Assembly (NCBI GenBank): GCA_964556395.1
Contig: CAZKVR010000001.1
Coordinates: 106,996-170,995, forward strand
Reading direction: 5' to 3'
Origin: an uncultured Methanosarcinales archaeon
GTDB lineage: Archaea; Nanobdellota; Nanobdellia; Woesearchaeales; WJKR01
DNA length: 64,000 bases
Part shown: one piece after another, positions 1 through 64,000 of the stretch
How positions within the stretch are numbered: the first letter of the stretch is position 1
Layout of the letters: the number at the start of each line of letters is the position of its first letter
Made by a program: the position numbers and the translations under genes
The notes under the pieces: model-generated
The model's input: only the letters and a program-made list of their open reading frames with translations
Database searches by the model: none
Told to the model about the DNA's origin: nothing

Positions 1-768
1 GGAGGCCTGGACGAGCAGGTCCAAGAGGTCAAGGAAGTCATCGAACTGCCTTTGAAGAAGCCCGACCTGTTCAGGAAGATCGGCATCAACCCGCCGAAAG
101 GCGTCTTGCTGCACGGGCCTCCGGGGACGGGCAAGACGTTATTGGCGAAGGCCGTGGCCGCGAGCACGAACTCCACGTTCATCGAGATCGTCGGCTCCGA
201 GCTGGTGCAGAAGTTCATCGGCGAAGGCGCGAAGCTGGTCAAGGACATCTTCAAGATGGCGAAGGAGAAGGCGCCCGCCATCATCTTCATCGACGAGCTG
301 GACGCGCTCGCCGCCAAGAGGGTGGACATGGGCACCTCCGGTGAAAGAGAGGTGCAGCGGACGTTCATGCAGTTCCTCGCCGAGATCGACGGGTTCAAGA
401 GCCTGTCTGATGTCAAGGTGATCGGGTGCACGAACCGCAAGGACATCCTCGACCCCGCCATCATCAGGCCTGGACGGCTGGACCGGCTCATCGAAGTGCC
501 GGCGCCGACCCGCGAGGGGTTGGAGCAGATCTTCGACATCCACACCCGCAACATGGAGCTCGCCAAGGACGTTGACCGTGACAAGCTGATGCGGCAGATG
601 GAGGGTTTCTCAGGCGCGGAGGTCAAGGCGGCCGTGACCGAGGCTGGTTATTTCGCCATCCGTAAGGACCGGACGAGGATCAACCAGAAGGACCTGTCCT
701 CGGCTATCGAGAAGGTGCGTCGCTCCGAGGAGGAGCACCCAGGCGAGTATTCCTCCATGTTCGGATAG
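1..768 (+). CDS. pan: Proteasome-activating nucleotidase (AAA+ ATPase), 5'-truncated by the window edge
   Basis: The reading frame is open from position 1 and translates [24 protein letters not shown] upstream of the first Met. Walker A is GPPGTGKT and Walker B is IIFIDELD. The protein is near-colinear with archaeal PAN. Confidence 0.95.
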
Positions 769-769
769 G

Positions 770-1606
770 TTATTTTTCCAGTTCTTCTTTCGCTTCCACG
801 TAGGCCTTGTCGATGGACTCCTTGATGGCGGTCTTGGCAGGCCTGACGAGGGGTTTCGCCAGTGGCTTGAGGCGTTTGATGTGCGGGTGTTTCTTGAGTT
901 CTTCCTCGAAGGATGGGAAGAAGTATCTCCGGTGCATGACTGAGACTGCTTGGACGAAGACCTGAGATTTCTTCGGGTCGTCGGGGTCGATGTAGTCAAG
1001 AGAACCGGTGGTTTGGACGATGATGACCTCATCGTACTTTTCAGGGTCTATGAGGTCGAGGGCTATCGGGTTGAGTAGCCCTCCGTCTGCGAGGAGGAGC
1101 TTGCCTTCTTTTTTGGGTTGGAAGATGAAGGGTATGGCGATGCTGGCTCCGACGGCGTCGGTGATGCGGTTGTGTTTTCTTATGGTCTTGTCGGTTCCTT
1201 TCTCTTTGAGGCCTTCCTTGCTGTAGACGTACTCCTTGCCTGTGAGGAGGTCAACGGCGTTTATGAGGAGTTCCGTTTCCGTGTCCTGGAAGGTCTTGTC
1301 CTTGATGTAGGTGGAGAGGATGTTGTGGATGCCTTTGCCTTTGATGAGGCCTGGTCCTGTGAGGGAGACGTCGTTGATGGAGAACGGTATGAATCGTCGT
1401 GATTCTATGAGGTCTATGGCTTGTCGGGCTTTGATGCCGGTGGCGAGGAGGCTTGCTGTTATCGATCCTACAGAGGTTCCGACGACTGTTTCTAGTTTCA
1501 GGTCTTGTTGTTCGAGGTGTTCTTCGATGGCTTTCAAAACTCCAATTTGTGCTAATCCTTTGAGTCCTCCTCCTGAGAACACGACGGCGGCTGTCTTCTT
1601 GGGCAT
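770..1606 (-). CDS. Patatin-like phospholipase
   Basis: The protein carries FSGGGLKG (oxyanion GGG), GTSVGS (GxSxG serine) and ADGGLLNP (DGG aspartate) motifs. Confidence 0.85.
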   Translation of the reverse strand: MPKKTAAVVFSGGGLKGLAQIGVLKAIEEHLEQQDLKLETVVGTSVGSITASLLATGIKARQAIDLIESRRFIPFSINDVSLTGPGLIKGKGIHNILSTYIKDKTFQDTETELLINAVDLLTGKEYVYSKEGLKEKGTDKTIRKHNRITDAVGASIAIPFIFQPKKEGKLLLADGGLLNPIALDLIDPEKYDEVIIVQTTGSLDYIDPDDPKKSQVFVQAVSVMHRRYFFPSFEEELKKHPHIKRLKPLAKPLVRPAKTAIKESIDKAYVEAKEELEK

Positions 1607-1754
1607 TGTTTCTGAGTGGTAGAAGAGGTTTTTAAGGGTTTGGGAGAGGGAGTCCCTCGATAGTTACTCCAATCATCATTTGGTGTCAGTTGGTGTTCAC
1701 TATCTCATTGGGAGATGGGTGGTAAGCGGTCAGGGTTTATAGGAGTATTTATTA

Positions 1755-1778
1755 ACTATATAGAAAATAAATTGTGTT
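1755..1778 (-). promoter_or_regulatory. Conserved promoter-like motif, copy A (CTATATAGAAAATAAATTGTGTT on the plus strand)
   Basis: The motif is near-identical to copies at 37959-37980 and 35202-35222. All three lie 40-140 nt upstream of minus-strand starts. Confidence 0.5.
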
Positions 1779-1808
1779 AAAAAAAAAGGGTTCAAAAAAG
1801 AACCCTTT
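1779..1808 (-). terminator. Intrinsic-type terminator (hairpin AAGGGTTC/GAACCCTT followed by a T-run on the minus strand)
   Basis: An 8-bp stem with a 6-nt loop is followed by about 9 T on the minus strand, directly 3' of gene 1897..2412. Confidence 0.6.
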
Positions 1809-1896
1809 GATGAGAAAAAGACTAAGAGCCTAAGCTGTCACGAAGCTCCTCGACCCAGCGTTTTCGCGCCTCGCAATCCTGAACTTCCGCGCGCCA

Positions 1897-2412
1897 CTAT
1901 TCCCGATGATACTCTATCTTTCTCGCCAGGTCATCCAACTCCATATAAAGAGCCCTCTCAGCAGATAATTTCTCAGGCTTGCTCTTCTCAAGACTTGCGA
2001 AATCACAATTTCCGATGGACTCTTTAAGCTGACGTATCATGTATTCTTTTACACCAACATGCTGTGGTGTGGGAGGAACCCAATCCTCGACTTTACCAAG
2101 CATGTCTTCATACTTCTTCTTGAGAACGCGCATCTCCTTCTCGCGACGTTCATAGTATTCGACCGCGTCATGATACGCCTTGTCATACTTCTCACCGCAA
2201 ACCCGTAACGCCTCCGCTACAGAGAGTCGAGAGAGTTCATCATATTCCTCTTTGGCCTCCTCCAAGCATTTCTCATGATGATCGGAAGGCACAAAGGATT
2301 GTTCGGAATCGAAAGATATGCCTCCCGTAAAAGGAGCGGCAATAGGAGCGCACCTCTTGACAAAATCCTCGAAAGACATTTCAGCAATTACAGAATCTAG
2401 ATTTGATGACAT
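1897..2412 (-). CDS. Hypothetical small acidic cytoplasmic protein
   Basis: The ORF appears monocistronic, with its own upstream AACACA/T-rich element and a downstream hairpin. Confidence 0.5.
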   Translation of the reverse strand: MSSNLDSVIAEMSFEDFVKRCAPIAAPFTGGISFDSEQSFVPSDHHEKCLEEAKEEYDELSRLSVAEALRVCGEKYDKAYHDAVEYYERREKEMRVLKKKYEDMLGKVEDWVPPTPQHVGVKEYMIRQLKESIGNCDFASLEKSKPEKLSAERALYMELDDLARKIEYHRE

Positions 2413-2459
2413 AATAAAAAAGTTTTGAGATTAAAAAAAAAATGTGTTAAAAGAAAAAA

Positions 2460-2478
2460 GCGCTCGCAAGAGGAGCGC
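2460..2478 (-). terminator. Hairpin GCGCTC-GCAAGAG-GAGCGC plus T-run (minus strand), 3' of gene 2485..3078
   Basis: A perfect 6-bp inverted repeat is followed by TTTTTTCTTTT on the minus strand. Confidence 0.5.
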
Positions 2479-2484
2479 GTTATT

Positions 2485-3078
2485 TCAGTCGCAGAAAGCG
2501 GCCGGGTCACCGTTCCGCAGGGCTTCCTCCCATGATTCCTGGCTGCTATGCACGTCTTCCCTATGGGATCTCATATCTTTCACCATCCGCTCTTGCCGCC
2601 GTTGGAAGGAATCGTATTCCTCTGCAGCCTCCTCGTATAATTCGCGGAATTTCCCTTCGTAGAAAGCCATGATTCCCTGATTCCTGGGATCCCTCTGGTG
2701 GTGGACGCTTTCTTCGATGAGGGCTTGTTCGACATGAGAGTTTATCATACGGGCTTGGTTCGCCCACTCCTCACCGTCAGCTCCTGCGCAGAGGTTGCTC
2801 TGAAGAGGCGGCCTCGTCCAGCAAAGCCTGAAGAGTTCCGCTTCACGACGGCCCTGCAAGCAGCACGCCGCCAAGACAAGGTAGTAGAGGATCGTCGAGA
2901 TATGAGGGTGTTCAAAACCACACCATACAGGGCCTCTCATCTCCCACGTCTTGTCGAAGATGTCCTTGATGGCGGTTTCGGACTCGGAGACATACCCTGC
3001 CAGCTGTTTCGCATAGTCATGCTCGCAGAACTGATCCAGGGGAATCTCAGTGACTAAAATATTATTATCATGTGCCAT
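2485..3078 (-). CDS. Hypothetical protein
   Basis: The ORF has no recognisable motifs. The start matches MAHDNN and lies downstream of a TATA-like TTTTCTATAATATTTTTT. Confidence 0.5.
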   Translation of the reverse strand: MAHDNNILVTEIPLDQFCEHDYAKQLAGYVSESETAIKDIFDKTWEMRGPVWCGFEHPHISTILYYLVLAACCLQGRREAELFRLCWTRPPLQSNLCAGADGEEWANQARMINSHVEQALIEESVHHQRDPRNQGIMAFYEGKFRELYEEAAEEYDSFQRRQERMVKDMRSHREDVHSSQESWEEALRNGDPAAFCD

Positions 3079-3162
3079 AAGCTATTTTTTAAGTGTTAAA
3101 AAATATTATAGAAAAGAAGCGCTCGCAAACAGGAGCACCTCTAGAAAAATAAGAGGACCTTA

Positions 3163-3699
3163 TCAGAGCTTCACCAGCAGCCGTTTCCCTTTGGCGAAAG
3201 GGATGGAGTGTATGTCCTCATGCTTCTCCTCACCTTCCAAGTAGGAGTAGGCCAACTCAACCTTCTCAGGGTCTATCCAGAAGAATGATTCAGTCCGTGT
3301 CTTCTGGTAGTTGTCAGGGTGCAAGACAAGCAGGCCACCATCTGCTCTTTCATCTGACTCTCCGAAGAAATAGAATCCAAAATCAAAGTGAGCGAGCACC
3401 AACGAGCAGAAAGGCAACCTAAAACCTCCAGCAGGATTGGTTTTTAGGATATCCTCCACTACAGGCATGCAAGGCGTATCCTCTGACAACCGGGTGGAGC
3501 CGCTCTCGCCGGAATCGAAAGGATCCGTAATCGCCATATCATACAATCGAGTCTTCTTATAAGGCCCATAATAGTCATAGCCCACGCACTCGGCGCGGTA
3601 GGACTCATAAAATCCTTCGTCGCGCTCGACGATGATTATCAGCTCTCTCCCTTCATGGAAGAGATCCTTCAATTGCTGTGCTTTTATCGATATAACCAT
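3163..3699 (-). CDS. Hypothetical protein
   Basis: The ORF is preceded on the minus strand by AACACATTTTTTTAAC about 33 nt upstream of the ATG. Confidence 0.5.
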   Translation of the reverse strand: MVISIKAQQLKDLFHEGRELIIIVERDEGFYESYRAECVGYDYYGPYKKTRLYDMAITDPFDSGESGSTRLSEDTPCMPVVEDILKTNPAGGFRLPFCSLVLAHFDFGFYFFGESDERADGGLLVLHPDNYQKTRTESFFWIDPEKVELAYSYLEGEEKHEDIHSIPFAKGKRLLVKL

Positions 3700-3746
3700 A
3701 ATTAATGAAATTTAAAGTTAAAAAAATGTGTTCTCACGAAGACAAG

Positions 3747-3769
3747 AAACGCTCATAAATGGAGCGTTT
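3747..3769 (-). terminator. Hairpin AAACGCTC-ATAAATG-GAGCGTTT
   Basis: An 8-bp perfect stem sits in the intergenic region 3' of gene 3873..4274. Confidence 0.4.
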
Positions 3770-3872
3770 CGTCAGGGTTTATCCCTTCCTTTTCGGGAAG
3801 AGTTTGTTTACGACGTGGTCCCGGAGCTGTATGTTTCTCGCGCTTGCCAGGTCGTTGGGGGCTTCGAGTTCT

Positions 3873-4274
3873 TTAGCCGGTGTCTCCTTCCTCCGAGTTC
3901 TCTTCCCGTAGTGCAGAGACGTACGTCCAGTACTCTTCGAGCGTCAGTTCATGGAGCAGCGCTTTCTCGAAGTAGCAGGCGCAGGCGTTCAGGTCTCCGA
4001 AGAACGACCTGAACACGGGCTCTTCAAAGCAGGCCTCATAATAGGCTAACCCTAAGTTTGGGCCGTAGTACATGGTCTCGCCATGGTCTGACACGGCCTT
4101 GTGCGCGAACGTTATCTTCCATTGCTCGGAAGCGTTACAGAAGATGCTGAGTTGTTCTCGCAAATCATCCTTTGTCCGGCAGTCGTGCGCGAACAAGGTC
4201 GAGAAGCAGGTGAAGAGGTGCCGGTCCTTCATCTCAGACAGGCACTGCGCTTGTGTCAATGAGTGATGTTGCAT
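3873..4274 (-). CDS. Hypothetical protein
   Basis: ORF only. Confidence 0.45.
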   Translation of the reverse strand: MQHHSLTQAQCLSEMKDRHLFTCFSTLFAHDCRTKDDLREQLSIFCNASEQWKITFAHKAVSDHGETMYYGPNLGLAYYEACFEEPVFRSFFGDLNACACYFEKALLHELTLEEYWTYVSALREENSEEGDTG

Positions 4275-4633
4275 AAAAAAAGATGGTGTTTTAAGGTTTT
4301 CAGAAAGCTTTTGACAAGTTCATGTATGTCATCCATTATTGAATTTTAAGGATAAGTATTGTCAATACCGCCGCCATCCCTGCGAGGTAGAGGAGCGGAA
4401 AGTGTTCCAGCCACAATTCCTGGAATGGTTCTGACTTCTTCAGGATTATCTGGATGTATCGTTTCATAATAAGAACATTTTTAGGGATTCATGAAAGAAT
4501 CCTGATAATTTGGGAATCTGATTTATCGGAGGAGAGGCGCCGCGTCCGCAGCGCTTCCCTTGAGAGTTGGTTCGGTCTTCACGTCTCTGTACAAGACTCG
4601 TTTTTTAGTTGTTTCACAATTTTTTTCAGATAT

Positions 4634-4885
4634 CTACGCGTGTGAACGTTCTACCGCGTGTTCTTGCTGAGGAACCAATTCTTTCCTGATACGCCGCAGC
4701 GCTTCCTTCTTGGTATCGATGGGGATTCCTTTGTCCTTGAGCAGACCTGCAACGGCGATTAGCTTGATGGTCACGCTTCCCGGACCCGCCATCTTCTCTT
4801 CCACTTCATCAGTGAGGCGGATGTCTTTTCCGGTTACGTCTTTTATGGTCTCTTCGATGTGTCGGGAGAAGTTTTTTTCTTTCAT
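4634..4885 (-). CDS. Small hypothetical protein (83 aa)
   Basis: ORF only. No confident family assignment. Confidence 0.4.
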   Translation of the reverse strand: MKEKNFSRHIEETIKDVTGKDIRLTDEVEEKMAGPGSVTIKLIAVAGLLKDKGIPIDTKKEALRRIRKELVPQQEHAVERSHA

Positions 4886-4980
4886 AATAATATTATTTTT
4901 TATGGTTAGAAGTGAAGAGGAAAAAGGGTTCCGATGAACCTTTTTCCTCTCTTAAGTTTTTATGATCTCTGCGCCTCCTG

Positions 4981-5655
4981 TTACCGATGATTTCTCCTGT
5001 TATCGATGATTTCGAAAGCCTGCAGGACACCTTTTTCGCACAACATGATGTTCTGACCCCAAGGACCCTTGCAGATATAGTGTTGTTCTTCATCCCGCTC
5101 GTTGGTTCCGATGAGGTATATCCTCGGCAGCCTTTCGAATAACGTGTCCTGGATGTCTTTATATGCCTTCAAGGACTCCTCATCACCTCTTGATAGGAGG
5201 TGTCTTATCATCTCGAGGCCGGCACTGACGGCATCGTCTATCCTGATGAAGATGTATCTGACGTCATCCATGTTCGTGGTGTATTCCTCGAAAACCCGTA
5301 ACGCTTGTTTTCCACCTCCTCTGAGGATGATTACGATGGGTTCCGTCCTGTCAGTGCCTTCTACAGGAAAATGGTTTTCGGCGTCCATCACTTTAAGTGA
5401 TAGTCTGAGTGCGTCCTCCGCGTTCATACTCCTGAAACACTTGTCAAGCTTTCCTTTCCGTAGCTTCTGCTTCTGCCTCCACGTGAGGGGAATATCCGAA
5501 ACGTCAGGAGTTAAAAGAACCTTGTCCAAGCATGGGGACACAGCATCGAGTCGCTTTTTAGTCTTGACGATTCTGACTGAGCCTGTGCGGCCCCTTCCAC
5601 GGTCGACGTGCCAGTCCGGCCGCTTATTCTTGTGGAAAAACATTTTTTTGCTCAT
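4981..5655 (-). CDS. Hypothetical protein with a Rossmann-like core (IVIILRGGGK...IDD), possibly SLOG/LOG-like
   Basis: A Gly-rich loop follows a hydrophobic beta-strand. The family assignment is tentative. Confidence 0.4.
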   Translation of the reverse strand: MSKKMFFHKNKRPDWHVDRGRGRTGSVRIVKTKKRLDAVSPCLDKVLLTPDVSDIPLTWRQKQKLRKGKLDKCFRSMNAEDALRLSLKVMDAENHFPVEGTDRTEPIVIILRGGGKQALRVFEEYTTNMDDVRYIFIRIDDAVSAGLEMIRHLLSRGDEESLKAYKDIQDTLFERLPRIYLIGTNERDEEQHYICKGPWGQNIMLCEKGVLQAFEIIDNRRNHR

Positions 5656-5836
5656 TCCTTAACGGTTTTTTATTTTTTGATTAATACTGAAATTTTTCGT
5701 GATATCTCAAGGACTCAACATCCTTGATGAGACGAGTTCCTACGATGTCTTGCAAAATACTTAGCAGCCAACCCTCGAGGGTCGCCGGTACGATGCCTTT
5801 GGGCAAGCGTTCGTTTCTCAGACATAACACATCGTC

Positions 5837-6133
5837 TCATAACGACCTTCGATATTCCTCCTCGAAGGCTTTGACCGCCTCTAAAGAGTCGGTGAACTCA
5901 TGGTCTCCATTACAGCTTCCGACGACGAACTCTTCAGGACCATTTATGGTGAGTGAGAGTTCGACATCGCCGTACTCGTTGTGGACACCGACCATCAAGG
6001 GATAGTCTTCTCTCTCTGGTTGCCCGTTGCTCCAGACGACCCTATGGTCCTTTTCCAGTTCTTCTAAGAACTGGATGATAGTGTTGACCGCGACCAGTGA
6101 TCGGTATAGCTTTTCATCAGTGTTATCATTCAT
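5837..6133 (-). CDS. Hypothetical protein (start adjusted to MNDNTDEKLY)
   Basis: ORF only. The internal Met gives a compact, soluble-looking protein. Confidence 0.4.
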   Translation of the reverse strand: MNDNTDEKLYRSLVAVNTIIQFLEELEKDHRVVWSNGQPEREDYPLMVGVHNEYGDVELSLTINGPEEFVVGSCNGDHEFTDSLEAVKAFEEEYRRSL

Positions 6134-6218
6134 ATCGATTTGTTTTTTTGTTTGAAAAAAAAGTGCAGGCGCTTTCCCCCAATATCCTCTGAAAAACGCC
6201 AAGAGAAGGCTCCCCACC

Positions 6219-7223
6219 CTAGAAGAGCATCGTCCCTAGGATGAAGAGGCACCACACGACGGCTGCGTAGAAGACTAACAGCGTAGCCAGTGGCGTGAAC
6301 AACACGTGCTTGTCAGGCTTGACGAAAGGGTATTGCGAGTATCGCCTCCTTTCCAAGGGCCTCAAGGTCTTGACGACCATCATGCCTCCGATGACGAGGG
6401 GTAGCAAGGACATCGAGAAGAGCATGTCATCACCGGCGCGGTAGAAAAGCATCCCTGCGGTGGAGACCGCTGTCAAGAACATCGTGAGAAGAACAACAAC
6501 CCATAAGGGAAGCCTCCTGAAAAGCACTGTTCGGATGCTGTTTGAACGCCCGAAAGAGTGTTCCCAACAGTTCGTCCTCCAGAGGAGGAAATCCTTAGCT
6601 ATCGTCTCCAGGACCTCATAGAGGTCTTCAGCGCTTTCGGTCGTGAAAGCCCAGTCACCTTCGACCTTCCCGTTGGCGTATCTCTGTATCGGGAATCGTG
6701 AGGGGGCCTTGTAACGCATGGAGAAGACTCCTTGCGAGTAATGCATCAGGATATTGAATCCTTGTATAGTCGAGATTGAGAACCAGTGTCCTGTCTGCTT
6801 CGGGACTGCCTTGTGAACCCCTCCTGCGAGTTTGAAACCTCCTTTAATCTTAAGCATGTCTTTGGCTCTTTCCGGAAGGTTGTATATCTCTAGGAATTGT
6901 CGGAAGAACACCGTTATCTTTTCAGGATTCTCCGAAGAGTACATTTTCTCGTCATCCTCGACGCCTTCCGCGCGGAGGAACGATTCCAATGGGAATGTGT
7001 CAGGCCACTTTTCGAAGAATACGTGGTACTCGCCGTAATCATACCCTGCTATAAGGGAGAATCCTCCTTCCAACATTATCCGGCGCCACTTGCGCTTGCT
7101 CCTGTCAAAGGGATTTGGGACTTTTTCTATCCCTATAATGGATATCCTTCCTTCCAAACCGTCGTTGATGGCTTGTTTGATGGTCTGATTTCTGGTTTTT
7201 TCTCTTTCTTCTTTCTTTGTCAT
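6219..7223 (-). CDS. Hypothetical membrane protein (C-terminal TM helices)
   Basis: Hydrophobic C-terminal segments are present. An AT-rich TATA-like sequence lies upstream. Confidence 0.5.
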   Translation of the reverse strand: MTKKEEREKTRNQTIKQAINDGLEGRISIIGIEKVPNPFDRSKRKWRRIMLEGGFSLIAGYDYGEYHVFFEKWPDTFPLESFLRAEGVEDDEKMYSSENPEKITVFFRQFLEIYNLPERAKDMLKIKGGFKLAGGVHKAVPKQTGHWFSISTIQGFNILMHYSQGVFSMRYKAPSRFPIQRYANGKVEGDWAFTTESAEDLYEVLETIAKDFLLWRTNCWEHSFGRSNSIRTVLFRRLPLWVVVLLTMFLTAVSTAGMLFYRAGDDMLFSMSLLPLVIGGMMVVKTLRPLERRRYSQYPFVKPDKHVLFTPLATLLVFYAAVVWCLFILGTMLF

Positions 7224-7240
7224 AATAAATTTTTTATTGT

Positions 7241-7990
7241 TTATGTATTAATGAGACTCTTTCGTCTACGGATGAGGATGAAGAAATATTTCAGGGCTTC
7301 TCTCCAATCCTCGTAGTGCATCCACGACTCTTCACTTTCGTCTGGGCCCTTGTCTTTCTCATCGTAGATGGAACAGATCTCATCGTGGATGGAGCAGTAG
7401 TGCGGGTGCATCCTGAACGTGGTCTCGTAGCGTCTTTCATCATAGATGTAGGCTTTCTGCGCCTTCAACAACACCATATTCAGAGGGTCTGCCACGGTCA
7501 TTCTCGTGTTCTCGTCAGCTAATTGCGCCAGAATCCTCGACCCACTCCTTATCTCTGGCGGGATGTGATGGTATGCGATCTCCACGTCCGTCCATGTGTA
7601 AGGCTTGTACAAGTATGGGTAGTAGAGATTGAACCCGTACTTGCGGACTGAACACCCAACCCGATGGGTGAAGCTCCTCAAGGCTTTGCGCGGATCCTTG
7701 AAGCTTTCTTTGAAGGGGAGTCCGATGCTCGAATCTTTGTCCGTAGCAGAACAAACCTCTATAGAGCTCTCGAACATGGTCAAGGAAGCCACCCTATGCG
7801 GGATTCCGCTGCAGGCGGAGTGGAGTGCCGCCCTGAGCAGCACACCCCACTTTCCAGTTCCTTTCCATTTCTTCAGCCATTCTGGCTGGACTTCATCCAT
7901 GTAGGACCAGACGTTGATACGCGGATCGTCCATGAGTGCTGCTCTGAAGAGCAACACGTCCTTGTCTTTGAATCTTTTTCTTTTGAACAT
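7241..7990 (-). CDS. Hypothetical protein (start at MFKRKRF)
   Basis: ORF only. Confidence 0.45.
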   Translation of the reverse strand: MFKRKRFKDKDVLLFRAALMDDPRINVWSYMDEVQPEWLKKWKGTGKWGVLLRAALHSACSGIPHRVASLTMFESSIEVCSATDKDSSIGLPFKESFKDPRKALRSFTHRVGCSVRKYGFNLYYPYLYKPYTWTDVEIAYHHIPPEIRSGSRILAQLADENTRMTVADPLNMVLLKAQKAYIYDERRYETTFRMHPHYCSIHDEICSIYDEKDKGPDESEESWMHYEDWREALKYFFILIRRRKSLINT

Positions 7991-8009
7991 AATAATAATT
8001 TTATTGTTT

Positions 8010-8804
8010 TTATACTGAGATTTTCCCTTTGATATGAGGATGGGGGTCATACCCTTCCAGTTGGAAATCCTCATAATCGAATGAGAAAATATCTTTCTTC
8101 TCAGGGTTTATCCTCATCGTCGGCAGGGGCCTAGGCTCTCGTGAGAGCTGCAGTTCCACCTGCTTGAGATGGTTGAGGTAGATGTGGTAGTCTCCGAAGG
8201 TGTGTATGAACTCTCCAGCTTCCAGTCCGGTCACCTGTGCCATCATCATCGTCAGCAACGCGTAGCTCGCGATGTTGAAAGGGACCCCTAAAAAGAGGTC
8301 GGCGCTTCGCTGGTACAATTGACAGCTCAGCTTTCCTTCGTTGACGTAGAACTGGAACAAGACGTGGCAGGGAGGCAATCCCATCTTGTCGATGTCCGCG
8401 ACGTTCCACGCCGAGACGATGTGCCTCCTGCTCTTAGGATTATTCTTGATGGAATCTACCACTTCTGCTATCTGGTCTATGTGGCCGCCGTCCGGTTTCA
8501 GCCAGCTGCGCCACTGGTAGCCGTACACAGGTCCTAGGTTTCCGTCTTCGTCGGCCCACTCGTTCCAGATACTGACCCCTCTTTCCTGGAGCCATTTGAC
8601 GTTGCGACTCCCTTTGAGGAACCAGAGCAACTCGTAGATGATGCTCTTCAGGTGTATCTTTTTCGTCGTCACCAATGGGAAACCTTCGCTTAGGTCGAAG
8701 CGTTTCTGAGATCCGAATTTGGAGATGGTCCCGGTTCCGGTACGGTCTTCCTTGAATTTGTTTTCATCAAGGACTTCTTGTAATAGTTCTAGATATTGTC
8801 TCAT
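8010..8804 (-). CDS. thyA: Thymidylate synthase ThyA (bacterial-type)
   Basis: The sequence aligns along its whole length with E. coli ThyA. Conserved blocks include DRTGTGT, LPPCH with the catalytic Cys, and QLYQRSAD. Confidence 0.97.
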
Positions 8805-8842
8805 GGTAGTCTTATTTTTTTTCTACAACAGTTTTCAATCCC

Positions 8843-9091
8843 TCAGGACAATCCTAAGATGATCAGGAAGAGTAACAGCAGTACCGCTATTAAGAGCAAT
8901 CTCTTCGGTGCGAAAAGCCAAGCCAAGACTTGGATGAAGGAAGCTATGATGTACGCACCTACTAGGAGGATGAATTTTCCGAATGCGAGTAATATCATCA
9001 GGAAAAGTATTCCTATGATGATGTAAGGCACTATATGCTCCATAGTATCTATTTTTATGGTTATGAAAAAAAAAGAAGAAGGAACGGCCAA
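8843..9091 (-). CDS. Small membrane protein
   Basis: Two or three hydrophobic helices are present. Confidence 0.4.
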   Translation of the reverse strand: MAVPSSFFFITIKIDTMEHIVPYIIIGILFLMILLAFGKFILLVGAYIIASFIQVLAWLFAPKRLLLIAVLLLLFLIILGLS

Positions 9092-9106
9092 CGGCCGTCC
9101 TTGCTC

Positions 9107-9628
9107 TCAGAATATGTCCGGGAAGCCGAGGCGATGGCTCTTGAAGCTCTTGAGAGTCTTCTCGAACCGGTGCCGGTCCTCTCGGGTATCCTCGTAAGGT
9201 TCCCTGAGGATGTCCTTCGAGGATTCCATCTTTTCAAGGAACCTTTCGGCCTCCCTGGAAAGTTCGTTCCGTTGTATTCGGAACTCACCTCGGGTCATGC
9301 CGTCCAGTTCCCTCGCGAAGCGCGTGGCTTCCTGTCCTAGCGACTGGTACGCAGCCTGGATGTCGTAGAATCGTCTTATCCTGACAGGATTCTCGTTGTT
9401 CCAGGGGGAGTAGTGTTCGCAGACGTGCTGCTCGTACTCCAAAGCAACAGTCCGGTAGTGGCTGAAGGCGGCATGAGCGTCTTTCACGACTCGTTCCGTC
9501 TTCTCAGTCATCATCGCCCGTTTCTCCTCGCTCAATGGCAATCGTGGAAAGACCAATATGAGAGTGGAGATGAATACGACAATCGCGACAATCACGACGC
9601 CAAGTATTATTGAAGTTGTTCTCTTCAT
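9107..9628 (-). CDS. Membrane-anchored coiled-coil protein
   Basis: An N-terminal TM helix is followed by a charged helical region. Confidence 0.5.
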   Translation of the reverse strand: MKRTTSIILGVVIVAIVVFISTLILVFPRLPLSEEKRAMMTEKTERVVKDAHAAFSHYRTVALEYEQHVCEHYSPWNNENPVRIRRFYDIQAAYQSLGQEATRFARELDGMTRGEFRIQRNELSREAERFLEKMESSKDILREPYEDTREDRHRFEKTLKSFKSHRLGFPDIF

Positions 9629-9641
9629 AAGGATATTGTTT

Positions 9642-11336
9642 TTATAATGTGAAACTTAATGTAAAGAGCGCTTTGCTCAGGTAGAAGTCACTACCGCCAC
9701 CGCTGTCTAGAGTGCGAGTACTACCGTCCTGTAGCGTCCGGGTGGTGTGCCAACCCTTGTAATCGTCGCCTGGAACGTAGAATCCGAACTCTGCACCGAG
9801 GGCGATGTTCTCCCAAGGGAAGAATCCTATGCCGAAGCCTAGTGCAGGGAGCTTTCGCTTGGTGTCGAGGTCTTCGATGGCTATGGATTGCTTGGGAACG
9901 CCTTGGAGGTCTGTAATCTCCTCATAGGAGTTCTCCTTCCCTTTATAGGAGTCATAGCCTAACGAGCACCATGCCAGGAAGTCTTTCCGTTCCCGCTGCC
10001 TGAACATCACCAAAGCTTTCCAGCCGGTGAAGGTGGCGTCGCGTTCGATGTAGCCTTGGCCTCTCAGGTCTCCGACGGGCGGCCTCTTCTTCTCGATCTT
10101 TGAGTAGAAGCCGCCGTAGTTGAAGCCTGCTCCTAAGCCGAGATTCATCCACAAGCCTTTGTCAGGGTCGTCTGAAAGGAACGCGCCGGCCCAGAGGCCT
10201 CCTACGAAGGAGGGAGTGTTCTGATCCTGACCTGTCGCCGGCATGAAACCTGCGTGGGGGGTTATGACGAAGTGCTGTCCTCCCCATGGGTTCTTCTCGG
10301 GTACGGAGTCCTTACGGATAGTTTCTTTCTCCACCGTATCCTCAGCTTCCTCGACGAGGGTGATGTTGAAGGTCTGGTTGTAGTTGTTCACCACGCCAGG
10401 CTTCTCATCGCCTTCCACTATCACCGTGTCCTTCGCAGTCTCTTGTTCAGGCTTTTCCTTTTTCTTCGGACTTTGTTCCTTCGTGCGCTGAGCGGGCTTG
10501 GCTCCTCCTTCTTCCTTGACGAAGAAGTGGACTTTCCCCAACTTTCGACCATTGGGCAGAACGTAGTCTTCCTTGTTGCCGTATCGGAAGGCTGCGTAGA
10601 AGCCCTTTTGCAACTCTGTCGCATCGAGTTCGCCGTCCTCAAGGTTTTTCAAGACCTCTGAGCACTGCTTCCTCGCGGGTAGGCCGTAAGACTTGTATCG
10701 TTTCAGGCGGTTCAGGGCACGGAGTGGTTCCAACTGTTCAGTTTGGAGGGAGTACGAGAAGCTGGAGTCCAGCGCACGCCTCACCATCCGTATCCCTTTG
10801 ATACCATCGGTCACCATATGTATGGTGCCTAGTTCTAGCTTCTCTCCGGGGGAGAGCTTGCTGAATGCGTAGGTGGACACGGGCGAGATGAACAACGCGT
10901 CCTCCTCAGACTCCTTCAGGTCCTCTCCCAAGCGTTTTGCAGCATTTCCCTGGTCATAGTCTATCCTCAGGCCTTTCTTCTTCCGGTTAGGGATTCTGAG
11001 CTTCCTGAGGGCTTTGTTGTCTTCGAGCGCTTCTCGTTGTTTTGAGGTCAGCTCGATGACGGTCTTCCAGTCTCGTTCCTTGAATGGTACGAGCACGTCC
11101 GCGTAGCGGCGGGCGGGTTTGAGCGTATTATCCTCTAAGAGGATGATATCGACGTCCTTCCAGATGGATGCCGGAAGGTTCTCCTTGAAGTTGAACCCTG
11201 TGACATGTTCCGTCACCTCATCGAAGGACTTCTTGTTCGCCGTCGTGGAGTAGTCCCACGCGGGTACCCCGACCTGGCCGAGCAGCGTCGTATGCGCCAG
11301 CAGGACGAGGAAACATAGTGTGGTTATGGTTTTCAT
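9642..11336 (-). CDS. Secreted protein with N-terminal signal peptide and a beta-rich C-terminal domain
   Basis: The signal peptide reads MKTITTLCFLVLLAHTTLLGQ. The C-terminus has an alternating hydrophobic pattern ending FTLSFTL. Confidence 0.55.
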   Translation of the reverse strand: MKTITTLCFLVLLAHTTLLGQVGVPAWDYSTTANKKSFDEVTEHVTGFNFKENLPASIWKDVDIILLEDNTLKPARRYADVLVPFKERDWKTVIELTSKQREALEDNKALRKLRIPNRKKKGLRIDYDQGNAAKRLGEDLKESEEDALFISPVSTYAFSKLSPGEKLELGTIHMVTDGIKGIRMVRRALDSSFSYSLQTEQLEPLRALNRLKRYKSYGLPARKQCSEVLKNLEDGELDATELQKGFYAAFRYGNKEDYVLPNGRKLGKVHFFVKEEGGAKPAQRTKEQSPKKKEKPEQETAKDTVIVEGDEKPGVVNNYNQTFNITLVEEAEDTVEKETIRKDSVPEKNPWGGQHFVITPHAGFMPATGQDQNTPSFVGGLWAGAFLSDDPDKGLWMNLGLGAGFNYGGFYSKIEKKRPPVGDLRGQGYIERDATFTGWKALVMFRQRERKDFLAWCSLGYDSYKGKENSYEEITDLQGVPKQSIAIEDLDTKRKLPALGFGIGFFPWENIALGAEFGFYVPGDDYKGWHTTRTLQDGSTRTLDSGGGSDFYLSKALFTLSFTL

Positions 11337-11938
11337 GAGTTTGTGTTCTTTTTGTTCGTGATTTGGTCTTTTACATTCTCATCCGTGCGGATGGTTTGAG
11401 AGTTGAGTTCTTCGAGTTTTCGGAGTAGTCCATCAGAGGTGATGAATTTTTCACGAGCCCTCGATAAAACCCCGTTTCCTCCGACTCCGTTTTGGTGGTG
11501 CCTGACGTATTGCAGGGCTTGTTCTTCGACATTCTTTCGTAGCTCGTCGCGCACGTATCCGCTGTAGAGGAGGTTCAACATCTTGAGAACGTACTCTAGG
11601 CAGAGGTGGTCGACCAGTCCTCTGAGGAGGACGTGCTTCTCATAGTAGAGGGCCATGTATACCAGGTAAGGCGAGTAGTATGACCTGTCCTGTATGAGGG
11701 CGAGCGCTTCCTCGTCCTTAGGCAGCTGGTATTTTGGACAGTTCTCGAAGAAGACGAACCCTCTTTCAGGGTTCCTGTCGACTATCTTCTTGAATTCACG
11801 CATGTTTTCTCGGAAGAATTCGTACGTCAAGGGTTCCCCTTTGTTGATGTTTGAGAAGAGGTTGTAGCGGAGATTTGTAAGGTTTAACACCCCAAACATG
11901 AGGTTTGACACCAAGTTGTTCTTGAATCTTCTTTTCAT
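11333..11938 (-). CDS. Hypothetical protein
   Basis: ORF in a tightly packed array, with 4-nt overlaps to its neighbours. Confidence 0.5.
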   Translation of the reverse strand: MKRRFKNNLVSNLMFGVLNLTNLRYNLFSNINKGEPLTYEFFRENMREFKKIVDRNPERGFVFFENCPKYQLPKDEEALALIQDRSYYSPYLVYMALYYEKHVLLRGLVDHLCLEYVLKMLNLLYSGYVRDELRKNVEEQALQYVRHHQNGVGGNGVLSRAREKFITSDGLLRKLEELNSQTIRTDENVKDQITNKKNTNS

Positions 11939-11971
11939 AATAGTATGTTTATGGTTGTTAATCCGTTATCA

Positions 11972-12229
11972 TCAGTTCAACATATTGAGTAGTCCGTCAA
12001 GTCTCATGACCAAATCCTCATTGTTGAAGATTTCCGATAGATGTTCCGATATTCGTAGGTACGCTTCGAAGAGATCCTCATCTGACGAGGTATTCTGCTT
12101 CTGGCAAGGTACTAGTTCTACGCCTGCATCGTTCAGGTCGTCGAGGACCGTCGGGTGCAGGGTTTGGAGATAGGGATCTTGGATAGTCAGGTTCTCGTCT
12201 GTTTTCGGTTGTTTTCTCATATCAATCAT
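11972..12229 (-). CDS. Hypothetical small acidic protein
   Basis: ORF only. Confidence 0.4.
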   Translation of the reverse strand: MIDMRKQPKTDENLTIQDPYLQTLHPTVLDDLNDAGVELVPCQKQNTSSDEDLFEAYLRISEHLSEIFNNEDLVMRLDGLLNMLN

Positions 12230-13115
12230 TTTTTGTTATTATTGATTCTGTTACTAATGGTATCACGAATGCGGCCGCTAATGTGATATAAAACACGAAT
12301 TGGCAGAACGAGGTGATGAACAGTCCTTCGTCTCCGAATGCGGTTCGCATATGGTCTATCTCTGGCCTTAGGCTCAGGTATGCTGTCAACACGGACAAAG
12401 CAGGTATGAAAGCCGTTATACGGGAAGCGCCTCTCGACCACCTATATTTCTTTTTGAAACAGAGGATGATGATCCAGAGGACAAATCCCCACACTGCAAT
12501 ATTCAGTACTCGTTCGAGGTCTATCTGTGACTCCGTACTTTGACATGAGGAGTCATAGGTGTAACTGCCAGCATTCTTAGCCACATTGAACGTCTCTCCT
12601 CGTGCGGTCATCGCCAGCGTGTCATAAGTAGCCTTGTGTATTATAGTATCCCTCACAGAACCCTTCTCGTGAAGCTCTAGGAGTTGCCAGCGATTAAGCT
12701 TTCCTAAGATACCGACCTCTTTCTTGATGGCGTTCTCAATGCTTGAGAAGTATAGGCTCTCTCCGTGAACGAAGAGCACGTAGCCGTCCCTGTAAACTGC
12801 CGTATCCGGTGATTGTAGGATTGCTTGTCCGTCCTCGAAGCTTACTATACGCCTCTGAGGAATCCATTTGTACACGGAGATGTCTGTCACGCAGCCTTCT
12901 CGTTGGTTGAAGCTCAATACTGTCCTGCTGTAGGTGAAAGGCCCTCTCTTGAAGGTATCGTCCTTGTCCCATCTCAGATATCTCTGGTTGGCCAGGAGCA
13001 GTAATGAATCTCCTTTTTGGAGCGCAACGCTGTCCCCTAGGGTTGTGATGACTCTATCTTGGCTCGCCGCTAGCTGCGACAGCAGTATCAGGAGTAATAT
13101 TGGTATCTTTTTCAT
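12222..13115 (-). CDS. Secreted or membrane protein (signal peptide plus C-terminal TM helices)
   Basis: The N-terminus is MKKIPILLLILLSQLAASQD. Hydrophobic segments lie at the C-terminus. Confidence 0.55.
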   Translation of the reverse strand: MKKIPILLLILLSQLAASQDRVITTLGDSVALQKGDSLLLLANQRYLRWDKDDTFKRGPFTYSRTVLSFNQREGCVTDISVYKWIPQRRIVSFEDGQAILQSPDTAVYRDGYVLFVHGESLYFSSIENAIKKEVGILGKLNRWQLLELHEKGSVRDTIIHKATYDTLAMTARGETFNVAKNAGSYTYDSSCQSTESQIDLERVLNIAVWGFVLWIIILCFKKKYRWSRGASRITAFIPALSVLTAYLSLRPEIDHMRTAFGDEGLFITSFCQFVFYITLAAAFVIPLVTESIITKND

Positions 13116-13834
13116 GTTTTATTTTCGTTTCTTGTCATTGTGAATCTTATTATGTTAAGCAAACCGGACCAACACAGAGCGTATGAGACTGCGTAGATCG
13201 TGGAAGCCCAAGGGGCTACTCCTATCGGGAGCAGTAGTAGCAACAATGCTGCCACCACTATAGTGAGTATGATGAATTGTACCCCTAGACGCAACAGCAA
13301 ACGAGGTAAGTTCATATTTTGAACCAGTGAAACTATGAAAAGCATAATCAGTCCTAGAGGGAGCATCATGAGGTCTTCGCTCCGATGCTTGGTTTTCTTT
13401 CCTACATGGAAAGATCTATCCTTGTCCTCATAGCTTATCACGAGCGATTCCGAACGCTTATGCAGTGTCGGCCCTTTGAACCAGTCTCCAGGTATCTCCG
13501 CGCCGAGCATGTCCTCACGGATTATCAGGTCCGTTTGTTGGCAATCCTTAGTGCGGAGAGCTTCCAGCAGGACATGAGGGTTTAGTGCGAGGGCTTCTCG
13601 GTGCAGATCGATGCAATCGCTCCGTATAGGAATCGTGTGGAGCGTTGATGGCTCGGCATCACCTTCATAGAATATGACGAAGGTGTCGTCTCGGACCTCG
13701 AATCCTAGTCGGTACAGTTCCATAGGGGCCCTGAAGGCATGGCCGTGCGGCAACTCCACCTTGACGGGGAGTTTTTGGGTCTGGGCGCTCGCCTCTATGG
13801 AGAGGAGGAGCGCCATCAGGATTATTGTTCTCAT
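13112..13834 (-). CDS. Secreted or membrane protein
   Basis: The signal peptide reads MRTIILMALLLSIEASAQ. TM helices lie at the C-terminus. Confidence 0.55.
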   Translation of the reverse strand: MRTIILMALLLSIEASAQTQKLPVKVELPHGHAFRAPMELYRLGFEVRDDTFVIFYEGDAEPSTLHTIPIRSDCIDLHREALALNPHVLLEALRTKDCQQTDLIIREDMLGAEIPGDWFKGPTLHKRSESLVISYEDKDRSFHVGKKTKHRSEDLMMLPLGLIMLFIVSLVQNMNLPRLLLRLGVQFIILTIVVAALLLLLLPIGVAPWASTIYAVSYALCWSGLLNIIRFTMTRNENKT

Positions 13835-13844
13835 ATCGTTGTTG

Positions 13845-14504
13845 TTATGAAGGGTATTCGCACAGGGAGCAGCGCTCTCCGTCGTCGATGAGACTGATGA
13901 GTTCGCGCCTCATATCCTCGTATTCTTCCTCCTCGGAACGGGAGGGGATGTCTGCTTGTATCAGGACTTCCCTGAGTGTCTTGCCGTCTAGATCTATCAG
14001 ACGCTTGTAGCCAGCGGTGAACCTCAAGGCTGTGCAGAGGTCGAAGCCGAAACCTTCCCGTTCGCATATCTCGACATCTGATGCTTCAGGCCGTACTTGG
14101 ATGTACTTGTCGAGCAGTTCTTCCTCCAGTTCCCTTTCCGCTATCCCTTCAAGGATCGATTCCGCTTGTTCTAGGGTTATGGGGAAATCTGGGTCAGCCC
14201 CGGAGGCTTCTCGTATGCGGCTCTTGAGTTCTAGCCACAGATTCTCGACTTCCTCTTCTTTTTTACCTGTCAACGCTGCGATGTCTTTGATAGTCGTCAG
14301 TTTTCCTTCAGTGAACATCATGCTGGCGACTTGCCTTTTGCGGTCGTGTGCTTGCGGGTCTTCGAACCCTCGTAGCTTGTCAAGTATGTTTATTATCCTT
14401 ATCGTTTCCATAATCTTGTTTTTTTTGGTTGCGGATTTTTTTTCATTATTCTTGATAGAGTCCTCCATATCGATTTCTCGGGTTTTTTCCGAGGCGGTAT
14501 CCAT
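13845..14504 (-). CDS. Hypothetical acidic protein with a possible HTH
   Basis: An HTH-like segment TIKDIAALTGKKEEEVENLW is present. Confidence 0.45.
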   Translation of the reverse strand: MDTASEKTREIDMEDSIKNNEKKSATKKNKIMETIRIINILDKLRGFEDPQAHDRKRQVASMMFTEGKLTTIKDIAALTGKKEEEVENLWLELKSRIREASGADPDFPITLEQAESILEGIAERELEEELLDKYIQVRPEASDVEICEREGFGFDLCTALRFTAGYKRLIDLDGKTLREVLIQADIPSRSEEEEYEDMRRELISLIDDGERCSLCEYPS

Positions 14505-14875
14505 AAGAGGACTCCTAGCAGCCAGGAGATTCCCAGCGAGATTATCGTGGTCAGCACCGATGGCACGTCCTCAGTGTTCTCAGTCATGAAAGATTCTGAG
14601 AGGAAGTAAGAGGCAGACCATACGAGCGCCACCAAGAGTATGAGGTTCCATAGGATGACGCCTTGGAGGGCTAGCATGTTCTTCCAACGCTCCCATCTTT
14701 GTGATTCCTCCATCCATAAGGCCTTCAACAAAGGGTTTGACGAGCATATTGTTATCGAACCTAGAGTTATGAGGAATCCGGTGAGGAAACTCTCTACGCC
14801 CAGCCATATCGACAGGGCTACAGGTATTGTTATTGTGGCGGTCATTGCGGACCACAGTAAAGATGTTCTTTTCAT
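14399..14875 (-). CDS. Membrane protein
   Basis: Multiple hydrophobic helices are present. Confidence 0.45.
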   Translation of the reverse strand: MKRTSLLWSAMTATITIPVALSIWLGVESFLTGFLITLGSITICSSNPLLKALWMEESQRWERWKNMLALQGVILWNLILLVALVWSASYFLSESFMTENTEDVPSVLTTIISLGISWLLGVLLWIPPRKKPEKSIWRTLSRIMKKNPQPKKTRLWKR

Positions 14876-14998
14876 AGTCTTGTTTTGTTTTATTTTGTGA
14901 AACCTCTCCGGAGTCTCCGGAGCGGGGTTTAGTCGGATCGTCGCTCTTGACAGGGTTTTTTGCGGACCTTTTTCTGGAGATGTTGAACACGTATCCGG

Positions 14999-15415
14999 CT
15001 ATAGGTTCTCTTCGTAACGGTAACCGTAGCGGGTCTCTACGGGCTCTTCTTCCAATAAGAGGGAAACCGTTCTTGTGAGATAATCCTCTTCTCCCAGCAG
15101 GACCACTTGTTTCACTCGTTCCCTTGTTCTTGAGTCACTTACTTTCGCTCGCAGCCATAGGGCCAGATTGAGCTTTTGTCCTTCTGACGCTTCGACAGGT
15201 TTCATCCTTTCTGTGAGAAAGATTGTTGAGAAACTCCAGATATAATTTTTGAACTCTTCCATGGCTTTGAAAGCCATCTCGTTCCCCTGCTCGACGAAGA
15301 GCAGTATGTCATTTTTTTCGAGTTCTTCCAGCGCATACTTAACAGTCTCTTTGATCTCTTGGTATCGCTGTGCGGTTCCTGTTTTTTTACTTAATCGTAA
15401 GATAATGGTGCACAT
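14999..15415 (-). CDS. Hypothetical protein
   Basis: ORF only. Confidence 0.45.
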   Translation of the reverse strand: MCTIILRLSKKTGTAQRYQEIKETVKYALEELEKNDILLFVEQGNEMAFKAMEEFKNYIWSFSTIFLTERMKPVEASEGQKLNLALWLRAKVSDSRTRERVKQVVLLGEEDYLTRTVSLLLEEEPVETRYGYRYEENL

Positions 15416-15433
15416 AAGCTTTTTTGTTTTGTT

Positions 15434-15772
15434 TCAAATTGATTTTTCTTTTCCTGTATCCTGACGCTTCTCCCGATCAGGACATGATAGTGTTACAGTT
15501 GCCAACATTAGCAGAACGAACAATGCTAACAGCAACAACACCATCCCTGTCAAGGCATAGGACGTGAAGGTGTACAGTATGTCGACTAGGACATTCGTAT
15601 TTCCTCGCTGCGGGAGTTCTATCAGATCAGGGATAGATGTTCCACGGAGCGCCATGACGATGCTCGCCCCTATTACGAGGGAGAGCAGCGGCGCGATGAT
15701 GAGAATAGCATGTCGATGAAGACGCGCTATCAAACCTCTGATTCCATCGCATAGTTTTTCTTGGTTCATCAT
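15434..15772 (-). CDS. Small membrane protein
   Basis: Hydrophobic helices are present. The ORF overlaps the upstream gene by 4 nt. Confidence 0.45.
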   Translation of the reverse strand: MMNQEKLCDGIRGLIARLHRHAILIIAPLLSLVIGASIVMALRGTSIPDLIELPQRGNTNVLVDILYTFTSYALTGMVLLLLALFVLLMLATVTLSCPDREKRQDTGKEKSI

Positions 15773-16245
15773 AGTATTATCCTTTTTACGGTTAATGGTA
15801 TCCTTTCATCGGAGACCTTCTGCTCGTAACGCATGATGTGCTTGTGCAGGATTGCTTCCGATAAGGGATATCTTAGGACGATTTTTTGGAGCAAGGTTCT
15901 TTTTTCCCACGAGATGTACGGGGTGCCGAGGAGGATTATCATCCGCCAGCGTATTTCCTGATCAGAAGTCATAATTTTCTCCTCGATCGTCGTGAACTCG
16001 CTCCCGACCTTCAACTGGTAATATCGAATACGGAGTTTTCCGTCGCACCTATTTCTGAGGCTCTTACAGAGACCTCTGAGGAACGAGCGTTGGGCCTTCC
16101 TTAATATTTGATTGTGATCCATATCATTTGTTTGAATAGTAATGAAAAAATCTTTTTCTACAGGTCGCGTCAGGATCAGGCACTTGAGTCCACGCCACAA
16201 CATTGGGCCTTCAATTTTACAGTTGTCGTCATCTGAGTTCGACAT
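15769..16245 (-). CDS. Hypothetical protein
   Basis: ORF only. Confidence 0.45.
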   Translation of the reverse strand: MSNSDDDNCKIEGPMLWRGLKCLILTRPVEKDFFITIQTNDMDHNQILRKAQRSFLRGLCKSLRNRCDGKLRIRYYQLKVGSEFTTIEEKIMTSDQEIRWRMIILLGTPYISWEKRTLLQKIVLRYPLSEAILHKHIMRYEQKVSDERIPLTVKRIIL

Positions 16246-16266
16246 TCTCTGTTTTTTCTCTTGTCC

Positions 16267-16758
16267 TTACCGTCCTTTCTTGTTCGACATCTTTTTTTCA
16301 GGGCGAGTTTCCATGCACCTCATGACCCGATAGCGCATGGGCAAAGGCCGTTCAATCCCTTTGAGATTTACGGCCAACCATGACGTGATACTTTTGAACC
16401 CCTGATAATAGTGCATTACTGCCTGGAGGAGTTCTTCGCCATCGTTGGCGGTCACCTCCCGGTAATAGACTAGCTTGTCATAGATCCCGTCATCTTCCGT
16501 CGAGGCGTAGTGGAACTCCTCATAGTAGTCATTCCCAGTGAGTTTTTTCATTCTGATGATATCGAATGAACCGTCTTTGTCAGTATCAGTGTAGCGTTTG
16601 TATATCGTCTTTTCCACTAAGCCACGGTCTGATATGACGACTATAGAGTCCAAGCGGGTCTCAGTAAGCCTCAACAAGTATGTAGAGGTATCCTTTTCCT
16701 GTGCTGAAGTCCAGAGTGAGACCGCTGACAACACCATTATAATTATTGTTTTTCTCAT
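16267..16758 (-). CDS. Secreted protein (start at MRKTIIIMVLSAVSLWTSAQ)
   Basis: A signal peptide begins at an internal Met. The upstream ORF extension is Arg/Gly-rich and not protein-like. Confidence 0.5.
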   Translation of the reverse strand: MRKTIIIMVLSAVSLWTSAQEKDTSTYLLRLTETRLDSIVVISDRGLVEKTIYKRYTDTDKDGSFDIIRMKKLTGNDYYEEFHYASTEDDGIYDKLVYYREVTANDGEELLQAVMHYYQGFKSITSWLAVNLKGIERPLPMRYRVMRCMETRPEKKMSNKKGR

Positions 16759-16826
16759 ATCGGCTATTTTTTTGGGTGACATCGACCGCTTCACGGATTC
16801 TCCGTCTGCGGCTTTTCGAACGCGGT

Positions 16827-17555
16827 TCATCCCAAGACGTTCAGGAGACCATCCCAGCGTTTGAGGAAGAAAGGGAGTGAGGTCGTCATCGGTCCTGAGA
16901 GGTCGTCCTCCTCTGATGCATGATGTTCGTCCTTTACGCCCCAAGAGTTTGAGCGGTCATTCCATACGATGGTGTAGAGGTGTGAACCTGATTCTTCTAA
17001 CAGGTCTCCGCAGTATAGAGGCTTGCCTCTATATTTGTAACCGGTCTCCATACCTTTCGCTGGTCGTTCTCGCCATTCAAGTCTTGAGAGGAGAATCGCC
17101 CTCACGTAGGGGTCTATGACTGTGAGCGTCCCTTTCTTCTGGTTTATCGCCTTGAGCTGCCTTCGTGACGTGCTCTCGATCCATGTCGCAAGGGGGTAGC
17201 CACGGAGGCTTTCCAGGTTATAGGGTATCTCTGACTCCCATATGTGCAGGGGGTTGTTGAGTATCGCATACGCGGTTGAGGGGAGGTAGATATCCCTTGT
17301 CAAGCGTTTCCGATAAAATGTGGGAAATCTTCTCTTGATGACCCACGGTATCTTATCGAGAACGTATGATACCCCATATAACAGTGAGAGCGATAGTATG
17401 ATGACTATCGGACCTGCTACGAGCATTCCTTGGGACTGGTATAACAACCTGCCAAGGACGATCCATGTGACGGCTATGAGCATTACGGCCAATACTGGTA
17501 CGAGCATCATGAGCGCCGTCTTTTCAGGCATTCTTCTTCTTATTATCTTCTTCAT
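16827..17555 (-). CDS. Membrane protein
   Basis: Two N-terminal TM helices are present. Confidence 0.5.
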   Translation of the reverse strand: MKKIIRRRMPEKTALMMLVPVLAVMLIAVTWIVLGRLLYQSQGMLVAGPIVIILSLSLLYGVSYVLDKIPWVIKRRFPTFYRKRLTRDIYLPSTAYAILNNPLHIWESEIPYNLESLRGYPLATWIESTSRRQLKAINQKKGTLTVIDPYVRAILLSRLEWRERPAKGMETGYKYRGKPLYCGDLLEESGSHLYTIVWNDRSNSWGVKDEHHASEEDDLSGPMTTSLPFFLKRWDGLLNVLG

Positions 17556-17977
17556 TTTCGCGAATTTTTATGTTCTTGTCCGATACTTATTCTGGTGAGG
17601 TATTCTTCTGCCTGTTCTTTCGAGCAGACCAGTTCTGGAAGCCCATCAAGATTCATGAACTGGAGGTATTTCCAGAGCTTTGGGGACGGCATCAGATACA
17701 TCCTTGTCGCTCTCGTAACCGACCTGAAGAGGCGGCTGCAAAGTAGGATGGCGTGCATGCCGTAGAGGTCTATGCTCTCGACTCCTGTGAGGTCGAGGAT
17801 TATAGGGATGTTTCTCTTCATGGTTGCGGAAGCTTCCACGAATTCGGACTTGAAGAGTTTTAAGTCCTGATTGTTGTTCTTATCGCCGTTCGTCAGAGCG
17901 GCTCCGGGGGCGACCTCTAGTATAGCGTAGAGCATGCCGTCACCCGTCTTCGAGTATGATTCTGTTAGTATCCTCAT
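17552..17977 (-). CDS. STAS-domain protein (SpoIIAA-like anti-sigma-factor antagonist fold)
   Basis: The segment IILDLTGVESIDLYGMHAILL matches the STAS core pattern. Confidence 0.55.
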   Translation of the reverse strand: MRILTESYSKTGDGMLYAILEVAPGAALTNGDKNNNQDLKLFKSEFVEASATMKRNIPIILDLTGVESIDLYGMHAILLCSRLFRSVTRATRMYLMPSPKLWKYLQFMNLDGLPELVCSKEQAEEYLTRISIGQEHKNSRK

Positions 17978-18474
17978 TTCTTATGCTGGTTTTGGGTTTG
18001 TAATCTTTCTTTTTTCATCTTCGATAACCATCGGGCGTGCCGCTTCATCTTCTTAATCTCTTTTGACAATAGTAGCAGAAGCCCGACGATGATTATCGGG
18101 GCGAGCCAAGAGTGGATCGATGGCGGCATGGCCGAAGGTTTCAGCATCGGCATGCAGATCACCAGCAAGGAGTAGGTGATGCTGCAGAAATGTATCCTGA
18201 AGAATGTTCCTTCAGCTCTCATGCGAGGCGTCTTCCTCGGTATGAAGACTGGTACGAGTATGAGAAGGAGGAACATGGTCAGCGATGACTTCATCCAGGA
18301 AAGTTCGTCATATGTCAATACGACGGTCAACCCGACGAAGGCGCATAGCATTCCGGAGAATGCGTCTGTTCTTCGGTGCTTCTTGATGACTTTGTGTATT
18401 CCGAAGAATTTGAAGAAGTAGAAACCGAGCAATATAGTTATTATAAATACAAATATGGTTATGGGCAGAGACAT
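17974..18474 (-). CDS. Membrane protein
   Basis: Four or five TM helices are present. Confidence 0.5.
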   Translation of the reverse strand: MSLPITIFVFIITILLGFYFFKFFGIHKVIKKHRRTDAFSGMLCAFVGLTVVLTYDELSWMKSSLTMFLLLILVPVFIPRKTPRMRAEGTFFRIHFCSITYSLLVICMPMLKPSAMPPSIHSWLAPIIIVGLLLLLSKEIKKMKRHARWLSKMKKERLQTQNQHKK

Positions 18475-18492
18475 TCGTGTTCCTTTCGGTTT

Positions 18493-18999
18493 TTAGGTGT
18501 TTGTCAGTGATTCTCGTAATAGCTGGGAAACGTCTCTTAGGCGTTGGACGCTTCTAGCGACGTACTTCTTGGCATGGTGGTCGTGTATCACATGCCAGAC
18601 GGTAAAATCCCCTTGGATTCTGTGGTTCTCGGCGAGGGTTCGGTACTTGAGCCAGTAGGAGACTTTTCTCCAAGGCACTCCTAGTTCAGGGTCTCCTATG
18701 TAGATGGTCTCCCCAGTGATATCTTCAAGGTCCGGGGATTCCAGGTAGGGTGAACGTATGATATCGATCGTTTCCGTCCTGAGCATCCTTAGAGGGGGCA
18801 GAATCGTTGACAGCCGGAGATTCTCTGCGTTCTTGATGAGGTCTGCTAGACCTTCTTCCCGTTCCAAGTGTAAGGCTGTCTTCAGCAGTTCGAGAAGGGA
18901 CTGTATCTTGTTGTCCTCGTCCTCGATAGCCAATAGTCTTATGTCGAGGCCTGTCAGGAGTTCTGAGAGGTCCTCTTTGAATAGTTGTTTCTCGTCCAT
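18493..18999 (-). CDS. Hypothetical protein
   Basis: ORF only. Confidence 0.45.
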   Translation of the reverse strand: MDEKQLFKEDLSELLTGLDIRLLAIEDEDNKIQSLLELLKTALHLEREEGLADLIKNAENLRLSTILPPLRMLRTETIDIIRSPYLESPDLEDITGETIYIGDPELGVPWRKVSYWLKYRTLAENHRIQGDFTVWHVIHDHHAKKYVARSVQRLRDVSQLLRESLTNT

Positions 19000-19009
19000 T
19001 TTTTATTTT

Positions 19010-19861
19010 TTATTTGTATCCGCTCGCCATGGTTGATTGTTCGTTCCAGGCGTTTCCGTAGAGTAAATTTTTCACGATAACTGATATGTCAGTAGCCCGG
19101 GATGTGGTGTGCAACAGTCTTAGGAGTTCTGAAGTGTCCTTGATGCTCTCCGGTATCCGTTCGAGCGCTTGTTCAGCATTCTTTGTGAGTTGGTCTTCAG
19201 TGCCTGCCGGTATGACCCACAGTACCTTTCGCTTCCGAATCTCCAGGAACTCCATGAGTATGAGTTCTCTCCTGACTAGTCGGGACTGGCATATCGATAA
19301 GAGTCCTTCCCGCGATTTGTTTACGACCGCATCTAGCGCTACGTGCTCGTACCACCTGCATTCCTTTTGGAACTGTAGGAAAAGATAGTTATGATAGCAA
19401 TAGTTATCAGCGAGAGAGAAGAAATCCTTATCTATCGAGATGATATTCTCTTCGACCAAACGCGATAGCACCGCTTTGAGGGTTTCGTGGCAGTCGTGAG
19501 GCTTCCGATGCTTCAGGCACCACAGGTATAATATCTCTGCGGGCCTCAGTTTCGGTATTAATTTTTCTTGTGCCATAGGTAGATCCTTTTTTGAATTTTT
19601 GAATATGAATCCTGGTAAAAGCAGCATTGTGACTGCTGCGAAGCACAGAATGAGGTTGATGAGATACGAGACCATCCCGGCTGCTAGGAGTGACGCAGGT
19701 ATGAAGATAAGTCTGGCGTAGCCGACAACCATTCTCTTGAACGATTCGAGGTTGTGTCTCATGACAATCTGTTTTAGGATTGTGAGAAGAAGGGGCGCGG
19801 CACCCTTGATGCCATCCGCGCCCTCTTGAGATAGTCTTACTTCCTCTGATGTTCGGATCAT
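19010..19861 (-). CDS. Hypothetical protein with internal TM helices
   Basis: ORF with hydrophobic segments. Confidence 0.45.
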   Translation of the reverse strand: MIRTSEEVRLSQEGADGIKGAAPLLLTILKQIVMRHNLESFKRMVVGYARLIFIPASLLAAGMVSYLINLILCFAAVTMLLLPGFIFKNSKKDLPMAQEKLIPKLRPAEILYLWCLKHRKPHDCHETLKAVLSRLVEENIISIDKDFFSLADNYCYHNYLFLQFQKECRWYEHVALDAVVNKSREGLLSICQSRLVRRELILMEFLEIRKRKVLWVIPAGTEDQLTKNAEQALERIPESIKDTSELLRLLHTTSRATDISVIVKNLLYGNAWNEQSTMASGYK

Positions 19862-20478
19862 CTTGCCTTCCAGGGATTGTCTTCTCCCATAAGATAGTGT
19901 TCTCCTCCGCCTTCTATGGCAGCGTAAGGTACGACGTCCGTGATGACGAATCGTGGATTCCCGTATTCCGGAGCGATGTCAAGATATTCCTCCAGTGTCT
20001 GTATGACTCCTCCCATCATCCCGCCTGGCAGGAAGGTTCTCAGGGTAAGAGGATACTTCTTGACATATGGCAGCAGTTCGTGATAGCCCCACACCTTGTC
20101 TTCTAAGTCTCGTCGGACGGTGTAGGTGGTTTCGGGTTTCTTCTTCGGCTTCAGTACCTGGCCACCTGGTATGATGACGTTTCCGTCCGCCCAGAGGGCT
20201 GTGACTTTTTCAGGGTTCTTTCCAGTATACTCTTTTCCGTCTTTCCTGATTGTCATCTGTTGCCCTTTCCGGTAAGAGACTCTTCCTATCTCCTTCGCTT
20301 CGGTATGGAGGGTTTTGAAGAGGAATGATTCCATCTCCGTCGGATACCCTTTCAGTTGTTTCTCGAAAGCCTCTTGTCGCGCTTTCTGCTCTGCTGCTTT
20401 TTCGTCTTGCGGCTGTTCTTTCTTGCAGCCCGTTACAAATGCGATGATGATCGCTGCGATGATGATTGTTTTTCTCAT
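19858..20478 (-). CDS. Lipoprotein (lipobox VTGC)
   Basis: The N-terminus is MRKTIIIAAIIIAFVTGCKKEQ. Confidence 0.55.
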   Translation of the reverse strand: MRKTIIIAAIIIAFVTGCKKEQPQDEKAAEQKARQEAFEKQLKGYPTEMESFLFKTLHTEAKEIGRVSYRKGQQMTIRKDGKEYTGKNPEKVTALWADGNVIIPGGQVLKPKKKPETTYTVRRDLEDKVWGYHELLPYVKKYPLTLRTFLPGGMMGGVIQTLEEYLDIAPEYGNPRFVITDVVPYAAIEGGGEHYLMGEDNPWKAR

Positions 20479-20548
20479 GATTGAAACGTTTTAGATTAGA
20501 CATAAATGTTATTTTAACTGTTTTTGATGTCTTTTGGCGTGTTCTCGT

Positions 20549-20929
20549 TTAGAGGAATGCCACGACACCGTATTTTAGGTCTTCCAGGCTCGTGTAGAAT
20601 ACCAGTTTCTTCCTGCTTATCCCGAGTATCTTGGCTTTGTTCGCTATCCTGTCCGGAACGATGAGATGGCAGGTGATGTCTTTCTCACCAGCCAGTTCTG
20701 CTATAGGGACGAGAGTCTCGAGATATGAGGTCTGGATGCTCCTAAGGTCTATGGCGACGTTTTTTCGTCCTTTGAGGATGCTATTGACGTGCCTCTTGAG
20801 GAATAAGACTGTGAGCTTCCGATTCTGTATTGGTCGTCTCTTCAGAGACAGTAAGGGCATCTCGCCTCTTAAGGTTTTTATGGAACCTTCAGGCTTGGTG
20901 ATCTGATTGTTAGCATTCTTTTTTTCCAT
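20549..20929 (-). CDS. STAS-like small protein
   Basis: The region VAIDLRSIQTSYLETLVPIAELAGEKDITCHLIVPDRIANKAKILGI resembles an anti-sigma antagonist. Confidence 0.4.
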   Translation of the reverse strand: MEKKNANNQITKPEGSIKTLRGEMPLLSLKRRPIQNRKLTVLFLKRHVNSILKGRKNVAIDLRSIQTSYLETLVPIAELAGEKDITCHLIVPDRIANKAKILGISRKKLVFYTSLEDLKYGVVAFL

Positions 20930-20940
20930 TTTTTTGGTTT

Positions 20941-21801
20941 TTATTTGATAAAGACTGTTATGTTCTTGAAGACTATCTTGGAACCTTCTTTTTCCAGTAT
21001 CAGCGAGCAGGCTCGCTCCTCTTCGAAACCCTTGCTATAGGCTGAGACCTTGAGGGGTTCTATGGCAAGGTGTCTTGCAAGTTTGTTGTAGGCATCCTTG
21101 ACATTGGAGGCCTCAAAGTGAGTCGAGAATGATGGGTTGTAGTGCCATAACGCCTCGTCGTGCGGCGTGAAGAAGCCGTCTGCGGGCGTCAGCCGTACCA
21201 GTCCGGCAACCTCTTCCCTTTGTAATCGGAACATTTCAGGGAGTTTTGGGTCGTTGGTCAGGTCCTTGAGCAGTTCTTCGGCTTGTATGTCGGTATCTGC
21301 TTCCGTGAGTATCGGACCTTCCACGAGTTGTAGCGTGTGGAAAATCCTCTTGTTAAGGCTGACTGACCTCATGTTTCTCATCATCGTCGTCATCCTCTTC
21401 GCCGTGGCTTTCCGATGGAAGTCGCTCATCGAGAGGTAGAATGAGATGCCTTTCACACCTTCGAGACATGACTTCTTCACCACTCTCTCATAGGCTTCCG
21501 GGGAGATGATAATATGCACTCCGTCAGGGAAGCGGAATACGAGTGAGTGGATCGCCTGGGAGGAGGATGGGTCGAATCCGACTCTTGAGATGTCGAGTAT
21601 CAGGGCACTTTCAGCCGCAATCCTTGGTAAGACCTCATATTTGAGGAATTGCTTGGCATTGCGGCAGGTCAGCTTCTTCTTGAGAGCGAACACTGGCACC
21701 GTTCCGGAGCCTTCCATGTGCTCGCTCCTTGGATTATACGATAGTTTCATTTTCATTACTTCGTCAATATTGGCGTTTTTCTGTTTTGAAAAGAGCGACA
21801 C
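20941..21801 (-). CDS. Hypothetical protein
   Basis: ORF only. Confidence 0.45.
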   Translation of the reverse strand: MSLFSKQKNANIDEVMKMKLSYNPRSEHMEGSGTVPVFALKKKLTCRNAKQFLKYEVLPRIAAESALILDISRVGFDPSSSQAIHSLVFRFPDGVHIIISPEAYERVVKKSCLEGVKGISFYLSMSDFHRKATAKRMTTMMRNMRSVSLNKRIFHTLQLVEGPILTEADTDIQAEELLKDLTNDPKLPEMFRLQREEVAGLVRLTPADGFFTPHDEALWHYNPSFSTHFEASNVKDAYNKLARHLAIEPLKVSAYSKGFEEERACSLILEKEGSKIVFKNITVFIK

Positions 21802-21867
21802 CCTCGAACCTTGTTCACGTTCCTCAAAGGACGTGGATGGTGTGGGTGTCTCGTGTCAGAAATTTTT

Positions 21868-22452
21868 TCATAATACTACAATCCTTGGCCAGAAGGCCAG
21901 TATTCCTAACAGTATCGCGTTCAATGCGGCTAGCAGGTACAAACCGTTCTTCAATTGTTTCTTGTCCAAGCCGATTAACTTGACCTGCGGTCCGGGTTGG
22001 TTCTCGTCCTCGGTCCATCGGTTGATGTATCCGATGCTTAGGTATGCTTGGTATCCAAAGTAAGCTGCTATTAAAAGCTGGAGGAATGGGATGATAGATC
22101 TTGATTCTCCTATCCATGAAAGATATATTAGCGCAGAGTAATATATGAAATTCAACGATAGCAGCGCGAAGAGCGAGGCTATAACTGCTATACTAGGACC
22201 ACCGTAGCGTTTCTCGAAGCCGAGCTTATTGATAGAGATTACCAATATCAGGACTGTTGTGAACAATGAGAGTATGACTGCAGCCCCGTGGCGTACCTGT
22301 GATGAGAGGCGCTCTGGGATGTCGATATCTCCCAGGCTTGTGAGCAGGCTCATCGGCTGCAGTAATAGTATGAAGAGTGCGGCAGTGGCAAGTACTATGA
22401 TGACGCCTCTTGATAAAAGGCTCTTCTTGGTGATTGTGGCGTGTTGTTGCAT
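21868..22452 (-). CDS. Integral membrane protein
   Basis: About six TM helices are present. Confidence 0.5.
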   Translation of the reverse strand: MQQHATITKKSLLSRGVIIVLATAALFILLLQPMSLLTSLGDIDIPERLSSQVRHGAAVILSLFTTVLILVISINKLGFEKRYGGPSIAVIASLFALLSLNFIYYSALIYLSWIGESRSIIPFLQLLIAAYFGYQAYLSIGYINRWTEDENQPGPQVKLIGLDKKQLKNGLYLLAALNAILLGILAFWPRIVVL

Positions 22453-22473
22453 GTATCTTTATGTTTTGGTGCG

Positions 22474-22893
22474 TTATCGTTTGTCCTTATTCGCTTTTTC
22501 CCCGAATTTCACCCTTATCCTTCGTAACTCCCGTACCTGTTCTTCCGCGAGGAGTATCATGGCGGTGTCTGCCGGGTTGTCCGCGTCGAAGTGCACTGCC
22601 GGCTGTTCCGAATACAGGTCGGCGACGTAGTATCGTTTGATCTTCGTGCCGTCCCCCATGGACACCGTGTACACCGCTAGGTGGTCTTCCGCGACTTTCC
22701 AGTAGTATTCTTCTCCTTCTTCAGGGGCGGGGTCGTAGGTGAACGCCAGTGTGGAGTCGGAGGTGTCATAGTATCTCTCTATGTCGCCTGTTTGCTGGCA
22801 ATAGTACGTCGGTTCTTGTTGTTCTGGCTGTGCTTGCTGGCAGCCGATGATGATTAGTCCTAGTAGGATGAGTGTTTGTCTCATAAGATTCAT
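22474..22893 (-). CDS. Lipoprotein
   Basis: The N-terminus is MNLMRQTLILLGLIIIGCQQ. Confidence 0.5.
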   Translation of the reverse strand: MNLMRQTLILLGLIIIGCQQAQPEQQEPTYYCQQTGDIERYYDTSDSTLAFTYDPAPEEGEEYYWKVAEDHLAVYTVSMGDGTKIKRYYVADLYSEQPAVHFDADNPADTAMILLAEEQVRELRRIRVKFGEKANKDKR

Positions 22894-22996
22894 TTTTTTT
22901 GTTAATACGTTTTTTTTTAGGGACTTCTGGAAAAGTATCCTTGTGAGGGGGCGCTTCCCTCTTTGGTTGGCGCCCCGTCACGAGCGGAGGTCTGCG

Positions 22997-23371
22997 TTAT
23001 TGTGGCGGCCTCTTGGGTACGATGAAGACCTTCTCGTGCTCTGAATCGTCCAGCAGGTAGTCCTTTAGTGATGCTGCGTAGACTCCCATGTAGTCGTCAT
23101 AGGCTTCGAGGGTGTCGTTTATGGCATGTTTGTACACCACCTGGTAGACATCCTCGTCTGCATCTATGGTTGTTATGTAGAGTTCGTAGAAGCCGTCGAC
23201 GAAGTCTTCGCTTGCCGTTCCTGAGAGGAGCAGGTCTACTATCTTTGAGTCTGCTGGGGAGTAGAGGTCTGCTGCCGTATTGACGGTCTTTTTCGTGTCT
23301 TTCTCCACCTGTCCGTAGCTTGTTGCTATGGTGGCGAGCATGATTGTTATTATGATGATGTTTTTTCTCAT
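22997..23371 (-). CDS. Secreted small protein
   Basis: A signal peptide is present. Confidence 0.45.
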   Translation of the reverse strand: MRKNIIIITIMLATIATSYGQVEKDTKKTVNTAADLYSPADSKIVDLLLSGTASEDFVDGFYELYITTIDADEDVYQVVYKHAINDTLEAYDDYMGVYAASLKDYLLDDSEHEKVFIVPKRPPQ

Positions 23372-23548
23372 GAGTTTTTTGCAGTTTTGTTAATATCTTT
23401 CGAAAAAGGACACTTGTTAAAAGTGCCCTTCCTCAGGAATTGTTTAGTTTGCAGAAGAATCCTTTGACGTGTAATCAAGTTTTTCTGCATTGCTGATGAC
23501 GTGGTTTCCGATCGGATGCTCTAGTGCGATGCTTTCCTGATGTTCACT

Positions 23549-23890
23549 TTATTGGGAACCAGTCCAGGTGTAAGTGTATTCTTCACAGGCTGAAAGAGTG
23601 TAAGATCTTGTGTGCCAAGTGTGCTGGTATCCTGTCGTGGAAGCCCAGAGCGTGATGCTTCCTGCGTCGATATCTTTGTAAGTTGTGAAGCTTCCAGGGT
23701 TTATCCATCTTTCATCATTCATTTCGCTTGACCCGTAGGTGACATCTACTACGATTTTCGTGCTGGTGTTGTTTTCGACAACAACAGTGCCGTGGTTGTA
23801 TTTTTCGCAGTCTTCCTCTTGCTCGCAACTAATGGCGAATATTGCAATCGTTGCAATGAGGACTGTTGAAATAGTGCTTGTAAGTTTCAT
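23549..23890 (-). CDS. Lipoprotein (start at MKLTSTIST). Shares a conserved upstream leader with gene 23974..24453
   Basis: The lipobox is AISC. The ORF-track extension uses a TTG start. Confidence 0.5.
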   Translation of the reverse strand: MKLTSTISTVLIATIAIFAISCEQEEDCEKYNHGTVVVENNTSTKIVVDVTYGSSEMNDERWINPGSFTTYKDIDAGSITLWASTTGYQHTWHTRSYTLSACEEYTYTWTGSQ

Positions 23891-23973
23891 AAGCTGTTGA
23901 TTTTTTTGGTTGAACAATGGTTTGACCTACCTGGCAAGGTATTTTGGGTTTTTGGAGTATCTGTATAGGTTTT

Positions 23974-24453
23974 TTATAACGAGAACCCGATAGAGATGTC
24001 TATCGCAGCGCCGTCATAAACTCTTGAATAAAGGTATCCTATGCCTATCTTGAAATCGATGTTTTCTCCGCCCCACCTATATCCTCCTATGAAGTTTACT
24101 GTGCCGCTCACATCATCCACTTCTCCGTTGATCGTCTGGACAGCATTAGTCGTGCTGTAGCCCAATGCTGTATACCATCCGTCTTGAAAATAGTCTTGAA
24201 TCCCATACCAATAGAGTGAGATATCAAAACATCCGTAGGATGCATCAGCTATGGAAGGGGCAAATTTATGCCAACCGAACGCTATGCTAGTGTTATCAAC
24301 AAAATATTCTATACCTACAAAACCTGTCATGTCTGAAAGGCCTGCTCTTAGATAAGTGTTCTCGTTTTGAATGTCACTTTGGGCATTTGCTTCAGTTGTA
24401 GAGACTAAAGCCAAAGCGATGACAACTGTTGAAATGATAATTGTAAGTTTCAT
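23974..24453 (-). CDS. OMP-like beta-barrel protein (signal peptide plus amphipathic beta-strands)
   Basis: The N-terminus is MKLTIIISTVVIALALVSTTEANAQ. Segments GYRWGG and GIGYLYS show the alternating pattern. It is paralogous in style to genes 39980..40453 and 40505..41080. Confidence 0.5.
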   Translation of the reverse strand: MKLTIIISTVVIALALVSTTEANAQSDIQNENTYLRAGLSDMTGFVGIEYFVDNTSIAFGWHKFAPSIADASYGCFDISLYWYGIQDYFQDGWYTALGYSTTNAVQTINGEVDDVSGTVNFIGGYRWGGENIDFKIGIGYLYSRVYDGAAIDISIGFSL

Positions 24454-24949
24454 AAGCCGTTAAATTTTTGGTTGAACAATGGTTTGACCTACCAGGGACG
24501 GTAGTTTGGGTTTTTTGGAATAGTTTTTGAAATGCAATACCTCCTTTCTTATTTTAAGAGTTTTTTGATGAAATAGAAGAGGTGGGCGTAGATAGAAAGA
24601 ACGCCCAACCTCCTGAAAAAGAATCGCTTGAAGTTCATTGAGAATTTGAACCGAATGTGTTGTTCTTTATTAAGAATGAGAGCCTAAAGCGGTTCTAGGA
24701 AGTAATCTACTCTTTCACCGCCGAACAGCGTTCTCTTCCTCCTTACGCTTCCTCGGGAACCTCTTCCTTGTTTTGCGAATTCGGCTGCAGCTGGAGCGAG
24801 GGTGTCTTTAGCAACCTCGTCTTGTGAAGTCCTTTCAAGGACTTTGGCTGCCCGGTCCGCATCTTTTTCGGCGATTGTCGTCTTAACATCCGGTATGATG
24901 ACTGGATTTGTGTTGATGTGGGGAGTGGAAGGACATGTTGTATTAGGTA

Positions 24950-25207
24950 TTAGTCTTCCGTTTTCCCATACATAATGTAACATATTGCTTTTCCTCCTTT
25001 CTTTTTGTTCTGTTTGTCGCTTTTTTCCTCTTTCTCTTCCTGGTTGATTTGGGAAGTCGCTCCAGCGGTGGCGAGAGCGCCGAGAGGAGTTGCGAATAAG
25101 CTCAGACCGCCGGTAAAGGGAGCGGCCACTATGGTCGCTATAGTCCATGCTATGCCATATCCCTTCACATCTCTCCTTTCTTCATTATAATCGCGTGCCA
25201 TTTTCAA
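24950..25207 (-). CDS. Small Gly-zipper membrane protein
   Basis: The hydrophobic stretch is GIAWTIATIVAAPFTGGLSLFATPLGALATAGA. It partly overlaps ORF 24684..25148. Confidence 0.35.
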   Translation of the reverse strand: MKMARDYNEERRDVKGYGIAWTIATIVAAPFTGGLSLFATPLGALATAGATSQINQEEKEEKSDKQNKKKGGKAICYIMYGKTED

Positions 25208-25415
25208 AGCCTCCTTTCTTTTTTGTCAATTTGGTTATTATTAAATTGAAAACTGTATGTAGTGTGAGGAAAATATCTATGAGAGACTTGCGCGGATAGG
25301 AAGAAATGTCCGGCATCATTAGAAAGGATCATTTGAGGACCTCGTTGACTCCTCTCTTTTTCCTCGGCGTCTCTCTCCGTTGCTAATGCCTCAAAGATAT
25401 CCTTCTTGTTGTTCT

Positions 25416-25952
25416 CTAGGCCGACAGTCCCGCTTTCTCCATGAGGTATTCCCACAAGGGTGGTATCGTGATGTCGAATCCGCTTTCCTCATGGAGGTTT
25501 TGCGTGTACTCGCTCGCTTTCTCCAGCATCTCTATCCAGTTGCCGCTCACATTTTCGAATAGCGAGTTACTTCCTTGTACCAGTATGATGGCATGATCGT
25601 CGGAGCAGAGCGCCAGCGTCATGCATTCTGCCTTCTCATCCTTGTCGTCGGGCCAGAATCTTCCTGCGGCGACTTGTGCTGTCGTGATCGGCAGGGTCAC
25701 TGTCAACAATACCTCGTTGCCTATCCAGTCGCGGTAGGTGTCCATCTGGTCATGGATCGGCCAGATGCCTTCTACAGAGCAGGCTTCGATGTCGTCTCCT
25801 TTCTCCATCATGGTTTGTATCTTCTCTTCCATCTCGTTGATGTCAAAAATGCTTCGTAGGACTCCTTCGAAATACTCGTCTATCCATTCTCTCAGGATGA
25901 TTACTTTCTTTGCGTTCTCTTGGTCTTTCGGAGTTTGCTGTAGATTTTTCAT
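25416..25952 (-). CDS. Hypothetical cytoplasmic protein
   Basis: ORF only. Confidence 0.45.
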   Translation of the reverse strand: MKNLQQTPKDQENAKKVIILREWIDEYFEGVLRSIFDINEMEEKIQTMMEKGDDIEACSVEGIWPIHDQMDTYRDWIGNEVLLTVTLPITTAQVAAGRFWPDDKDEKAECMTLALCSDDHAIILVQGSNSLFENVSGNWIEMLEKASEYTQNLHEESGFDITIPPLWEYLMEKAGLSA

Positions 25953-26071
25953 AACTCTATTTTTAGGTGTTTAACAATATTTGATATTTAGTCTGGCGGT
26001 ACGCCCTTTTCTTGTCCGTCCAGGGCGAGGATAGGTGTCTTACACCGTACCGGCCGGTGGTTCGTCGTGGT

Positions 26072-26470
26072 TCAGTCGTTCGTCTTTCGGTATGGGCAGA
26101 TGAGTTCGTCGACGCCTTCGTATGCGTCTTCGTTGACGAGTTCCTCTAGGGATCGTTCGTCCGTGGGTGCTAGGGTCGTCGGGTGTTCGTCCACCATTGG
26201 TGGCCATTCGTGTGCTTGTGAAAACAATGGGTATTCTTCTATCATATCTGGTGATTTTGCTTGTTGCTGTTTTTCCGTCGTGAGAGCTGTTTTTTCGGTG
26301 GTTTTCCGTCGTATCTCTTGTTTTGATAGTGCTCTCGCTAAGAATTCTGGGTGTCCCAGAGCCGTTCTCGAGGGGTTTTTCACCGTTGGTCTCGATCTTT
26401 GTGGCTGTGGGTTTGCGACGCATGTCTTTGGCTTGTTGTCTTCGCGAATCGTGGTTCGTTCTGGCGACAA
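26072..26470 (-). CDS. Hypothetical acidic, disordered protein, possibly third gene of the ATPase operon
   Basis: The ORF lies downstream of gene 26604..28640 on the same strand. A TATATA sequence sits in the gap. Confidence 0.35.
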   Translation of the reverse strand: MSPERTTIREDNKPKTCVANPQPQRSRPTVKNPSRTALGHPEFLARALSKQEIRRKTTEKTALTTEKQQQAKSPDMIEEYPLFSQAHEWPPMVDEHPTTLAPTDERSLEELVNEDAYEGVDELICPYRKTND

Positions 26471-26603
26471 TGCCTGTGGTTGGTGTAGAGTCCCTCGTTA
26501 GGGATTCTTGCGTTTGTGCGGCGTCGCTGTGGTTGTGTGATGTGTTGTTGAGTGTGAGTTCGTCGTGAAAGACGAGGTGATATATAAGGATTGCGATTTG
26601 TAA

Positions 26604-28640
26604 CTACTTATTGGTGGCTAAAACTTTATCCACTTGTGCCGTGTGGTTCACCCGGGCGTACTTGGTCCAACCCTTCTCAGACCGTTCCTCCTCGACGAGG
26701 ATGGCGTCCTTCTCCTCCAGGGACTTCTTCACCTCGTTCCCCTTCCGGGGAGAGAAACCCGCTTCCTTATACAATTGCGATATCGGCATGCCGGGCTTGT
26801 CCTTCGCCGCCTTGAGGAATGCCAGCTCCTCCGCAGAAAGGCTGAGGGGCTTCTCTGCTCGAGCAGCAGCCTTTCTCGCCAGTCTCTTCGCCAGGCCTGA
26901 CCGTTTGATGTACTGGAACGTGTGCATGACATCCGCCCGTTTGAATCCTGCTTGCAGGAACCATTTCCGCAGTTCGTCGAAGCCTTCCCCGTTGAGCATG
27001 CGCTTCTTCGCCTGGTCGAGAATCTTCTGCTGCAAATGATTGCGGATACCATAGCCCGCCGGCCCGTCCTGCACCTTCTTGTGGTGCTCGTCCTGCGCCT
27101 GCTGCGCCGCTTTACGCGCCTCGTCGAATTGCAGGTGTTCTTTCAGCACGGTCCTGTTCGGCTCGGTCCCGCTCTTGATGAACGTGTACTCGAGCTTTGA
27201 GAGTTTCCGCGCCAGTTCTTCTTCTTTCACGCTTTTCTCGAAGACTTCTTTGCGTCTCTTCGTCTTGAGCAGCGCCTTCATCCGCTCTCGCAGATCGTCA
27301 TCGTCGATGGCCTGGCTTTTCAGCCTCATCAAGGGTGCCTTGATGACGAACGGCTCGTGGTGGCGTTCCACCAGTCGCACGAGCGCCTCACCCACTGGCA
27401 ACTTGGTGAAGAACTCTTTCTGGTCGCGTAGTTGCATGAGCCTGCTGATGGCTTCCACGTCCGCCGGGAGCATCTGTTGGAAGGCGATGTTCGTCGCCGA
27501 GTTACCTGACACGACGTCGGACAGCTTGCTGACGTGCTGGTCCAGCGTTATCAATGAGACGCCGTACTCTCGGATCTCTCGGAAGATGACGTCGGATATC
27601 GATTCGGAGATGAAGTTGGGGCGTTCCTTGAGGAAGATGTTGTGCGCCTCGTCCACCAATACCGCGTAGCGGAACTTCTCGGTCGGGTCGATGTTGCCGG
27701 CTTTCGCGTACTTGTAGATGTAGGAGAGCATGAACTGGGTGAAGAACTTCTTCTCAGTGTTGGACAGCGCCGCCAGTTCCATGACGGTCTCTTCGCGGAA
27801 GAGCTCTTCGATGCTGCTCTCCTCAGGCCCCTTGTAGCAGATGGCTTTCCCGAAGTTGCCGAACGTCAAGGCATAGGCGACTCGCAACGCTGATTCGAGC
27901 CATTCCGACTCGCGTGTCTTCCGAGTCTGGGCTTGCGCCTTCTCTTCCAGCCGGTCCCTGATCTGGTACCATGTCGGGTAGTTTTCCGAGCCCGCGTAGA
28001 CTCCGAAGTCCTTGTACGCCTTGTCCAGGGTTTCGACGACTATCTTGTGGACGCCGAACGATCCTGCGAACACTTCTGTGATGATGTCTGCCAGGAGGCT
28101 GACCCATTCCAGTGGTTCGACGCCTTTGGGTGGCTTGTTGATGTTGAGCTTGAAGTTGGCGACCTTGTCGTTGCCGACCGTGTACACCCTGAGCTTGTCG
28201 TTCAGCTTTACGAGTGGCCGGAAGCTTTTCTTCCAGTCGAAGACGAGGAATGGTTTCTTGTTGAAGATGAAGTTCCCTAGGACTTGGAATGCGAAGGTGG
28301 TCTTGCCGGATCCCGACATGCCAGTCACACAAACATGCCGCATCCAGTCCTGTTCTCGCAAACCAAAAGGATAGAGTTCTTTCTTACCGTACATCACCGT
28401 GCCGAGGGGGTACTTGCCTTGGATGACGTCTTTCTTCGGCGGTTCCAGGAGCAGTTGCTCGTTCAACAGACTGTCGGTCAGGTGTTTTTGGTACAGGGCG
28501 TTGATGGCTTGTTCCATCTCGGCTTTGGCGTCCCTGTCCGTGGTGAGGACGTATTTGAGGTAGAGTTGGTCGATTCTCTTGCCGAATATCGGCCTGAGCC
28601 GCCTGCAGATGTCCTCGACGCTGTTCGTCCGGCTGTGCAT
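26604..28640 (-). CDS. HerA/FtsK-superfamily (DUF87-like) P-loop ATPase with a C-terminal winged-helix domain
   Basis: Walker A is GMSGSGKT, Walker B is VLVDEAHNIF, and a sensor ITLDQ is present. A C-terminal HTH-like stretch reads MPISQLYKEAGFSPRKGNEVKKSLEEKDAILVEE. Confidence 0.75.
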   Translation of the reverse strand: MHSRTNSVEDICRRLRPIFGKRIDQLYLKYVLTTDRDAKAEMEQAINALYQKHLTDSLLNEQLLLEPPKKDVIQGKYPLGTVMYGKKELYPFGLREQDWMRHVCVTGMSGSGKTTFAFQVLGNFIFNKKPFLVFDWKKSFRPLVKLNDKLRVYTVGNDKVANFKLNINKPPKGVEPLEWVSLLADIITEVFAGSFGVHKIVVETLDKAYKDFGVYAGSENYPTWYQIRDRLEEKAQAQTRKTRESEWLESALRVAYALTFGNFGKAICYKGPEESSIEELFREETVMELAALSNTEKKFFTQFMLSYIYKYAKAGNIDPTEKFRYAVLVDEAHNIFLKERPNFISESISDVIFREIREYGVSLITLDQHVSKLSDVVSGNSATNIAFQQMLPADVEAISRLMQLRDQKEFFTKLPVGEALVRLVERHHEPFVIKAPLMRLKSQAIDDDDLRERMKALLKTKRRKEVFEKSVKEEELARKLSKLEYTFIKSGTEPNRTVLKEHLQFDEARKAAQQAQDEHHKKVQDGPAGYGIRNHLQQKILDQAKKRMLNGEGFDELRKWFLQAGFKRADVMHTFQYIKRSGLAKRLARKAAARAEKPLSLSAEELAFLKAAKDKPGMPISQLYKEAGFSPRKGNEVKKSLEEKDAILVEEERSEKGWTKYARVNHTAQVDKVLATNK

Positions 28641-28642
28641 TC

Positions 28643-29131
28643 TTATGCCTCCGGGCCGTTGAGGAGGCCGTCGATCATGCTGGCGTTGTTCTCTTGTTCT
28701 CGGAACTCGTGCATCCGGTCCCTGAGCTCTTTCTTGAGGTCTGCGATGTCTCGGAACGCGTTGATCTTCTCGTTGAGCTTGAATGATTCTATGTCGAGCA
28801 TCTTCTCCTTGAGCTCGGCCCGTTTGACCTCGTCGATCTTATCGCCTGCCGCTGCGAGGAAGTTGTTCATGTTCATCATGATCTGTTCGACATCCTTGAA
28901 CACGTCTTTCTGGAGGTCCTTGCGCTCGTCGATGAGGCTTTCGATGTCGTCGATGACCTCTTTCGTGTTCATGATCTTGGCGCCTTGGATGTCTTTCAGG
29001 ACGGAGTCCATGGACGTGTCAGTGTAGTTCTCCTTGACGTCGTCTACAGTGGGCATGAGCTTGTAGTCCTTAGAGGGTTCCTCGTTGCGCAGGAAGCCGT
29101 CCAGGAGTTCGTTGTCGAGCGTGTCAGCCAT
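28643..29131 (-). CDS. Acidic coiled-coil protein, co-transcribed with the ATPase (2-nt gap)
   Basis: Heptad-rich helical sequence. It sits immediately upstream of gene 26604..28640. Confidence 0.6.
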   Translation of the reverse strand: MADTLDNELLDGFLRNEEPSKDYKLMPTVDDVKENYTDTSMDSVLKDIQGAKIMNTKEVIDDIESLIDERKDLQKDVFKDVEQIMMNMNNFLAAAGDKIDEVKRAELKEKMLDIESFKLNEKINAFRDIADLKKELRDRMHEFREQENNASMIDGLLNGPEA

Positions 29132-29246
29132 TGTCGTGCCTCTTTTTTACTGTTTGGAGTCGGGAAAACCCTGAAAAACCGAGGGAAACGGTTTCTTTCT
29201 TACCGAGTGATAGAGAAGGTCCTATATAAAACTTTCCTTTTTTGTT

Positions 29247-30308
29247 TCACTTAGTAGTGACGAAATCTACGCAGAACCTGTAGATGTGCGGCGCTTGCTG
29301 GCCGCACCGCACCGTCTCGCGGATGTCGCAGCCGACGCCGGCGGCCTCGCACGCCTCGCGGATCCAAGAATATGCGCTATCGACCTTGTCCTCGTGGAGA
29401 AAGGCGTAGAAATGTATCGTCGCCGTGTCGTTCGCAGCCTTCAAAGCCACGTCGAGGAAGGTCTCTGCCCCTTTGGGCAGGGGCATGAGGATGCGGTCGA
29501 AGCCGCCTTTCTCCGAGACCAGCGTCGGCACGACCTCTCGGGCGTCCCCGACGTGCGTCGTGGCGTTGGAGAGCTTGTTCCGCTGGATGTTCTTGAGGGC
29601 GAGCTCGTGGCCACGCGGGTTGATCTCCACCCCGACGACCTCCGACGCATCGGTGTTCTTGCCCAGGACGCAAGTGTAGGGTCCGCAGCCCGAGAACATG
29701 ACGAGCACCCGCTCGTCCGGCTTCACGAGTCCCATGATGCGTTTCCGCTCGGTCGACAGCCTCACGGAGAAGTAGACATCCTCGACATCGACCTCGAGCG
29801 TGACGCCGTTCTCCTTGTGGAGCGTCACCCGCTTGTCCTCGCCCGCCAGCAACCGCATCTTCTGCGTCCGGTACGTACCCTCATGACTGGCGTCCTTGGC
29901 CAGCGCCGTGGACACGCGAGGGTTGGTCTCGAGCAGAGTCGCACCTATAACCTTGTCGTATTGTTTCAGGTCCTCATCGACTTCCAGGATGGCGATGTCG
30001 CCCACCTGGTCGTACGCCGTCTTGAGCCTTTCCAGGACGTCCGAGGGCAGCTTGCCTTGCAGGGCTTCGCGGAGGCTCTTGGGCCGTTCCTGCTGTCCCG
30101 GCAGGTCGCGCTCCTCGAACTCATAGGACGTGTCGAACCGTTCCTTGACCGGCAGGTAGAGGTGGCCGTCCTCCTTGACCGCCTTGTAGCCCGGCAGGAA
30201 GAGCCCTCGTTCTACGAGGTCTTTCCGGGCCTGTTCTGCGTCCTTCAAAGGCACCTTGAGCGCGAGCATGGGCGTCGTGAGCCAACGGGCGTTTTTAAGG
30301 TTATCCAT
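29247..30308 (-). CDS. trm5: tRNA (guanine37-N1)-methyltransferase Trm5
   Basis: VYFSVRLSTERKRI, MFSGCGPYT and LMPLPKGAETFLDVAL align with M. jannaschii Trm5. The start is placed at MDNLKN. Confidence 0.9.
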   Translation of the reverse strand: MDNLKNARWLTTPMLALKVPLKDAEQARKDLVERGLFLPGYKAVKEDGHLYLPVKERFDTSYEFEERDLPGQQERPKSLREALQGKLPSDVLERLKTAYDQVGDIAILEVDEDLKQYDKVIGATLLETNPRVSTALAKDASHEGTYRTQKMRLLAGEDKRVTLHKENGVTLEVDVEDVYFSVRLSTERKRIMGLVKPDERVLVMFSGCGPYTCVLGKNTDASEVVGVEINPRGHELALKNIQRNKLSNATTHVGDAREVVPTLVSEKGGFDRILMPLPKGAETFLDVALKAANDTATIHFYAFLHEDKVDSAYSWIREACEAAGVGCDIRETVRCGQQAPHIYRFCVDFVTTK

Positions 30309-30349
30309 AATTAGTTTCAATAAAGAAAAGAAAAGAGTCTGAAAAATCA

Positions 30350-30368
30350 GAGAACGCCTGCTGCTCGA
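30350..30368. repeat. 19-bp direct repeat copy 1 (GAGAACGCCTGCTGCTCGA)
   Basis: It is identical to copy 2 at 31960..31978. Both lie about 45 nt upstream of minus-strand ATGs. Confidence 0.8.
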
Positions 30369-30500
30369 ACACACGAAAGCATAACGGGCTCTCCGGAAAA
30401 ACTAGTGGACCCGTTGACACAAGGCATATATTCATCCGGACATATCTCCAAATAAGGAAAGGAACACAACAGTTATATACCTGCTATAACTACCTATAAG

Positions 30501-30737
30501 GTGATGAAGACTACAATCCAGCTCGACAAGCAGACCATCAGTCGCCTGCAGGAGCACAAGCTCTATCCGAGGGAGCCATACGACGCCATCGTCAACCGGC
30601 TCATTGACGAAGCAGAGGATGACGAAGAACTCACCCCTGATGAGATCAAGGATATCGAGGTTGCCCTGGAGCAGGTGAAGCAGGGTAAGACTATCAGAAT
30701 CGAGGACCTCGCGAAGGAGTTGGGTGTGAAGCTCTGA
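30501..30737 (+). CDS. RHH-type antitoxin (type II TA)
   Basis: An N-terminal beta-strand TTIQLDKQT is present. The stop overlaps the start of the RelE gene. Confidence 0.7.
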   Translation: MMKTTIQLDKQTISRLQEHKLYPREPYDAIVNRLIDEAEDDEELTPDEIKDIEVALEQVKQGKTIRIEDLAKELGVKL

Positions 30738-30988
30738 TGTACGCTCTCGAATTCTCGGATGAGGCCGCGAAGACTATCAGGAAACTACCCAGGAACGAGC
30801 GCGACCGCATCCTCAAGAAGATACAGAGCATCCGCGACTACCCCTTCGCGCATCTCAAGAAGCTGGAAGGCAATACGTTCTGGCGCCTCCATATCGGCAA
30901 GTACCGCGCCATCGTGGATGTCATCGTGTCCGGCAGGCGCATCATCGTCCTCAGGATCGGGAAGCGTGGCGATGTCTACGACCGCTGA
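30737..30988 (+). CDS. relE: RelE/ParE-family toxin
   Basis: The protein is about 83 aa and contains ...FWRLHIGKYRAIVDVI...RIGKRGDVY. Confidence 0.8.
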   Translation: MYALEFSDEAAKTIRKLPRNERDRILKKIQSIRDYPFAHLKKLEGNTFWRLHIGKYRAIVDVIVSGRRIIVLRIGKRGDVYDR

Positions 30989-31017
30989 GAACCCAACCTA
31001 CAAGAGCAGCAGCTCTT

Positions 31018-31917
31018 CTACACGACGACGAGCACGACACCCACGAGCATGACGCAGCACGCCATGAGCTTCAATCCCAGCCGGTGCTCGTGGAACAACC
31101 GACCCCCTATCAAGGAGGTGAAGAACGTCGACAAGCGCCTGACAGGGATTATGAGGCTGACCAGCGCTCCGGGAACACCCATGGCGAAGAGCAGAGCCAC
31201 GTCGGACATGAAGCTGGAGAATGTGCTGCTGAATATCTGCATCCCATCCTGCCTGATATCCCTGAGAATCTCGTTGAAGCCATGCTTGGCAGTCTCGAAC
31301 GCCACATAGTTGAAGCCCATGAAGAGCCTCACGAGGACGACGATAGTGAACACGTCGATACCCCAGTTCACCACAGCCTTCTGCATAGTGACTGTAAAGC
31401 TGAAGATGAGCATGGCGAATATCATGTACAGGGCGTACCGCGACCTCGCCAGGATTCTGAACGGCGACCAGATGCCATTGTACCGGCCAGCCGTAGCCAT
31501 CTGGAGAAGGTATGTCCCCATGACGAGGAGGAACACGCCGATGATAGCGAGGGCGTCGGGCGACTCTCCCAGCAGGACGAACGCTATGACGAGGAGGAAT
31601 AACGGACTGATATTCATCAACGGCATGCAACTGGACAGTTCGGAGTGACGCAGGCTCCTCAAATAGTAGAGGTTGCCGGCCGCGAGGATGATACTGATCA
31701 CGTACAACGCTACGAAGACGCGCCAGTCGTATGCTAGGTTGATGAACGGCAGGACGAATATGAGCAACAAGAGGTATATCCCTTGGGACGCGCCGTATTC
31801 GAGGGCGTGCTCGTGCTGGAGCACTTTCTTCCCGACGATGCTTGCCATGGCGTGGAAGACGGCCGATGCGAATGCGTAGGCTACCCAGAGCATGAGCCCT
31901 TCACCGCAACCATTCAT
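31018..31917 (-). CDS. EamA/DMT-family transporter
   Basis: Ten TM helices are predicted. An EamA-like motif SPLFLLVIAFVLLGESP is present. Confidence 0.7.
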   Translation of the reverse strand: MNGCGEGLMLWVAYAFASAVFHAMASIVGKKVLQHEHALEYGASQGIYLLLLIFVLPFINLAYDWRVFVALYVISIILAAGNLYYLRSLRHSELSSCMPLMNISPLFLLVIAFVLLGESPDALAIIGVFLLVMGTYLLQMATAGRYNGIWSPFRILARSRYALYMIFAMLIFSFTVTMQKAVVNWGIDVFTIVVLVRLFMGFNYVAFETAKHGFNEILRDIRQDGMQIFSSTFSSFMSDVALLFAMGVPGALVSLIIPVRRLSTFFTSLIGGRLFHEHRLGLKLMACCVMLVGVVLVVV

Positions 31918-31959
31918 TTATAAACGTTACTGTCACTCCAGATAATGACAGGATGCCGC

Positions 31960-31978
31960 GAGAACGCCTGCTGCTCGA
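31960..31978. repeat. 19-bp direct repeat copy 2. Includes the palindrome CTGCTCGAGCAG
   Basis: See copy 1. Confidence 0.8.
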
Positions 31979-31991
31979 GCAGAAGCCCTTT

Positions 31992-33023
31992 TCAGAAATA
32001 ATCGCCGAGTCCTTTCTGGGCTCGTTCCTGGCCGTGCTTGGCGAGCTGCTCCACCGTTTTCTGGACGCGTTCGGGCGAGAAGTCGTGGCGTTCCACCAGG
32101 ATCTCGTGCAGCGCGTCGCCATCCACCCCTTTCCATTGCAGGTCGTACTCGTCCGTGACTGGCATCTGCTTGAACAGGGCGAAGGCTTCCTGCCATGAGG
32201 ATTGGAACTCTTCTCGCCAGTTGACGTCTGCGAACACCTTGCCGACGTCTTCCTGGGCTTTGACGAGCTTGAGGCCTTTCTTCGGCCCTATCCCTTTGAT
32301 GCCGCCGACGTTGAAGTCCGTGCCTATCAGCAATCCTAGGGCTATGAGCTGGTCCCTTGTGATCTCTAGCTTCTGCAGCACGTCCTGGAGTGTTATGAGT
32401 TCGGGCTTGATGCCTTCGGTGGCGTAGGCGCCTTTCTTCTTGCGCCGGGCGGTGATGCTGAGGTTCTTCACCATCCGCGGGGTTCCGAACAGGAGGCAGT
32501 CGTAGTCTTGGCTGATGAGCGCCCACGCGTCGCCCTTGTAGACCATGTGGGCTGCTTGTGCCTCTCCTTCAGAGGGTGCTTGGATGGTCGGGATGCCTAA
32601 TGCTGTGAGGAGCTCTTTCGCCTCGTCCACCATGTCTCTCGTCAGCCTCGAGGTGCGGCCGGCGTATTTCTTCATGCCTTCTACATCCTCGGCTTCCTTG
32701 GCGGCGTCGTATGATGCTTGGGCGTCCTGCTTGAGCTTCTGCCGCCGCTCCTGCTCTTTCCGTTTGAGCTCTGGGGCTTTGCCGTCGAAGACGAAGACGA
32801 GCCTGAGGCCTTCTCGCATGAGTTTGGTGGTCCTTGAGAAGAGGCCTACGAGGTGGCTGGTGACGTTGCCGTGCTTGTCCGAGAGCGGCGCGCCGTCCGG
32901 GCCTCGGATGGTGGTGAGGAACTGGTAGAGGACGTTGTACGCGTCGACGACGAAGGTCTTGCCTGACAGGTCTGCCAGGCTGACCGGTTCTCCTTTGACG
33001 AGTTCTGAGAGCGAGACGCCCAT
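31992..33023 (-). CDS. fen1: Flap endonuclease 1
   Basis: The N-terminus is MGVSLSELV...VDAYNVLYQFLTTIR. A PCNA-interacting C-terminus is present. Confidence 0.95.
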   Translation of the reverse strand: MGVSLSELVKGEPVSLADLSGKTFVVDAYNVLYQFLTTIRGPDGAPLSDKHGNVTSHLVGLFSRTTKLMREGLRLVFVFDGKAPELKRKEQERRQKLKQDAQASYDAAKEAEDVEGMKKYAGRTSRLTRDMVDEAKELLTALGIPTIQAPSEGEAQAAHMVYKGDAWALISQDYDCLLFGTPRMVKNLSITARRKKKGAYATEGIKPELITLQDVLQKLEITRDQLIALGLLIGTDFNVGGIKGIGPKKGLKLVKAQEDVGKVFADVNWREEFQSSWQEAFALFKQMPVTDEYDLQWKGVDGDALHEILVERHDFSPERVQKTVEQLAKHGQERAQKGLGDYF

Positions 33024-33149
33024 GGCGGTGGTGAGAATATGGTTCTTCTTAAGGGTTTGGATGGTGGTTCTCTAGAAAACCAGTTGAATATTAAAAAAAC
33101 CAATTGGTTTCCAAAAAGTTTATATAGTTTCGAACGAAACCAAAAGAAT

Positions 33150-33722
33150 ATGGAAGGAGTCAATAAGGAAAGCTATGAAGAAGAGGACGCTTATACGAAG
33201 GTGTTGTACTGGTTCTTCGCCCACCCCACCATTGAAGTCAGCCTCAACGACCTCGTCGAGGCGGTGAACATCTCCAAGACCTCGGCGAACAAGGCCGTGC
33301 ACAGGCTCGTGGATGAAGGATTCCTTCGCCTCAAGCAGCTGGGACGGCTGTGGCGCATCACTTGTAACCAAGAGCACGAGTACAACATCACCAGGAAAGT
33401 CCCGTTCAACCTCCAGACAGTCTACCAGGCAGGCATCCTCGAAGAGATTCGCAAGCGCATCCCGAACCCCCGCGCAGTCGTGCTCTTCGGCAGTTATCGC
33501 AAGGGCGACGACACGGAGGAGAGCGACATCGACATCGCAGTGGAAGTGATGGATGACAAGGATTACAGGATAGTGGAATTAGGGGTCCTCACGACCTTAG
33601 GTTTCCGCGAGCACGTGCCCGTCAACCTGCACGTATTCTCACGCAACCATGTGGACCTCAACCTGTTCGCCAACATCGCCAACGGCATCGTCCTTGAAGG
33701 GTTCCTGGAGGTGCGACCATGA
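33150..33722 (+). CDS. MNT-type nucleotidyltransferase with N-terminal wHTH (antitoxin of a HEPN/MNT pair)
   Basis: The GS...DxD motif reads VVLFGSYRKGDDTEESDIDIAV. A TATA box TTTATATAG lies 24 nt upstream of the ATG. Confidence 0.75.
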   Translation: MEGVNKESYEEEDAYTKVLYWFFAHPTIEVSLNDLVEAVNISKTSANKAVHRLVDEGFLRLKQLGRLWRITCNQEHEYNITRKVPFNLQTVYQAGILEEIRKRIPNPRAVVLFGSYRKGDDTEESDIDIAVEVMDDKDYRIVELGVLTTLGFREHVPVNLHVFSRNHVDLNLFANIANGIVLEGFLEVRP

Positions 33723-34105
33723 GGAGGAAACGTCCCGATATCAAGAACGCCGACAGCCTGCTGGAGGCCAGCAAGAACACCCTGAGGTTCACCATGAAGC
33801 TGGAGGTGTCGGAGGAGTCGGCCGACACTATCATCAGGAACGTGCACGAGGCGTTCCGGATGCTCGGCGAGGCATTGCTTCTCAAGCAAGGAGGGGTCGC
33901 CGTCGATCACACCCAGCCGATCGAGGCCCTCATCCGCACGAACGTCCAAACAGAGAGGCCCTTGTCGGTGTTGACGACCATCAGGAAGACGAGGCATTCC
34001 ATCAATTACTACGGCTACCGGCCGACGGTGGCGGAAGCGCGGGATGCGGTGTCTGTGGCCGAGGCTTGTTTCGACAAGCTGGCAGAACATGTCAAGAGCC
34101 TATAG
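33719..34105 (+). CDS. HEPN-domain protein (putative toxin partner)
   Basis: The protein is all-alpha and about 128 aa. It contains an RKTRHSINY Rx(n)H-like motif and overlaps MNT by 4 nt. Confidence 0.55.
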   Translation: MRRKRPDIKNADSLLEASKNTLRFTMKLEVSEESADTIIRNVHEAFRMLGEALLLKQGGVAVDHTQPIEALIRTNVQTERPLSVLTTIRKTRHSINYYGYRPTVAEARDAVSVAEACFDKLAEHVKSL

Positions 34106-35148
34106 CTGTACCAACAATAATCCTTTGAATTCGTGGTTGAGCTTCTCCTTCGCTTTCTTCGTCACGTCGCCTGTCGTGAGGTAGATGACCGGTAGCTTCT
34201 TCATCTGTCCTTGGACGTACGCGTTGGAGAGGTCGCCGTCGTTGCTCTTCTTCTTGTTCTTCGCCTTGCAGAAATAGGTGACGCGACCGACGGCTGTCGG
34301 TACTGAGATCTCGAATTCGATGTCCGAGTTCTTGCGCTGGACCTCTTTGGCGATGACCTGGATTCGCTTCTCGGCGAAGTATTCCAGGACTTGTTTGAGG
34401 AAGTCGTCGCCGGTGTCGTCCTGTTGCTTGAGGAGTGTCTTTGCGGGCACCGCTTCGGGCGTTCCGGAGGGTTCTTCCGACCCACTCTCTTCTTGCATCT
34501 CAGGCTCTGCTGCTTTTGTATGCTCGTGTTTCACGGCTTCTGACTGTTCTTGCGTTGCTGGTTTCGGGGCTTGTCTCGTGGATTTTTGTGGCGCTTGCTC
34601 AGGAGATTGCCGGGCGTCTTGCGAGGGTTCTGTCGGTGACGCTTCCTTGGACTGTTCTTCCTGGATTGGTGCTGGTTGTTCTGCTGGCTTGGTCTGCTTG
34701 GGCGTGATGCCTAATGCCTGTTTGATGAGCGGCTCCGCCTCTTTCGTCTGGAGCTGGTACCATTTCCAGAACAGGACGGTGCCGTCTTTCGTCTTGACTT
34801 CCAGTGGTACGGCGAAGTCTTTGACCTGTCGGAGGCTGACCCTGGCGAGGGGTTCTTGCTCGTCGTCTTTGAGTATCTGTTTCTGCTTGAGGAGTTCTGC
34901 CGTCCGCCTGTCCTTCTCGCCGAGGTATTGTATGAGTTTGGTCAGCTTGTCGGCGTGTTCCGGGATGTAGTAGAAAGGCCCTCCGCGTTTGGTGTTGCTC
35001 ACCTTGACCTTCCCTGCGCCTTTGAGCTCTGACAGGACGGCGCCGATGGTGAACGAGTCGCCTTCGCCGAGGGCTTTCCTGATGTGGAGGGGTTGGCACG
35101 GGCCTTTCTGTCGGAGGACTTGCAGGACGGCGTCTCTGTTGAGCATGT
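34100..35148 (-). CDS. wHTH + PD-(D/E)xK nuclease-like protein with a low-complexity linker
   Basis: The start is placed at MLNRDAVLQVLRQKG. The C-terminus has a SDIEFEISV...CKAK restriction-endonuclease-like motif. Confidence 0.5.
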
Positions 35149-35201
35149 TTTCTTCGAGGTGTCGGTGATTTATAATCCTGTTGCTTGCCACATAGATAAT
35201 T

Positions 35202-35222
35202 TCTATAGTGAAAATAATCTGT
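35202..35222 (-). promoter_or_regulatory. Conserved promoter-like motif, copy C (TCTATAGTGAAAATAATCTGT on the plus strand)
   Basis: It lies about 55 nt upstream of minus-strand gene 34100..35148, in the divergent region shared with the sigma-factor gene. Confidence 0.45.
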
Positions 35223-35263
35223 AAAACAAAAATAGTCTTATAGTACACTACTATCGCGTCAAT

Positions 35264-35851
35264 ATGGCAGGAGACAGGCTCATCCACGAGGAATTCATAC
35301 AGGCCAAGACAGACCCCCTCATGAGAGAGGCAGTGATGGGCAAGGTGTGGACGAAAGCATACCACATCGCGTCGAGATACACCCGCTCATCAGCAGAGGC
35401 GGAGGACATCGCCCAGGAAGCCTCGTTGAATGTCCACAAGAACTTCCACGTCTACGGCAGCAAGAGGCAGAACAACCCATACGCATGGGTGCACACCATC
35501 ACCACGAACATCTGCGTAAATCACTACCGGAGGCGGCCGAAAACCCCCATCATAAGCCTCGACGAGGAGGAAAGGGCAGAGGGCCATACCAGGATGAAGA
35601 GGGATGTCCCGGACGAGCGCAACAACATCGAGGACTACCTCAACCTCAAGGAGTGCGAGGAGGTGTTGGCCAGCCTGCCTGAAAAGAAAGGGAAGGCCTA
35701 CCTGTTGTCCTATCTCGAAGGATACAAGTACGACGAGATCGCAGCGATCACCAAGGAGCGGATGGGCACCGTGAAAAGCAGCATCCATAGGATGAGAGAA
35801 CGGGCGAAAGAGCTGTTCCAGGAACGCGCTCCCGTCTACATCAGGAAGTGA
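35264..35851 (+). CDS. ECF-type RNA polymerase sigma-70 factor (regions 2 and 4)
   Basis: Region 2 reads AEDIAQEASLNVHKNF...YAWVHTITTNICVNHYRRRP. Region 4 reads LPEKKGKAYLLSYLEGYKYDEIAAITKERMGTVKSSIHRMRERAKEL. Confidence 0.8.
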   Translation: MAGDRLIHEEFIQAKTDPLMREAVMGKVWTKAYHIASRYTRSSAEAEDIAQEASLNVHKNFHVYGSKRQNNPYAWVHTITTNICVNHYRRRPKTPIISLDEEERAEGHTRMKRDVPDERNNIEDYLNLKECEEVLASLPEKKGKAYLLSYLEGYKYDEIAAITKERMGTVKSSIHRMRERAKELFQERAPVYIRK

Positions 35852-35856
35852 ACCAC

Positions 35857-36564
35857 ATGCAGGCAGTCATCATCAGCGGAGGGTTGGGGACGCGGTTGAA
35901 GCCCCTGACAGATACCATTCCGAAAGGCCTCGTCGAAGTGCAGGGGCGGCCGTTGTTGGAGCACGTCCTCGACCTGCTCAAGGAAGCCGGTGTGGACGAC
36001 GTCATCATTTCCATCGGCTATCTCGGCGATAGGATAAAAGAGCATTTCCAGGACGGGAACAGCCATGGCGTCCGCATCAGGTACGTGGAGGAGGATAAGC
36101 CCCTAGGGACGGGTGGCTGGCTCCACAAAGCAAGAGGGATGCTGTCAGGCGATTTCCTCGTCGTCAACGGCGACAACCTCTTCGCCTTGGACCTCCACGA
36201 GATGCTGCGGTTCCACCGGGAGCGGGGAGCGACGGCGACGATAGGCCTCACCAGGGTGAGCGACCCGTCGTCGTTCGGCATCGCTGCGATGGACGGCGAC
36301 CGTATCGCGAGGTTCGTGGAGAAGCCTTCGCGAGAAGACGCTCCTTCTGACTTGGCGAACGGCGGCTACTACGTCTTCAACGAATCGGTTTTCGGCATGA
36401 TACCGTCGCGAGAGCGTTTCATGCTCGAGCAGGACGTCTTCCCAGCACTTGCGGGAAAAGGTAGGTTGTTCGGCTTCCCCTCAGGTGCGCAGTGGTTCGA
36501 CACCGGCACGTTCGAACGCCTCCAAGAAGTGGAATCCTTCTGGCGGAAAGGCAGCAACGTTTAA
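35857..36564 (+). CDS. Sugar-phosphate nucleotidyltransferase
   Basis: The N-terminus is MQAVIISGGLGTRLKPLT. A GTGGW motif is present. Confidence 0.8.
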   Translation: MQAVIISGGLGTRLKPLTDTIPKGLVEVQGRPLLEHVLDLLKEAGVDDVIISIGYLGDRIKEHFQDGNSHGVRIRYVEEDKPLGTGGWLHKARGMLSGDFLVVNGDNLFALDLHEMLRFHRERGATATIGLTRVSDPSSFGIAAMDGDRIARFVEKPSREDAPSDLANGGYYVFNESVFGMIPSRERFMLEQDVFPALAGKGRLFGFPSGAQWFDTGTFERLQEVESFWRKGSNV

Positions 36565-36594
36565 AAAGGGAAGGGTGTTGGGTTTCCTCAAGCC

Positions 36595-37275
36595 ATGATA
36601 CAGCAACGACACGTTGACGAGTGCAAGCGACAGCTCATAAGGGCGGGCTGGGCGTGTGACATCGACAACACCGTCTCCGCCACGGCTGAAGCGTTCTTCG
36701 ACCGCATGGATGGGCTGTTCCCCCGCCCTGAAGGGGATGAGGGCCTCTCCGTGAGTGAGCTCGTGCGGAAATATGTGAGCGATGACCAAGTACCGACTTG
36801 GCAGACACCTGAGGCCCGTGCCGCCAGCAAGGCTATCATCTCAGACCCCGAGTTCTATCGGGAACTGCCTCCCATAGCGGGTTCTGATACGGTCTTGAGG
36901 AGGTTCACGGAAGCCTTGCCTTTCACGTGTTTCATCACCGCCCGTCCTAATGTGGTGGCTGATGAGACGAGGGCTTGGCTGGAGAGCCGCTTCCCCACCC
37001 TGCCGCTCATCACCAAGCCTGACAGCGTGGATCCTTCTCGGAACAATGAGTGGAAGGCTCGGCTGCTGGAAGCGTTGTATCCGCAGGTGCGAGGTATCGT
37101 CGACGACGATCCGCGCCTGGTAGAGCATCTCTCGCCTGGTTATGGGGGGACGGTCATCATCTTCGGCGCGTCAAGTGTGGAGCACGATCACGTCGAGGCT
37201 TATGCTTGCTTGACGTGGAAGGATGTGGAGAGGAAGCTGGAGGAGCTGGCGAGTCTCAAGGCCGCATCCATTTGA
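36595..37275 (+). CDS. HAD-superfamily hydrolase
   Basis: A DxDxT motif (CDIDNTV) and a downstream DDD motif are present. Confidence 0.55.
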   Translation: MIQQRHVDECKRQLIRAGWACDIDNTVSATAEAFFDRMDGLFPRPEGDEGLSVSELVRKYVSDDQVPTWQTPEARAASKAIISDPEFYRELPPIAGSDTVLRRFTEALPFTCFITARPNVVADETRAWLESRFPTLPLITKPDSVDPSRNNEWKARLLEALYPQVRGIVDDDPRLVEHLSPGYGGTVIIFGASSVEHDHVEAYACLTWKDVERKLEELASLKAASI

Positions 37276-37909
37276 TCTCCCAGTACGACACGTCGCCTTC
37301 GTCGTCGACGACGCCGATGAGCAGCCTTTTCTTCGTCGAGTGGGCCACGCGGTTCTTGGCTGCGAACTCGTACCATGTCAGCGTCGAGCCTTCGTGGACG
37401 GGGTAGACAACCCATCTTGCGTGGTCTTCGCCTGGCTTGACGCCGCGGTCGTACACGCGGAAGTCGGCTCCGAACTTCAGGGCTGTCTTGACGATGTAGC
37501 CTCTGTTCCTGAGGTCTTTGAAGACGGAGTAGCGTATCCAGAACTGCGGTTCGATGCGTTTGGCCTTGCGGAGGAATTGCTGGAAGTCGAGGGTCTTGCC
37601 GTGGTAGTCTTTCACGTGGAGGCGTCCTTTCTCGAGGAGGTAGAGGGCTTCGTGGAGGCTGAGCTGGACCTTGCCGTCTTCCAGCATGACGCCGTAGCGG
37701 CTCTGCGCGTAGAGGTCTCGCGCCGCGTCGGTGTTCTCGGTGATGACTCGTTCCTTGGCGAAGATGGCGTTGACCTTGACCTTCTTGCGGCCGTTGCTCA
37801 CGGCTTTGGGGATGATGCCTTTGAAGTCTTCCTCGTGGTTGAGCGGGTCTTCGAAGGTGAACTCGTCCTCGTGGAGGTGGATGCCGCTCTCGTCCTTCTT
37901 CTTGGCCAT
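37256..37909 (-). CDS. endA: tRNA-splicing endonuclease
   Basis: The protein carries GADFRVY, HARWVV and AHSTKKRLLIGVVDD. Confidence 0.85.
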   Translation of the reverse strand: MAKKKDESGIHLHEDEFTFEDPLNHEEDFKGIIPKAVSNGRKKVKVNAIFAKERVITENTDAARDLYAQSRYGVMLEDGKVQLSLHEALYLLEKGRLHVKDYHGKTLDFQQFLRKAKRIEPQFWIRYSVFKDLRNRGYIVKTALKFGADFRVYDRGVKPGEDHARWVVYPVHEGSTLTWYEFAAKNRVAHSTKKRLLIGVVDDEGDVSYWEIKWMRP

Positions 37910-37958
37910 GGCTGTGGAGAGGAGAGGGTGCTTTATAAATATTTGGCAGAATATATTA

Positions 37959-37980
37959 CTATATAGAAAATAATTTGTGT
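37959..37980 (-). promoter_or_regulatory. Conserved promoter-like motif, copy B (CTATATAGAAAATAATTTGTGT on the plus strand)
   Basis: It lies about 45 nt upstream of the endA ATG. It matches copy A at 21 of 22 positions. Confidence 0.5.
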
Positions 37981-38009
37981 AAAAAAAAGGCTGCGGAGAT
38001 GCAGCCTTT
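37981..38009 (-). terminator. Hairpin AAGGCTGC-GGAGAT-GCAGCCTT plus T-run (minus), 3' of gene 38022..38912
   Basis: An 8-bp stem is followed by 8 T on the minus strand. Confidence 0.6.
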
Positions 38010-38021
38010 GATTTGCAGAGT

Positions 38022-38912
38022 TCAACGATCCACAGGCACGAACTCGAATTCTATCTCATCAGTATCATTGAAGCCGAGCTCGGAAAAAAAGAACAATGCA
38101 TGATGATTATCATCAAGCGGTCTTTGGAAGATGACACGGAAACCCCTGCCATCCTCATCGACATCTCCAGTACATCTGAGCTTGCACTCTTCGTATGAGT
38201 ATTCAGGAGAACGTGAGTATCTGCTCCTATACCTATCATATTTGATATCATAGATGCGATTGAAATGCCAACCTATCAGACCGCCTCGGTGTTTCATCGT
38301 TGCAGGGTGGATTTCGGCTTGTTTGACAAAATAAATCTTCTCGCCATACGTGTACCTCGAAAGGTACTTGCGATATATCTTATCGAATGAATCCTTCCAC
38401 CCATCCGAAATTGTGTTCCGTTTCCTGATGGTCCAAGCGAAGACTCCGGACCCGTCAACAGGATCGACATCAGCGTACGCTATGATACAGGTTTGTTCCA
38501 TATAGTTATCGCGGCGGAACAGAGAGGACTTCTCTTCCTCCTTATAGACACCAACATAATATCCGCGTGGACGCGGAAATACGGGTTCGAACGAAGAGGT
38601 AGAGAACTCGAAATAGTTTACTCCTTCCTCGACATGGATCGTGTGCTCTTCTATAGAGCCGTCACCTGACTTGATAGCGAGCGTGTGCTTGCCAGTATCG
38701 ACATCTCTGATAGGGAGCCTGCCATACACCTTCTTGACATTGAATGATGAGTCGATCACATCGTATTCGTTAGATGTGAATCCCTTAAATTCCCCATCGA
38801 GGTAGACCCCACAGCCAGGATCGCCTGAAACACCTAGCGTTTGCGCGACCCCTTCGATGCTGAGCATCGCGAGAAGGAGTCCGAATGAACTGATAAGAAA
38901 TGATGTTTTCAT
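38022..38912 (-). CDS. Secreted PEGA-like domain protein (paralog 1)
   Basis: The start is at MKTSFLISSFGLLLAMLSIEGVAQ. A CxPGxxVYLD...G.H.L pattern is shared with gene 38993..39766. Confidence 0.55.
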   Translation of the reverse strand: MKTSFLISSFGLLLAMLSIEGVAQTLGVSGDPGCGVYLDGEFKGFTSNEYDVIDSSFNVKKVYGRLPIRDVDTGKHTLAIKSGDGSIEEHTIHVEEGVNYFEFSTSSFEPVFPRPRGYYVGVYKEEEKSSLFRRDNYMEQTCIIAYADVDPVDGSGVFAWTIRKRNTISDGWKDSFDKIYRKYLSRYTYGEKIYFVKQAEIHPATMKHRGGLIGWHFNRIYDIKYDRYRSRYSRSPEYSYEECKLRCTGDVDEDGRGFRVIFQRPLDDNHHALFFFSELGFNDTDEIEFEFVPVDR

Positions 38913-38992
38913 AATTATTATTTTTGTGAGTTTATTACAATTAGTTTTATTTGATGTTCTGGACGTCAAGACGCCTTTTCTCAGCGAGAGAT

Positions 38993-39766
38993 TCAATAGG
39001 GTGAAGAAGGCATCGGCACGAACTCGAAAGTCAGCTCCTTATTGTCGAATATCTTATCATACCCTTTCGTGGAGCGCAGGCGAAGGGTGAAACCCTCGCC
39101 ATCCTCTTTTATCCGGCCATTCCCGATCAGGATAGGCTTGCTACCGCTATGCTGGCTGGCAGATAATATCATACGGACACTCACATCGCCAGAAGAAGCC
39201 ACTTTCATCTCCCCTGAGAAGAGGGTCGTATAACGCTTCTGACGCAAGTCCTCGATGTCATAGACATCGAGAAAGAAACCGTAGAACATGTCCTTGAAGG
39301 TGTAGGAGTTCCTGCTTTCATCCCCATACCTCGAAAAAGGCGCCCACGTGAATTCGATGTTTTTAGTGGTCGTGTCGTCCTCACCCATATAGAGCATGAG
39401 GTGATGGTGTATCGTGGTTGATTTGAACAACGATTTCTTCTCCTCTACATTGTAGGAAGCGACATAGTAACCGTCCTTGCGAGGGAAACCAGCACTCTTA
39501 TCGATGTTGACCACAAGTTCGTTCACGCCTTCATGGATGTCGAGAGAGTAGCGTTTCACGAATCCCGTGCTTTTCTTCACCGTGAGTTCATGAGCCCCTA
39601 GGGCTACATCGTCGATGAACAGACCGTCCTGCGCGTCGCTCGTGACGCCTTTGAGCGTGTCATCGAGGTAGACCCTGTAGCCCGGCTCGCAGATGACAAA
39701 AAGTTGTTGTGATACTCCTTCGCTCCAGAGAGCGAAGAGCATGATAATAAAGATTAGATGTTTCAT
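38993..39766 (-). CDS. Secreted PEGA-like domain protein (paralog 2)
   Basis: The N-terminus is MKHLIFIIMLFALWSEGVSQ. It is arranged in tandem with paralog 1. Confidence 0.55.
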   Translation of the reverse strand: MKHLIFIIMLFALWSEGVSQQLFVICEPGYRVYLDDTLKGVTSDAQDGLFIDDVALGAHELTVKKSTGFVKRYSLDIHEGVNELVVNIDKSAGFPRKDGYYVASYNVEEKKSLFKSTTIHHHLMLYMGEDDTTTKNIEFTWAPFSRYGDESRNSYTFKDMFYGFFLDVYDIEDLRQKRYTTLFSGEMKVASSGDVSVRMILSASQHSGSKPILIGNGRIKEDGEGFTLRLRSTKGYDKIFDNKELTFEFVPMPSSPY

Positions 39767-39979
39767 GAATCATAAGATTTGAAGTTTGACAAATGTTTTG
39801 AAAGATACGCCGTAGGTTCCGACTGCTCCGAGAACCACCCCCCATCATTGAGCCAACCCGAAGGTGGTGTCGAAGGATGGTATCACGACACCTCCACCAT
39901 AGTGATGGCGCCGTGATTGCTTTCATAAGCATTGTTTGTTTCATAAGCTAACGAGCGATACAATAATTGTTTATAACTA

Positions 39980-40453
39980 TCAGTAGGAGATGACCCCCCA
40001 TCCGAGACTGACCTCGAACGCAGGGACTATTTCAGGCGCCCCGAAAGCGACACCACCTCCAAACCTGAAGTCGAAGTTTTCTCCTAAGATAAAACGGTAG
40101 CCGGTGACGACGGCGATAACATCATAATACGTGTCAGACGCGTCCTCAGTCACCATGACGTAGTTCGTTAAATTAGAGGCAAATAAGAAGTAGCCTGACT
40201 GAAACGGATCGGGTTCGAAGAAAAAATTGACACCTACTCCGGTTACAACATCACCATTCGGTTTCCGTCCTCCATATCCTAATGAATAGCTCAAAGAGTA
40301 ATTGTTTGAGACGTCAAGGAAGTGTTCGAGGCCAAAGACACCTGTGATAGTAGAGGCTCCTCCCCGGAAATACCAGATATCTTGAGATTGCGCTGGTCGC
40401 GCCATCAGCAACGTGATGGCCGTGATTGCGATGATAAGGATTGTTTTTTTCAT
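39980..40453 (-). CDS. OMP-like beta-barrel protein
   Basis: A signal peptide is present. TGYRFILGENFDFRFGGGVAFG-type amphipathic strands run to an aromatic C-terminus (ISY). Confidence 0.55.
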   Translation of the reverse strand: MKKTILIIAITAITLLMARPAQSQDIWYFRGGASTITGVFGLEHFLDVSNNYSLSYSLGYGGRKPNGDVVTGVGVNFFFEPDPFQSGYFLFASNLTNYVMVTEDASDTYYDVIAVVTGYRFILGENFDFRFGGGVAFGAPEIVPAFEVSLGWGVISY

Positions 40454-40504
40454 GATGTAAAGGTTTTTGAGTTATACAATGTGTTCTCGTGAATTGATGT
40501 AGGG

Positions 40505-41080
40505 TTATTTCAGCCACGGCTTCCACAGCGCGAACCCTGCTCTGATTTCGAGGTAGAGTCCGCTTGCGATGTAGCTGTGCCTGTAGCCGGCTCCCGCTTT
40601 TATGAAGTAGTGGTCTCCTGCGAACCTGTAGCCGAGCGTTGCCGTGATGGCTGGAGTCCAGCCTTCGGTCTCGCCGTCGTGCGTCCGTTTGTAGGTGCCT
40701 TGTTCTGCGTTCGTCAGGAATCCCGCGCTGAGGTATGAGCCGTCGTTCAGGATTGCGCCGTTGATCGCGAGGTCGAATCCGAAGGACCATCGGTCTTCGA
40801 GAGGTCCTGGTTTCCCGAGCCTGACGTCGAGGGCTACCCGGTCGTAGTTGAATGATACTCCTCCGTAGGGGATGGTGTACCAGTCGAGGCCTCCCATGAG
40901 GTATATCTGGGTTTCGGCTCTCGTTTCCGGCAGTCCATGGTTGTAGTATCGCGGACGGTGCACTTTCTTAGGGGTGTAGTTCCGTCCGAACTTGCTCTTC
41001 TCGTCCTCTTGTGAGGATGCTTGCTGTGCTCCTGCGATGAGCAGGAGTGATGCGATCGCTGTGATGAGTGTGCTTTTCAT
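40505..41080 (-). CDS. OMP-like beta-barrel protein
   Basis: A signal peptide is present. Segments TATLGYRFAGDHYFIKAGAGYRHSY and LYLEIRAGFALW show the same pattern. Confidence 0.55.
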   Translation of the reverse strand: MKSTLITAIASLLLIAGAQQASSQEDEKSKFGRNYTPKKVHRPRYYNHGLPETRAETQIYLMGGLDWYTIPYGGVSFNYDRVALDVRLGKPGPLEDRWSFGFDLAINGAILNDGSYLSAGFLTNAEQGTYKRTHDGETEGWTPAITATLGYRFAGDHYFIKAGAGYRHSYIASGLYLEIRAGFALWKPWLK

Positions 41081-41450
41081 ATCTGTGGTTTTTCGGGTTT
41101 TTACTGTGTTTGTTAGAGATATCTCTAGCGCTTCGTGCGCGGCGAGAGCCTCTCTGTCAGGGTTTTCCGGTGTTTTTGGCTCTCTGTCTGTCGCTGGTGT
41201 TCGCGTTGGCGTAGGGTTTCCCTTTTTTCTGCGCTTTCGCGTTGTGCCAGGCGTTGACGGCGGGCGTGTGCAAGGGCATGGTTCATGCTGGTGTTCTTGT
41301 TGGCCCTGTGGCCGTCGTGCGTGTTTGGTGGTTTATAGTGACTACCAGAGGATGACGAATAGTATAAAAATGTTTACGTGAAACAGGATAAATTCTATAT
41401 AGAAATTAATTCCCGCAACTCATTTAAACCACCTCTCCGCCGCCGAAGAC

Positions 41451-42023
41451 ATGCTCGGCAACAAGCGGAAAGAAGAGCTCGAAAAGCTCAAGCAGGACGT
41501 CACGGAGAAGGCAGAAGAAACAAAAAAGCTACAAGAGGACGCCAAGGCCCAACGCTCGAGTATACAAGAGCAGCAGGCCTTCCTGGAGAAACTCAGCAAG
41601 AAGCAGGATGACCTCATCAACGCGTTCTCAGGGGAGCTCGACACCCTGCGCCGGACGAACGAGCAGGCCAAGGCAGAGGTCCATAACCTGAAGACCACCC
41701 GGGTCGAGCTCAAGGACGACGTGGCGGAACGGTTCCAGCAGCAATTGTCAAAGTCGTTGAAGGCCATGGAGGGCAAGCTGGAAGCGGACACCGGCAGGAT
41801 AGATGCCTTGTCGGAGTCATTCCAGGCCATCACCAAGGAGCTCAAGGACGCGAGGGCGCAGATCGGCAAGTTCAAGGACCTCGCCGAGACCATCAAGGAG
41901 TCGGACTACAGGCTGAAAGAGCACGCCAAGGCCTTGGAGCAGGCGGACCAGGAGAAGCTGCGGCTGATGAAGCGCGTGGACGAGCTGGAATCCATGATGG
42001 CGAAGATGAAAAGACGTCACTGA
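41451..42023 (+). CDS. Coiled-coil protein
   Basis: The protein is helical along its whole length. A TATA box CTATATAG lies about 50 nt upstream. Confidence 0.55.
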   Translation: MLGNKRKEELEKLKQDVTEKAEETKKLQEDAKAQRSSIQEQQAFLEKLSKKQDDLINAFSGELDTLRRTNEQAKAEVHNLKTTRVELKDDVAERFQQQLSKSLKAMEGKLEADTGRIDALSESFQAITKELKDARAQIGKFKDLAETIKESDYRLKEHAKALEQADQEKLRLMKRVDELESMMAKMKRRH

Positions 42024-42075
42024 ACAGTGATAAAAAATAGAAATATTTATATAATGTTATTACCATAAGATAGTT

Positions 42076-42615
42076 ATGAAAGTCCTGTTGGAACAAGCCA
42101 CGCCGGACCTCGCCGCCAAGGCGCAAAAGGAATACGACGCGCTCTTCTCACAACAACCGGACAAGTACCGCACACACCTCAACAACTACGACCTCGACAA
42201 CCCCGAGAAGGCGGAGCTCGAACCGGACGAGGACGAGGACCTCTACCTCATCAAGGACCAGCAGGACAACCTCCTCGGATACCTGCAAGCGTGTCAAGAA
42301 CAGCCAGGAACCCCCGCCCCCGACGCGCCAGTGCTGAGAGACTACACCAACCAAGGCGACAGCCTCACCATCAACAAGCTCGAGATCTTCAAGAAATACC
42401 AAGGGATAGGACTCGGCAGCGAAGTCATGGAACAACTGCAAGGACGAGGCTACGAGCTCATAGACCTCACGGCAAGGGAGAGCGCCGAGAGGTTCTACCT
42501 CAAGCACGGCTTCAAAGACACCGGCCTGAGGGATGAAGGGAAGAAGGTGCTGGCCTGGCACAACCCGGAGTACGAATCCCGAGAAGCATCCCTGCTTGAG
42601 CAGCAAGCCTTCTAA
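42076..42615 (+). CDS. GNAT-family acetyltransferase
   Basis: The protein carries Q/RxxGxG/A-like QGIGLGSEVMEQL and RFYLKHGF. Confidence 0.55.
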   Translation: MKVLLEQATPDLAAKAQKEYDALFSQQPDKYRTHLNNYDLDNPEKAELEPDEDEDLYLIKDQQDNLLGYLQACQEQPGTPAPDAPVLRDYTNQGDSLTINKLEIFKKYQGIGLGSEVMEQLQGRGYELIDLTARESAERFYLKHGFKDTGLRDEGKKVLAWHNPEYESREASLLEQQAF

Positions 42616-42887
42616 CGGTATTTGAGTATGAGAACGAGGGATAGCACCGAACCCCCGACGCCGAACCCGAACCCGATGATGATCGGCCACGCGCCAAGCA
42701 CCAAGCCATACGCCAACCACACGCTCGTCCCGAGCGAGAAGATTATGTACGTCCACAGGCTGACGTCATGGGATGACTTGCGCTGCCAGAGCCGCCACGC
42801 CTGCAACCAGTGGCCGAAGCTCATGAGCACGCCGAAGACAGACGCCACCACCTCCAGAACGGCCAGGAACATCCCCCACCAGAACAA
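42612..42887 (-). CDS. SemiSWEET / PQ-loop sugar transporter (3-TM)
   Basis: It aligns to bacterial SemiSWEET: ...WLQAWRLWQRKSSHDVSLWTYIIFSLGTSVWLAYGLVLGAWPIII. Confidence 0.65.
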   Translation of the reverse strand: MFWWGMFLAVLEVVASVFGVLMSFGHWLQAWRLWQRKSSHDVSLWTYIIFSLGTSVWLAYGLVLGAWPIIIGFGFGVGGSVLSLVLILKYR

Positions 42888-42922
42888 GAGCCTTTTTAAA
42901 TAATCTTCGCTTCCCGAACCTT

Positions 42923-43828
42923 ATGAAGATCGTCTTCCTCGGCACCGGCGGCATGGTGCCGACCAAGGACCGGAACGTGCAATCGACCTACCTCGAATAC
43001 CGGGGAGAAGGCATCCTGATGGACTGCGGCGAAGGCACGCAGCGCCAGATGAACCTCGCAGGCATCAACCGGATCAAAGTAAGGAAGATACTCATCAGCC
43101 ACTGGCACGGCGACCACGTCGCAGGCCTCATCGGCCTCATCCAGACCCTCGGCAACATCGACGAGCCAGGCACGGTACGGCTGTACGGCCCGGAAGGCAC
43201 GAAGGACTACCTGGACCACATGCTGAAGTGCTGCTCGTTCGACATGCGCCTCGACCTCCAAGTACAGGAGATCAGGCCCGAGGACGACGAGCCCGTCACG
43301 TTCTTCGAGAACGACCGGTACGAACTCCAAGCAGTGAGGCTGCGCCACAGCACCCCTTGCCTAGGCTACGCCTTCGTCGAGAAGGACCAGCGCAACATCA
43401 GCATGGCAAAGGCCGAGAAACTAGGACTCGAAGAGGGCCCGGTCCTCGGCAGGCTCCAGAAAGGGGAGACGATAACGAAGGACGGCGAGACCATAAGCCC
43501 GGACGACGTCTCCACCATCAAGAAGGGCCGGAAGGTCTCGTTCGCACTGGACACCGAGCCGTGCCCCGGCCTGAACAACCTCGCCCGGGACGCGGACATC
43601 TTCATCGCGGAAGCCACGTACGAATCATCCTTGGATGAGAAGGCCGAGGAGTACAAGCACCTCACCGCCCAGCTCGTCGCCCAGGTCGCCTCGCAGGAGA
43701 ACGTCAAGAAACTCTACCTCACTCACTTCTCCCAACGCTACAAGACACCTGAGAAGCTGGAGGAGGACGCCAGGAAGGTCTTCCCAGACACGGTGTGCGC
43801 GTACGACTTCCTCCAGGTCAAATTATGA
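42923..43828 (+). CDS. rnz: Ribonuclease Z (tRNA 3'-processing)
   Basis: The HWHGDHVAG metallo-beta-lactamase motif is present. The size and termini are typical of short RNase Z. Confidence 0.85.
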   Translation: MKIVFLGTGGMVPTKDRNVQSTYLEYRGEGILMDCGEGTQRQMNLAGINRIKVRKILISHWHGDHVAGLIGLIQTLGNIDEPGTVRLYGPEGTKDYLDHMLKCCSFDMRLDLQVQEIRPEDDEPVTFFENDRYELQAVRLRHSTPCLGYAFVEKDQRNISMAKAEKLGLEEGPVLGRLQKGETITKDGETISPDDVSTIKKGRKVSFALDTEPCPGLNNLARDADIFIAEATYESSLDEKAEEYKHLTAQLVAQVASQENVKKLYLTHFSQRYKTPEKLEEDARKVFPDTVCAYDFLQVKL

Positions 43829-44041
43829 GCGGTCCTTGACGACGAGCCTGATGTCCTCGTCCTTGATAGTCTTGCGGCCGGCGTGCTGCGCGACGCGCGC
43901 CGCCTTCTCAGCGATATCTTCCGCGACGCGCTCCATCTCCATCTTCAAGGCGGCCTTAGCCCCCTCGCTAATGCGGAGACCGGTGAAATCCCTCAATAAT
44001 CGCTCCATCGCGGCCAATGGAAGTCCTTTTTTCATGACCAT
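43823..44041 (-). CDS. Archaeal histone (HMf-like)
   Basis: AQHAGRKTIKDEDIRLVV matches HMfB ARHAGRKTIKAEDIELAV. The protein is 72 aa. Confidence 0.9.
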   Translation of the reverse strand: MVMKKGLPLAAMERLLRDFTGLRISEGAKAALKMEMERVAEDIAEKAARVAQHAGRKTIKDEDIRLVVKDRS

Positions 44042-44238
44042 GGTCGAATCACCCGCAATTCCGTAAAAGGAGGTTGTTCTAAAGCTTTTCGGCCCACTGG
44101 ACAGGGACGGGCGAAGGGTTTAAGAAGAGCTTTTTCTAAAGGACAGGGGAAAACAAAAATAGCCGGGAATCCCGGGAAAAACAAAAAAACCACCTAATCC
44201 CGGGAAAACTATATAAATGAGAGACCATTACGACCACT

Positions 44239-45192
44239 ATGCGCATACACCTACCTAACAGCGCGTTCCTCGGCAACATCGACCCAGTCCTCAAAAGATT
44301 CGACCCGAGCGCACCCGACAAGCTCACCATCACAGCGAACGAGCACTGGATATCGATCCATCCTATCGTCGTAGCGATGATAGGCGCTCTAGGCCATGGA
44401 ATGGAAAGAGAGAACATCGAGTGGCAGAACAGGACCGCAAAGTCGTTCCACTACCTCCAGCGCATCGGGCTGACCAAACACATCCCGACGAAAGCCCAGG
44501 ACGACATCACGGAGCACGAGCCCGCGGGACGTTTCATACCCCTTACCAACATCAGGGACGCAGAAGGGCAGACGAGGTTCATCAATGATATGATACCACT
44601 CCTACACCTCGATTACGAGCAGGCAGAACCAATCAAGTATGTCATCAGCGAACTCCTCCGGAACGTCCTCGAACACGCCCACACAGCAGCAGGCGCATGG
44701 GTGTGCGCCCAGTACTACCCCAAGACCAAGAGAGTGGGCATCGGCATCGCAGACACCGGCATCGGGCTGAAAGCCAGCCTCGAAAGAACCCACCCTATCA
44801 CGACGGACCTCGAAGCCATAAGGTACGCCCTCATGCCAGGCGTATCGGGCTCCGCAGAGCAAGACCTCAACGCAGGAGCAGGATTATTCTTCACCAAGAC
44901 CATCGCCAAGGCGAACAAGGACTTCTTCGTCACCTACACCGGCAACGCGTCGTACAAGCTCCTCAAACCCGACAGTAAGACAAGGCGGCCGAGATACTAT
45001 GCGGACCCGTTCAAGGACCGCCACAACACCAACGAAGGCCTGCCATACTGGCAAGGCACGGTCATCGGCATCGACATCTCCACGGACAACACCACCGCAT
45101 TCTCAGAACTCATGCAGGAGATGAGAGAACTCTACACAGAGAAGCTGAAGGAGAAGAAAGAGATAATCAAGGTGAGGCCGAAGTTCACATGA
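44239..45192 (+). CDS. GHKL-family ATPase (histidine-kinase-like ATP-binding domain) with a ~140-aa N-terminal region of unknown function
   Basis: An N-box ELLRNVLEHAH and a G1 box DTGIGL are present. A TATA box TATATAAATG lies 28 nt upstream. Confidence 0.65.
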   Translation: MRIHLPNSAFLGNIDPVLKRFDPSAPDKLTITANEHWISIHPIVVAMIGALGHGMERENIEWQNRTAKSFHYLQRIGLTKHIPTKAQDDITEHEPAGRFIPLTNIRDAEGQTRFINDMIPLLHLDYEQAEPIKYVISELLRNVLEHAHTAAGAWVCAQYYPKTKRVGIGIADTGIGLKASLERTHPITTDLEAIRYALMPGVSGSAEQDLNAGAGLFFTKTIAKANKDFFVTYTGNASYKLLKPDSKTRRPRYYADPFKDRHNTNEGLPYWQGTVIGIDISTDNTTAFSELMQEMRELYTEKLKEKKEIIKVRPKFT

Positions 45193-45467
45193 ACATCAAC
45201 ATACGGGAAGAAGCAGGAACATTCGCCGAGAACAAGGATAAGGCAGCCGCCATGAGAGAGAGGATGCTGCCAACCCTAAAAGATGGAAAAGAAGTGACCC
45301 TCGACTTCGGAGGGGTTGACGGAGCGACACAGTCGTTCATCCACGCCCTACTTGCCAAGCCGATGAGGGAACTGTCATCAACGGTCCTTAACCGCATAGA
45401 GTTCAAGCGCTGCAACGACCGTGTGAAGGCCATCATCAGCACCGTCACAGACTACCTCCAGGAGTGA
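45189..45467 (+). CDS. STAS-like small protein (DUF4325-type), partner of the GHKL ATPase
   Basis: The protein is 92 aa and contains VTLDFGGVDGATQSFIHALL. It overlaps the upstream gene by 4 nt. Confidence 0.55.
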   Translation: MNINIREEAGTFAENKDKAAAMRERMLPTLKDGKEVTLDFGGVDGATQSFIHALLAKPMRELSSTVLNRIEFKRCNDRVKAIISTVTDYLQE

Positions 45468-45471
45468 AATC

Positions 45472-45858
45472 ATGTCGCACAAGAGCAGAGGCATCAACGC
45501 CGAGCGGGACCTCATCCACAAGTTCTGGGAGCAAGGCTGGGCAGCCCTCAGGGCGGCCGGCTCGGGCTCCTCGCAATTCCCTGCGCCCGACGTGGTGGCG
45601 AGCAACAACGTGCGCAAGCTGGCCATGGAGGTCAAGCTCACCACGGAGTCGAGGAAGTACTTCACGCAGAAGGAGATCCGGGAACTACTCTACTTCGCCG
45701 AGAAGTTCGGCGCCGAGGCGTGGGTGGGCGTCAAGTTCTTCCGCCGACCGTGGGCGTTCCTCGCGGTGGAAGACCTTGAGGAGACGGGGAAGTCGCACGC
45801 CGTCACGCCGGAGATCGCGGAGCGGCGCGGACTCTCCTTCGAAGAGCTGATAGGGTAG
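45472..45858 (+). CDS. hjc: Holliday junction resolvase Hjc
   Basis: The protein carries ERDLIHKFWEQGWAALRAAGSG...PDVVAS...EVKLT... in the Hjc pattern. Confidence 0.9.
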   Translation: MSHKSRGINAERDLIHKFWEQGWAALRAAGSGSSQFPAPDVVASNNVRKLAMEVKLTTESRKYFTQKEIRELLYFAEKFGAEAWVGVKFFRRPWAFLAVEDLEETGKSHAVTPEIAERRGLSFEELIG

Positions 45859-45883
45859 AAATCAGGAACAAAAAAAATGTTTT

Positions 45884-46144
45884 TCACTTCTTCTTTTTCG
45901 GGCGGCCACGCTTCTTCGTCGTCTTCTTCGTGGTCGTCTTCTTAGCGGAGCCGCGGCGGTGCTTGAGCATGTCCTCAATCTCTTCCTCATCCTTGAGGAT
46001 GCTCTTCGCCATGAGCTCTATGTGCGTGTCGATCCTCGCGATGCGCCGCTCCAACAGGATGAGGACGCGCAAGGAGTACACTATCGCCGCCAACGTACCG
46101 ATGATGATTGCCAGAATGACAGCCGCTTCGTTTTCCCAAGCCAT
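45884..46144 (-). CDS. Small TM protein with a basic AT-hook-like tail (KRGRPKKKK)
   Basis: One TM helix is present. The C-terminal GRP motif is as in AT-hooks. Confidence 0.45.
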   Translation of the reverse strand: MAWENEAAVILAIIIGTLAAIVYSLRVLILLERRIARIDTHIELMAKSILKDEEEIEDMLKHRRGSAKKTTTKKTTKKRGRPKKKK

Positions 46145-46290
46145 TGTGATTGAACACCTCTTTACCTACGGACTGACACCATTAATATATAAAGCTTTTG
46201 TTGTCGACCTCACGAAGAGTCTTTTGACGAGGGAGAACCAATGGAAAGGTTTAAATAAGAGCCGGAGTTAGAGGGATTCATCAACACAAG

Positions 46291-46575
46291 GTGGTTCACA
46301 TGCTGAAGATGAACAGGATCACGGACACGTACGACATGCGCGTATTCACCGACAACGGCGACTACTTCGGAGACGTCGAAGAGGCCATAGTCACCAACAC
46401 GAAGATATTCGGATGGAAGGTCCGGGCGACGAAGAATAGCTTCCTCAACCGCGTCCTCGGATCCGCCAAAGGCGTCATCGTCCCGCACCAGCTGGTGAAG
46501 AGCATGGGCGACATCATCATCATCAGCAAACAGGCCATGCCGTCGTACAACCCGGACGAGGACGACGCGGCATAA
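46291..46575 (+). CDS. PRC-barrel domain protein
   Basis: The protein is about 94 aa with a VFTDNGDYFGDVEEAIV...GWKV pattern. Confidence 0.45.
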   Translation: MVHMLKMNRITDTYDMRVFTDNGDYFGDVEEAIVTNTKIFGWKVRATKNSFLNRVLGSAKGVIVPHQLVKSMGDIIIISKQAMPSYNPDEDDAA

Positions 46576-46719
46576 AACTTTTTTCCCAGACCTCTTCCTT
46601 GCTCAGACCTTTTCAGAGCCAGCCTAAAATAGGTCTAAATTCAGGAACCGCTACCAGTCTTTTTTAAACCGTCCTCTCTCGCAACCTTTAAGAAACAAGA
46701 CCCCGTCCTGACACCAGCC

Positions 46720-48246
46720 ATGCCGACTCACCGGAAGGACAAGGCAGCCACAATCACGCTCTGGACCCTCTTCCTCGTCATAGCAGCCATCAGGGTAACC
46801 CTCGCGTTCCAGTCAGGACTGCCGGACTTCGAGGCGTACGACCAGCTGCGCCACGTCGAGAGCATCCGCGAGACAGGGACACCCCTGTTCCAGGACGACC
46901 TCGGCTTCGGCGGACGCGAACAGCTCTTCTCACCTCTCTACCACTACCTCCTCGCAGGCCTCAGCTTCCTCCTCCCGACCGTATGGCTCGTCAAGGTAGT
47001 CCCGACAATCCTCACCGCAGCCATCGTCTTCCCGGCCTACAAGCTAGGCACGCTGCTGACGGGCAAGCGCCGCCTCGCACTCATCACAGCCCTCTTCGCA
47101 GGCGCGGTCCCGGCGTTGTTCTTCATCAGCGTGAACGACGCCTCACCCCTCGGGCTCGTCCTCACGCTTTTCTACACGACGTGGTATCTCCTCCTCAAGA
47201 GCCGCAAGACCGGCCGGCACCTCAAGTGGCTCCTAGCGGCCTTCATAACCCTCACCCTCATCCACCCCTTCGCTATAGTCTTCGTCGTCAGCGTCGCGCT
47301 CTACCTAGTACTCCTCCAGCTCCAGGGCGTAAAGACCACGCCGAAGGAGAGCGAACTACTCCTGTTCTTCACACTCTTCAGCACGTGGTTCCTCCTCATC
47401 CTGTACAAGCGGGCGTTCGTCGCACACGGCGCGGCCGTGATATGGCAGAACATCCCATCGGTCGAGCTCAACCTCATATTCACCAACATCACGCTCCTGG
47501 AAGCCATCGCCAGCACGGGCCTCGTCGTCCTCGTCCTCGGAGCCATAGCCCTGTACAACGGCATCACCTCGGTGAAGCGGAAACCCCTCCTCGCCATGAC
47601 CGCCGTCATCGCGACAGCCCTCCTACTCCTCGGATTCCGACTCGCGCCCCTACGCGTCGGCCTAGCCCTCCTCAGCACGTCCCTCGCAGTCGCAGGCGCC
47701 CACGCCCTGGAATCCCTGGACGGCTACCTGCGCAAGACGCGAGCCCCAGCCCTGGCGAACTGGAGCCTCGCAGGCCTCGTCATCCTCTTCGGACTCGCCA
47801 CCCTTCCCACACTGGCGGGCCAGGCCATGGTCGACCCACCCTCGCAAGGGACGGTGGACGTCCTGGAATGGGCCCGGCAAAACACTGACGAAGACGCGGT
47901 CATCCTCGCCACCCCGCGGGAAGGAGACCTCATAGCCGCGGTGGGGGAGCGGCAGACGGTCATCGACGACAACTACCTCCTCATACCACGAGCCGAGGAG
48001 CGCTACCGAGACGCGAGGGAGACCTACACCTCGTTCTTCAAGACCGACGCCATCGGGCTGATGCAGCGCTACGGCGCCACACACCTGCTCGTCAGTCCTG
48101 AGACGCGGGCGTGGAGCGGCAAGGACGAGCCAGCCTACCTCGACGACGACTGCTTCAGACGCGTCATAGCCTCCACCGACGATCGGGGGCGGACGACGAG
48201 GCTCTACGAGCGGACATGCACCTTGAGGGGTGAGCACGATGCGTGA
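46720..48246 (+). CDS. Polytopic membrane protein, putative GT-C fold glycosyltransferase
   Basis: About 11 TM helices are followed by a soluble C-terminal domain. The architecture matches genes 48230..49630 and 51636..53087. Confidence 0.5.
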   Translation: MPTHRKDKAATITLWTLFLVIAAIRVTLAFQSGLPDFEAYDQLRHVESIRETGTPLFQDDLGFGGREQLFSPLYHYLLAGLSFLLPTVWLVKVVPTILTAAIVFPAYKLGTLLTGKRRLALITALFAGAVPALFFISVNDASPLGLVLTLFYTTWYLLLKSRKTGRHLKWLLAAFITLTLIHPFAIVFVVSVALYLVLLQLQGVKTTPKESELLLFFTLFSTWFLLILYKRAFVAHGAAVIWQNIPSVELNLIFTNITLLEAIASTGLVVLVLGAIALYNGITSVKRKPLLAMTAVIATALLLLGFRLAPLRVGLALLSTSLAVAGAHALESLDGYLRKTRAPALANWSLAGLVILFGLATLPTLAGQAMVDPPSQGTVDVLEWARQNTDEDAVILATPREGDLIAAVGERQTVIDDNYLLIPRAEERYRDARETYTSFFKTDAIGLMQRYGATHLLVSPETRAWSGKDEPAYLDDDCFRRVIASTDDRGRTTRLYERTCTLRGEHDA

Positions 48247-49630
48247 GCCCAAGAAAGCCTTGGTGATAACGGTCATTATAGCCTTGGCTGCGGTATTCCT
48301 CGCCACGCCATTCATCGTGCGCTCGGCGATGGGCAACGACGCGCTTGTCGGCGAGGCGAGCTACTTCCACCTCGGCGTGGCGCAGAACATCCTCCAGCCG
48401 GGAAGCTACCCTCTGCCGGATGTCACCCCAACCCTGTTCGACTGGTTCCTCGCAGGATTCCTCACCATCACCTCTCCCGCTGTTTTGAGCAAGGCAGTCC
48501 CTCTAGTCTTAGGATTGCTGGCGGCGTGGCTGTTTGCGAGCAAGGCAGGCAGTCTCGTCTCGGATGAGAAGGAGCGCGCCCTAGCAGGGCTATTCTTTGT
48601 CATCTCGCCGTTGTTCATCGTCACGTTCACCTCACTCTCCCCGTTCAGCCTCGCCCTCGTCCTCGGGCTCGCGGCGTGGCGGCTGCAGGATTCCTCGAGG
48701 GTAGGCTCAGGCCTCTTGCTCCTGTCGGTCCTCTTCGTCGACGCGCAGGCGTTCATCCTCACGACCCTCCTCATGACAGCTTACGGCCTCCTCAAGGGGT
48801 CGTGGCGCGGCCCTGTGGCTACCGGCGTGCTCGGAATACTTGTCATGGCGGCGCTCGACGCCTTCAAAGGGTTCCTCGCGTCGGAGCAGCTCGCCCTCGG
48901 CTCAGCGATGGGCGGCTTCTTCGTCAGCCTCGGCGCCGACATGGGGTACTCGTTTTTCATACTCCTCCTCGCCCTTATAGGGCTCATGGCGCGGTGGTCG
49001 CGGCAGCGGTCAGCAGTGGCCGCATCCCTCATAATGGTAGGGGTGTTCATCTTCTCGTTCTCAGACCCCTTGACCCGTATACTGATGGCGCCGGTCCTGG
49101 CAATCCTTGCCTCCAGGGGTGGTGTGGAGTTGTTGGAGCGGCAGTGGAGCGTCAGACTCGTCCGGGACGTCACGCTGTTCCTCGTCGCGCTCAGCCTGTT
49201 GTTCACGCTCGTCCTCACCTTGTCGGAGCAGGCTGAGGAAGAGCCTTCATTGGCCAAGCTGGAGGCGTTGCAGTTCCTCCGCACGGTACCTGAAGACGAG
49301 GTGGTGCTGTCGAGCCCTGAGAACGGCGTGTTCATCCAGCGCATCGCGCGCCGCCAGGCGTTCCTCGACCATGTGGAGATGGACCAGCACGTAGAGGCCG
49401 AGCGCCGTCGTGCCGCAGACAACATCTTTTCGGCCCAACGCCTCGACCCTGCTGCGTCCTTGCTGGAGTCGCATGGTATCTCGCACGTCCTTGTCGATCA
49501 GGACATGCGTCATGGGGGTGTCTGGACGGCTGAGGAGCAGGGGTTGCTGTTCTTGATGGAGCACAACGACCGGTTCGTCAAGGTGTACGATCGTAAGAGT
49601 GTCGCGGTGTACCGTTTCTTCGACGGTTGA
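48230..49630 (+). CDS. Polytopic membrane protein, putative GT-C glycosyltransferase
   Basis: Multi-TM region plus a C-terminal soluble domain. Confidence 0.5.
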   Translation: MSTMREPKKALVITVIIALAAVFLATPFIVRSAMGNDALVGEASYFHLGVAQNILQPGSYPLPDVTPTLFDWFLAGFLTITSPAVLSKAVPLVLGLLAAWLFASKAGSLVSDEKERALAGLFFVISPLFIVTFTSLSPFSLALVLGLAAWRLQDSSRVGSGLLLLSVLFVDAQAFILTTLLMTAYGLLKGSWRGPVATGVLGILVMAALDAFKGFLASEQLALGSAMGGFFVSLGADMGYSFFILLLALIGLMARWSRQRSAVAASLIMVGVFIFSFSDPLTRILMAPVLAILASRGGVELLERQWSVRLVRDVTLFLVALSLLFTLVLTLSEQAEEEPSLAKLEALQFLRTVPEDEVVLSSPENGVFIQRIARRQAFLDHVEMDQHVEAERRRAADNIFSAQRLDPAASLLESHGISHVLVDQDMRHGGVWTAEEQGLLFLMEHNDRFVKVYDRKSVAVYRFFDG

Positions 49631-49684
49631 CCGTCGAGAAATAGTCGAAACCTTTATTAACGTTCCTGCCTTTTCGGCCACCAT

Positions 49685-50950
49685 ATGGGATTCGTCAGCG
49701 TGCTCGTCTGGGTGAGTTACGTCCTCACGCTCTACTTTCTGGTCTACTGGTTGCTATTGTTCTTCGAGAACCGGAGCCGTATCAAGGAGGAGTGGTCCGA
49801 GGAGGTCTCGTTCAAGCGGTACCCGTTCGTCAGCGTCGTCGTCCCCGCATATAATGAGGAGGCGACTATCCGTCAGACCGTCGAGTCCCTCTTCGCCTTG
49901 GACTGGCCTAAGGATAGGGTGGAGTTCCTCGTCATCGATGATGGCAGCAGGGATCGGACGGGCGCTATCGTGAAGGCTATGAAGCGGGAGTTCCCTCAGG
50001 AGCCTTTGAAGCTGGTCCGGCAGAAGAACCAGGGCAAGGCTGTCGCGTTGAACAACGGGCTCGATGTCGTCAAGGGTGAGTATTATGCTTGCTTGGATGC
50101 GGATTCCTTCGTCGACCCGCAAGCTCTCAAGCATATCATTTATTGGCATGAGAAGTACCCTGACATGGCGATCGCCACGCCGGTGATGAAGATAGCCTCT
50201 CCCAAGACGTGGGTTCAGAAGTTCCAGCGCCTCGAGTACATGGCTGGCATGTTCCTCACCAGGCTGATGAGCTATGTCCATTCCAACTACGTCGCCCCCG
50301 GTCCTTTCTCCGTCTACAAGAAGGATGTCGTGAAGAAGCTTGGCGGCTTCGATAAGGAGAGCCTGGTCGAGGATCAGGAGATCGCTTACCGCGCCCAGAT
50401 GGAGCATTATCGTATCATGCAGGTTCCTAACGCGTTCGTCCACACCGTCGGGCCTTACACGGTGAAGCAGTTGCAGGACCAGCGTAACCGTTGGATGAAG
50501 GGGACGTTGATGAACCTGGTGAAGTATCGTAAGGCGATCTTCAACCGCAAGTATGGCGACTTCGGCATCTTCCAGCTTCCTCTCAACATGGCCCAGTTCG
50601 CCTTGTCCTTGGTGGCCGTCGTCGCCTTCCTCTATTATGTGGTCAAGCCGTTGGCGCGTCACGTCCACGAGCTCTGGCTCGTCAACTTCGACCTCATCCC
50701 TTACATCCAGTCCTTGTCCTTCAACCTTCACATACTCCAGCTCCGTGTCACGCCGGTCTTCATCCTCGCTTTGATGCTCTTGCTCGGCGCGACGTTCCTC
50801 TTCCTCGCCGGCCGTATCAACAAGGATAGGGTCCGGCAGTATGGGACGCTTCACATCGTGCCGTACTTCTTGGTGTTCTACCTCATCATCGCGTTCATCG
50901 CGATCAAGGTGATGGCCGAGCTGGCCGTCGGTAAGAAGCAGAAATGGTGA
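49685..50950 (+). CDS. Processive GT2 glycosyltransferase (NodC/PgaC/cellulose-synthase-like)
   Basis: VVPAYNEE, DDGSRD, LDADS (DxD) and QDQRNRW (QxxRW) motifs are present. TM helices lie at both termini. Confidence 0.85.
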   Translation: MGFVSVLVWVSYVLTLYFLVYWLLLFFENRSRIKEEWSEEVSFKRYPFVSVVVPAYNEEATIRQTVESLFALDWPKDRVEFLVIDDGSRDRTGAIVKAMKREFPQEPLKLVRQKNQGKAVALNNGLDVVKGEYYACLDADSFVDPQALKHIIYWHEKYPDMAIATPVMKIASPKTWVQKFQRLEYMAGMFLTRLMSYVHSNYVAPGPFSVYKKDVVKKLGGFDKESLVEDQEIAYRAQMEHYRIMQVPNAFVHTVGPYTVKQLQDQRNRWMKGTLMNLVKYRKAIFNRKYGDFGIFQLPLNMAQFALSLVAVVAFLYYVVKPLARHVHELWLVNFDLIPYIQSLSFNLHILQLRVTPVFILALMLLLGATFLFLAGRINKDRVRQYGTLHIVPYFLVFYLIIAFIAIKVMAELAVGKKQKW

Positions 50951-50958
50951 CACTCTAA

Positions 50959-51642
50959 ATGGTAAAACGTTCTATCTCTAAGCAGCGGTACCTGACGGCC
51001 GCCATCATCACAGTCCTCGTCTTCGCCTTAGGGGTGTTGTTGGGCATGGTGATGGATTACGAGCGCGTCCAGTACCTCGAGAACCAGTATGAGAAGCACG
51101 AGCTTGATTATCGTAGCTTGCAGTTGCAGTTCTCCTTCTTGGACATGGCGACGCAGGAAGATAGCTGCGCGGCGTTCGAGGCTGCGATGGAGGATGCCGT
51201 GACCGAGCTGTCGGATTCTTTGCAGGAGGTGGAGCAGTACCAAGGGTTCTCCCAGACGCAACAGGGGAATTTCGATTCTATCAAGCGTCGTTACACTCTT
51301 GATAACATCCGTTATTGGATATTGGTGAAGGAGGCTCAGGAGCGCTGCCCGATGGATCGGTTGAGCATCTTGTACTTCTTCAGCACGGATGATTGTCCTC
51401 GTTGTCCTGACCAGGGCGTCATACTCACGTATTTCAAGAAGAAGTATGGGGATTCCTTGCTGGTCTTCCCGATCGACGTTGACCTTGCTGATGATGAGCC
51501 TATCGTCGACATGTTGGGGAGCCATTTCAACATATCTAGATATCCTTCCATCGTCATGGGTGACGAGACGTTCAATGGCGTCAAGTCTCAGCAAGAGCTC
51601 GCACCCCTGATATGTGAGGGCTTGAACAGAGGTGATTGCTGA
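50959..51642 (+). CDS. Membrane-anchored thioredoxin-like protein (CxxC)
   Basis: An N-terminal TM helix is present. A DCPRCPDQG motif sits in a Trx-like context. Confidence 0.4.
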   Translation: MVKRSISKQRYLTAAIITVLVFALGVLLGMVMDYERVQYLENQYEKHELDYRSLQLQFSFLDMATQEDSCAAFEAAMEDAVTELSDSLQEVEQYQGFSQTQQGNFDSIKRRYTLDNIRYWILVKEAQERCPMDRLSILYFFSTDDCPRCPDQGVILTYFKKKYGDSLLVFPIDVDLADDEPIVDMLGSHFNISRYPSIVMGDETFNGVKSQQELAPLICEGLNRGDC

Positions 51643-53087
51643 TGTCTCGTTGGTGGAAGTCGTGGCCGTTTCTCGTCATCGCCTGTACGTTTGTCCTGGC
51701 GTTGGCGTTGAGGATTTGGTATGCGTCCTTGCCGGCTGTTGCGTGGTGGGATGAGACTATCTATGTCAGTATGGCGAAGCACCTTTTCTCCAGCGGCTCT
51801 TTGGGGTATTGGGAGGTGTTCCGTCCTCCTATCATGCCTGTCTTGATGGGGTTTGGCTGGTGGCTTGGCTTGCCCGCTTTGGCTGTGGGCAAGGTCGTCG
51901 GTGTCGTCGCCAGCCTCGGCGTGCTCGTATTCACGTATCTTATCGGCGAGCGCTTGTATAAGAACGCGGGTCTCGTGGCTGTGGCCGTCCTGGCGTTCAT
52001 CCCGACCTTCTTTCGTTTCGGTGGCATGGCGCTCTCCGCCATCCCCGCTACGTTCCTGTCCTTCTTGGGCTTGTGGTTGGTCCTCAATAAGAAGTGGTAT
52101 TGGGCTGGCTTGGCGTTCGGCGTCGCCTTCCTGACGAGGTTCGTCCTCGCGTTGTTCGGTGTCGGCGTAGCTTTGGCGTTGGTCGTGGCGTGGTTGTCGT
52201 CCGGCCGGCTCCGGGTCGAGTGGCGTTCTTGGCTGAATAGCATCTCGTTGTTCGTAGTCGGTGGGTTCTCTGTTCTCATCCCTTACTTGCTCGTCCATCT
52301 CATCATCATAGGAGACCCTCTCTTCCCTATTTTGGAGGCGAGCCAGGTGTTCACCCAGTACAACAATTGGGTGTATGATTATGGTAATTGGTATTACGTG
52401 GTCGAGGTGCTCAAGAACAGCGTGTTCTTCCTCTTCTCGTTGTTGGGCCTGTATCTTTTTGTGAGGTGGCGGAAGTGGCGCGACACCGCTTGGATGGGCG
52501 TGCTCGTCCCGTTGGTGTTGCTCGTAGCGTACTTCTTGACCGTGCAGCACAAGGAGATCAGGTTCTTCACGCCGATGTTCCCTATGTTGGCCATCCTGGC
52601 AGGGGTGGGGGTCTCGTGGCTCTTGGGTCGTTTCCGTCGTTGCGGTGATCGGTGTGTGGCGCTCGTCCTGTTTGGCATCGTGGCCTTATCGTTGTTCGTC
52701 GGTTGGCAGGGCTTGTCTTCCGAGGCGATGCCTGCTGACCTTGAGGGTGATAAGAGGGACTTCTATCATTATTTCGAGAACGCTTCGAAGGAGGATGACA
52801 TGTTGATCGCGTCCAACCCGTTGTTCGTGGTCTATTCCGACAAGCCTATCACGTTCGTCAGGAACTGGGATTTGTCCAAAGAGATTATGCGTCGTTACGG
52901 TGACCGCGCGGATTATGTTGCGGTGGACTTGTGCGACCATCCGTGTCAGCCTGGTTCGGAGTGCGAGTCGAATCGTGAGTCTTTCGTCGAGCGTCGGTCT
53001 TCTGATGAGCTCGTGTTCGAGGGATCGTATACCAATTGGGATGATGAGGTGTGCGACTTGCGTATCTGGCGTCTCAACGCTTCTTGA
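51636..53087 (+). CDS. GT-C glycosyltransferase, PMT/ArnT-like
   Basis: The first loop carries a WWDETIYVSMA DE-motif. About 11 TM helices are followed by a C-terminal domain. Confidence 0.7.
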   Translation: MLMSRWWKSWPFLVIACTFVLALALRIWYASLPAVAWWDETIYVSMAKHLFSSGSLGYWEVFRPPIMPVLMGFGWWLGLPALAVGKVVGVVASLGVLVFTYLIGERLYKNAGLVAVAVLAFIPTFFRFGGMALSAIPATFLSFLGLWLVLNKKWYWAGLAFGVAFLTRFVLALFGVGVALALVVAWLSSGRLRVEWRSWLNSISLFVVGGFSVLIPYLLVHLIIIGDPLFPILEASQVFTQYNNWVYDYGNWYYVVEVLKNSVFFLFSLLGLYLFVRWRKWRDTAWMGVLVPLVLLVAYFLTVQHKEIRFFTPMFPMLAILAGVGVSWLLGRFRRCGDRCVALVLFGIVALSLFVGWQGLSSEAMPADLEGDKRDFYHYFENASKEDDMLIASNPLFVVYSDKPITFVRNWDLSKEIMRRYGDRADYVAVDLCDHPCQPGSECESNRESFVERRSSDELVFEGSYTNWDDEVCDLRIWRLNAS

Positions 53088-53550
53088 TGAGGTCTCCGAT
53101 GGTGACTGGTCCGGTCTGGCGCTTGTCGCTCTTCGGCCGCTTCTCTTCGTGGTGTTCGACGAGCGTGATGCCTAGTTTCTTCTCGAGTTTTCGGGCTAGT
53201 TTCATGCTGGGCTCGTGCTTGCCGCTCTCGATGGCGTGGAGGACGCTTTCTTTTTCGGCTAGTTGTTGAGCCAGTTGTTCTTGCTTGAGAGCTCTTTTCT
53301 CTCGGGCTTGCTTGACGCGCGTGGAGTAGTCGGGTGTGATCATCTGTATGATCTCTCCTCGTTCTTCCTGTTCCGGTTCTTGTTCCGGGGTTGCTCGTTT
53401 CTTTTTCTTCTTCTGCGGTTGTGGTTCCCGCAGTTGGCGGGCTTCGGTGGCGTAGCGCTTGCAGTTCTGGCATACGCGCATGCTTGTGCCTTCCACCTTG
53501 GCGTTGTAGAATGGTCCTTTCTCTGTGCCGCACATGTCGCAGGTCGTCAT
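53074..53550 (-). CDS. Archaeal MBF1-type regulator (zinc ribbon plus HTH_3)
   Basis: A CDMCG...CQNC zinc ribbon is present. The HTH reads LKQEQLAQQLAEKESVLHAIESGKHEPSMKLARKLEKKLGITL. Confidence 0.85.
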   Translation of the reverse strand: MTTCDMCGTEKGPFYNAKVEGTSMRVCQNCKRYATEARQLREPQPQKKKKKRATPEQEPEQEERGEIIQMITPDYSTRVKQAREKRALKQEQLAQQLAEKESVLHAIESGKHEPSMKLARKLEKKLGITLVEHHEEKRPKSDKRQTGPVTIGDLIKKR

Positions 53551-53717
53551 GCTGTGTCCCCTCCTCGTTGTTTTTGAGGTTCTTTGGGTTTTAAGCTTAA
53601 TCGTAACGAAGAATTATTTTCAGTATAGAATTTAAAAGTGCTGAAAAACCCCTGTCCAAATCCCACCCCAAATATGAATCAGAAAATATTATATACTAAG
53701 TAGATAATATTATATTT

Positions 53718-54344
53718 ATGATGATTAAAAATAATCCTGAATACAAAATGATAGGAGCGCTCCTGAAGCAGCCGCTAGAAAGCAGGACTCTCCGCCAAGC
53801 AGCCCTGGAAGCAGGCATCACGTACGCGACAGCCCATAAGAACCTCACACGACTCCTCGAGACAGGAATGGTACGAGAGCGACGGAAAGGCAAGGCACGC
53901 CTCATCAGCGTCGACTTCGAGCACGCACCTACGGACGCGTTGTGCACGGCAGCAATACACGTCAGGGAAGCCTTCAAGAGGCACCACCCGAACATCGCCG
54001 TCCTCGCCAACGACCTCGAACGAGCCCTGGCCGGCCGGTTCTACACCCTAATACTCTTCGGATCGAGAGCCCTCGACAATGAGGAGCAGGACTCCGACGT
54101 GGACCTCATCATCATCACGCCGTCCCGGAAACTGTCCGAGGACTACGACGCAACGATTAACAAGACATTGGAGCTCTCGCCTTTGGAGGCGGACGTCAAG
54201 GTAGTGACGACGAACGACTTTGAGGAGATGCTCAATCAGAAGTACAGCGTCGGCAGGGAAGCGTTCGAGAACGGCATCGTACTCTTCGGGGTTGAGCAGT
54301 ATTACGCCACGGTGAAAAGACATGCTCAGACCAAAGGATTGTGA
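53718..54344 (+). CDS. MNT-type nucleotidyltransferase with N-terminal wHTH
   Basis: The motif LILFGSRALDNEEQDSDVDLIIIT is present. Confidence 0.7.
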   Translation: MMIKNNPEYKMIGALLKQPLESRTLRQAALEAGITYATAHKNLTRLLETGMVRERRKGKARLISVDFEHAPTDALCTAAIHVREAFKRHHPNIAVLANDLERALAGRFYTLILFGSRALDNEEQDSDVDLIIITPSRKLSEDYDATINKTLELSPLEADVKVVTTNDFEEMLNQKYSVGREAFENGIVLFGVEQYYATVKRHAQTKGL

Positions 54345-54954
54345 GGACGCGAAAGGACTTTTCAAGGACTGGGACCTCAAAAGACGATGGGCAACACCTA
54401 CACAAGCGTTCATCGAACACACGAGGAGGAAGGCGAAGGACTCGTTGGAACTAGCGAACTACCTCATGGAGAAGGTGGAAGGCACGAGCGAACTCTCCCA
54501 AAACAGTACAGCTACCATCTGGGTGGTGACCGTCGCGTACTACTCGATGTTCTTCCAAGCGGAATACCTGCTCGGCCTGGACGGAAGGAAGTTCCCGAGA
54601 GGGACAAAGGACACGCATAAGACGGTGTACCTCGCATTCATCTACTATTACCTTATCAAAGGGTCTGACCAGGAGCGGACGACGAGCACAAAAACGACCA
54701 CCAGTAGGATGTCACGCGCACTGGCGCTCTTCAAGGAACTGCAGGATGAGACCATGGAATTGCAGCGGGTGGAGAGAAAGGCGGAAGACCTGGACCGACA
54801 ACGACGGAAGAGGCAGGATTTCACCTACGAGATGAACCGGACGGCAAAGATATCAGAGGCGAAGAACAGCTTGATGAAGGCCAAGGAATTCCGGACCCTC
54901 ATAGAAGAGTGCCTGTTGGCACGCAAGACAGGCATCACTTCCGCACGAACCTGA
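54322..54954 (+). CDS. HEPN-like protein
   Basis: The protein is all-alpha with an RGTKDTH (Rx5H) motif. It overlaps the MNT gene. Confidence 0.5.
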   Translation: MLRPKDCEDAKGLFKDWDLKRRWATPTQAFIEHTRRKAKDSLELANYLMEKVEGTSELSQNSTATIWVVTVAYYSMFFQAEYLLGLDGRKFPRGTKDTHKTVYLAFIYYYLIKGSDQERTTSTKTTTSRMSRALALFKELQDETMELQRVERKAEDLDRQRRKRQDFTYEMNRTAKISEAKNSLMKAKEFRTLIEECLLARKTGITSART

Positions 54955-56101
54955 CGACCCATTGCGGCAGCTTGCCCGTGAACACCTGTTCCTGCGTGTC
55001 CACGACGAAGCCGTACTCGTCAGCGGCGGACGTGAGGTCTTCCGGCTTCTGGCACAGGAACGTCAAGGAGCCAGCCTTGGCGAGGACGAAGTCGGCCTGG
55101 TAGAAGAGCTGCTTGTTCAGGTCCGACACCTTCTTCTGCGGGACGTGCTTGCTCGCCTCGATGGGCTGCGTGACGATGCAATCGACCGACTTCTCCGTCA
55201 GCTTCGTGTCCAGCCACTCGACGTCCATCTTGGAGAACTCGACCGCCTTGTCGACACCGGCGATCTTCGCGTTCTTCTTCGCAGCGGTGATGTTCCGCAG
55301 CTGCGCGTCGAAGCAGTGCACAGTCTTGTCCGCCACGTCGACGATGGCCTTGTCCATCTCTGCCAACACCTTGTCGGCGTGCTCGACGAAGAAGTGATGC
55401 TTCTTCACCAAGAGGTCCTTCTCGTAATACCGCAATGACTTGCCGGAGGCCATGAGCGCCGCCTCGATAGGGACTTCGCCGCCGCCGGCGTACGGGTCGA
55501 CGAGCACCTTGCCGGGCGTCCAGCCGGACGCCATGAGGAGCGACGCCGCGGTCGGCCCTTTCATGCTGTGCGGGTTGTTGAACACCTTGTACGGGCGTTT
55601 GGAAGCGTCATATCCGAGGAGGTCGAGGCTGAGCCACGCCTGGTCCTCGTCGACGTGGAGGTAGAGTAATATGTCAGGCTTCTTGATATCAACCCGCGGA
55701 GCCTCTCCGAGCGACTCCTTGGCCAATCGTCGGATGACGCGTCCGGTCTCCTGGGCGAGGTCGATGCTGTTGTAGTCGTGCGTGCCCTCGCGGCTGCACA
55801 CGACGGAGAACGACTTGTCCTTGCTGAGGAATCGTTCGAAGTCGAGCGATCCGATGGCGGTCTCGAGGTTGTGCAATGACTCCTCCAGGGAGGGCGTCAC
55901 CTCGGCGCTGCAGAGCAACGCGCCTACACGGGTGGGCGTCTGCATGAGGTAGGCGGCGGCGAGGAGGTCTCGGACTGATGACTCGTGGAACACGACGCAC
56001 GTGTCACCCTTGGTCACCTCGTGGCCGAAGCTCCGCAGTCGGGCTTCCGCCTCGACGTAGGGGCTGCAGCCGCGCTCGCACGCGAGGAACAGGTCTTTCA
56101 T
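54935..56101 (-). CDS. THUMP-domain RNA methyltransferase (Trm11/Trm-G10/RlmL family)
   Basis: LVDPYAGGGEVPIEAALMA matches a class I SAM-binding site. A THUMP-like region lies N-terminal to it. Confidence 0.65.
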   Translation of the reverse strand: MKDLFLACERGCSPYVEAEARLRSFGHEVTKGDTCVVFHESSVRDLLAAAYLMQTPTRVGALLCSAEVTPSLEESLHNLETAIGSLDFERFLSKDKSFSVVCSREGTHDYNSIDLAQETGRVIRRLAKESLGEAPRVDIKKPDILLYLHVDEDQAWLSLDLLGYDASKRPYKVFNNPHSMKGPTAASLLMASGWTPGKVLVDPYAGGGEVPIEAALMASGKSLRYYEKDLLVKKHHFFVEHADKVLAEMDKAIVDVADKTVHCFDAQLRNITAAKKNAKIAGVDKAVEFSKMDVEWLDTKLTEKSVDCIVTQPIEASKHVPQKKVSDLNKQLFYQADFVLAKAGSLTFLCQKPEDLTSAADEYGFVVDTQEQVFTGKLPQWVVRFVRK

Positions 56102-56178
56102 AAGGTGGCGGGAAGAAGAAGGGGTTTTTAAAGGTGATGGGGGAATCTATATGTAGCACCACATTCCTATGAGACTTC

Positions 56179-56751
56179 ATGGAAGGATTGGAGGAGGCGT
56201 TGGCAAGTATAAGGGAGGACCTCGAGTTCAGGCACGCGTACAACGTCGCGCGGCAGAACAGCTTGAAGGCGTACCTCGTGGGCGACTTCCTGGTCCGAAA
56301 CATCGCCCACGTCCTGTACGGTACGTCCAGGCCGGAGCACGACGTCGACCTCCTCGTGGAGGGAATGGACGAGAATTTGAAGCTACCTCCTGGCTGGAAG
56401 GAGGGGCAGAACCGTTTTGGAAACCCGAAGATTATCAGTGCCACGACCGTGGCAGACATCATCCCGTTGGAGAATGTAGACTTCATCAAAAGAAAGGGGT
56501 TGGAGCCTTCTTTGGACGCATACCTCACAGGCGTGCCGCTTACCATACAATCCTTGGCGTATGATGTCGAGAACGACGAGCTCAGAGGGAACGTAGGCCT
56601 GAAAGCGCTCAAGGAACGAAAAGTGGCCGTGAACAACCACTACTTCGCGGACCTGACTGCGAGGAAGTACGGCAGATTCATCGAGGACTACGTGCAGGAG
56701 CAGGCGCAGAGACTCGGCTTCACACCGTTTTTTTCCCCTTGGTACTCCTGA
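56179..56751 (+). CDS. Minimal nucleotidyltransferase, polyA-polymerase/CCA head-like
   Basis: The motif AYLVGDFLVRN...HDVDLLVEG resembles yLVGGaVRD...DiDl. Confidence 0.4.
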   Translation: MEGLEEALASIREDLEFRHAYNVARQNSLKAYLVGDFLVRNIAHVLYGTSRPEHDVDLLVEGMDENLKLPPGWKEGQNRFGNPKIISATTVADIIPLENVDFIKRKGLEPSLDAYLTGVPLTIQSLAYDVENDELRGNVGLKALKERKVAVNNHYFADLTARKYGRFIEDYVQEQAQRLGFTPFFSPWYS

Positions 56752-56789
56752 CGACCACAAATGATTTCAATCAGTGAGACCTTCTCTTC

Positions 56790-56841
56790 CGTAGAGCCTC
56801 CCGATTACCGGCCGGCCTCCGCGCCCGGTCCTCAAAGGCGC
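56790..56841 (+). terminator. Hairpin CCGCGCC-loop-GGCGCGG plus T8
   Basis: A 7-bp GC stem is followed by TTTTTTTT. It lies between convergent genes. Confidence 0.5.
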
Positions 56842-56843
56842 GG

Positions 56844-57296
56844 TCAGTCTCTTTTTTTTGAGGCGTAACTGATGAAGTCCTTCACCGATAAGACCTCGTC
56901 GACCAACCCTCTCACTGACAGTTCCCCGACCGGTTCTGAGGAGATGATGGTCACGCCTCTCGCGTGCGCGTATGCCGCTTCCATGGCGACCGTCTTGCCG
57001 ACGTAGCCGTCCTCGGCGAGGATGTAGAGGGTGTCCGCGTCGTCGATGCCTCGGAATGCGCGCAGGAGCGCGTCGCGTTGGTTCTCAAGCGTGTCTTCCT
57101 GGGTCTGCTCCCATTTCCCTGACGTCAGCGCCGTGACCCCTCGTGCGTCGAGCTCGTCCTTCAATCGTTCTATCTCGTGGTAGAACTTCCTGCTGCCTGC
57201 GATGAATATCATATCTTCTTCGAGAGAGGATGTCGCTTGCTTTTTAAGTTTTTGAATCGAAACGACAGGCTTAAAAGACTCTTTCTGATAACACAT
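56844..57296 (-). CDS. Rossmann-like protein, possibly nucleoside 2-deoxyribosyltransferase-like
   Basis: The pattern is MIFIAGS...LYILAEDGYVGKTVAMEAAYAHARG. The assignment is tentative. Confidence 0.3.
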   Translation of the reverse strand: MCYQKESFKPVVSIQKLKKQATSSLEEDMIFIAGSRKFYHEIERLKDELDARGVTALTSGKWEQTQEDTLENQRDALLRAFRGIDDADTLYILAEDGYVGKTVAMEAAYAHARGVTIISSEPVGELSVRGLVDEVLSVKDFISYASKKRD

Positions 57297-57681
57297 GTAT
57301 ATGCGCTACCTCGACGAGCTCAAAGCCCTCGACCTGCCGCCAGACCGGTACGTCGTGTCCGGCAGCGGCCCCCTCGCCGTCCGCGGCATCCGGGAGAACA
57401 GGGATATCGACCTCGTCTTGTCAGCCGGGTTGTGGGAGGCGCTCAAGGAGGATTATCCTTTCAACCGGAATGGCGGGCTCCAGTTGTCGGAGCATGTGGA
57501 AGCGTTCCCGCGCTGGCCTGGTGTGGAAAAGCCTTGGAAGCTGATAGAGCGTGCTGAGATTATCGACGGCGTCCCGTTCGCCCTTCTGGAAGACGTCGAG
57601 GCGTGGAAGGTGAGAAGCAGTGATTCCAAGGATGTGGAGGACGTCAGGCTTATCCGGAACTACCGAGAGGGACACGGATGA
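57295..57681 (+). CDS. KNTase-like nucleotidyltransferase
   Basis: The motif VVSGSGPLAVRGIRENRDIDLVLS is present. Confidence 0.4.
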   Translation: MYMRYLDELKALDLPPDRYVVSGSGPLAVRGIRENRDIDLVLSAGLWEALKEDYPFNRNGGLQLSEHVEAFPRWPGVEKPWKLIERAEIIDGVPFALLEDVEAWKVRSSDSKDVEDVRLIRNYREGHG

Positions 57682-57684
57682 CCT

Positions 57685-58358
57685 TCACATGCCATCGTTG
57701 AGAGGTCTGACCGACAGTCTCGAGGCGAGTTCTCGGATGGCTTCCGCGGCTTTCGACGTCGGGTAGGCGTGGAGGTGCGCTACCCGTCTGGCTTGCGCTT
57801 CTTCGAACGTGTCGTCGTGCGGTATGGCTGCCAGGACCGGTGTTTCGAGGAATTCTTCCACTTGTTCCTTGGTGAGGCCGTGCGGCGCGCCGTCCCTGTT
57901 GACGATGATTCCTAGCAGCATCTTCCTGCTCCGTTCCAGTTCTTTCAATGCCCGTTTGGCTTCGAGTATTGAGGGATAGTGCGGCGTCGTGATGATGAAT
58001 GCTTGGTCGCACGCGTCCAGTACGTGGCTGTAGTCGCCTGGCGGGGCGTCGAACAGGACCGTGTCGGCGGCGTGCTTGTACTTGCCGATGGCGGAGGTGT
58101 CGTATTCTCGCGGCCTCGCTCCGATGGAGCCCGGGACGATCTTGAGTCCTGAGTCGTGGAGGTGGACTGCTTTGGAGTAGGGGGTGCGGTTGGCTAGTAC
58201 GTCGTGGAGTGTGTCGGTGAACCTGCCCGGCCCTAGTGCGGTGCCGACGTGCGGCGCTTGCAGGTTGCCGTCGACCAGCAGGGTGTTCTCGCCGAGCTCG
58301 TGCAGCGCCGCTGCCAGGTTGATGGCGAGCGTCGTCTTGCCCGTGCCTCCTTTGCCGT
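57685..58358 (-). CDS. MinD/ParA-family ATPase (deviant Walker A GKGGTGKT) with no canonical in-frame start codon
   Basis: The frame GSIGRNIGILNGKGGTGKTTLAINLAAA... is open only back to a TGA. It contains no ATG, GTG or TTG before the P-loop. Confidence 0.55.
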
Positions 58359-58862
58359 TCAGGATTCCGATGTTCCGTCCGATGCTTCCTCACCTTCTTT
58401 TCCGGCCTCGTAGTTCTTCACGAGTTCTTGCACGCGCCGGTAGAATTGGAGCATGTACTGGTAGTAGTTGGTGATGATGTCGATGTTGACGATCTCTTCC
58501 CGGCCTTCGACGACGGTCCTCATGGTGACGTTGCGGCGGTATTCCTGTTCCCGTTGCGGGTTGCTTCGGAACAGTTTTCGGAGTAGGAAGAAGAGTCCTA
58601 TGTTGTCGATGATGACCTCGTCGTCGGGGTAGAGCTCTTTCACGAGGTTTCCTCGTTCGATGGGTGACGCCGGTATGCGTTCCACCTTGCCTTCCTCGAT
58701 GCGTATCTTGAGCAGTGCTTGTATGAGGTATTCGTAGCCGTCGATCATCCTATTGAGGATGTTGAGGAGGACGTCAACCGTCCGCGTGTATTTGAGGCTG
58801 ACGTAGATCTGGTGGTCTACCCTTTTGAGTTCTTCTTGCGCGTCTTCGAGGCTTTGCATCAT
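58359..58862 (-). CDS. Hypothetical protein (start at MMQSLEDAQ)
   Basis: It overlaps the upstream gene by 4 nt and ends where the MinD-like frame begins. Confidence 0.5.
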   Translation of the reverse strand: MMQSLEDAQEELKRVDHQIYVSLKYTRTVDVLLNILNRMIDGYEYLIQALLKIRIEEGKVERIPASPIERGNLVKELYPDDEVIIDNIGLFFLLRKLFRSNPQREQEYRRNVTMRTVVEGREEIVNIDIITNYYQYMLQFYRRVQELVKNYEAGKEGEEASDGTSES

Positions 58863-59329
58863 TTTGCGGTCACCAGTTGTAGGAGCTCGTGGACCAGCTC
58901 CTTGGTCTTCTTCAGGTAGTCTTTGAGGAGTGCTTCGTCGAGGGTTTTGAGGCGGTAGTCCTTGTCTGCCATGACGTATTTGCCCTTGCGGGGGAATTCC
59001 GTGGTCGATTGTTGGTGTTCTTGCACGGCTTCTCGTAGCTCTGCGATGAACCGGACCCATTTGAGATCGAGGCCGTGTTGGTGCACCACCTTGCTCTTGA
59101 AGGTGGAGAACTTGCTGTCGAACGTCTCGTTGAAGGCTGGGACGCGCTTGTGCAGTCGTTCGTAGTGGAGGACTGATGCCATGCTGTTGGTGACGGCCAT
59201 GAACAGGTTCTCCAGGACTCCGAGTAGTATCTTTGGGTCTTTCACGAGCGGGTAGGTCATCGTGAGCATGTGGTCCGCCAACTGTATGTTGCGCCGCGCC
59301 TTGTCCTTGTACTGGACGAATCGTTCCAT
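58859..59329 (-). CDS. Hypothetical helical protein
   Basis: ORF in the operon. Confidence 0.5.
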   Translation of the reverse strand: MERFVQYKDKARRNIQLADHMLTMTYPLVKDPKILLGVLENLFMAVTNSMASVLHYERLHKRVPAFNETFDSKFSTFKSKVVHQHGLDLKWVRFIAELREAVQEHQQSTTEFPRKGKYVMADKDYRLKTLDEALLKDYLKKTKELVHELLQLVTAK

Positions 59330-59346
59330 GGAGAAGTTCTTCCTAC

Positions 59347-59955
59347 TCAGTGGAGGTTTATATATGTTTGGGTGGTGTGTATTGTGAGGTTCGGCTGGTG
59401 TTCGATCTCTTTGTGGTAGCGGGCGAAGCGTTCGGGCGTGTTGTCCTTGAGGAGACCGTTTATGTGCTCTTCCAGCAGTCTATAGAACTCCTTCACCGGT
59501 GGTTCGTGCCAGTAGTTCTCGAAGAAGTTCTTCTTCGGGTCGAGTTCGCCGTGCATAGGCCATGTCCCTTTGGTAGTGACGTCTTGCGGGTTCTGGTAGG
59601 GGGTGGGTTTGATGATGACGTTGGTGCGGTCTCGGAAGTCGATGATCTGGTTTCCGTCTCTGAGGAAGTAATGGAGGCCTTCGCGGCCGTTGTTGTGGTC
59701 GTGGAGGTGTTCCATGAAGAGTTCGGGCTTGCGGCCTGCTAGTTGGAGGTACCATTGGGTGAGGAGTGTGCGGTCGAGGCAGGCTCCCATGAAGCTGGTG
59801 TCCTTGTCTTGGAGCAGTTGGTGGACGCTCCGTTGTGAGAATTTCTGCTTGAATTCGTCAGGCGTCCAGAGCTTGGTCTCAAGGTTCTCGTTCATCCAGC
59901 CTTCGATGAAGGGTTCGAGGAGTCTCTTGAGGTACGCTTCGGATGCGGCGCTCAT
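59347..59955 (-). CDS. Hypothetical protein (first gene of the MinD-like operon)
   Basis: ORF only. Confidence 0.5.
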   Translation of the reverse strand: MSAASEAYLKRLLEPFIEGWMNENLETKLWTPDEFKQKFSQRSVHQLLQDKDTSFMGACLDRTLLTQWYLQLAGRKPELFMEHLHDHNNGREGLHYFLRDGNQIIDFRDRTNVIIKPTPYQNPQDVTTKGTWPMHGELDPKKNFFENYWHEPPVKEFYRLLEEHINGLLKDNTPERFARYHKEIEHQPNLTIHTTQTYINLH

Positions 59956-59991
59956 GGCTCGTCGGGAAAGAAAGGGTGTTTTTTAAGGTTT

Positions 59992-60342
59992 TCACTCGCT
60001 TTGGAGGTCCATGATGGCTTGTGCGAGGTCGCCGTCCGCCTCTTCGATGGCTTTTCGGGCTTCCTCTTCGGAGACGCCTGCTTGTTCCTTGACGGTCTCG
60101 ACGTCCTCGTCCGAGATTTCAGGGGTTGTTTCTAGGGCTCGTTCTTGTGGTTCTCCGATGACTTGATAGGTCTGCTGGCCCATCATGTTGATCTTCGCCA
60201 CTTGGGGTTGGTCGAAGACGTATTCCTTGTCTTCCGTCCGGATGATGACTTGCGTGGCAGGCATGTCTTCTTGCTGCATGCCCATGCGTTTCATGGCTTG
60301 TTTCATCTGTCTGGAGTTCATGCCGGGCATCATGGGTATCAC
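59992..60342 (-). CDS. nac: Nascent polypeptide-associated complex alpha subunit
   Basis: A NAC domain is followed by a C-terminal UBA-like EEEARKAIEEADGDLAQAIMDL. Confidence 0.9.
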   Translation of the reverse strand: MIPMMPGMNSRQMKQAMKRMGMQQEDMPATQVIIRTEDKEYVFDQPQVAKINMMGQQTYQVIGEPQERALETTPEISDEDVETVKEQAGVSEEEARKAIEEADGDLAQAIMDLQSE

Positions 60343-60497
60343 AACGAGAGCCAGAGGAGCAGTTCTATAAGGATGACGACGACGGCGAAGATGACGATGT
60401 GGATCGGCTGGAAGACTATCTTGGATTTGTAGTCGTCGAAGTATTGCGTGATGCCTGCGCCGCTGGAGGGCATCCTGACCTTGTCGTTCTTGGCCAT
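60339..60497 (-). CDS. secG: Preprotein translocase Sec61-beta (SecG, archaeal)
   Basis: The sequence MAKNDKVRMPSSGAGITQYFDD is followed by a TM helix. The start is placed at an internal Met of ORF 60339..60623. Confidence 0.8.
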   Translation of the reverse strand: MAKNDKVRMPSSGAGITQYFDDYKSKIVFQPIHIVIFAVVVILIELLLWLSL

Positions 60498-60576
60498 GTC
60501 TTTGAGTAAACCCTTGTTGTTTAAAAATGTAATGGATGACGGAAGCTTCTTATAGGAGTGATGGAGAGTATAGGAT

Positions 60577-61302
60577 ATGGCCGAGGCTTCCCCATCGCAG
60601 CTGGTCCAGTACGTGAAAGGCACGTTGCGGCAAGGCTATTCTGAGCAGCAGGTCCGGCAGACGCTGCTGCAGAACGGCTACGATCAGGCTTCCGTCGACC
60701 AGGCGTTCTCCCTGGCGAAGGGCGAGAGGCAGCAGGGTCCTGCCAGGCCGGCTTCTTCCCGTACGAACAGGCTGGGTATAGTCGCGTTCGTCCTCGCCTT
60801 CGTCGGCCCTCTGTTTATCGGCGCTAGCCCTTCCTTCTTCCTTCAGGGTGTTGTCACTCCGGTGCTGGCAGGGTTGGGTGTCTTGGCGGTGCTAGCGACA
60901 CTCATATTGGGTATAGTCTCGTTACGTCAGGTCCGTCGTCGAGGGGAGAAGGGTAAGGTGTTGTCCATCCTGTCCATAATCTTCGGCGGTCTTCAGGTTC
61001 TAGGCGTGATTCTTCTCGTCGTGGGTTTATTCTTTATGAGAAGTCTTTTCAGTGCCGGTGCCGATAGTATGGGAGGTCTTTTGGAGTCGCAGTCCGTCCA
61101 AGGGAGTGTGGACGGAGCGGATTCTGGAGACGCGCTCTCAGGTTTGATGGAGTCTCCTGATTTAGGGTGTAAGGAGGCTGGCGGCAGGTGTCTTACGCAA
61201 GAGATATGCGATGCGACGAACGGGACTGTCTTGGATTCCTTCAATGAAGGTTGCAAGGATGATGGTGAGAGTTACGTTTGTTGTGAGTCGTCGTCCGGCT
61301 GA
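60577..61302 (+). CDS. Membrane protein with a Cys-rich C-terminal extracellular tail
   Basis: Three TM helices are present. Confidence 0.5.
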   Translation: MAEASPSQLVQYVKGTLRQGYSEQQVRQTLLQNGYDQASVDQAFSLAKGERQQGPARPASSRTNRLGIVAFVLAFVGPLFIGASPSFFLQGVVTPVLAGLGVLAVLATLILGIVSLRQVRRRGEKGKVLSILSIIFGGLQVLGVILLVVGLFFMRSLFSAGADSMGGLLESQSVQGSVDGADSGDALSGLMESPDLGCKEAGGRCLTQEICDATNGTVLDSFNEGCKDDGESYVCCESSSG

Positions 61303-61310
61303 AAAAAAAG

Positions 61311-61680
61311 GTGTCGGGTGGCGGTAAGCTGCCTTGTGTGCGGCCCCGGAGCACCGCCTTGGTGGTGCCGTCGGGCCTGACGACATTCGACTGAGCGTCT
61401 TTGTGGACTTGCACAGGCGGGGGCTCGCCGTTTCATCCTTTCCATGGGCGTCGTCGGCAGGTTATCTCACACCGGTTGCCTGGTGCTTCGCGTGCGTCAT
61501 CCCATGCCCGTGGGGGTCTCGTTTCGGGGCGGTTGCCGCGGCTTTCGCCGCCTCCCCACTACGGGGAGCCGCCGTTGTCCAGCGACGACCCTGGCTTGTT
61601 GCAGCCAGTGGTTGTCATCGCGTTGTGTGGGCAGACTTTCCTCAGCGCGTTGGCCGTGGGTCGTCTCGCCACCCGACGTG
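61311..61680 (-). ncRNA. rnpB: Candidate RNase P RNA
   Basis: The ~370-nt region is about 65% GC and non-coding. P1 pairs as GUCGGGUGGCG with CGCCACCCGAC. The P4 5' strand is GAGGAAAGUCUGCCC and the 3' strand ACACAAGGCAGCUUACC, leaving a bulged U as in bacterial and archaeal P4. A GAUGAAACGG CR-II-like segment is present. Confidence 0.55.
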
Positions 61681-61829
61681 TTGGTGGAAGATTGATTGAT
61701 TTATAAGAGTATATTATTTTCAATAAAGAAAAATAAGAAACGACAGGATAACAACAAAGAATACAAAAACCAATTAATTTCCATAAAGAAACAATATAGT
61801 TTTAAACCAACACGAACCAACAAGAAACC

Positions 61830-62627
61830 ATGGACAAGGTGAAAGCCCTCCAACAAAAAATCCTCGACTTCTACAAGCAACGAGGAAGAAGCCTGCCCTG
61901 GAGGGACACGACAGACCGCTACAAGGTCCTCGTCTCAGAGATCATGCTCCAACAGACCCAGGTCGACCGCGTCACCCAAAAATACGAGGCGTGGATGAAG
62001 AGATACCCCACAGTCAAAGCACTGGCGGAAGCACCCCTCTCGGAAGTCCTCAAGCTCTGGTCAGGCCTCGGCTACAACAACCGCGCCAAACGGCTCCACG
62101 ACGCCGCCAAGAAAGTCATGGAAGAACACGACGGAGAAATACCTGACGAAGAAGAAGACCTCAAGCAGTTACCAGGCATCGGACCCTACACCGCCCGGAG
62201 CGTACTCATCTTCGCAGACAACCGAGACCTAGCGACGGTGGACACGAACATCAGGCGGATACTCATCCACGAGCTCGGACTATCAGAAACGACCACTGAC
62301 AAGGAACTCTTCAAGCAAGCAGAAAAACTGCTGCCGAAAGGCCGGTCGAGGGACTGGCACAACGCCCTGATGGACTACGGCGCGCTAGAACTCACGAGCA
62401 GGAAGTCAGGGATAAGACCGAAAACAAGACAAAGCAAGTTCGAAGGCTCGAGAAGACAGGTCCGCAGCACCCTCCTCAAGCACGCGCTAGAGAAAGGAAG
62501 CATCAACGGACGAGAAGCGAAAAAGCACTTCCCAGACACGGAGCACGACCCTAGAGAAGTATTGGAAGAACTCCGAGAAGAAGGACTCGTGGAAAGACAC
62601 GGAAAGACATACAAGCCTAAAGGATGA
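61830..62627 (+). CDS. HhH-GPD DNA glycosylase, MutY/Nth-like, lacking the Fe-S cysteine ligands
   Basis: LQQTQVDRV...LWSGLGYNNRAKRL...LPGIGPYTA aligns to the MutY catalytic core. The C-terminal loop has no Cys cluster. Confidence 0.8.
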   Translation: MDKVKALQQKILDFYKQRGRSLPWRDTTDRYKVLVSEIMLQQTQVDRVTQKYEAWMKRYPTVKALAEAPLSEVLKLWSGLGYNNRAKRLHDAAKKVMEEHDGEIPDEEEDLKQLPGIGPYTARSVLIFADNRDLATVDTNIRRILIHELGLSETTTDKELFKQAEKLLPKGRSRDWHNALMDYGALELTSRKSGIRPKTRQSKFEGSRRQVRSTLLKHALEKGSINGREAKKHFPDTEHDPREVLEELREEGLVERHGKTYKPKG

Positions 62628-63998
62628 CTAATCCTTCCCGAGCTTCTTCACGCAGTGCTCGATCTGCGCGGGCGTCCAACCCTTGTCCAACAGCAGGGGA
62701 CGCAAGTGGTCCATGAGGTATCCTTTCTCGAAAGCCTTACGGAGGAAATCAGTAAGCATCTCCTCATCGTTATCGACGAACAAAGGCTCCTCCATATGTT
62801 CCTCTGAAGCGGATGGCTTCTCCTCCGCTTCAGCCTCGGACCCTTCGACGACGGCAGGCTTGCCAGAACCCTCGTCATGAGGCTTTTCCTTCTCGCTGGC
62901 CCCGCCATGTTCTTGCTTGCCGTCAGCCTCGCCGGGTTTTTCCTCTTGAGCCTTGGAATCCTCGCCTTCACCCTGCTCGTCCTCCTTGCTCTTACGCCGC
63001 TTCATCTGGACGACGAGTCCGATGACGACCGCGGCAACAACGAGCAACCCTGCCCCGAGCCACAACGGGTTAGCGCCGCCGCTCGCGTCGGAAGAAGTGC
63101 CGTAAGGGTCCTCCTCGGGAGCGGTTTCCTGCGGCGGTGCAGACTCGTTACCAGGAGCGGCAGACTCGTTAACATCCTCGGAGGCGTTCTCGGACACGGC
63201 GTTGCCCGTCACCGAGGACGGGTCGTCATCGCCTTCCGCGCCGACGAGGAACGTGCTCAGGCCAGGCGACTCGGCCTCGTAGAACACGAACGTCATGTTC
63301 TCATCCACCTCCTCCGTCTCCAAGGAGTCCCACTCGAAGCCGTCGTAGCGGAACAGGACGACCTCGTCCTCAGCGACACCCTCCCCCTCGAGCCAGTCCT
63401 TGTCGACCTTGAACGACAGCTGAGCCGACGATATATCATCACCTGACACGTCGTCGTGGTCGATGTCGAACAGGCGGTACAGCCGGCCGTCGAAGGAGGA
63501 CGTCTCCTGACGGCTGGCGGCGTCGACCGCCTCCACCACCTTGATGCGCGCGTTGCTCACCTCGGCCTTGACGGAGACCTCCATGGCGGCGAACGACATG
63601 TCGCTACGCGGGTTCGACACACGGAGAGAGTCATTGACAGAATCGGCATAGCTGGTGAACGACCGTGCCGTCTCGGCAGGCTCCGGTTCCGAACCCCCAG
63701 ACGGGTAGAACGTGCCGCCACCACTACCGCTACTGCTGCTATCGTCATCGTCACCATCATCCTCAGGTGGAGGTGGCATGTCCGCGTCCGCGTCGAACGA
63801 GTAGGACGAGCCTTCGAGCGTGTAGTTGGACGAGTTGCCCGACACCACGACAGTGCCAGTCCCTGCAGTAGCGGTGTAGTTCGACGAGTTACCGCTGGTC
63901 GCGACCCCGTCAGTCGTGGCCGTGCCGGTGTACTCCTCGGCGGAAGCCGCTGCCAGGAGCAGCAGGGCCATGACGATTATGGTAGTCGCGGTTCTCAT
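62628..63998 (-). CDS. Cell-surface protein (signal peptide, Ser/Thr/Asp-rich ectodomain, single TM, acidic cytoplasmic tail)
   Basis: The N-terminus is MRTATTIIVMALLLLAAASA. The TM helix is PLWLGAGLLVVAAVVIGLVV. Confidence 0.6.
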   Translation of the reverse strand: MRTATTIIVMALLLLAAASAEEYTGTATTDGVATSGNSSNYTATAGTGTVVVSGNSSNYTLEGSSYSFDADADMPPPPEDDGDDDDSSSSGSGGGTFYPSGGSEPEPAETARSFTSYADSVNDSLRVSNPRSDMSFAAMEVSVKAEVSNARIKVVEAVDAASRQETSSFDGRLYRLFDIDHDDVSGDDISSAQLSFKVDKDWLEGEGVAEDEVVLFRYDGFEWDSLETEEVDENMTFVFYEAESPGLSTFLVGAEGDDDPSSVTGNAVSENASEDVNESAAPGNESAPPQETAPEEDPYGTSSDASGGANPLWLGAGLLVVAAVVIGLVVQMKRRKSKEDEQGEGEDSKAQEEKPGEADGKQEHGGASEKEKPHDEGSGKPAVVEGSEAEAEEKPSASEEHMEEPLFVDNDEEMLTDFLRKAFEKGYLMDHLRPLLLDKGWTPAQIEHCVKKLGKD

Positions 63999-64000
63999 AA

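Follow-up and report, generated by a model that had tools for sequence, protein, structure and literature searches.

Why should nearly the same AT-rich word stand upstream of three unrelated minus-strand genes, encoding a patatin, a nuclease-like protein and EndA? The genes lie in a 64,000-nucleotide stretch of DNA from a Woesearchaeota (DPANN) archaeon (the window; positions below are counted within it), and a sequence-only reading had proposed either a strong shared promoter with a regulator-binding site or a small repeated element.

A palindrome behind the look-alike copies

The sequence CTATATAGAAAATAATTTGTGT is matched without mismatch by copy B (37959-37980) and with one by copy A (1756-1777, plus strand), confirming that the two are near-identical (they differ at 1 of 22 nt); copy A is present on the plus strand as described, although it starts at 1756 and not one base earlier, at 1755. 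Allowing up to three mismatches, there was no further match in the window and none in 100 dinucleotide shuffles. Copy C (35202-35222) is indeed related, aligning gap-free on CTATA-NN-GAAAATAA-NN-TGT, and the pattern of all three copies had no matches in the shuffles. The identity is thus far above background, as had been claimed.

The core common to these copies belongs to a palindrome, a dyad symmetry that the sequence-only reading had overlooked. Its 22-bp consensus, TTATTTTC-N-ATAT-N'-GAAAATAA, is made of two inverted ATTTTC half-sites with centres ~11 bp (one helical turn) apart, and can also be written more generally as TTTTC-N6-GAAAA. The palindrome is ~90% A/T, with its best-conserved letters being the C and G that flank the core. 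The core itself is TATA-like in most copies (TATATA, AATATT, AATAAA), CATATG cores also occur, and the core-flanking positions N and N' are ~18% C/G. The window contains eight PWM matches of at least 19 bits, all intergenic, and the next best scores 13.4; five of these (at 30311, 41388, 53614, 61714 and 61774) had also escaped notice. The sites, which carry no strand, and their associated elements are:

1749-1770, no strand: site A, TTATTAACTATATAGAAAATAA, PWM score 30.5 bits, 153.5 nt upstream of the patatin ATG
1771-1808, minus strand: in reading order, terminator-like hairpin (1808-1785) at the end of the upstream ORFan gene 1897-2412, T9 run and ACACAA flank
1629-1635, minus strand: patatin TATA box TTAAAAA, which begins 29 nt ahead of the start codon (ATG at 1606)
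30311-30332, no strand: site H, TTAGTTTCAATAAAGAAAAGAA, 25.0 bits, divergent region between Trm5 (minus; Pfam; ATG at 30269 by manual reading) and a DUF7557/ParE pair (plus, 30504)
30298-30292, minus strand: Trm5 TATA box TTAAAAA
35196-35217, no strand: site C, ATAATTTCTATAGTGAAAATAA, 26.0 bits, central in a 117-nt divergent region
35169-35176, minus strand: TATA box ATTATAAA, which begins 30 nt ahead of the start codon of gene 34100-35146
35238-35243, plus strand: TATA-like TTATAG, 26 nt ahead of the start codon of sigma-like gene 35264-35851
37952-37973, no strand: site B, TATATTACTATATAGAAAATAA, 25.9 bits, upstream of EndA
37932-37939, minus strand: EndA TATA box TTTATAAA, which begins 30 nt ahead of the start codon (ATG at 37909)
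37974-38009, minus strand: in reading order, terminator-like hairpin (38009-37986) at the end of the upstream ORFan gene 38022-38996, T8 run and ACACAA flank
41388-41409, no strand: site D, ATAAATTCTATATAGAAATTAA, 20.8 bits, upstream of a plus-strand coiled-coil gene (41451; 190 aa); contains the 12-mer TTCTATATAGAA, itself a perfect palindrome
41423-41429, plus strand: TATA box TTTAAAC of the 41451 gene, 28 nt before the ATG
53614-53635, no strand: site E, TTATTTTCAGTATAGAATTTAA, 22.5 bits, between aMBF1 (53074-53550, minus) and a wHTH-nucleotidyltransferase gene (53718, plus)
61714-61735, no strand: site F, TTATTTTCAATAAAGAAAAATA, 31.0 bits, upstream of an HhH-GPD glycosylase gene (61830, plus; Pfam HhH-GPD)
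61774-61795, no strand: site G, TTAATTTCCATAAAGAAACAAT, 19.4 bits, a second copy 60 nt after F
61800-61807, plus strand: TATA box TTTTAAAC at site G, starting 30 nt before the ATG

With such a composition, in intergenic DNA that is itself AT-rich, a low-complexity word might recur by chance. However, TTTTCNATATNGAAAA has 12 exact and 16 one-mismatch occurrences in 1.40 Mb, compared with 0-1 and 0-9 for eight palindromic controls of the same composition. PWM matches of at least 16 bits number 45, in a catalogue biased by locus sampling centred mostly on EndA, against ~0-2 in the controls (1.7 in dinucleotide shuffles, 1 for everted halves). Shuffling within the AT-rich islands of the window gives 0.03 matches (500 shuffles) vs 7 observed, and strong sites are nearly all intergenic, though 89% of the DNA is coding. 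These are clearly not hundreds of random-like copies without positional bias. Together with conservation at orthologous positions (below), the shuffles and same-composition controls refute chance recurrence, to which we give practically no credence.

Genes and core promoters beside the palindrome

All three original copies do lie upstream of minus-strand genes, with the centre 153.5 nt (patatin, 770-1606), 60.5 nt (a 348-aa protein, 34100-35146) and 53.5 nt (EndA, 37256-37909) from the ATG. The patatin and EndA labels agree with Pfam matches (Patatin, tRNA_int_endo). The 348-aa protein, previously called a wHTH-nuclease, has no sequence match in Pfam, NCBIfam or PDB. Its AlphaFold model (pLDDT 83.5) has two N-terminal winged helices and a C-terminal domain, with resemblances to restriction-endonuclease folds (MspJI, AspBHI, AF1548; C-terminal domain) and to MarR/RPC34-type winged helices, and the label therefore seems reasonable at the level of the predicted fold. 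It had gone unnoticed that copy C serves a divergent pair, consisting of this tandem-wH/nuclease-like gene (minus) and an ECF-sigma-like gene (plus), whose ATG is 57.5 nt away.

A hairpin and T-run do directly precede A and B on the minus strand, and both hairpins have the same AAAGGnnnn-6-nnnnCCTTT frame. At these sites the T-run comes first, followed by ACACAA. A related AACACA and T-tract element was said to precede the four small genes at 1897-4274, which is weakly true; AACAC(A/T) followed by T7-10 stands before three of the four, but this order is reversed and the palindrome is absent.

The window's genes are leaderless, and their canonical TATA boxes begin ~30 nt ahead of the ATG. Measured from the ATG, the palindrome centre is 45-78 nt upstream (mode 57), and it lies 15-32 nt farther upstream than the TATA start; with such variable spacing, strict helical phasing is absent. 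The nearest start is farther off for some copies: 153 nt for site A, 105 nt for site F, 110-330 nt for sites near orc1 and 140-270 nt for those near small-protein genes and radA. Given the separate TATA box and the distance of the palindrome from the ATG, its TATATA core is not the promoter TATA box that the sequence-only reading had suspected. Each gene having its own canonical BRE/TATA that starts 26-30 nt before the ATG, the AATATT and CATATG cores, and the invariant flanking C and G all speak against it.

Close to the earlier idea of a strong promoter, and in our view quite unlikely, is that the palindrome forms a core promoter, possibly a bidirectional one, with TBP on (T/A)ATAT(A/T), a TFB variant on TTTTC/GAAAA and transcription starting ~25 nt to either side. 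The TATA-like cores fit this, and site A, far from the patatin ATG, is followed by a TATA-like CTATAAAC of its own. At one locus (L120), where the gene has a Shine-Dalgarno sequence, the element also occupies the expected TATA position, 36 nt upstream of the ATG, and could coincide with the TATA box in part or in full. However, the conserved BRE/TATA found ~30 nt before nearly every ATG would then fall inside the 5' UTR, and the C/G at N and N' and the CATATG cores make poor TBP sites. The best-conserved letters also sit outside the core, and on either strand the upstream flank is rich in T, contrary to the purine-rich BRE. Finally, the palindrome is absent at FEN1 (0/63), Hjc (0/44) and PAN (0/23) promoters, as well as at EamA (0/19).

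Conservation and gene specificity

Across the sequences compared, the palindrome is conserved in Woesearchaeales, an uncultivated archaeal order. Sites orthologous to B were found upstream of EndA in many genomes, ranging from 29 to 54% GC, while site C is kept in L005, L002, L003, L006 and L074 and the motif recurs at Trm5 orthologues in L002 and L006. When RNase Z/EndA intergenic regions are aligned, conservation is confined to the palindrome and the pair of TATA boxes, with C, ATAT and G.AA as invariant letters. The palindrome is present in 22 of 47 divergent RNase Z/EndA pairs (scores are bimodal), centrally between both TATA boxes; the median spacer is 117.5 nt with the motif (minimum 105 nt) and 88 nt without it. 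The target genes are mixed in function, spanning tRNA processing, replication, repair, transcription factors, patatin and toxin-antitoxin genes.

This conservation bears on the suggestion of a small repeated element, which does not hold in the mobile sense, as copies are kept at orthologous promoters in distant genomes with diverged flanks. The palindrome could be the footprint (att site, integration target or MITE terminus) of two low-GC ORFan blocks abutting A and B, but we find this very improbable. Site A borders a block at 1897-26000, B and D bracket another at 38022-41080, and A and B share ~55 nt of architecture, including the same-frame hairpin. Yet the same element occurs at EndA, Trm5 and 348-aa-gene orthologue promoters in genomes without these blocks, the right end of the first block has no copy, and 2.9 million viral contigs gave only seven matches, each on a contig of 120-222 kb. 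The two other contigs with the 41451 gene both show the same block and thus offered no empty site.

The element is non-random and lies upstream of genes, and a regulator-binding site, one of the earlier suggestions, is the best reading of it. A protein docking site seems most likely given the order-wide conservation and the position both upstream of particular core promoters and amid a presumed origin. From the observed sequence, symmetry, statistics, positions, conservation and gene specificity, we infer that the 22-bp palindrome is probably bound in a sequence-specific manner by a putative protein, likely a dimer, acting on adjacent promoters and possibly oriC. At leaderless genes, the site lies directly upstream of BRE/TATA, with a few bp between the BRE and its 22-mer edge. 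Where genes are paired divergently (RNase Z/EndA; 348-aa gene/sigma-like gene), it sits exactly between two outward-facing core promoters, so that one bound protein could serve both. As for the sign of a transcriptional effect, such a location suits an activating or architectural role from upstream better than that of a repressor occluding the TATA box or TSS.

A probable replication-origin context and related systems

In a motif-only metagenome scan, orc1/cdc6 lay within 400 nt of 12 of the 120 perfect copies, their single strongest association. At these loci, ORB-like dyads cluster at -48 to -64, +48 to +58 and +106 to +130 from the palindrome centre and leave the palindrome midway between them, and judging by this pattern the region looks like a replication origin. 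The motif is also linked to some repair and replication genes (radA operon, HhH-GPD glycosylase, GyrA-like, RFC, primase-like).

The closest functional analogue is the ucm (uncharacterized motif) of Sulfolobales, bound by UBP (PDB 9EFD/9EFE/9EFF) (PMC12141716). This short specific motif lies in an AT-rich stretch midway between inverted ORBs beside orc1 and recurs at many intergenic sites genome-wide; its authors ask explicitly about analogues in other archaeal lineages (PMC12141716). Similarly, our palindrome lies ~50-60 bp from ORB-like dyads on each side and recurs at promoters, and by analogy its binder would probably also be active in the origin. However, ucm (ATTATACAAA) is 11 bp, non-palindromic and bound by a UBP monomer (PMC12141716), whereas the palindrome is 22 bp with other letters, its assignment to origins comes from sequence pattern, and no UBP-like protein was identified in the present analysis.

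Perhaps the palindrome is primarily an origin and nucleoid element, a functional counterpart of ucm whose binder would act on MCM and chromatin; its copies near promoters would be binding sites of a general intergenic kind, without a direct transcriptional role. The orc1 association and the place between dyads agree with this unlikely but conceivable reading, as do UBP's 329 mostly intergenic sites, which show no simple relation to transcription (PMC12141716). The tight conserved place between the RNase Z and EndA TATA boxes and the 105-nt minimum spacer instead indicate a promoter-linked constraint, and gene specificity holds over the whole GC range. The letters differ from those of ucm, and UBP is reported only in Sulfolobales and Desulfurococcales (PMC12141716).

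The half-site ATTTTC also fits the Sulfolobales DNA-damage-response element 5'-A(N)TTTC-3', which is bound by the Orc1/Cdc6 paralogue Orc1-2 and is exactly ATTTTC in the upsX promoter (PMC5817253, PMC6061795), although chance matches come easily to a hexamer in which five bases are specified. The palindrome, for its part, is linked to orc1 loci and to the repair and replication genes named above. The Orc1-2 element is an activating, single non-palindromic hexamer upstream of BRE/TATA, at -44 to -39 and abutting the BRE (PMC5817253, PMC6061795), whereas the palindrome has two inverted hexamers, with the coding-strand copy at ~-66 to -61, and its main targets (EndA, RNase Z, Trm5) are not damage-response genes. 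With archaeal ORB/mini-ORB boxes (e.g. TTCCAGTGGAACT; core TTCC...GAA) (PMC1904270), it shares dyad symmetry, T-rich/A-rich arms and orc1-adjacent origins, and its CATATG variant (TTTCCATATGGAAA) formally fits TTTCC-N4-GGAAA. However, the general consensus has TTTTC-N6-GAAAA in place of TTCC-N3-4-GGAA, canonical ORB-like dyads are present as well, as distinct elements ~50 bp away, and most copies are at promoters rather than origins.

Upstream activating sites between divergent promoters are familiar in archaea, such as the GvpE UAS in the haloarchaeal gvpA/gvpD region and the Ptr2 sites. The palindrome resembles these in lying directly upstream of the BRE and, when central, in letting one site serve two back-to-back promoters; its activator role is putative, and the sequences, organisms and protein families are unrelated.

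For the docking protein, we see an even chance of an unrecognised dedicated factor. An Orc1/Cdc6-family protein is possible, while an orc1-adjacent TrmB-like protein is doubtful, and equally so any other candidate. At site A, the gene-distal half is consensus and the gene-proximal half degenerate; in the window's GC-rich clade, the proximal half is usually degenerate, being exact in 0/13 as against 8/13 for the distal half (manual reading), which is odd for a symmetric homodimer. Tandem arrays of the palindrome also occur in L115 and L141, with periods of 33 nt and 26 nt.

The palindrome and its occurrence

Two inverted ATTTTC half-sites, whose C and G flank an ATAT core, make up a 22-bp palindrome that occurs eight times in the window with a position weight matrix (PWM) score of at least 19 bits, the ninth-best score being 13.4. 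The eight PWM matches begin at the following positions:

1749, site A, near the patatin gene
30311, site H, at the Trm5 and DUF7557 genes
35196, site C, between a gene for a 348-aa protein and an ECF-sigma-like gene
37952, site B, near the EndA gene
41388, site D, at the gene at 41451
53614, site E, at the aMBF1 and wHTH-nucleotidyltransferase genes
61714, first of the two sites (F and G) at the HhH-GPD glycosylase gene
61774, second of these two sites

Sites A (1756-1777) and B (37959-37980) lie where the sequence-only reading had placed them and differ at 1 of 22 positions; its third copy, C (35202-35222), is indeed related, aligning without gaps on CTATA-NN-GAAAATAA-NN-TGT. The A/B sequence has no further match in the window at up to three mismatches, and none in shuffles. 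The genes below A and B had been correctly named as patatin and tRNA-splicing endonuclease (EndA), and the terminator-like hairpin with a T-run described immediately before each copy is present in both cases. These hairpins (1785-1808 and 37986-38009, minus strand) have a common frame of AAAGGnnnn, a 6-nt loop, nnnnCCTTT, a T-run and (A)ACAC, with different stem letters, and the likeness of A and B thus extends over ~55 nt in architecture. Part of the window is matched identically by a Logan contig from SRR11308339.

Read in gene direction, the copies have AATTATTTTC-(TATATA/ACTATA)-G.AA in common. The EndA homologues and the 80 loci retrieved with them all come from Woesearchaeota/Nanoarchaeia metagenome-assembled genomes, and in these relatives the full form occurs as perfect palindromes (TTTTCTATATAGAAAA, TTTTCAATATTGAAAA and TTTTCCATATGGAAAA) flanked by TTA/TAA. 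The element is dyad-symmetric and its conserved half-sites are spaced by about one helical turn; everted and direct arrangements of the half-sites are not enriched. Perfect palindromes also occur in tandem, resembling iterons, as three copies with a 33-nt period in one sampled locus (L115, 309-396) and two and a half copies with a 26-nt period in another (L141, 1123-1170).

Recurrence by chance was considered as a rival explanation. Across 1.40 Mb (the window and 83 loci), eight palindromic controls of equal composition gave 0-1 exact matches and 0-9 with one mismatch, compared with 12 and 16 for TTTTCNATATNGAAAA. With a cut-off of 16 bits, a symmetrised 22-nt PWM matched 45 times, compared with 1.7 times in dinucleotide shuffles and once for a swapped-half-site control. 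In the AT-rich islands of the window, 7 matches of at least 19 bits were observed compared with 0.03 after shuffling inside the islands only, which shows that the motif is not a by-product of AT-rich spacers.

The density of the palindrome differs between relatives; there is about one per 7-8 kb in the GC-rich clade (the window and loci L002, L003 and L006), and far fewer away from the EndA locus in AT-rich relatives. By our own reading, the gene-distal half-site is exact in 8/13 sites of the GC-rich clade and the proximal one in 0/13. A T-run and ACA(C/T) often stand just before the palindrome in this clade, so that A, B and the EndA site of L006 are near-identical across ~30 nt. Searching the literature by word and by sequence string, we found no earlier description of the motif. 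We regard it as a genuine cis-element of a familiar kind, conserved and apparently not described before.

Placement at promoters and gene specificity

The TATATA core was at first taken for a TATA box, as the sequence-only reading had proposed, which would make the palindrome a core promoter. We dropped this interpretation because a separate, canonical and conserved TATA box lies ~30 nt before the ATG, with the motif further upstream; the core is therefore not the promoter's TATA box. Upstream of EndA in the relatives and of the window's motif-bearing genes, the box reads TTTATAAA, TTTTTAAA or TTTAAAC, and its start precedes the ATG by 26-33 nt, in most cases by 30. Such spacing is the layout expected of leaderless mRNAs at archaeal promoters, and these genes are apparently leaderless. 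The motif centre lies 45-78 nt (mode 57) upstream of the ATG and 15-32 nt upstream of the start of the TATA box. Judged by distance to the ATG, the core does not fall ~26-30 bp upstream of the transcription start as a TATA element would, and the flanks do not fit a core promoter either: on each strand TTTTC precedes the core and GAAAA follows it.

Strong sites are nearly all intergenic in sampled DNA that is 89% coding, and the few 'CDS' flags on sites in GC-rich loci stem from crude ORF calls. The palindrome very often has genes on both sides at similar distance; site C, for instance, is 60.5 nt from the ATG of the 348-aa gene and 57.5 nt from that of the divergent ECF-sigma-like gene. Across genomes, the divergent spacer between RNase Z and EndA carries one mid-placed palindrome, and an alignment of nine such spacers has only three conserved islands, namely the palindrome, with invariant C, ATAT and G.AA, and on its two sides the TATA boxes of RNase Z and EndA. 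The motif is present in 22 of 47 divergent RNase Z/EndA pairs, with bimodal scores (15 or more vs 5 or less) and a median spacer of 117.5 nt with the motif (minimum 105) compared with 88 nt without. At orthologues of EndA, Trm5 and the 348-aa gene the palindrome is kept while its flanks diverge.

Motif occurrence upstream of orthologous genes

Gene: orthologues preceded by the motif
EndA: at least 13/82 (an undercount)
Orc1/Cdc6: 3/8
348-aa gene: 5/68
Trm5: 3/32
FEN1: 0/63
Hjc: 0/44
PAN: 0/23
EamA: 0/19

As the motif is missing at FEN1, Hjc, PAN and EamA, it is not a general promoter component. Targets seen in a single instance include GatD, TFE-alpha, aMBF1, a TrmB-like regulator, the HhH-GPD glycosylase, the wHTH-nucleotidyltransferase and patatin.

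A putative origin and comparison with known systems

As an unbiased sample, an exact 22-mer scan of JGI metagenome contigs returned at least 120 stretches. In the first 80 scan loci, 62 of 83 copies are intergenic by crude ORF calls and EndA adjoins 5 sites. Among the matches listed, orc1/cdc6 starts within 400 nt of the palindrome in 12/120 loci and RNase Z in 7/120, and a Woesearchaeota-only protein of ~100 aa is encoded near it in 4 loci. In the AT-rich DNA upstream of orc1, the palindrome lies between dyads such as TTTCCAAAGGAAA, TTTCCACTAGAAA and TTTCCGATGGAAA, which fit the ORB/mini-ORB core TTCC...GAA (PMC1904270) and are ORB-like by pattern only. Measured from the palindrome centre, these dyads cluster at -48 to -64, +48 to +58 and +106 to +130; they number 2.03 per 400 nt at orc1-adjacent palindromes vs 0.53 at other palindromes, and exceed the background rate ~15-fold. 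Going by this arrangement, the palindrome would mark the midpoint of the ORB-DUE-ORB geometry known from archaeal origins, and the region is a putative origin. Several loci have a TrmB-like gene on its other side, divergent from orc1. A purely architectural origin element, a rival reading, would account for such a central position; the palindrome also occupies specific promoters, and this dual distribution is unusual.

In Sulfolobales, an 11-bp motif, ucm, lies midway between ORB2 and ORB3; the protein that binds it, UBP, is nucleoid-associated and sequence-specific, has 329 sites, mostly intergenic, and is reported in Sulfolobales and Desulfurococcales only (PMC12141716). The palindrome too lies midway between inverted dyads, ORB-like by pattern, in AT-rich DNA beside orc1, and its genome-wide distribution matches that of ucm. 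However, ucm (ATTATACAAA, 11 bp) is asymmetric, the oligonucleotides in the supplement (PMC12141716) do not match the palindrome, and the binding protein is presumably another one.

A second comparison is the Sulfolobales damage-response element A(N)TTTC, situated immediately upstream of the BRE, where Orc1-2 binds it and activates transcription (PMC5817253, PMC6061795). The half-site ATTTTC fits this element, although five specified bases are weak evidence. The Orc1-2 element is single, non-palindromic and abuts the BRE at -44 to -39, whereas the palindrome is an inverted pair whose hexamer on the coding strand occupies about -66 to -61 relative to the ATG, placing the Orc1-2 element ~22 bp closer to the transcription start. 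The Orc1-2 element is found at damage-inducible genes; the palindrome occurs near orc1, in the region upstream of the radA operon and at the glycosylase, but mainly at EndA and RNase Z. The ORB/mini-ORB core itself is a dyad of ~13 bp (TTCC...GAA), and only a minority C/G variant of the palindrome consensus TTTTC-N6-GAAAA fits it. Given these differences in sequence, symmetry and position, the palindrome belongs to neither the ucm nor the Orc1-2 system. By analogy, it may nevertheless work as they do.

We propose that a DNA-binding protein, probably dimeric, would read the two inverted ATTTTC half-sites, which are spaced by one helical turn. Bound a few bp upstream of the BRE, this protein could affect the recruitment of TBP/TFB to one flanking core promoter or to two; at oriC its place would be between initiators bound to the ORBs. 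Protein binding, the sign of the effect and the role at the origin are what we infer here. Arguing against this mechanism are the variable spacing to the TATA box, the distance of some copies (A, F, the orc1 sites and the radA-operon sites), the asymmetric half-sites in the window's clade, and one locus (L120) in which the palindrome may overlap the TATA box. It is possible, if rather improbable, that the palindrome fills, in Woesearchaeota, the functional role of crenarchaeal ucm, with one sequence-specific protein, possibly of the Orc1/Cdc6 family given the ATTTTC half-site, occupying the origin centre and, in each genome, ~10 to 100 promoters or more, and so coupling origin activity to the expression of tRNA-processing, replication and repair genes.

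Three candidate binders were considered, one of them the product of the TrmB-like gene opposite orc1. The ~100-aa protein is encoded directly upstream of radA in 3/3 loci found by protein search, with a palindrome upstream in 1 of the 2 loci with DNA. Its model (four strands and a helix, pLDDT 81) has no significant match in the PDB; among the 50 best matches listed, none falls below E=0.06 and none is UBP. This protein is as likely to be a target as the binder. The 348-aa protein was considered as an autoregulated binder and is unlikely in general, as only 5/68 orthologues carry the motif.

To our knowledge, almost nothing is known of gene regulation and replication origins in DPANN archaea, because pure cultures exist for none of these Woesearchaeota. 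An order-wide 22-bp element with clear positional rules is thus a concrete experimental handle; the 22-mer could be used as bait for the binding protein, as a marker for orc1-adjacent origins and, in metagenome-assembled genomes, for delimiting a regulon. The element is also relevant to a question raised in 2025, whether a ucm/UBP-like origin factor exists in lineages other than Sulfolobales (PMC12141716). If the binder were an Orc1/Cdc6 paralogue, the theme of the initiator as transcription factor would reach beyond Crenarchaeota, and if the palindrome were a counterpart of ucm, coupling between origin and expression would occur in DPANN archaea with reduced genomes.

Neighbouring genes, candidate RNAs and low-GC blocks

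Rfam (gathering threshold) and ARAGORN found nothing in the window, and the motif belongs to no known RNA gene; in the relatives, Rfam found one tRNA-Arg (L002) only. The stretch downstream of site A (1607-1712, minus strand) folds with z = -1.0 and shows no evident structured RNA, and blastn of this DNA against gene-free regions of the relatives found the motif alone in common. Gene-free DNA 1-2 kb upstream of EndA begins directly after a palindrome and TATA box in L002 (7730-8100), L003 (8975-9315) and L006 (8125-8450). It contains the conserved blocks ACGCTTG, GGTGGACCAA.ACC, CGAAAAACC and TAGCGTG.GCT, ends in a T-run in L003, and gave no Rfam match at E up to 1 in L002 and L003. This DNA is a candidate ncRNA of ~300 nt.

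The radA-linked ~100-aa family is confined to Woesearchaeota, with 295 homologues and no Pfam family (L206, 3774-4340; also L145, L102, L086 and L120). In the region upstream of its gene, the palindrome is followed by repeated CACTGGACACTGG(A/T)C words, then by a TATATAAAC box, and last by a conserved ~110-nt leader with a GGAGGTG Shine-Dalgarno sequence at its end. With such a leader the radA operon is not leaderless, and it may be under RNA or protein control of its own.

The 348-aa protein (34100-35146, minus strand) belongs to a family of 674 Woesearchaeota hypothetical proteins and is syntenic with EndA in 68/82 loci. Its earlier label, wHTH-nuclease, has no support from any sequence-level family and agrees with the model, which predicts tandem winged helices (RPC34/MarR-type), a disordered linker and a restriction-endonuclease-like C-terminal domain that is PD-(D/E)xK-like and matches MspJI/AspBHI/AF1548. 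Divergent from it, with site C common to both, is an ECF-type sigma-70-like gene (35264-35851, plus strand; Sigma70_r2 and r4_2) in an archaeon, present in a relative of 97% identity (L005) and not at this position in L002. Three toxin-antitoxin-like pairs (30504-31052, 33039-34105 and 53718-54954) comprise one DUF7557/ParE pair and two wHTH-nucleotidyltransferases (MntA-like), each with a small partner, one of them HEPN-like; two of the pairs adjoin palindromes (H and E).

Two blocks (1897-26000 and 38022-41080) have ~47% GC compared with 55-58% elsewhere and consist nearly entirely of minus-strand ORFs. Apart from sub-threshold matches, the 24 block ORFs tested have no Pfam family; several have signal-peptide-like N-termini, and the repeat family D1 corresponds to their 5' ends. 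The blocks may be foreign insertions, and the palindrome could then be a footprint of mobile DNA: sites B and D bracket 38022-41080, and A borders 1897-26000. None of the eight palindromes lies inside a block. Site A, however, lacks a partner copy at the other end of its block, and the palindrome is present in relatives without the blocks. The gene at 41451 has no homologue among the sampled loci; we found no empty site for 38022-41080, and two other contigs with this gene carry the same block. Viral contigs gave only 7 exact palindrome matches, all on contigs of 120-222 kb. Among the small ORFan genes at 1897-3699, each is followed by a GC-rich hairpin and T-run, and the next gene then has a promoter-like AACAC(A/T), T7-10 and AA at about -38 to -22 (2420-2480, 3090-3145 and 3715-3770), unlike backbone genes.

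Follow-up and report, generated by a model that had tools for sequence, protein, structure and literature searches.

Introduction

The closest described counterparts of the proteins reported here are the small outer-membrane (OM) barrels of Gram-negative bacteria (Pfam OMP_b-brl, PF13505; the OprF/OmpA N-barrel, NspA, OmpX/Ail, and OmpW). Barrels of the same fold are also encoded by phages, for instance as outer-membrane moron proteins such as Lom of phage lambda. In Bacteroides thetaiotaomicron, phase-variable loci (BT1927-BT1926 and seven paralogous ones) that are tied to phage susceptibility combine an OM/S-layer lipoprotein with an OmpA-like 8-strand barrel (bioRxiv 10.1101/521070), and BT1926 is a closed barrel of eight strands (PMC12228718). 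Finally, bacterial-type families, including sigma-70 factors, murein lytic transglycosylases, and GroEL, are described from Woesearchaeota and other DPANN archaea, with flanking archaeal genes as verification; the sigma-70 factors and murein transglycosylases are given there as prevalent in Woesearchaeota (PMC8204110).

We analyzed a 64-kb stretch of one archaeal contig (here, the window) that encodes three related proteins, barrels A, B, and C. First, they resemble the Gram-negative barrels in having a signal peptide and a mature domain of ~135 aa with eight long antiparallel predicted strands, in their best Foldseek matches, in the PF13505 matches of 8 of 55 relatives (best E=2.6e-6), and in an alternating hydrophobic last strand, which in the phage homologues ends in Phe. 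They differ in that all three fall below the Pfam thresholds and are encoded on an archaeal chromosome, and in that A and C have no terminal aromatic residue. Second, they share the fold of phage-encoded OM barrels (lambda Lom-type morons and the phage barrels in BFVD), and relatives of A are found in phage-like auxiliary-gene regions; such phage genes are the likely donor pool. However, the barrel had no sequence match in 50,697 deposited phage records or in IMG/VR, and here it is an archaeal gene. Third, the BT1927-BT1926 type of locus is, by its description, likewise a two-gene surface module of a lipoprotein and a small barrel, whereas in the archaeal/phage module the barrel comes first, the lipoprotein is ~115 to 150 aa long rather than a large S-layer protein, and neither a recombinase nor an invertible promoter was noted. 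Fourth, an ECF sigma-70 factor gene in the window matches the precedent in Woesearchaeota of bacterial-origin envelope and regulatory genes on archaeal contigs, but OMP-type beta-barrels are not mentioned in the available part of that source (PMC8204110), and our literature search turned up none described from Woesearchaeota.

The reading that we favor, with moderate confidence, is that A, B, and C truly belong to the bacterial superfamily of outer-membrane beta-barrels and are made as Sec precursors, and that they were acquired horizontally in at least two events and have a putative surface role in a Woesearchaeota-like DPANN archaeon. This would mean that proteins otherwise known from the Gram-negative outer membrane are kept by an archaeon without a known outer membrane.

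Results and Discussion

Three barrel genes on an archaeal contig

The contig is archaeal and comes from a very small, Woesearchaeota-like DPANN archaeon. The archaeal origin assumed in the initial annotation of this DNA was borne out by genes for FEN1/XPG, a tRNA intron endonuclease (tRNA-splicing endonuclease), Trm5/TYW2, and NAC in the window, and the FEN1 has a cluster-mate annotated as Candidatus Woesearchaeota. The three barrel ORFs are all present and intact on the minus strand: A at 23974 to 24453 (159-aa precursor), B at 39980 to 40453 (157 aa), and C at 40505 to 41080 (191 aa), the last with a conserved N-terminal extension of ~40 basic/Pro-rich residues after the signal peptide. All three precursors begin with a signal peptide of the classical type (the ends are ANA/Q, AQS/Q, and ASS/Q). 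Their paralogy was confirmed by BLASTP (A-B, E=5e-9; A-C, E=5e-8; B-C, E=0.014) and by a family HMM, which was run against every six-frame ORF in the window and matched exactly these three (E from 1e-35 for B to 2.5e-49). The strand motifs reported earlier were found as well, GYRF and RFGGGVAFG in B and AGYRHSY in C, and A carries GGYRWG. The aromatic C termini ascribed to all three held for B, which ends in Y, but not for A, which ends in L, or for C, which ends in WKPWLK; a terminal F, W, or Y is present in only 20 of 55 family members.

All three genes lie within islands of atypical, foreign-looking composition. Host genes in the window have a GC3 of 0.64 to 0.90, mostly above 0.75. C stands at 0.69 and B at 0.53, and A has the lowest value, 0.40, making it the most foreign in the window.

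An AlphaFold2 model of A, built on a 6-sequence alignment, contained the signal helix (residues 3 to 19) and eight meander strands (mean pLDDT 75.7, pTM 0.67). Its Foldseek matches in the PDB were almost all 8-stranded Gram-negative OM barrels, the best being the OprF N-barrel (E=4e-4, TM 0.65 to the target), followed among the top matches by NspA, Ail, OmpW, OmpX, OprH, OmpA-TM, and PagL. In BFVD, A matched phage "outer membrane protein beta-barrel" proteins (Cellulophaga, Salinibacter, and Synechococcus phages and uncultured Caudovirales). Because of these fold matches, A is predicted to be a closed 8-stranded barrel, and B and C are probably barrels too, by homology to A. The proposal of OMP barrels therefore stands on the fold of A and on PF13505 in relatives. 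The "OmpA/OmpW-like" label does not stand by sequence, since A, B, and C had no matches to Pfam OmpA_membrane, OmpW, or Ail_Lom and none above threshold in Pfam, NCBIfam, or PHROG, and the family profile search recovered no solved OMP by sequence.

A rare family with phage-like relatives

An exhaustive hmmsearch of 1.84 billion proteins (inclusion at E<=1e-3) returned only 80 representative clusters for the family. Three members of so small a family within 17 kb are beyond what chance would give. Most traceable relatives lie on phage-like contigs of 25 to 35% GC, next to genes for T4 RNA ligase, RNase H, MetK and SAM lyase, DenV, DHFR, a Dda/PIF1 helicase, GIY-YIG and HNH homing endonucleases, an intein, glucosaminidase, M23 peptidase, and peptide deformylase. 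The nearest relatives of the helicase are in crAss-like Bacteroides phages (~33% identity), and the hosts of these contigs are probably Bacteroidota-like diderm bacteria. A is 55 to 70% identical to the phage-context homologues P0002 to P0004. In a neighbor-joining tree, computed without support values, A, B, and C fell in three separate clades, with A nested among phage-context sequences, a pattern that points to separate acquisitions.

The two islands

Island 1 (1810 to 26600) is an entirely minus-strand block of ~24 kb with an atypical GC3 of 0.40 to 0.72. It encodes A, a partner lipoprotein, two further lipobox proteins, several signal-peptide proteins, a 564-aa secreted protein, and ThyA; the remainder is orphan in Pfam and PHROG. 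The bacterial lipoboxes claimed for the neighborhood are indeed there, in three minus-strand genes that all belong to the island of A, at 19858 to 20478 (VTG/C), 22474 to 22893 (IIG/C), and 23549 to 23917 (AIS/C). The third is the partner lipoprotein, directly downstream of A. Its mechanical ORF begins at a TTG at 23917, whereas counted from the ATG it is 113 aa long (23549 to 23890), as in the Logan gene call. The acidic stretch EQEEDCE follows its lipobox, and partner lipoproteins have a Bacteroidota-style lipobox with acidic residues after the Cys. Pfam gave only weak Ig-like/DUF4397 hints. The protein is 36 to 57% identical to the protein encoded immediately 3′ of the barrel gene in contigs L008, L011, L013 to L016, and L019, so that the adjacency of barrel and lipoprotein is kept in at least seven contigs. 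We propose that A and this surface-type lipoprotein came together, as a two-gene module that is also found on tailed-phage-like genomes of very low GC, whose hosts are probably Bacteroidota-like diderm bacteria. This transfer would be recent, because the composition of A is the least ameliorated.

Island 2 (38010 to 41100; GC3 0.50 to 0.69) contains B, C, and two secreted proteins. On its flanks are the tRNA-splicing endonuclease gene (37256 to 37909) and host-like coiled-coil and acetyltransferase genes (GC3 of the flanking genes, 0.77 to 0.85). One secreted protein (38993 to 39766, minus strand; 257 aa, GC3 0.64) has a signal peptide, matched no Pfam family, and is homologous to a lipobox protein of 305 aa encoded after B in contig L012. 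Its paralogue (38022 to 38912, minus strand; GC3 0.50) is ~296 aa long from the ATG, and its mechanical ORF starts at a TTG at 38996. L012 comes from a related genome in a different sample and reproduces the order acetyltransferase, coiled-coil, C, and B at 81.7% nucleotide identity. Its B orthologue (P0094) is 65 to 67% identical in amino acid sequence and has a weak PF13505 match in precomputed annotation, separate from the 8 of 55 above; its C orthologue (P0014) is 81% identical. A more distant C orthologue (P0042, 39 to 41%) is on L017, which carries C-B-B', and both C orthologues have the same N-terminal extension. C-B synteny held in three contigs from three samples. In the one genome pair compared, C had a dN/dS of 0.25 and B one of 0.28, compared to 0.10 and 0.25 for flanking genes, which indicates that B and C are under purifying selection. 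Given this synteny at 82% nucleotide identity and these ratios, the C-B tandem is maintained; it would be the older of the two acquisitions, a cassette that is now syntenic in related genomes.

One possible alternative, although an unlikely one, is that the islands are integrated, perhaps defective, archaeal viruses or mobile elements. The barrels and lipoproteins would then benefit the element, by excluding superinfecting viruses, say, or by modifying the virion or the host surface, and not the archaeon's own physiology. Both islands are atypical in composition, the relatives are phage-borne, and island 1 is co-directional, full of Pfam orphans, and a carrier of ThyA, a common viral auxiliary gene. 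The 3′ edges of both islands also have the same minus-strand terminator-like element (1748 to 1810 and 37952 to 38012), a hairpin and T-run with a conserved AT-rich element; the second copy is 94% conserved in L012 compared to 82% identity over the rest of that contig. A HerA/DUF87 ATPase gene at the edge of island 1 has a weak match to a PHROG "terminase large subunit," but its GC3 of 0.78 is host-like. Moreover, searches for integrase, capsid, portal, and att-type direct repeats found none, Pfam and PHROG searches recognized no integrase or phage structural genes in island 1, and tblastn of the island 1 ORFs at 11.3 to 26 kb against the 50,697 phage records gave no match to any deposited phage. 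Island 2 is only 3 kb long, and its synteny and purifying selection better fit a fixed chromosomal cassette.

Retention and proposed function

The genes might instead be neutral or decaying debris of phage or bacterial DNA with no activity in the archaeon, which we consider doubtful. Neither BAM nor an outer membrane is expected in this cell, the terminal Phe seen in the phage homologues is gone from A (GFSF to GFSL), the lipoprotein has lost a C-terminal tail, and the 24.5- to 26.6-kb region adjoining A is poor in coding potential. However, the three ORFs and their signal peptides are intact, the dN/dS of B and C is similar to that of one flanking host gene, and C-B synteny recurs across samples. 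In addition, A and its partner have each gained a copy of the same leader, at 24454 to 24515 upstream of A and at 23891 to 23953 upstream of the lipoprotein gene, both on the minus strand. A repeat search aligned 23853 to 23953 with 24416 to 24515 at 81 to 92% identity, whereas the phage versions have a spacer of 20 to 40 nt instead. This duplication suggests re-wiring for expression.

If the acquired genes are active, their precursors would be exported by Sec and cleaved, and the mature barrels would then insert into a membrane without BAM. To our knowledge, no BAM machinery is known in archaea, whose membranes are built of ether lipids, but OmpA-TM, OmpX, and similar small barrels of eight strands can embed without it in vitro. 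At the surface, the barrels may anchor or pair with the secreted proteins and lipoproteins encoded alongside them and so remodel the cell surface, possibly for virus exclusion or for contact with bacterial neighbors. A surface-module function of this kind would be analogous to that of lambda Lom-type phage moron OMPs and of the Bacteroides loci with a lipoprotein and an OmpA-like barrel.

The initial annotation had offered two explanations, that the archaeon has a double membrane or that secreted beta-sandwiches have converged on the OMP pattern, and thereby missed horizontal acquisition, which explains the data best. The first, a diderm archaeon with native outer-membrane proteins, seems very improbable. 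Two membranes are present in a few archaeal lineages (Altiarchaeales are mentioned in PMC12228718), and the window does combine signal peptide-bearing OMP-type barrels with lipobox proteins close by. However, the barrels are limited to the foreign-composition islands and fall in three unrelated clades with phage-context relatives, some with the whole barrel-lipoprotein module, which argues for acquisition and against a native outer-membrane proteome. The patterns used to search 185,579 GTDB species representatives did not find the family, and no Omp85/BamA-like gene was found among the scanned ORFs of the window.

The second, that these are secreted soluble 8-stranded (lipocalin-like) barrels or beta-sandwiches that mimic the OMP pattern, is similarly hard to sustain. 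Amphipathic strands by themselves do not separate soluble from membrane barrels, and A, B, and C lack a significant OMP profile match. But the 15 best PDB matches of A were all membrane beta-barrels (15/15), with no lipocalin or sandwich among the top matches, relatives matched PF13505, and the last strand of the phage homologues follows the classical OMP pattern, in which the C-terminal residue is Phe and, counting from the end, positions 3, 5, 7, and 9 are hydrophobic (as in AIDLSVGFSF). Thus, where the initial annotation would have taken beta-sandwich folds and a lack of OMP profile matches as counterevidence, an OM-barrel fold for A and profile matches in relatives were found.

A chimera of assembly or binning, in which bacterial or phage barrel DNA was wrongly joined to an archaeal contig, is scarcely credible, even though the composition is foreign and the same run (SRR11308339) also yielded phage contigs that encode A-type homologues, since archaeal or host-composition genes lie on both sides of both islands, A is just 55 to 70% identical to the phage copies and intermediate in GC, and the linkage to archaeal genes is confirmed by L012 from the other sample and by two Logan contigs from an independent assembler, L020, which physically joins Trm5, the HerA-like gene, and A, and L001, which reproduces the order B, C, coiled-coil, and acetyltransferase.

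The 564-aa secreted protein of island 1 (9642 to 11336, minus strand) had been described as having a similar beta-rich tail. The family HMM and hhalign gave no match to it, and its single-sequence AlphaFold model, with a pLDDT of 39, was too poor to use. The last residues of the protein are indeed FTLSFTL, and a sub-threshold PF13505 match at residues 370 to 526 (E=0.0057, 17.3 bits compared to a cutoff of 28.7) may reflect a C-terminal OMP-like beta-domain.

Three small paralogs with a predicted outer membrane barrel fold

Further analysis placed the three small barrel-type genes of the initial annotation, here called A, B, and C, at 23974-24453 (A; 159 amino acids [aa]), 39980-40453 (B; 157 aa), and 40505-41080 (C; 191 aa), all on the minus strand and where they had been reported. 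Their paralogy was borne out by BLASTP (A-B, E = 5e-9; A-C, E = 5e-8; B-C, E = 0.014), and a family hidden Markov model (HMM) searched against all six-frame open reading frames (ORFs) of the window recovered exactly these three and no others, with E values from 1e-35 to 2.5e-49. Each has a classical hydrophobic N terminus, as annotated, whose sequence predicts signal peptidase I cleavage after ANA (A), AQS (B), and ASS (C), each followed by Q; Sec-type N-terminal signal peptides are likewise present in nearly all of the 55 relatives. The quoted sequence motifs were also found in the ORFs. The aromatic C termini were less general than proposed: only B ends with one (...GVISY), whereas A ends with ...GFSL and C with ...GFALWKPWLK, and 20 of the 55 family members carry an aromatic residue at this position. 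Phage homologs end with ...GFSF, ...GVTF, and ...GFAF, and those of A end with ...AIDLSVGFSF, in which a terminal Phe and hydrophobic residues at alternate positions make up the classical outer membrane protein (OMP) pattern. An exhaustive hmmsearch of 1.84 billion cluster representatives retrieved no more than 80 relatives (E ≤ 1e-3), whose lengths range from 113 to 267 aa. So few relatives among so many representatives mean that the pattern shared by A, B, and C is not a matter of chance.

An AlphaFold2 model of A built from a six-sequence alignment (mean pLDDT 75.7; pTM 0.67) consists of a signal helix (residues 3 to 19) followed by eight long antiparallel strands in an up-and-down meander. 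When this model was searched against the PDB with Foldseek, the top match was the N-terminal barrel of OprF (E = 4e-4; target-normalized TM score, 0.65), followed by NspA, Ail, OmpW, OmpX, OprH, the OmpA transmembrane domain, and PagL. In a viral structure set, the best matches were phage proteins annotated as outer membrane beta-barrels, from Cellulophaga, Salinibacter, and Synechococcus phages and uncultured Caudovirales. The leading PDB matches are eight-stranded OMPs. These fold matches suggest that the strands of A close into an eight-stranded barrel, and B and C would be barrels by homology.

At the sequence level, the initial description of the family as OmpA/OmpW-like was not supported. 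None of A, B, and C matched OmpA_membrane (PF01389), OmpW (PF03922), or Ail/Lom (PF06316) at E ≤ 1, nor did any match OMP_b-brl (PF13505) even at that threshold, and no family was reached in Pfam, NCBIfam, or PHROG searches. PF13505 was matched by 8 of the 55 relatives at E ≤ 0.01 (best E = 2.6e-6), and the B ortholog P0094 has a precomputed weak match to it. With a profile of the 55 sequences, hmmsearch of the PDB sequences returned nothing significant and no solved OMP, the best real hints being de novo transmembrane barrels and PorV at E > 0.07, and in an hhalign comparison with Escherichia coli OmpX, only the signal peptide aligned. Since the three proteins lack curated-threshold matches while some of their relatives and the predicted fold are positive, membership lies at the level of the superfamily, and we conclude that within the bacterial outer membrane beta-barrel superfamily they form part of a small subfamily not described before. 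The 564-aa protein encoded at 9642-11336 (minus strand), the tail of which had been likened to theirs, does end in FTLSFTL but is not related to the A/B/C family by HMM or hhalign. It gave a PF13505 match below threshold (E = 0.0057), and a single-sequence AlphaFold2 model of its C-terminal domain was unusable (pLDDT 39).

A barrel and lipoprotein module on phage-like contigs

All relatives of A that could be traced come from contigs whose gene content is of the phage type. The genes on these contigs include T4 RNA ligase 1, an RNase H-like gene, a bacterial-type SAM synthetase and a SAM lyase, T4 DenV (Pyr_excise), DHFR, a Dda/PIF1 helicase, GIY-YIG and HNH homing endonucleases, an intein, an N6/N4 methylase, a glucosaminidase, an M23 peptidase, and a peptide deformylase, along with many small codirectional ORFs, and the GC content is 25 to 35%. 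The helicase is closest to that of crAss-like Bacteroides phages (∼33% identity), and from the peptidoglycan hydrolases and the deformylase, we infer that the hosts are bacteria. The phage type carrying one A relative (P0004) and the archaeon were found in the same sequencing runs. Scans with degenerate patterns detected no A-type or C-type relatives in IMG/VR, GTDB species representatives (two scans), or JGI metagenomes, and P0004 had no tblastn match in INPHARED. Another A relative (P0003) lies with part of a >2,700-aa protein on a phage-like contig (L003, 1-2754) binned in a bacterial MAG (GCA_048626855.1, labeled "bacterium"); the contig is probably a misbinned fragment of a large phage.

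The lipobox proteins reported near A were confirmed by three N termini, at 19858-20478, 22474-22893, and 23549-23917. The first two (VTGC and IIGC) fit the strict pattern, [LVI][ASTVI][GAS]C after the signal peptide h-region, and the third (AISC) fits only a loose one. The predicted lipoprotein encoded directly downstream of A (23549-23890, minus strand) has an acidic stretch after the lipobox Cys (C-EQEED) and is 36 to 57% identical to the product of the gene directly 3′ of the barrel in seven phage-like contigs. This recurrence makes the barrel and the lipoprotein a conserved two-gene module, defined as an A-type barrel followed by a homologous lipoprotein of ∼115 to 150 aa with CEK...NNTS...NDERW...CEE motifs. 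The module is present in the window and in L008, L011, L013, L014, L015, L016, and L019; L004 and L005 carry a barrel without a homologous lipoprotein partner. The lipoboxes of the phage copies are canonical and are followed by acidic residues (SSC-EETD, TSC-ETED), a stretch that we take to resemble the surface export signal of Bacteroidota lipoproteins. The archaeal A and lipoprotein genes are farther apart than the phage pair, and before both of them (23853-23953 for the lipoprotein gene and 24416-24515 for A) there is a ∼60-nt leader which, together with the first signal peptide codons, is 81 to 92% identical between the two and contains a short inverted repeat (CTACC...GGTAG). The leader is missing from the phage versions, suggesting that an expression signal was duplicated after transfer.

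Atypical islands in a woesearchaeal chromosome

The GC3 of host genes ranges from 0.64 to 0.90 and is mostly above 0.75. A lies in island 1 (∼1.8 to 26.6 kb; ∼24 kb, all on the minus strand), where GC3 is 0.40 to 0.72, and B and C lie in island 2 (38.0 to 41.1 kb; 3 kb), where it is 0.50 to 0.69. The GC3 of A, 0.40, is the minimum of the window, compared to 0.53 for B and 0.69 for C. Outside these two islands, the window has neither lipoboxes nor signal peptides of the "...AQ/SQ/GQ" type. Island 1 is a Pfam/PHROG orphan except for a full-length ThyA-type thymidylate synthase gene (8010-8804, minus strand; Pfam E = 3e-127). At its right edge are two genes with host-like codon usage, both on the minus strand: one for a 678-aa HerA/DUF87-type ATPase (26604-28640), which has a weak P-loop match to the PHROG "terminase large subunit," and, adjoining it, one for a 162-aa acidic coiled-coil protein (28643-29131). 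An identical 162-aa gene lies beside a Trm5-like fragment on a contig from another sample (L021). The ∼2 kb beside A (24500-26600), where neither strand has more than low-confidence ORFs that are short and overlap, may be degraded or noncoding island sequence. Two secreted island 2 proteins were considered to be PEGA-like, a label that was dropped because Pfam gave no support.

The archaeal genes of the window include those for FEN1/XPG, a tRNA-intron endonuclease, Trm5/TYW2, NAC, and an MBF1-type HTH protein, and FEN1 clusters at at least 90% identity with a protein annotated as Candidatus Woesearchaeota. Amid archaeal core genes is an ECF-type sigma-70 gene (35264-35851, plus strand; Sigma70_r2 and r4_2; NCBIfam sigma70-ECF, 69 bits) with a host-like GC3 of 0.80 and no evident anti-sigma gene nearby. 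Bacterial-type genes, sigma-70 factors and murein transglycosylases among them, are described as prevalent in Woesearchaeota, and bacterial partners have been raised as a possibility (PMC8204110; see also PMC10936187).

Origin and possible role of the archaeal barrels

We consider it probable, though by no means assured, that A, B, and C are genuine OMP superfamily barrels that reached the woesearchaeal islands by horizontal transfer out of phage or bacterial gene pools, and that at least B and C were retained for function. Horizontal transfer into DPANN genomes is commonplace. As to function in the archaeon, we infer the following steps. The precursors would be exported by Sec and their signal peptides cleaved, the small barrels could embed in a membrane independently of BAM, and they might then act as anchors or partners for coresident secreted proteins and lipoproteins. 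Such a role would work like that of phage moron OMPs and would be similar to that of the Bacteroides loci in which a lipoprotein and an OmpA-like barrel alter phage susceptibility (bioRxiv 10.1101/521070; PMC12228718).

It is unlikely that the genes are instead cargo serving an integrated mobile element. The phage-type surroundings of the A relatives could be read this way; on the other side, no integrase was found in island 1, ARAGORN and Rfam gave no tRNA or noncoding RNA as an integration site, and ∼24 island 1 ORFs (concatenated) had no tblastn match among the 50,697 phage records of INPHARED. Therefore, island 1 is not a recognizable prophage but a "dark-matter" island. Even as mere cargo, the genes would represent a newly delineated and very rare phage barrel and lipoprotein module.

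That the genes are neutral debris is decidedly unlikely and, for B and C, is contradicted by synteny and dN/dS. The contig L012 (GC 54.5%), which comes from another sample, is 81.7% identical in nucleotide sequence to 39980-42952 with the same gene order, and it carries orthologs of C (P0014, 81% identical) and B (P0094, 65 to 67%) arranged as in the window. A more distant contig (L017; GC 52%) has a C-type gene, 39 to 41% identical to C and sharing its N-terminal extension (SKFGR..T...VHRP.Y.N.GLPE), followed by two B-type genes. These tandem B-type barrels (766-1761) have near-identical signal peptides (MKRLFLIIAV[LF]AISTMVAKSQ), which indicates a local duplication in another genome. Between the window and L012, Nei-Gojobori dN/dS values were 0.25 for C and 0.28 for B, compared to 0.10 and 0.25 for the flanking coiled-coil and acetyltransferase genes. 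This means that the barrels have been kept by selection in this archaeal lineage. B and C would have a different, older history than A. A neighbor-joining tree, which carries no support values, assigns A, B, and C to a different clade each and puts A inside a group of phage-context sequences, and the separate clades imply at least two acquisitions.

Transmembrane beta-barrels of the OMP type are usually taken to mark diderm bacteria and the organelles descended from them, and Omp85/BAM is considered necessary for their assembly. A diderm archaeon, one of the two explanations put forward initially, is highly improbable: the confinement of the genes to islands, their polyphyly, and their phage relatives all contradict it. 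The ORFs scanned (64 kb of the 277-kb contig) included no Omp85-like gene. A soluble look-alike fold, the other initial explanation, is just as improbable: no beta-sandwich or lipocalin was among the leading PDB matches of the A model, and the OMP-type fold stands, as the analysis did not return beta-sandwich folds together with a complete lack of OMP profile matches. All genes under study are recorded on a single NCBI contig (277,225 nt). Least credible of all is an assembly chimera, which is very unlikely given that the joins are reproduced in L020 (9.9 kb, same run, independent assembly; Trm5 C terminus, 162-aa gene, HerA-like ATPase, A, lipoprotein, and further island genes), in L001 (acetyltransferase, coiled-coil gene, C, B, and next gene on one contig), and in L012.

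The fold, the superfamily, and phage-encoded outer membrane barrels are already known; what is new is the subfamily with its barrel and lipoprotein module, the three copies in an archaeal chromosome, and the evidence of conservation there. The literature searched contained no earlier account of OMP-type barrels in Woesearchaeota; for archaea, it mentioned only that the diderm Altiarchaeales may have a distant relative of PopA. A selection-maintained, well-linked set of such barrels with a traceable phage-like source would surprise envelope and OMP specialists and, on the preferred reading of horizontal acquisition, offers a concrete case of virus-mediated flow of envelope protein genes from bacteria to archaea. 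It also makes it practicable to test if small barrels can fold in archaeal membranes without BAM, and it provides a molecular handle on the question, raised in PMC8204110, of a bacterium-attached lifestyle in some Woesearchaeota, making DPANN-bacterium contact testable. A bolder extension, which we regard as unlikely, is that the woesearchaeon took bacterial-type outer membrane barrels, along with surface lipoproteins, from phages that infect diderm bacteria and now uses them as working parts of its own cell-cell interface. After secretion, the barrels would either enter or attach to the outer membrane of a bacterium, be it a host or a neighbor, or they would sit in a previously unrecognized outer envelope layer of the archaeon, assembling without BAM, and even taken together, the two versions are unlikely. 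The first version, if true, would be direct molecular evidence of a DPANN-bacterium symbiosis.

Sequence elements at the island borders

A ∼60-nt element is found at the 3′ edge of both islands (1748-1810 and 37952-38012) and in L012 (3962-4014), where it is 94% conserved compared to 82% for the remainder of that contig. On the minus strand, it consists of a GC hairpin, a T-run, and then AACACAAWTTATTTTCTATATAGT, and weaker versions occur between island 1 genes (2425-2469 and 3098-3128). The element is terminator-like; alternatively, it could be a promoter or an insertion site remnant. A metagenome scan with the long form of the island-edge TTCTATATAG element found nothing. The palindromic TATA-like decamer TTCTATATAG itself (≤1 mismatch) occurs 8 times versus 1.5 expected, and the copies at 1756, 29222, 37959, and 41393 lie at both edges of both atypical regions. 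It was considered as an att-like border, but only the copies at 1760 and 37963 share extended similarity (hairpin, T-run, and ∼30 nt), whereas the other two border copies have just the TATA-like core in common. The att reading was therefore rejected, and TTCTATATAG is probably a promoter core. Upstream of C, before a divergent coiled-coil gene, is an unusually long A/C-rich intergenic region (41081-41450; 370 nt) with no ORF and no Rfam match. Finally, between the two islands, a putative small RelE/ParE-like toxin ORF (30737-30988, plus strand) and a putative nucleotidyltransferase/HEPN-like gene pair (33039-34105, plus strand) were noted by eye, both of a type typical of archaeal toxin-antitoxin modules.

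Follow-up and report, generated by a model that had tools for sequence, protein, structure and literature searches.

Introduction

In FtsK, SpoIIIE and TraB a ring motor, a linker and a C-terminal winged helix follow one another in that order, and KOPS gives FtsK an oriented loading site on double-stranded DNA. The C-termini of Streptomyces TraB recognise direct 8-bp repeats in clt (PMC4447253). CedB and CedD are found in Crenarchaeota, and their defining features have been described (PMC11868833); archaeal 'dark matter islands', for their part, frequently contain HerA-like ATPases (PMC4158269).

The locus reported here, in a window of 64,000 nt (the whole stretch of DNA that was analysed), contains a P-loop ATPase and a small acidic partner:

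28643..29131, minus strand: coiled-coil partner gene (162 aa, pI 4.47)
26604..28640, minus strand: P-loop ATPase gene (678 aa, basic, pI 9.4)

The original prediction of an uncharacterised operon holds, as do its domain calls. Public records label both proteins just 'DUF87 domain-containing', 'ATP-binding' or 'hypothetical', and no paper on either protein was found in the literature searched. The locus resembles FtsK, SpoIIIE and TraB in that the ATPase belongs to the FtsK-HerA superfamily, has a predicted ring motor, linker and winged helix in the same order, and is adjoined, with its partner gene, by short 8-bp words. It differs from these systems in its obligate coiled-coil partner, its archaeal lineage and the lack of an evident genome-wide polar motif; nor is a membrane anchor like that of FtsK or TraB seen, the N-terminus of the ATPase being a soluble helical bundle in the model. 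The pair has the look of a chromosomal DNA motor that is as yet uncharacterised, and not of a plasmid, viral or defence gene. More specifically, we propose, with a probability of roughly 0.4, a chromosomal ring DNA motor that is loaded or regulated via its winged helix at the repeats and acts with the coiled-coil partner.

Results and Discussion

A conserved gene pair

Both open reading frames were confirmed from the sequence as predicted, with 2 nt separating the coiled-coil gene from the downstream ATPase gene (junction ..GGAGGCATAAGAATG..). The GGAGG Shine-Dalgarno of the ATPase gene falls within the end of the coiled-coil gene, and in the loci compared the two genes overlap or stand 2 nt apart; the ATPase and the coiled-coil protein appear to be translationally coupled. 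The pairing is conserved in other archaeal genomes, a same-strand coiled-coil gene lying upstream in all of the close-relative loci that have upstream DNA (18/18), and one distant relative of the ATPase is likewise preceded by a coiled-coil gene.

The AlphaFold2 model of the partner agrees with its prediction as an acidic coiled coil, and consists of a disordered N-terminus with an LLDGFL motif followed, at aa 41-157, by a single antiparallel hairpin (helices 41-98 and 101-157, pLDDT 82). At least 459 members make up the family, whose conserved segment reads NEKINAFRDIAxLKKELRD; no Pfam domain was found in the family, and no PADLOC match for the protein.

Domain architecture of the ATPase

The ATPase is divided into five regions:

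28416..28640, minus strand: aa 1-75, N-terminal three-helix bundle (AlphaFold2 helices 8-19, 21-32 and 36-59)
27306..28415, minus strand: aa 76-445, RecA-like core of the HerA/FtsK superfamily (Pfam DUF87 and HerA_C)
27051..27305, minus strand: aa 446-530, long charged helical arm or linker (AlphaFold2 helices 447-471, 473-490 and 496-525)
26850..27050, minus strand: aa 531-597, small helical domain, very basic, pI 11 (AlphaFold2, sequence)
26607..26849, minus strand: aa 598-678, winged helix-turn-helix (AlphaFold2, alignment, profiles)

The ATPase is a member of the FtsK-HerA superfamily with a HerA/VirB4/DndH-like fold. Its scores exceed the Pfam cut-offs for both DUF87 and HerA_C, and its best Foldseek matches are DndH-C, HerA and VirB4-C (E 1e-10 to 1e-13, 13-17% identity), with a probability of 1.0 for HerA, VirB4 and DndH. 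The two predicted nucleotide-binding motifs were both found, GMSGSGKT as Walker A (aa 107-114) and VLVDEAH, an instance of hhhhDEAH, as Walker B (aa 327-333, with D330/E331); their key residues are invariant across 57 homologues, together with R101 and Q368. R101 aligns with the ARH segment directly preceding Walker A of S. solfataricus HerA (4d2i), the arginine of which is the trans-acting finger, and is a candidate arginine finger in this family. The N-terminal bundle, for which profile searches gave no family match, occupies the position of the HAS barrel in canonical HerA, while the helical arm is modelled with a pLDDT of 57-83 per 10-residue block. No transmembrane segment was seen in either protein when the sequences were read by eye.

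The predicted C-terminal wHTH is a winged helix of the MarR/TrmB/F-93 type. This is supported by the topology of aa 603-664 in the AlphaFold2 model (helix-helix-helix-strand-strand) and by profile matches of 27 homologous C-terminal domains, distributed among F-93_WHD (9/27, best E = 1.3e-5), TrmB (9/27) and MarR (3/27); FtsK_gamma was matched by 1/27, and in this respect the domain is unlike that of FtsK. Y624, S630 and R632 are invariant and K633, G657 and K660 almost invariant. The recognition helix begins S-x-R-K-G-N, and this invariant start fits an 8-bp word whose core is conserved across orders; no covariation was found between repeat variants (GGAAAACC versus GAAATACC) and recognition-helix residues. 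More distant relatives carry a nuclease-like domain (PD-(D/E)xK-like, by eye) C-terminal to the winged helix, to which one of them adds a DHH/DHHA1 domain, and these fusions tie the family to DNA.

An 8-bp word flanks the pair

The upstream region of the pair contains the following elements:

29223..29236, minus strand: BRE/TATA promoter of the pair, GAAAGTTTTATATA, read from sequence
29163..29188, minus strand: 26-nt leader element TTTCCCTCGGTTTTTCAGGGTTTTCC, with a tandem direct pair of an 8-bp word
29139..29142, minus strand: Shine-Dalgarno GAGG, 7 nt 5' of the ATG of the coiled-coil gene

The TATA box that had been noted in the leader is present as the BRE/TATA element, which is kept in L020, L001 and L021 (our designations for relatives' loci) although the surrounding leader diverges; TATA-like boxes occupy an equivalent position in most other loci, and AAAAAAGAGG, in the Shine-Dalgarno region, is invariant across four aligned leaders. 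The 26-nt element is unique within the window (0 expected by chance) and is shared by relatives of 70-94% protein identity. Its two words, GGTTTTTC at 29173..29180 and GGTTTTCC at 29163..29170, are spaced by 10 bp. The general form of the word is G[GA]AA[AT]ACC, and tandem copies 10-11 bp apart are frequent.

Both flanks are ∼16-fold enriched in this word: its density, 0.29/kb elsewhere, is 4.8/kb on the 5' side of the pair and 4.5/kb on the 3' side, and 21 of the 23 tandem pairs in the ∼250 kb examined fall in the flanks. The observed 69 single words and 19 pairs compare with 1.9 and 0.04 in mononucleotide shuffles and with 14.8 and 1.6 in context-preserving shuffles. In an unbiased 8-mer count the flank words are led by GAAAAACC, GGAAAACC and GAAATACC, found in 10-12 of 17 loci, with an enrichment of 8-fold for the first and ∼33-fold for the other two. 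L145, an independent locus, does not have the word and carries GGAAAGTG-t-GGAAAGTG instead. Within the window the word shows neither the excess nor the polarity of a genome-wide motif, and a KOPS-like guiding role is therefore not supported.

Regulated expression had been suggested on the basis of two leader hairpins. The regulatory signal stands, in the form of a conserved DNA repeat; the RNA structure does not, since the leader folds no better than shuffled sequences (z = +0.63, 142/200 shuffles folding equally well), L001 and L021 do not share the AAACCG..CGGTTT hairpin, and no compensatory change appears in the consensus fold. The other proposed hairpin, GGGAAAACCCTG, was rejected as such, being one copy of the conserved tandem 8-bp repeat.

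Related elements lie downstream of the ATPase gene and at a second site:

26580..26587, minus strand: TATA-like box TTATATAT, 17 nt past the ATPase stop codon
26384..26574, minus strand: C/A-rich, G/T-poor sense-strand stretch of ∼190 nt, from sequence comparison
26331..26381, minus strand: conserved block GAAAAACCCCTCGAGAACGGCTCTGGGACACCCAGAATTCTTAGCGAGAGC, kept in L020, L001 and L021
26269..26307, minus strand: 3'-flank repeat cluster GGAAAACC-acc-GAAAAAAC ... GGAAAAAC, in opposite orientation to the 5' pair
26072..26470, minus strand: 'third gene' open reading frame, overlapping the downstream elements and not a conserved member of the module
41087..41168, minus strand: second site with the same elements (composite element 41145..41168)

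TTATATAT is identical in L020 and has equivalents in L001, L021 and L022; with this box a separate downstream unit begins. C/A-rich stretches are also found 3' of the ATPase gene in L001, L020, L021, L009, L011, L014 and L016, and a 24-nt composite element within GAAAAACCCCTCGAGAACGGCTCTGGGACACCCAGAATTCTTAGCGAGAGC (26358..26381) occurs twice in the window versus 0.17 expected. The possible third gene proposed at 26072..26470 is not borne out: its product has no family match and is not called exactly in any public source, none of the other loci has a homologue of it after the ATPase gene, and single-base indels relative to a 94%-identical relative disrupt the frame in the first ∼30 codons. The conserved elements in this stretch are most simply read as non-coding.

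At the second site a tandem AAAAACC-cg-AAAAACC (41087..41104) lies directly 5' of the ATG of an orphan gene (40505..41080). As the word also stands in the leader of this unrelated gene, at 41.1 kb, it could be recognised by another regulator or be characteristic of a class of leaders. The evidence connecting the winged helix with the repeat is circumstantial. The protein might alternatively be mainly an ATP-dependent transcription regulator, the winged helix of which would bind operators at its own promoter and in the promoter or leader of the variable genes downstream while the ring only senses or remodels, DNA transport not being its purpose. We regard this as doubtful. The repeats do stand beside or inside promoters, 3' of the TATA box in the window, L001, L002 and L021 and 5' of it in L004 and L007; the ATPase stop codon is followed by a TATA box and a repeat-bearing leader, a second copy of the element precedes an unrelated gene, and the winged helix is of the MarR/TrmB type, some homologues being called 'MarR family regulator' by JGI. 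However, a ring motor of 450 residues whose catalytic residues are invariant would be a costly sensor, and relatives bear nuclease-like domains. The location of several repeats also counts against this reading: in L008, L017 and L019 the tandem pair lies within 20 nt past the ATPase stop codon, far from the next gene start, and in L007 it overlaps the last ATPase codons.

Comparison with HerA, VirB4 and Orc1/Cdc6

The ATPase clusters neither with housekeeping HerA nor with VirB4/TraG, and its scores are far below the cut-offs of these families. Canonical HerA was rejected on scores of 18.0 against a cut-off of 800 (NF040937) and 11.6 against 970 (NF040819), and VirB4 and TraC on scores of 18.5 against 590 and 13.9 against 567. 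HerA nevertheless shares with the ATPase a RecA-like core and C-terminal helical region (Foldseek E ∼1e-12 to 4d2i and 9x1m), conserved Walker A and B motifs and the arginine preceding Walker A that R101 matches. Unlike HerA, to which its identity is 13-17%, the ATPase adds the arm, the basic domain and the winged helix; the HAS barrel is absent, three helices (aa 8-59) and one beta hairpin (aa 77-94) preceding Walker A. The C-terminal domain of VirB4 superposes on the ATPase with a TM-score of 0.74 (normalised to the target). P-loop_TraG was matched by distant relatives only, at or below the cut-off. Likewise, PF01580 (FtsK_SpoIIIE) gave no match to the ATPase at E ≤ 0.1 and weak, sub-threshold matches in three distant relatives only. 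Orc1/Cdc6 is similar in having an ATPase with a C-terminal winged helix and repeated binding sites beside its own gene, and one distant relative of the pair's ATPase lies directly 5' of an Orc1/Cdc6 gene; Orc1/Cdc6 is, however, AAA+, whereas the pair's ATPase is HerA/FtsK, and there is no evidence for an origin at the locus, where the turning point of cumulative GC skew is absent.

A HerA-NurA-like repair or recombination motor, which would act on DNA ends or junctions with a nuclease in trans and the coiled-coil protein as adaptor, is in our view unlikely. It would account for the closest solved folds, which include HerA, HerA-NurA and DndH, for the PD-(D/E)xK-like fusions of distant relatives (one also RecJ-like DHH/DHHA1), and for the FEN1, RecJ/Cdc45-like, RNase HII, DnaG or Orc1/Cdc6 genes near the pair in several loci. 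These replication and repair neighbours are, however, not above small-genome chance by a rough estimate, and no nuclease gene is conserved beside the module in the clade; NurA, Mre11 and Rad50 were not found among the scanned window open reading frames, the called neighbours of the fetched loci, or the 25 families seen most often in 100 neighbouring open reading frames from 13 further loci. The missing HAS barrel also counts against such a motor, and a sequence-specific winged helix with flanking repeats is unexpected for end resection.

Chromosomal setting

Every named relative belongs to the Woese-, Pace- or Nanoarchaeia (GTDB phylum Nanoarchaeota). The relatives' contigs reach 1.29 Mb with housekeeping surroundings (ribosomal, tRNA and replication genes), the immediate gene neighbours of the pair vary between lineages, and 2.9 million viral contigs contained no relative. 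ATPase identity is 70-73% versus 69-73% for FEN1 and Trm5b in the same genomes, indicating similarly slow divergence. The setting of plasmid partition, conjugation or defence suggested originally is not supported, in view of these large chromosomal contigs, the lack of a viral-contig copy and the weak PADLOC scores.

The best named sequence match, excepting an uncharacterised serine-rich protein family, is CedD (66 bits). The ATPase was rejected as CedB or CedD, with scores of 66 against 600 for CedD and 26.5 against 700 for CedB; unlike these proteins and VirB4, it lacks a transmembrane segment and a VirB4-like N-terminal domain, and CedA/VirB6-like or pilin partners are not conserved near the pair. 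The defence ATPases of the HerA type (SIR2-HerA, DUF4297-HerA, MADS mad8 and DndH) are of the same fold class and are among the top structural matches. In PADLOC the ATPase scored 55 bits with mad8 and ≤34 bits with HerA models, and the 8 relatives scanned behaved alike (at most 60 bits). A known anti-phage HerA system was rejected on these scores and on the lack of a SIR2, DUF4297, methyltransferase or Dnd partner.

We also weighed a DNA pump of a mobile element, conjugation or anti-virus system, or a defence ATPase, belonging to a variable island that starts at the 3' end of the pair; this appears distinctly improbable. Synteny with close relatives does break off precisely where the ATPase gene ends, giving way to a lower-G+C island of orphan genes, and the frequency of HerA-like ATPases in 'dark matter islands' (PMC4158269) is in keeping with this. 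CedD (DNA import), mad8 (defence) and DndH are the best non-trivial sequence matches, and the end repeats are oppositely oriented in 6 of the 7 loci with exact copies on both sides. Against this stand the scores far below family cut-offs, the absence from viral contigs, a divergence like that of informational genes, and housekeeping neighbours in most lineages. The neighbour scans found no integrase (30 of the window's open reading frames were scanned), type IV secretion gene or effector partner; they also covered the 25 families seen most often in 100 neighbouring open reading frames from 13 further loci.

Proposed mechanism

The proposal of a chromosomal ring DNA motor draws on the HerA/VirB4/DndH fold with its invariant catalytic residues, on the FtsK/TraB-like layout, on the repeat enrichment, conserved pairing, slow divergence, housekeeping neighbours and absence from viral contigs, and on the opposite charge of the acidic partner (pI 4.5) and basic ATPase (pI 9.4). 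By analogy with its structural relatives, the ATPase would be expected to assemble into a hexameric ring, with the helical arm tying the ring to the basic helical domain and a sequence-specific winged helix. The winged helices may bind the tandem repeats, which flank the operon and are also present at a few other sites; such binding would autoregulate the operon and provide a site where the ring loads onto double-stranded DNA in a defined orientation for translocation, like KOPS for FtsK and clt for TraB. The acidic hairpin is predicted to be a stoichiometric partner in a physical complex, either as an adaptor or as a gate on the basic DNA-binding surfaces. The cellular role may be chromosome maintenance or segregation. 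We have counted against this motor the circumstantial link and lack of covariation, the independent locus without the word, the presence of the word in the leader of the unrelated orphan gene, the missing genome-wide excess and polarity, and the absence, unlike in FtsK and TraB, of a transmembrane segment seen in either protein.

A protein-handling or secretion ATPase, with the hairpin as a central stalk like FliJ/YscO in type III secretion ATPases and serving the secreted or membrane proteins that are often encoded downstream, is highly improbable. In its favour, YscO heads the fold matches of the hairpin, the next gene has a membrane or signal-peptide N-terminus in 9/17 loci (read by eye), genes for secreted proteins or lipoproteins follow a few kb downstream in the window, and VWA and fn3 (faint match) proteins lie downstream in L145. 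However, YscO was matched without significance (E 0.14), and one helical hairpin will generically match another; the ATPase bears a conserved DNA-binding winged helix, and small membrane proteins are so abundant throughout these genomes that adjacency is weak evidence.

Returning to the chromosomal motor, a bolder version is possible, if questionable: a core chromosomal function of Nanoarchaeota in which a sequence-guided DNA pump of a class not recognised before, a ring of the HerA branch loaded at the tandem 8-bp repeats by its C-terminal winged helix and gated by the acidic hairpin, would play an FtsK/TraB-like role in segregation or resolution at division. More speculatively, the same pump may move DNA between cells at the host contact site.

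DPANN genomes are tiny, and the retention of the pair across orders, with a rate of change as slow as that of FEN1, suggests that it likely does something central. For the segregation, resolution or exchange of DNA in DPANN cells this module is a concrete candidate, consisting of one motor protein, a small partner and a short DNA word. If our proposal is correct, the 'motor plus winged helix plus 8-bp word' design would extend from the FtsK branch to the HerA branch.

The module and its conservation

Both main open reading frames of the original prediction are present as described, and they form the two-gene module considered here:

28643..29131, minus strand, coiled-coil gene (162 aa, pI 4.47)
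26604..28640, minus strand, ATPase gene (678 aa, pI 9.36)

The gap at their junction, GGAGGCATAAGAATG, is 2 nt, the Shine-Dalgarno sequence of the ATPase gene sits within the coiled-coil gene, and the coiled-coil gene is apparently translationally coupled to the ATPase gene. AlphaFold2 (46 homologues) predicts for the coiled-coil protein a disordered N-terminus of ~40 residues and one long antiparallel hairpin (helices 41–98 and 101–157, pLDDT 82). Fold searches with this hairpin gave generic, non-significant matches only (YscO, PI3K p85 iSH2, Vipp1) and Pfam gave scattered coiled-coil noise with no domain; the family has at least 459 members, every one named 'hypothetical'. Public annotation of the pair is confined to 'DUF87 domain-containing protein', 'ATP-binding protein' or 'hypothetical protein'.

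At least 786 relatives of the ATPase were found by a word-indexed search, the best 120 at 44–94% identity, and an exhaustive profile search gave 535 clusters at 50% identity (E <= 1e-30). The named relatives belong to Woesearchaeota, Pacearchaeota or Nanoarchaeia, bar one labelled Thermoproteota, and the contigs that carry relatives reach 1.29 Mb (P0103), with another of 1.0 Mb (P0120). A scan of genome contigs with an unspecific Walker A pattern yielded at least 14 loci. With the coiled-coil HMM, every close-relative locus with upstream DNA (16 loci, plus L081 and L145) shows a matching gene 5' of the ATPase on the same strand; the two genes abut or overlap in about half of the loci, and in the remainder one to five small non-conserved ORFs separate them. 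These small ORFs (loci L009, L010, L011, L012, L013, L015, L016 and L002; up to 1.9 kb in L009) are mutually unrelated, and in such loci a copy of the 8-bp word described below often lies just past the coiled-coil stop codon. In L022, the locus of a more distant relative (430 bits), a coiled-coil homologue (E 5e-9) that also has the WRDI..L.KEL signature overlaps the ATPase start; in another such locus, L024, a zinc-ribbon membrane protein replaces the coiled-coil protein upstream.

A distinct ATPase family in the HerA/VirB4 branch

The ATPase motifs recognized in the original prediction are confirmed: across 57 homologues G107, G110, G112–T114 and D330–H333 do not vary, and neither do R101, H102 and Q368. 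R101 aligns with the ARH segment directly before Walker A of S. solfataricus HerA, the arginine of which we take to be a trans-acting finger.

Pfam DUF87 and HerA_C are both matched barely over cut-off. The top NCBIfam matches are partial and about 10-fold under their cut-offs, with 84 bits for an uncharacterised serine-rich protein family (cut-off 650) and 66 for CedD (600); CedB (26 versus 700), VirB4 (18 versus 590) and HerA models (12–18 versus 800–970) follow. With PADLOC, mad8 scores 55 bits and the HerA models 34 bits or less. The AlphaFold2 model (pLDDT 86) matches DndH-C, HerA, HerA-NurA, SIR2-HerA, DUF4297-HerA and VirB4-C with E-values of 1e-10 to 1e-13, at only 13–17% identity; the viral models matched are HerA- and VirB4-like phage proteins, and capsid-packaging ATPases are a poor structural match (TM-score ~0.25). 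PHROG matches are partial (a terminase model at 51 bits, mainly over the Walker A segment, and an unnamed family at 38 bits).

In the model, the HAS barrel is absent and Walker A is preceded by a three-helix bundle (aa 8–59) and one hairpin. Long charged helices (aa 447–525) follow the core, succeeded by a very basic helical domain (aa 531–597, pI 11) and a winged helix of helix-helix-helix-strand-strand order (aa 603–664). Per-member Pfam scans of 27 homologous C-terminal domains matched F-93_WHD in 9 (best 1.3e-5), TrmB in 9, MarR in 3 and FtsK_gamma in 1; the winged-helix profile had no match among PDB sequences. The recognition helix begins with an S-x-R-K-G-N motif that varies little or not at all. 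Taken together, the sub-threshold family scores, the fold without a HAS barrel and the extra C-terminal domains make this ATPase a distinct family of the HerA/VirB4 branch of the FtsK-HerA superfamily, orthologous to no named member.

A sister group (P0263/L022, P0264 and P0345/L024; 250–450 bits) shares the motor with the window ATPase. The more distant relatives retain an S.YRGN winged-helix-like segment, followed by a domain that by eye is PD-(D/E)xK-like (..VDIEA..VEVETGKS..) and has no family match, and P0264 additionally carries a RecJ-like DHH/DHHA1 domain. These added domains support DNA as the substrate of the ATPase.

A repeated 8-bp word on both flanks of the module

A 26-nt leader element, TTTCCCTCGGTTTTTCAGGGTTTTCC (29163..29188), is conserved across aligned leaders and unique in the window. 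Comparison of more distant loci reduces it to an 8-bp core, G[GA]AA[AT]ACC, in the forms GGAAAACC, GAAAAACC or GAAATACC, which recurs both 5' of the coiled-coil gene and 3' of the ATPase gene. The flanking features in the window are:

29163..29180, minus strand, 5' pair of words, GGTTTTTC-a-GGTTTTCC
26580..26587, TATA-like box, preceding the 3' cluster
between the TATA-like box and the 3' cluster, C/A-rich stretch of about 190 nt
26331..26381, conserved block, kept in the relatives L001, L020 and L021, preceding the 3' cluster
26269..26307, opposite orientation to the 5' pair, 3' cluster of words, GGAAAACC-acc-GAAAAAAC..GGAAAAAC

Counted over 19 loci (251 kb), the word reaches 4.76/kb in the 200-nt upstream flank and 4.48/kb in the 500-nt downstream flank, compared with 0.56/kb within the module and 0.29/kb elsewhere. 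In an unbiased count of all 8-mers these words rank first, occurring in 10–12 of 17 non-redundant loci with an enrichment of about 33-fold for GGAAAACC and GAAATACC and 8-fold for GAAAAACC. Copies are often tandem and direct, 10–11 bp or one helical turn apart, and 21 of 23 tandem pairs lie in flanks. Observed flank counts are 69 words and 19 pairs; mononucleotide shuffles predict 1.9 and 0.04, and a conservative, context-preserving shuffle 14.8 and 1.6. The finding is limited by the independent locus L145, where the word is missing and GGAAAGTG-t-GGAAAGTG stands 5' of the TATA box, and by the second window copy of a composite element described below. Covariation of the repeat variant with recognition-helix residues was looked for and none was seen. 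When metagenome contigs were scanned for the 18-mer GGAAAACCCYGRAAWACC, 2 of 120 matches adjoined the module; as an 18-mer of this information content is expected to match mostly by chance in so large a collection, this count is not a negative result.

In Pacearchaeota-type loci (L009, L011, L016 and L019, and the consensus of alignment A7), words fall within the initial ~70 nt of the coiled-coil ORF and encode conserved residues for which there is no other explanation, ENP being specified by GAAAACCC and WNTS by TGGAATACC; it may be the DNA word, not the peptide, that is conserved in the disordered N-terminus.

Two other elements of the original prediction are not supported. The proposed pair of leader hairpins was rejected, as shuffled sequences fold at least as well as the leader (z = +0.63), the first hairpin is missing from L001 and L021 and no base pair shows a compensatory change. 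The possible third gene (26072..26470, TTG start) has no family match and no homologue 3' of the ATPase in any other locus; its exact product, unlike the other two, is called in no public source, and comparison with a 94%-identical relative shows single-base indels that disrupt its initial ~30 codons. In all four genomes, one frame of the conserved block at 26331..26381 can be read (window, L001, L020 and L021) as the peptide (V/A)KNP.R.AL.H..(F/L)LARA(L/I). Its variable sites are distributed 7/5/9 over the three codon positions (by-eye count), the surrounding open frames are of 141, 96, 25 and 52 codons in the four genomes, and those in L001 and L021 end overlapping the ATG of the next gene; the paralogous copy at 41.1 kb precedes any possible start codon. 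On this comparison a non-coding nucleic-acid element is tentatively favoured over a coding mini-ORF (KNP..FLARAL) or leader peptide.

A 24-nt composite element has a second window copy (41145..41168), within the leader sequence of an orphan gene unrelated to the module. There, a promoter-like region on the minus strand (~41360..41400) leads into ~300 nt of C/A-rich, G/T-poor leader. Next come a GGAAAACCC..AGAGA.GCTCT element and, directly before the ATG of the orphan gene (40505..41080), two tandem copies of AAAAACC, the whole arrangement lying within 41087..41400. This architecture matches the 3' flank of the ATPase gene and could point to a small regulon or to a type of long C/A-rich leader.

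Genomic setting

The order FEN1 - EamA - Trm5b - coiled-coil - ATPase is common to the window and to L001 and L021, the two closest genomes with long contigs. Identities to the window (L001 and L021, respectively) are 72.5% and 69.5% for the ATPase, 72% and 68% for the coiled-coil protein, 69% and 70% for Trm5b, 70% and 73% for FEN1 and 56% and 59% for EamA; the similar values of the pair, Trm5b and FEN1 imply that the pair evolves like informational housekeeping genes. Neighbours in other lineages differ, yet are housekeeping genes as well (rpS15, a RecJ/Cdc45-like protein, rpS3Ae, thermosome, FtsZ, GatD, EF-1alpha, ribosomal proteins, RNase HII and DnaG), and no recurrent integrase, type IV secretion gene or defence partner was found among them. 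ATPase relatives are absent from 2.9 million viral contigs; on this ground, and with partial PHROG matches and a poor fit to packaging ATPases, a virus or provirus origin was rejected.

Two toxin-antitoxin-like pairs (30501..30988 and 33039..34105) break up the FEN1-EamA-Trm5b block in the window, one consisting of DUF7557 and a ParE toxin and the other of a MarR-like nucleotidyltransferase (MNT) and a weak, sub-cutoff HEPN match; neither occurs at the equivalent position in L001 or L021.

The synteny shared with L001 and L021 breaks off precisely at the ATPase 3' end, and the ~17 kb of co-directional minus-strand orphan ORFs beyond it (~8800..26000) is thus a variable 'dark matter' island. 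Its G+C content is 44–52%, against about 55–57% upstream; none of 17 ORFs scanned had a Pfam match, none of 7 checked had a PHROG match, and no integrase or tRNA was found in it. Several N-termini at 22474..24453 are signal-peptide or lipoprotein-like. Large surface-type proteins are encoded a few genes downstream of the module in L004 (an SLT (lytic transglycosylase) domain protein of >2282 aa, 10751..13770) and in L145 (VWA, fn3 (faint match) and CHB_HEX_C_1 proteins, 12651..20302). L010 and L012 have in common a downstream protein of ~700 aa (33% identity), and in L022 an Orc1/Cdc6 gene starts 26 nt after the ATPase gene.

Discussion

The module comprises a catalytically intact HerA-branch motor with an arm-borne winged helix, an acidic partner and flanking repeats, in a lineage-restricted chromosomal setting. 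By analogy with its structural relatives, the motor would form a ring, and the winged helices of the ATPase may bind the 8-bp repeats. Domains tethered to a single ring would be well placed to bind head-to-tail on direct repeats spaced by one helical turn, and such binding would orient ring loading. Repeat binding could thereby both autoregulate the operon and load the ring on DNA, with the acidic coiled-coil partner possibly binding the basic ATPase as an adaptor or gate. We assign this reading as a whole a probability of about 0.4.

The proposed logic is that of FtsK with KOPS and TraB with clt, and these systems are the closest to the module in layout; the C-termini of Streptomyces TraB recognise direct 8-bp repeats in clt (PMC4447253). 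The ATPase differs from both in being without the FtsK_SpoIIIE domain and, as read from its sequence, the membrane anchor, and in fold it is closest to HerA, VirB4 and DndH.

That the module is purely a transcription regulator seems unlikely. A repair motor of the HerA-NurA kind would share the fold, but the module differs from HerA in having neither the HAS barrel nor NurA, and we consider this option rather improbable. The housekeeping neighbours and the absence from viral contigs argue against a plasmid, virus or defence reading, including the plasmid or defence setting of the original prediction, and a mobile-element or defence function can be given little credence; a caveat is the loss of synteny with L001 and L021 at the ATPase 3' end, beyond which the orphan-gene island lies. 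Scores against VirB4, CedB/CedD and the defence HerA models are all sub-threshold. A secretion ATPase with the hairpin as its stalk is very improbable.

A search of the literature on DPANN archaea with HerA, FtsK or DUF87 found nothing specific. With its function inferred as a repeat-loaded motor, the module is conserved and offers a testable candidate for how DNA is handled in an archaeal lineage that is poorly understood.
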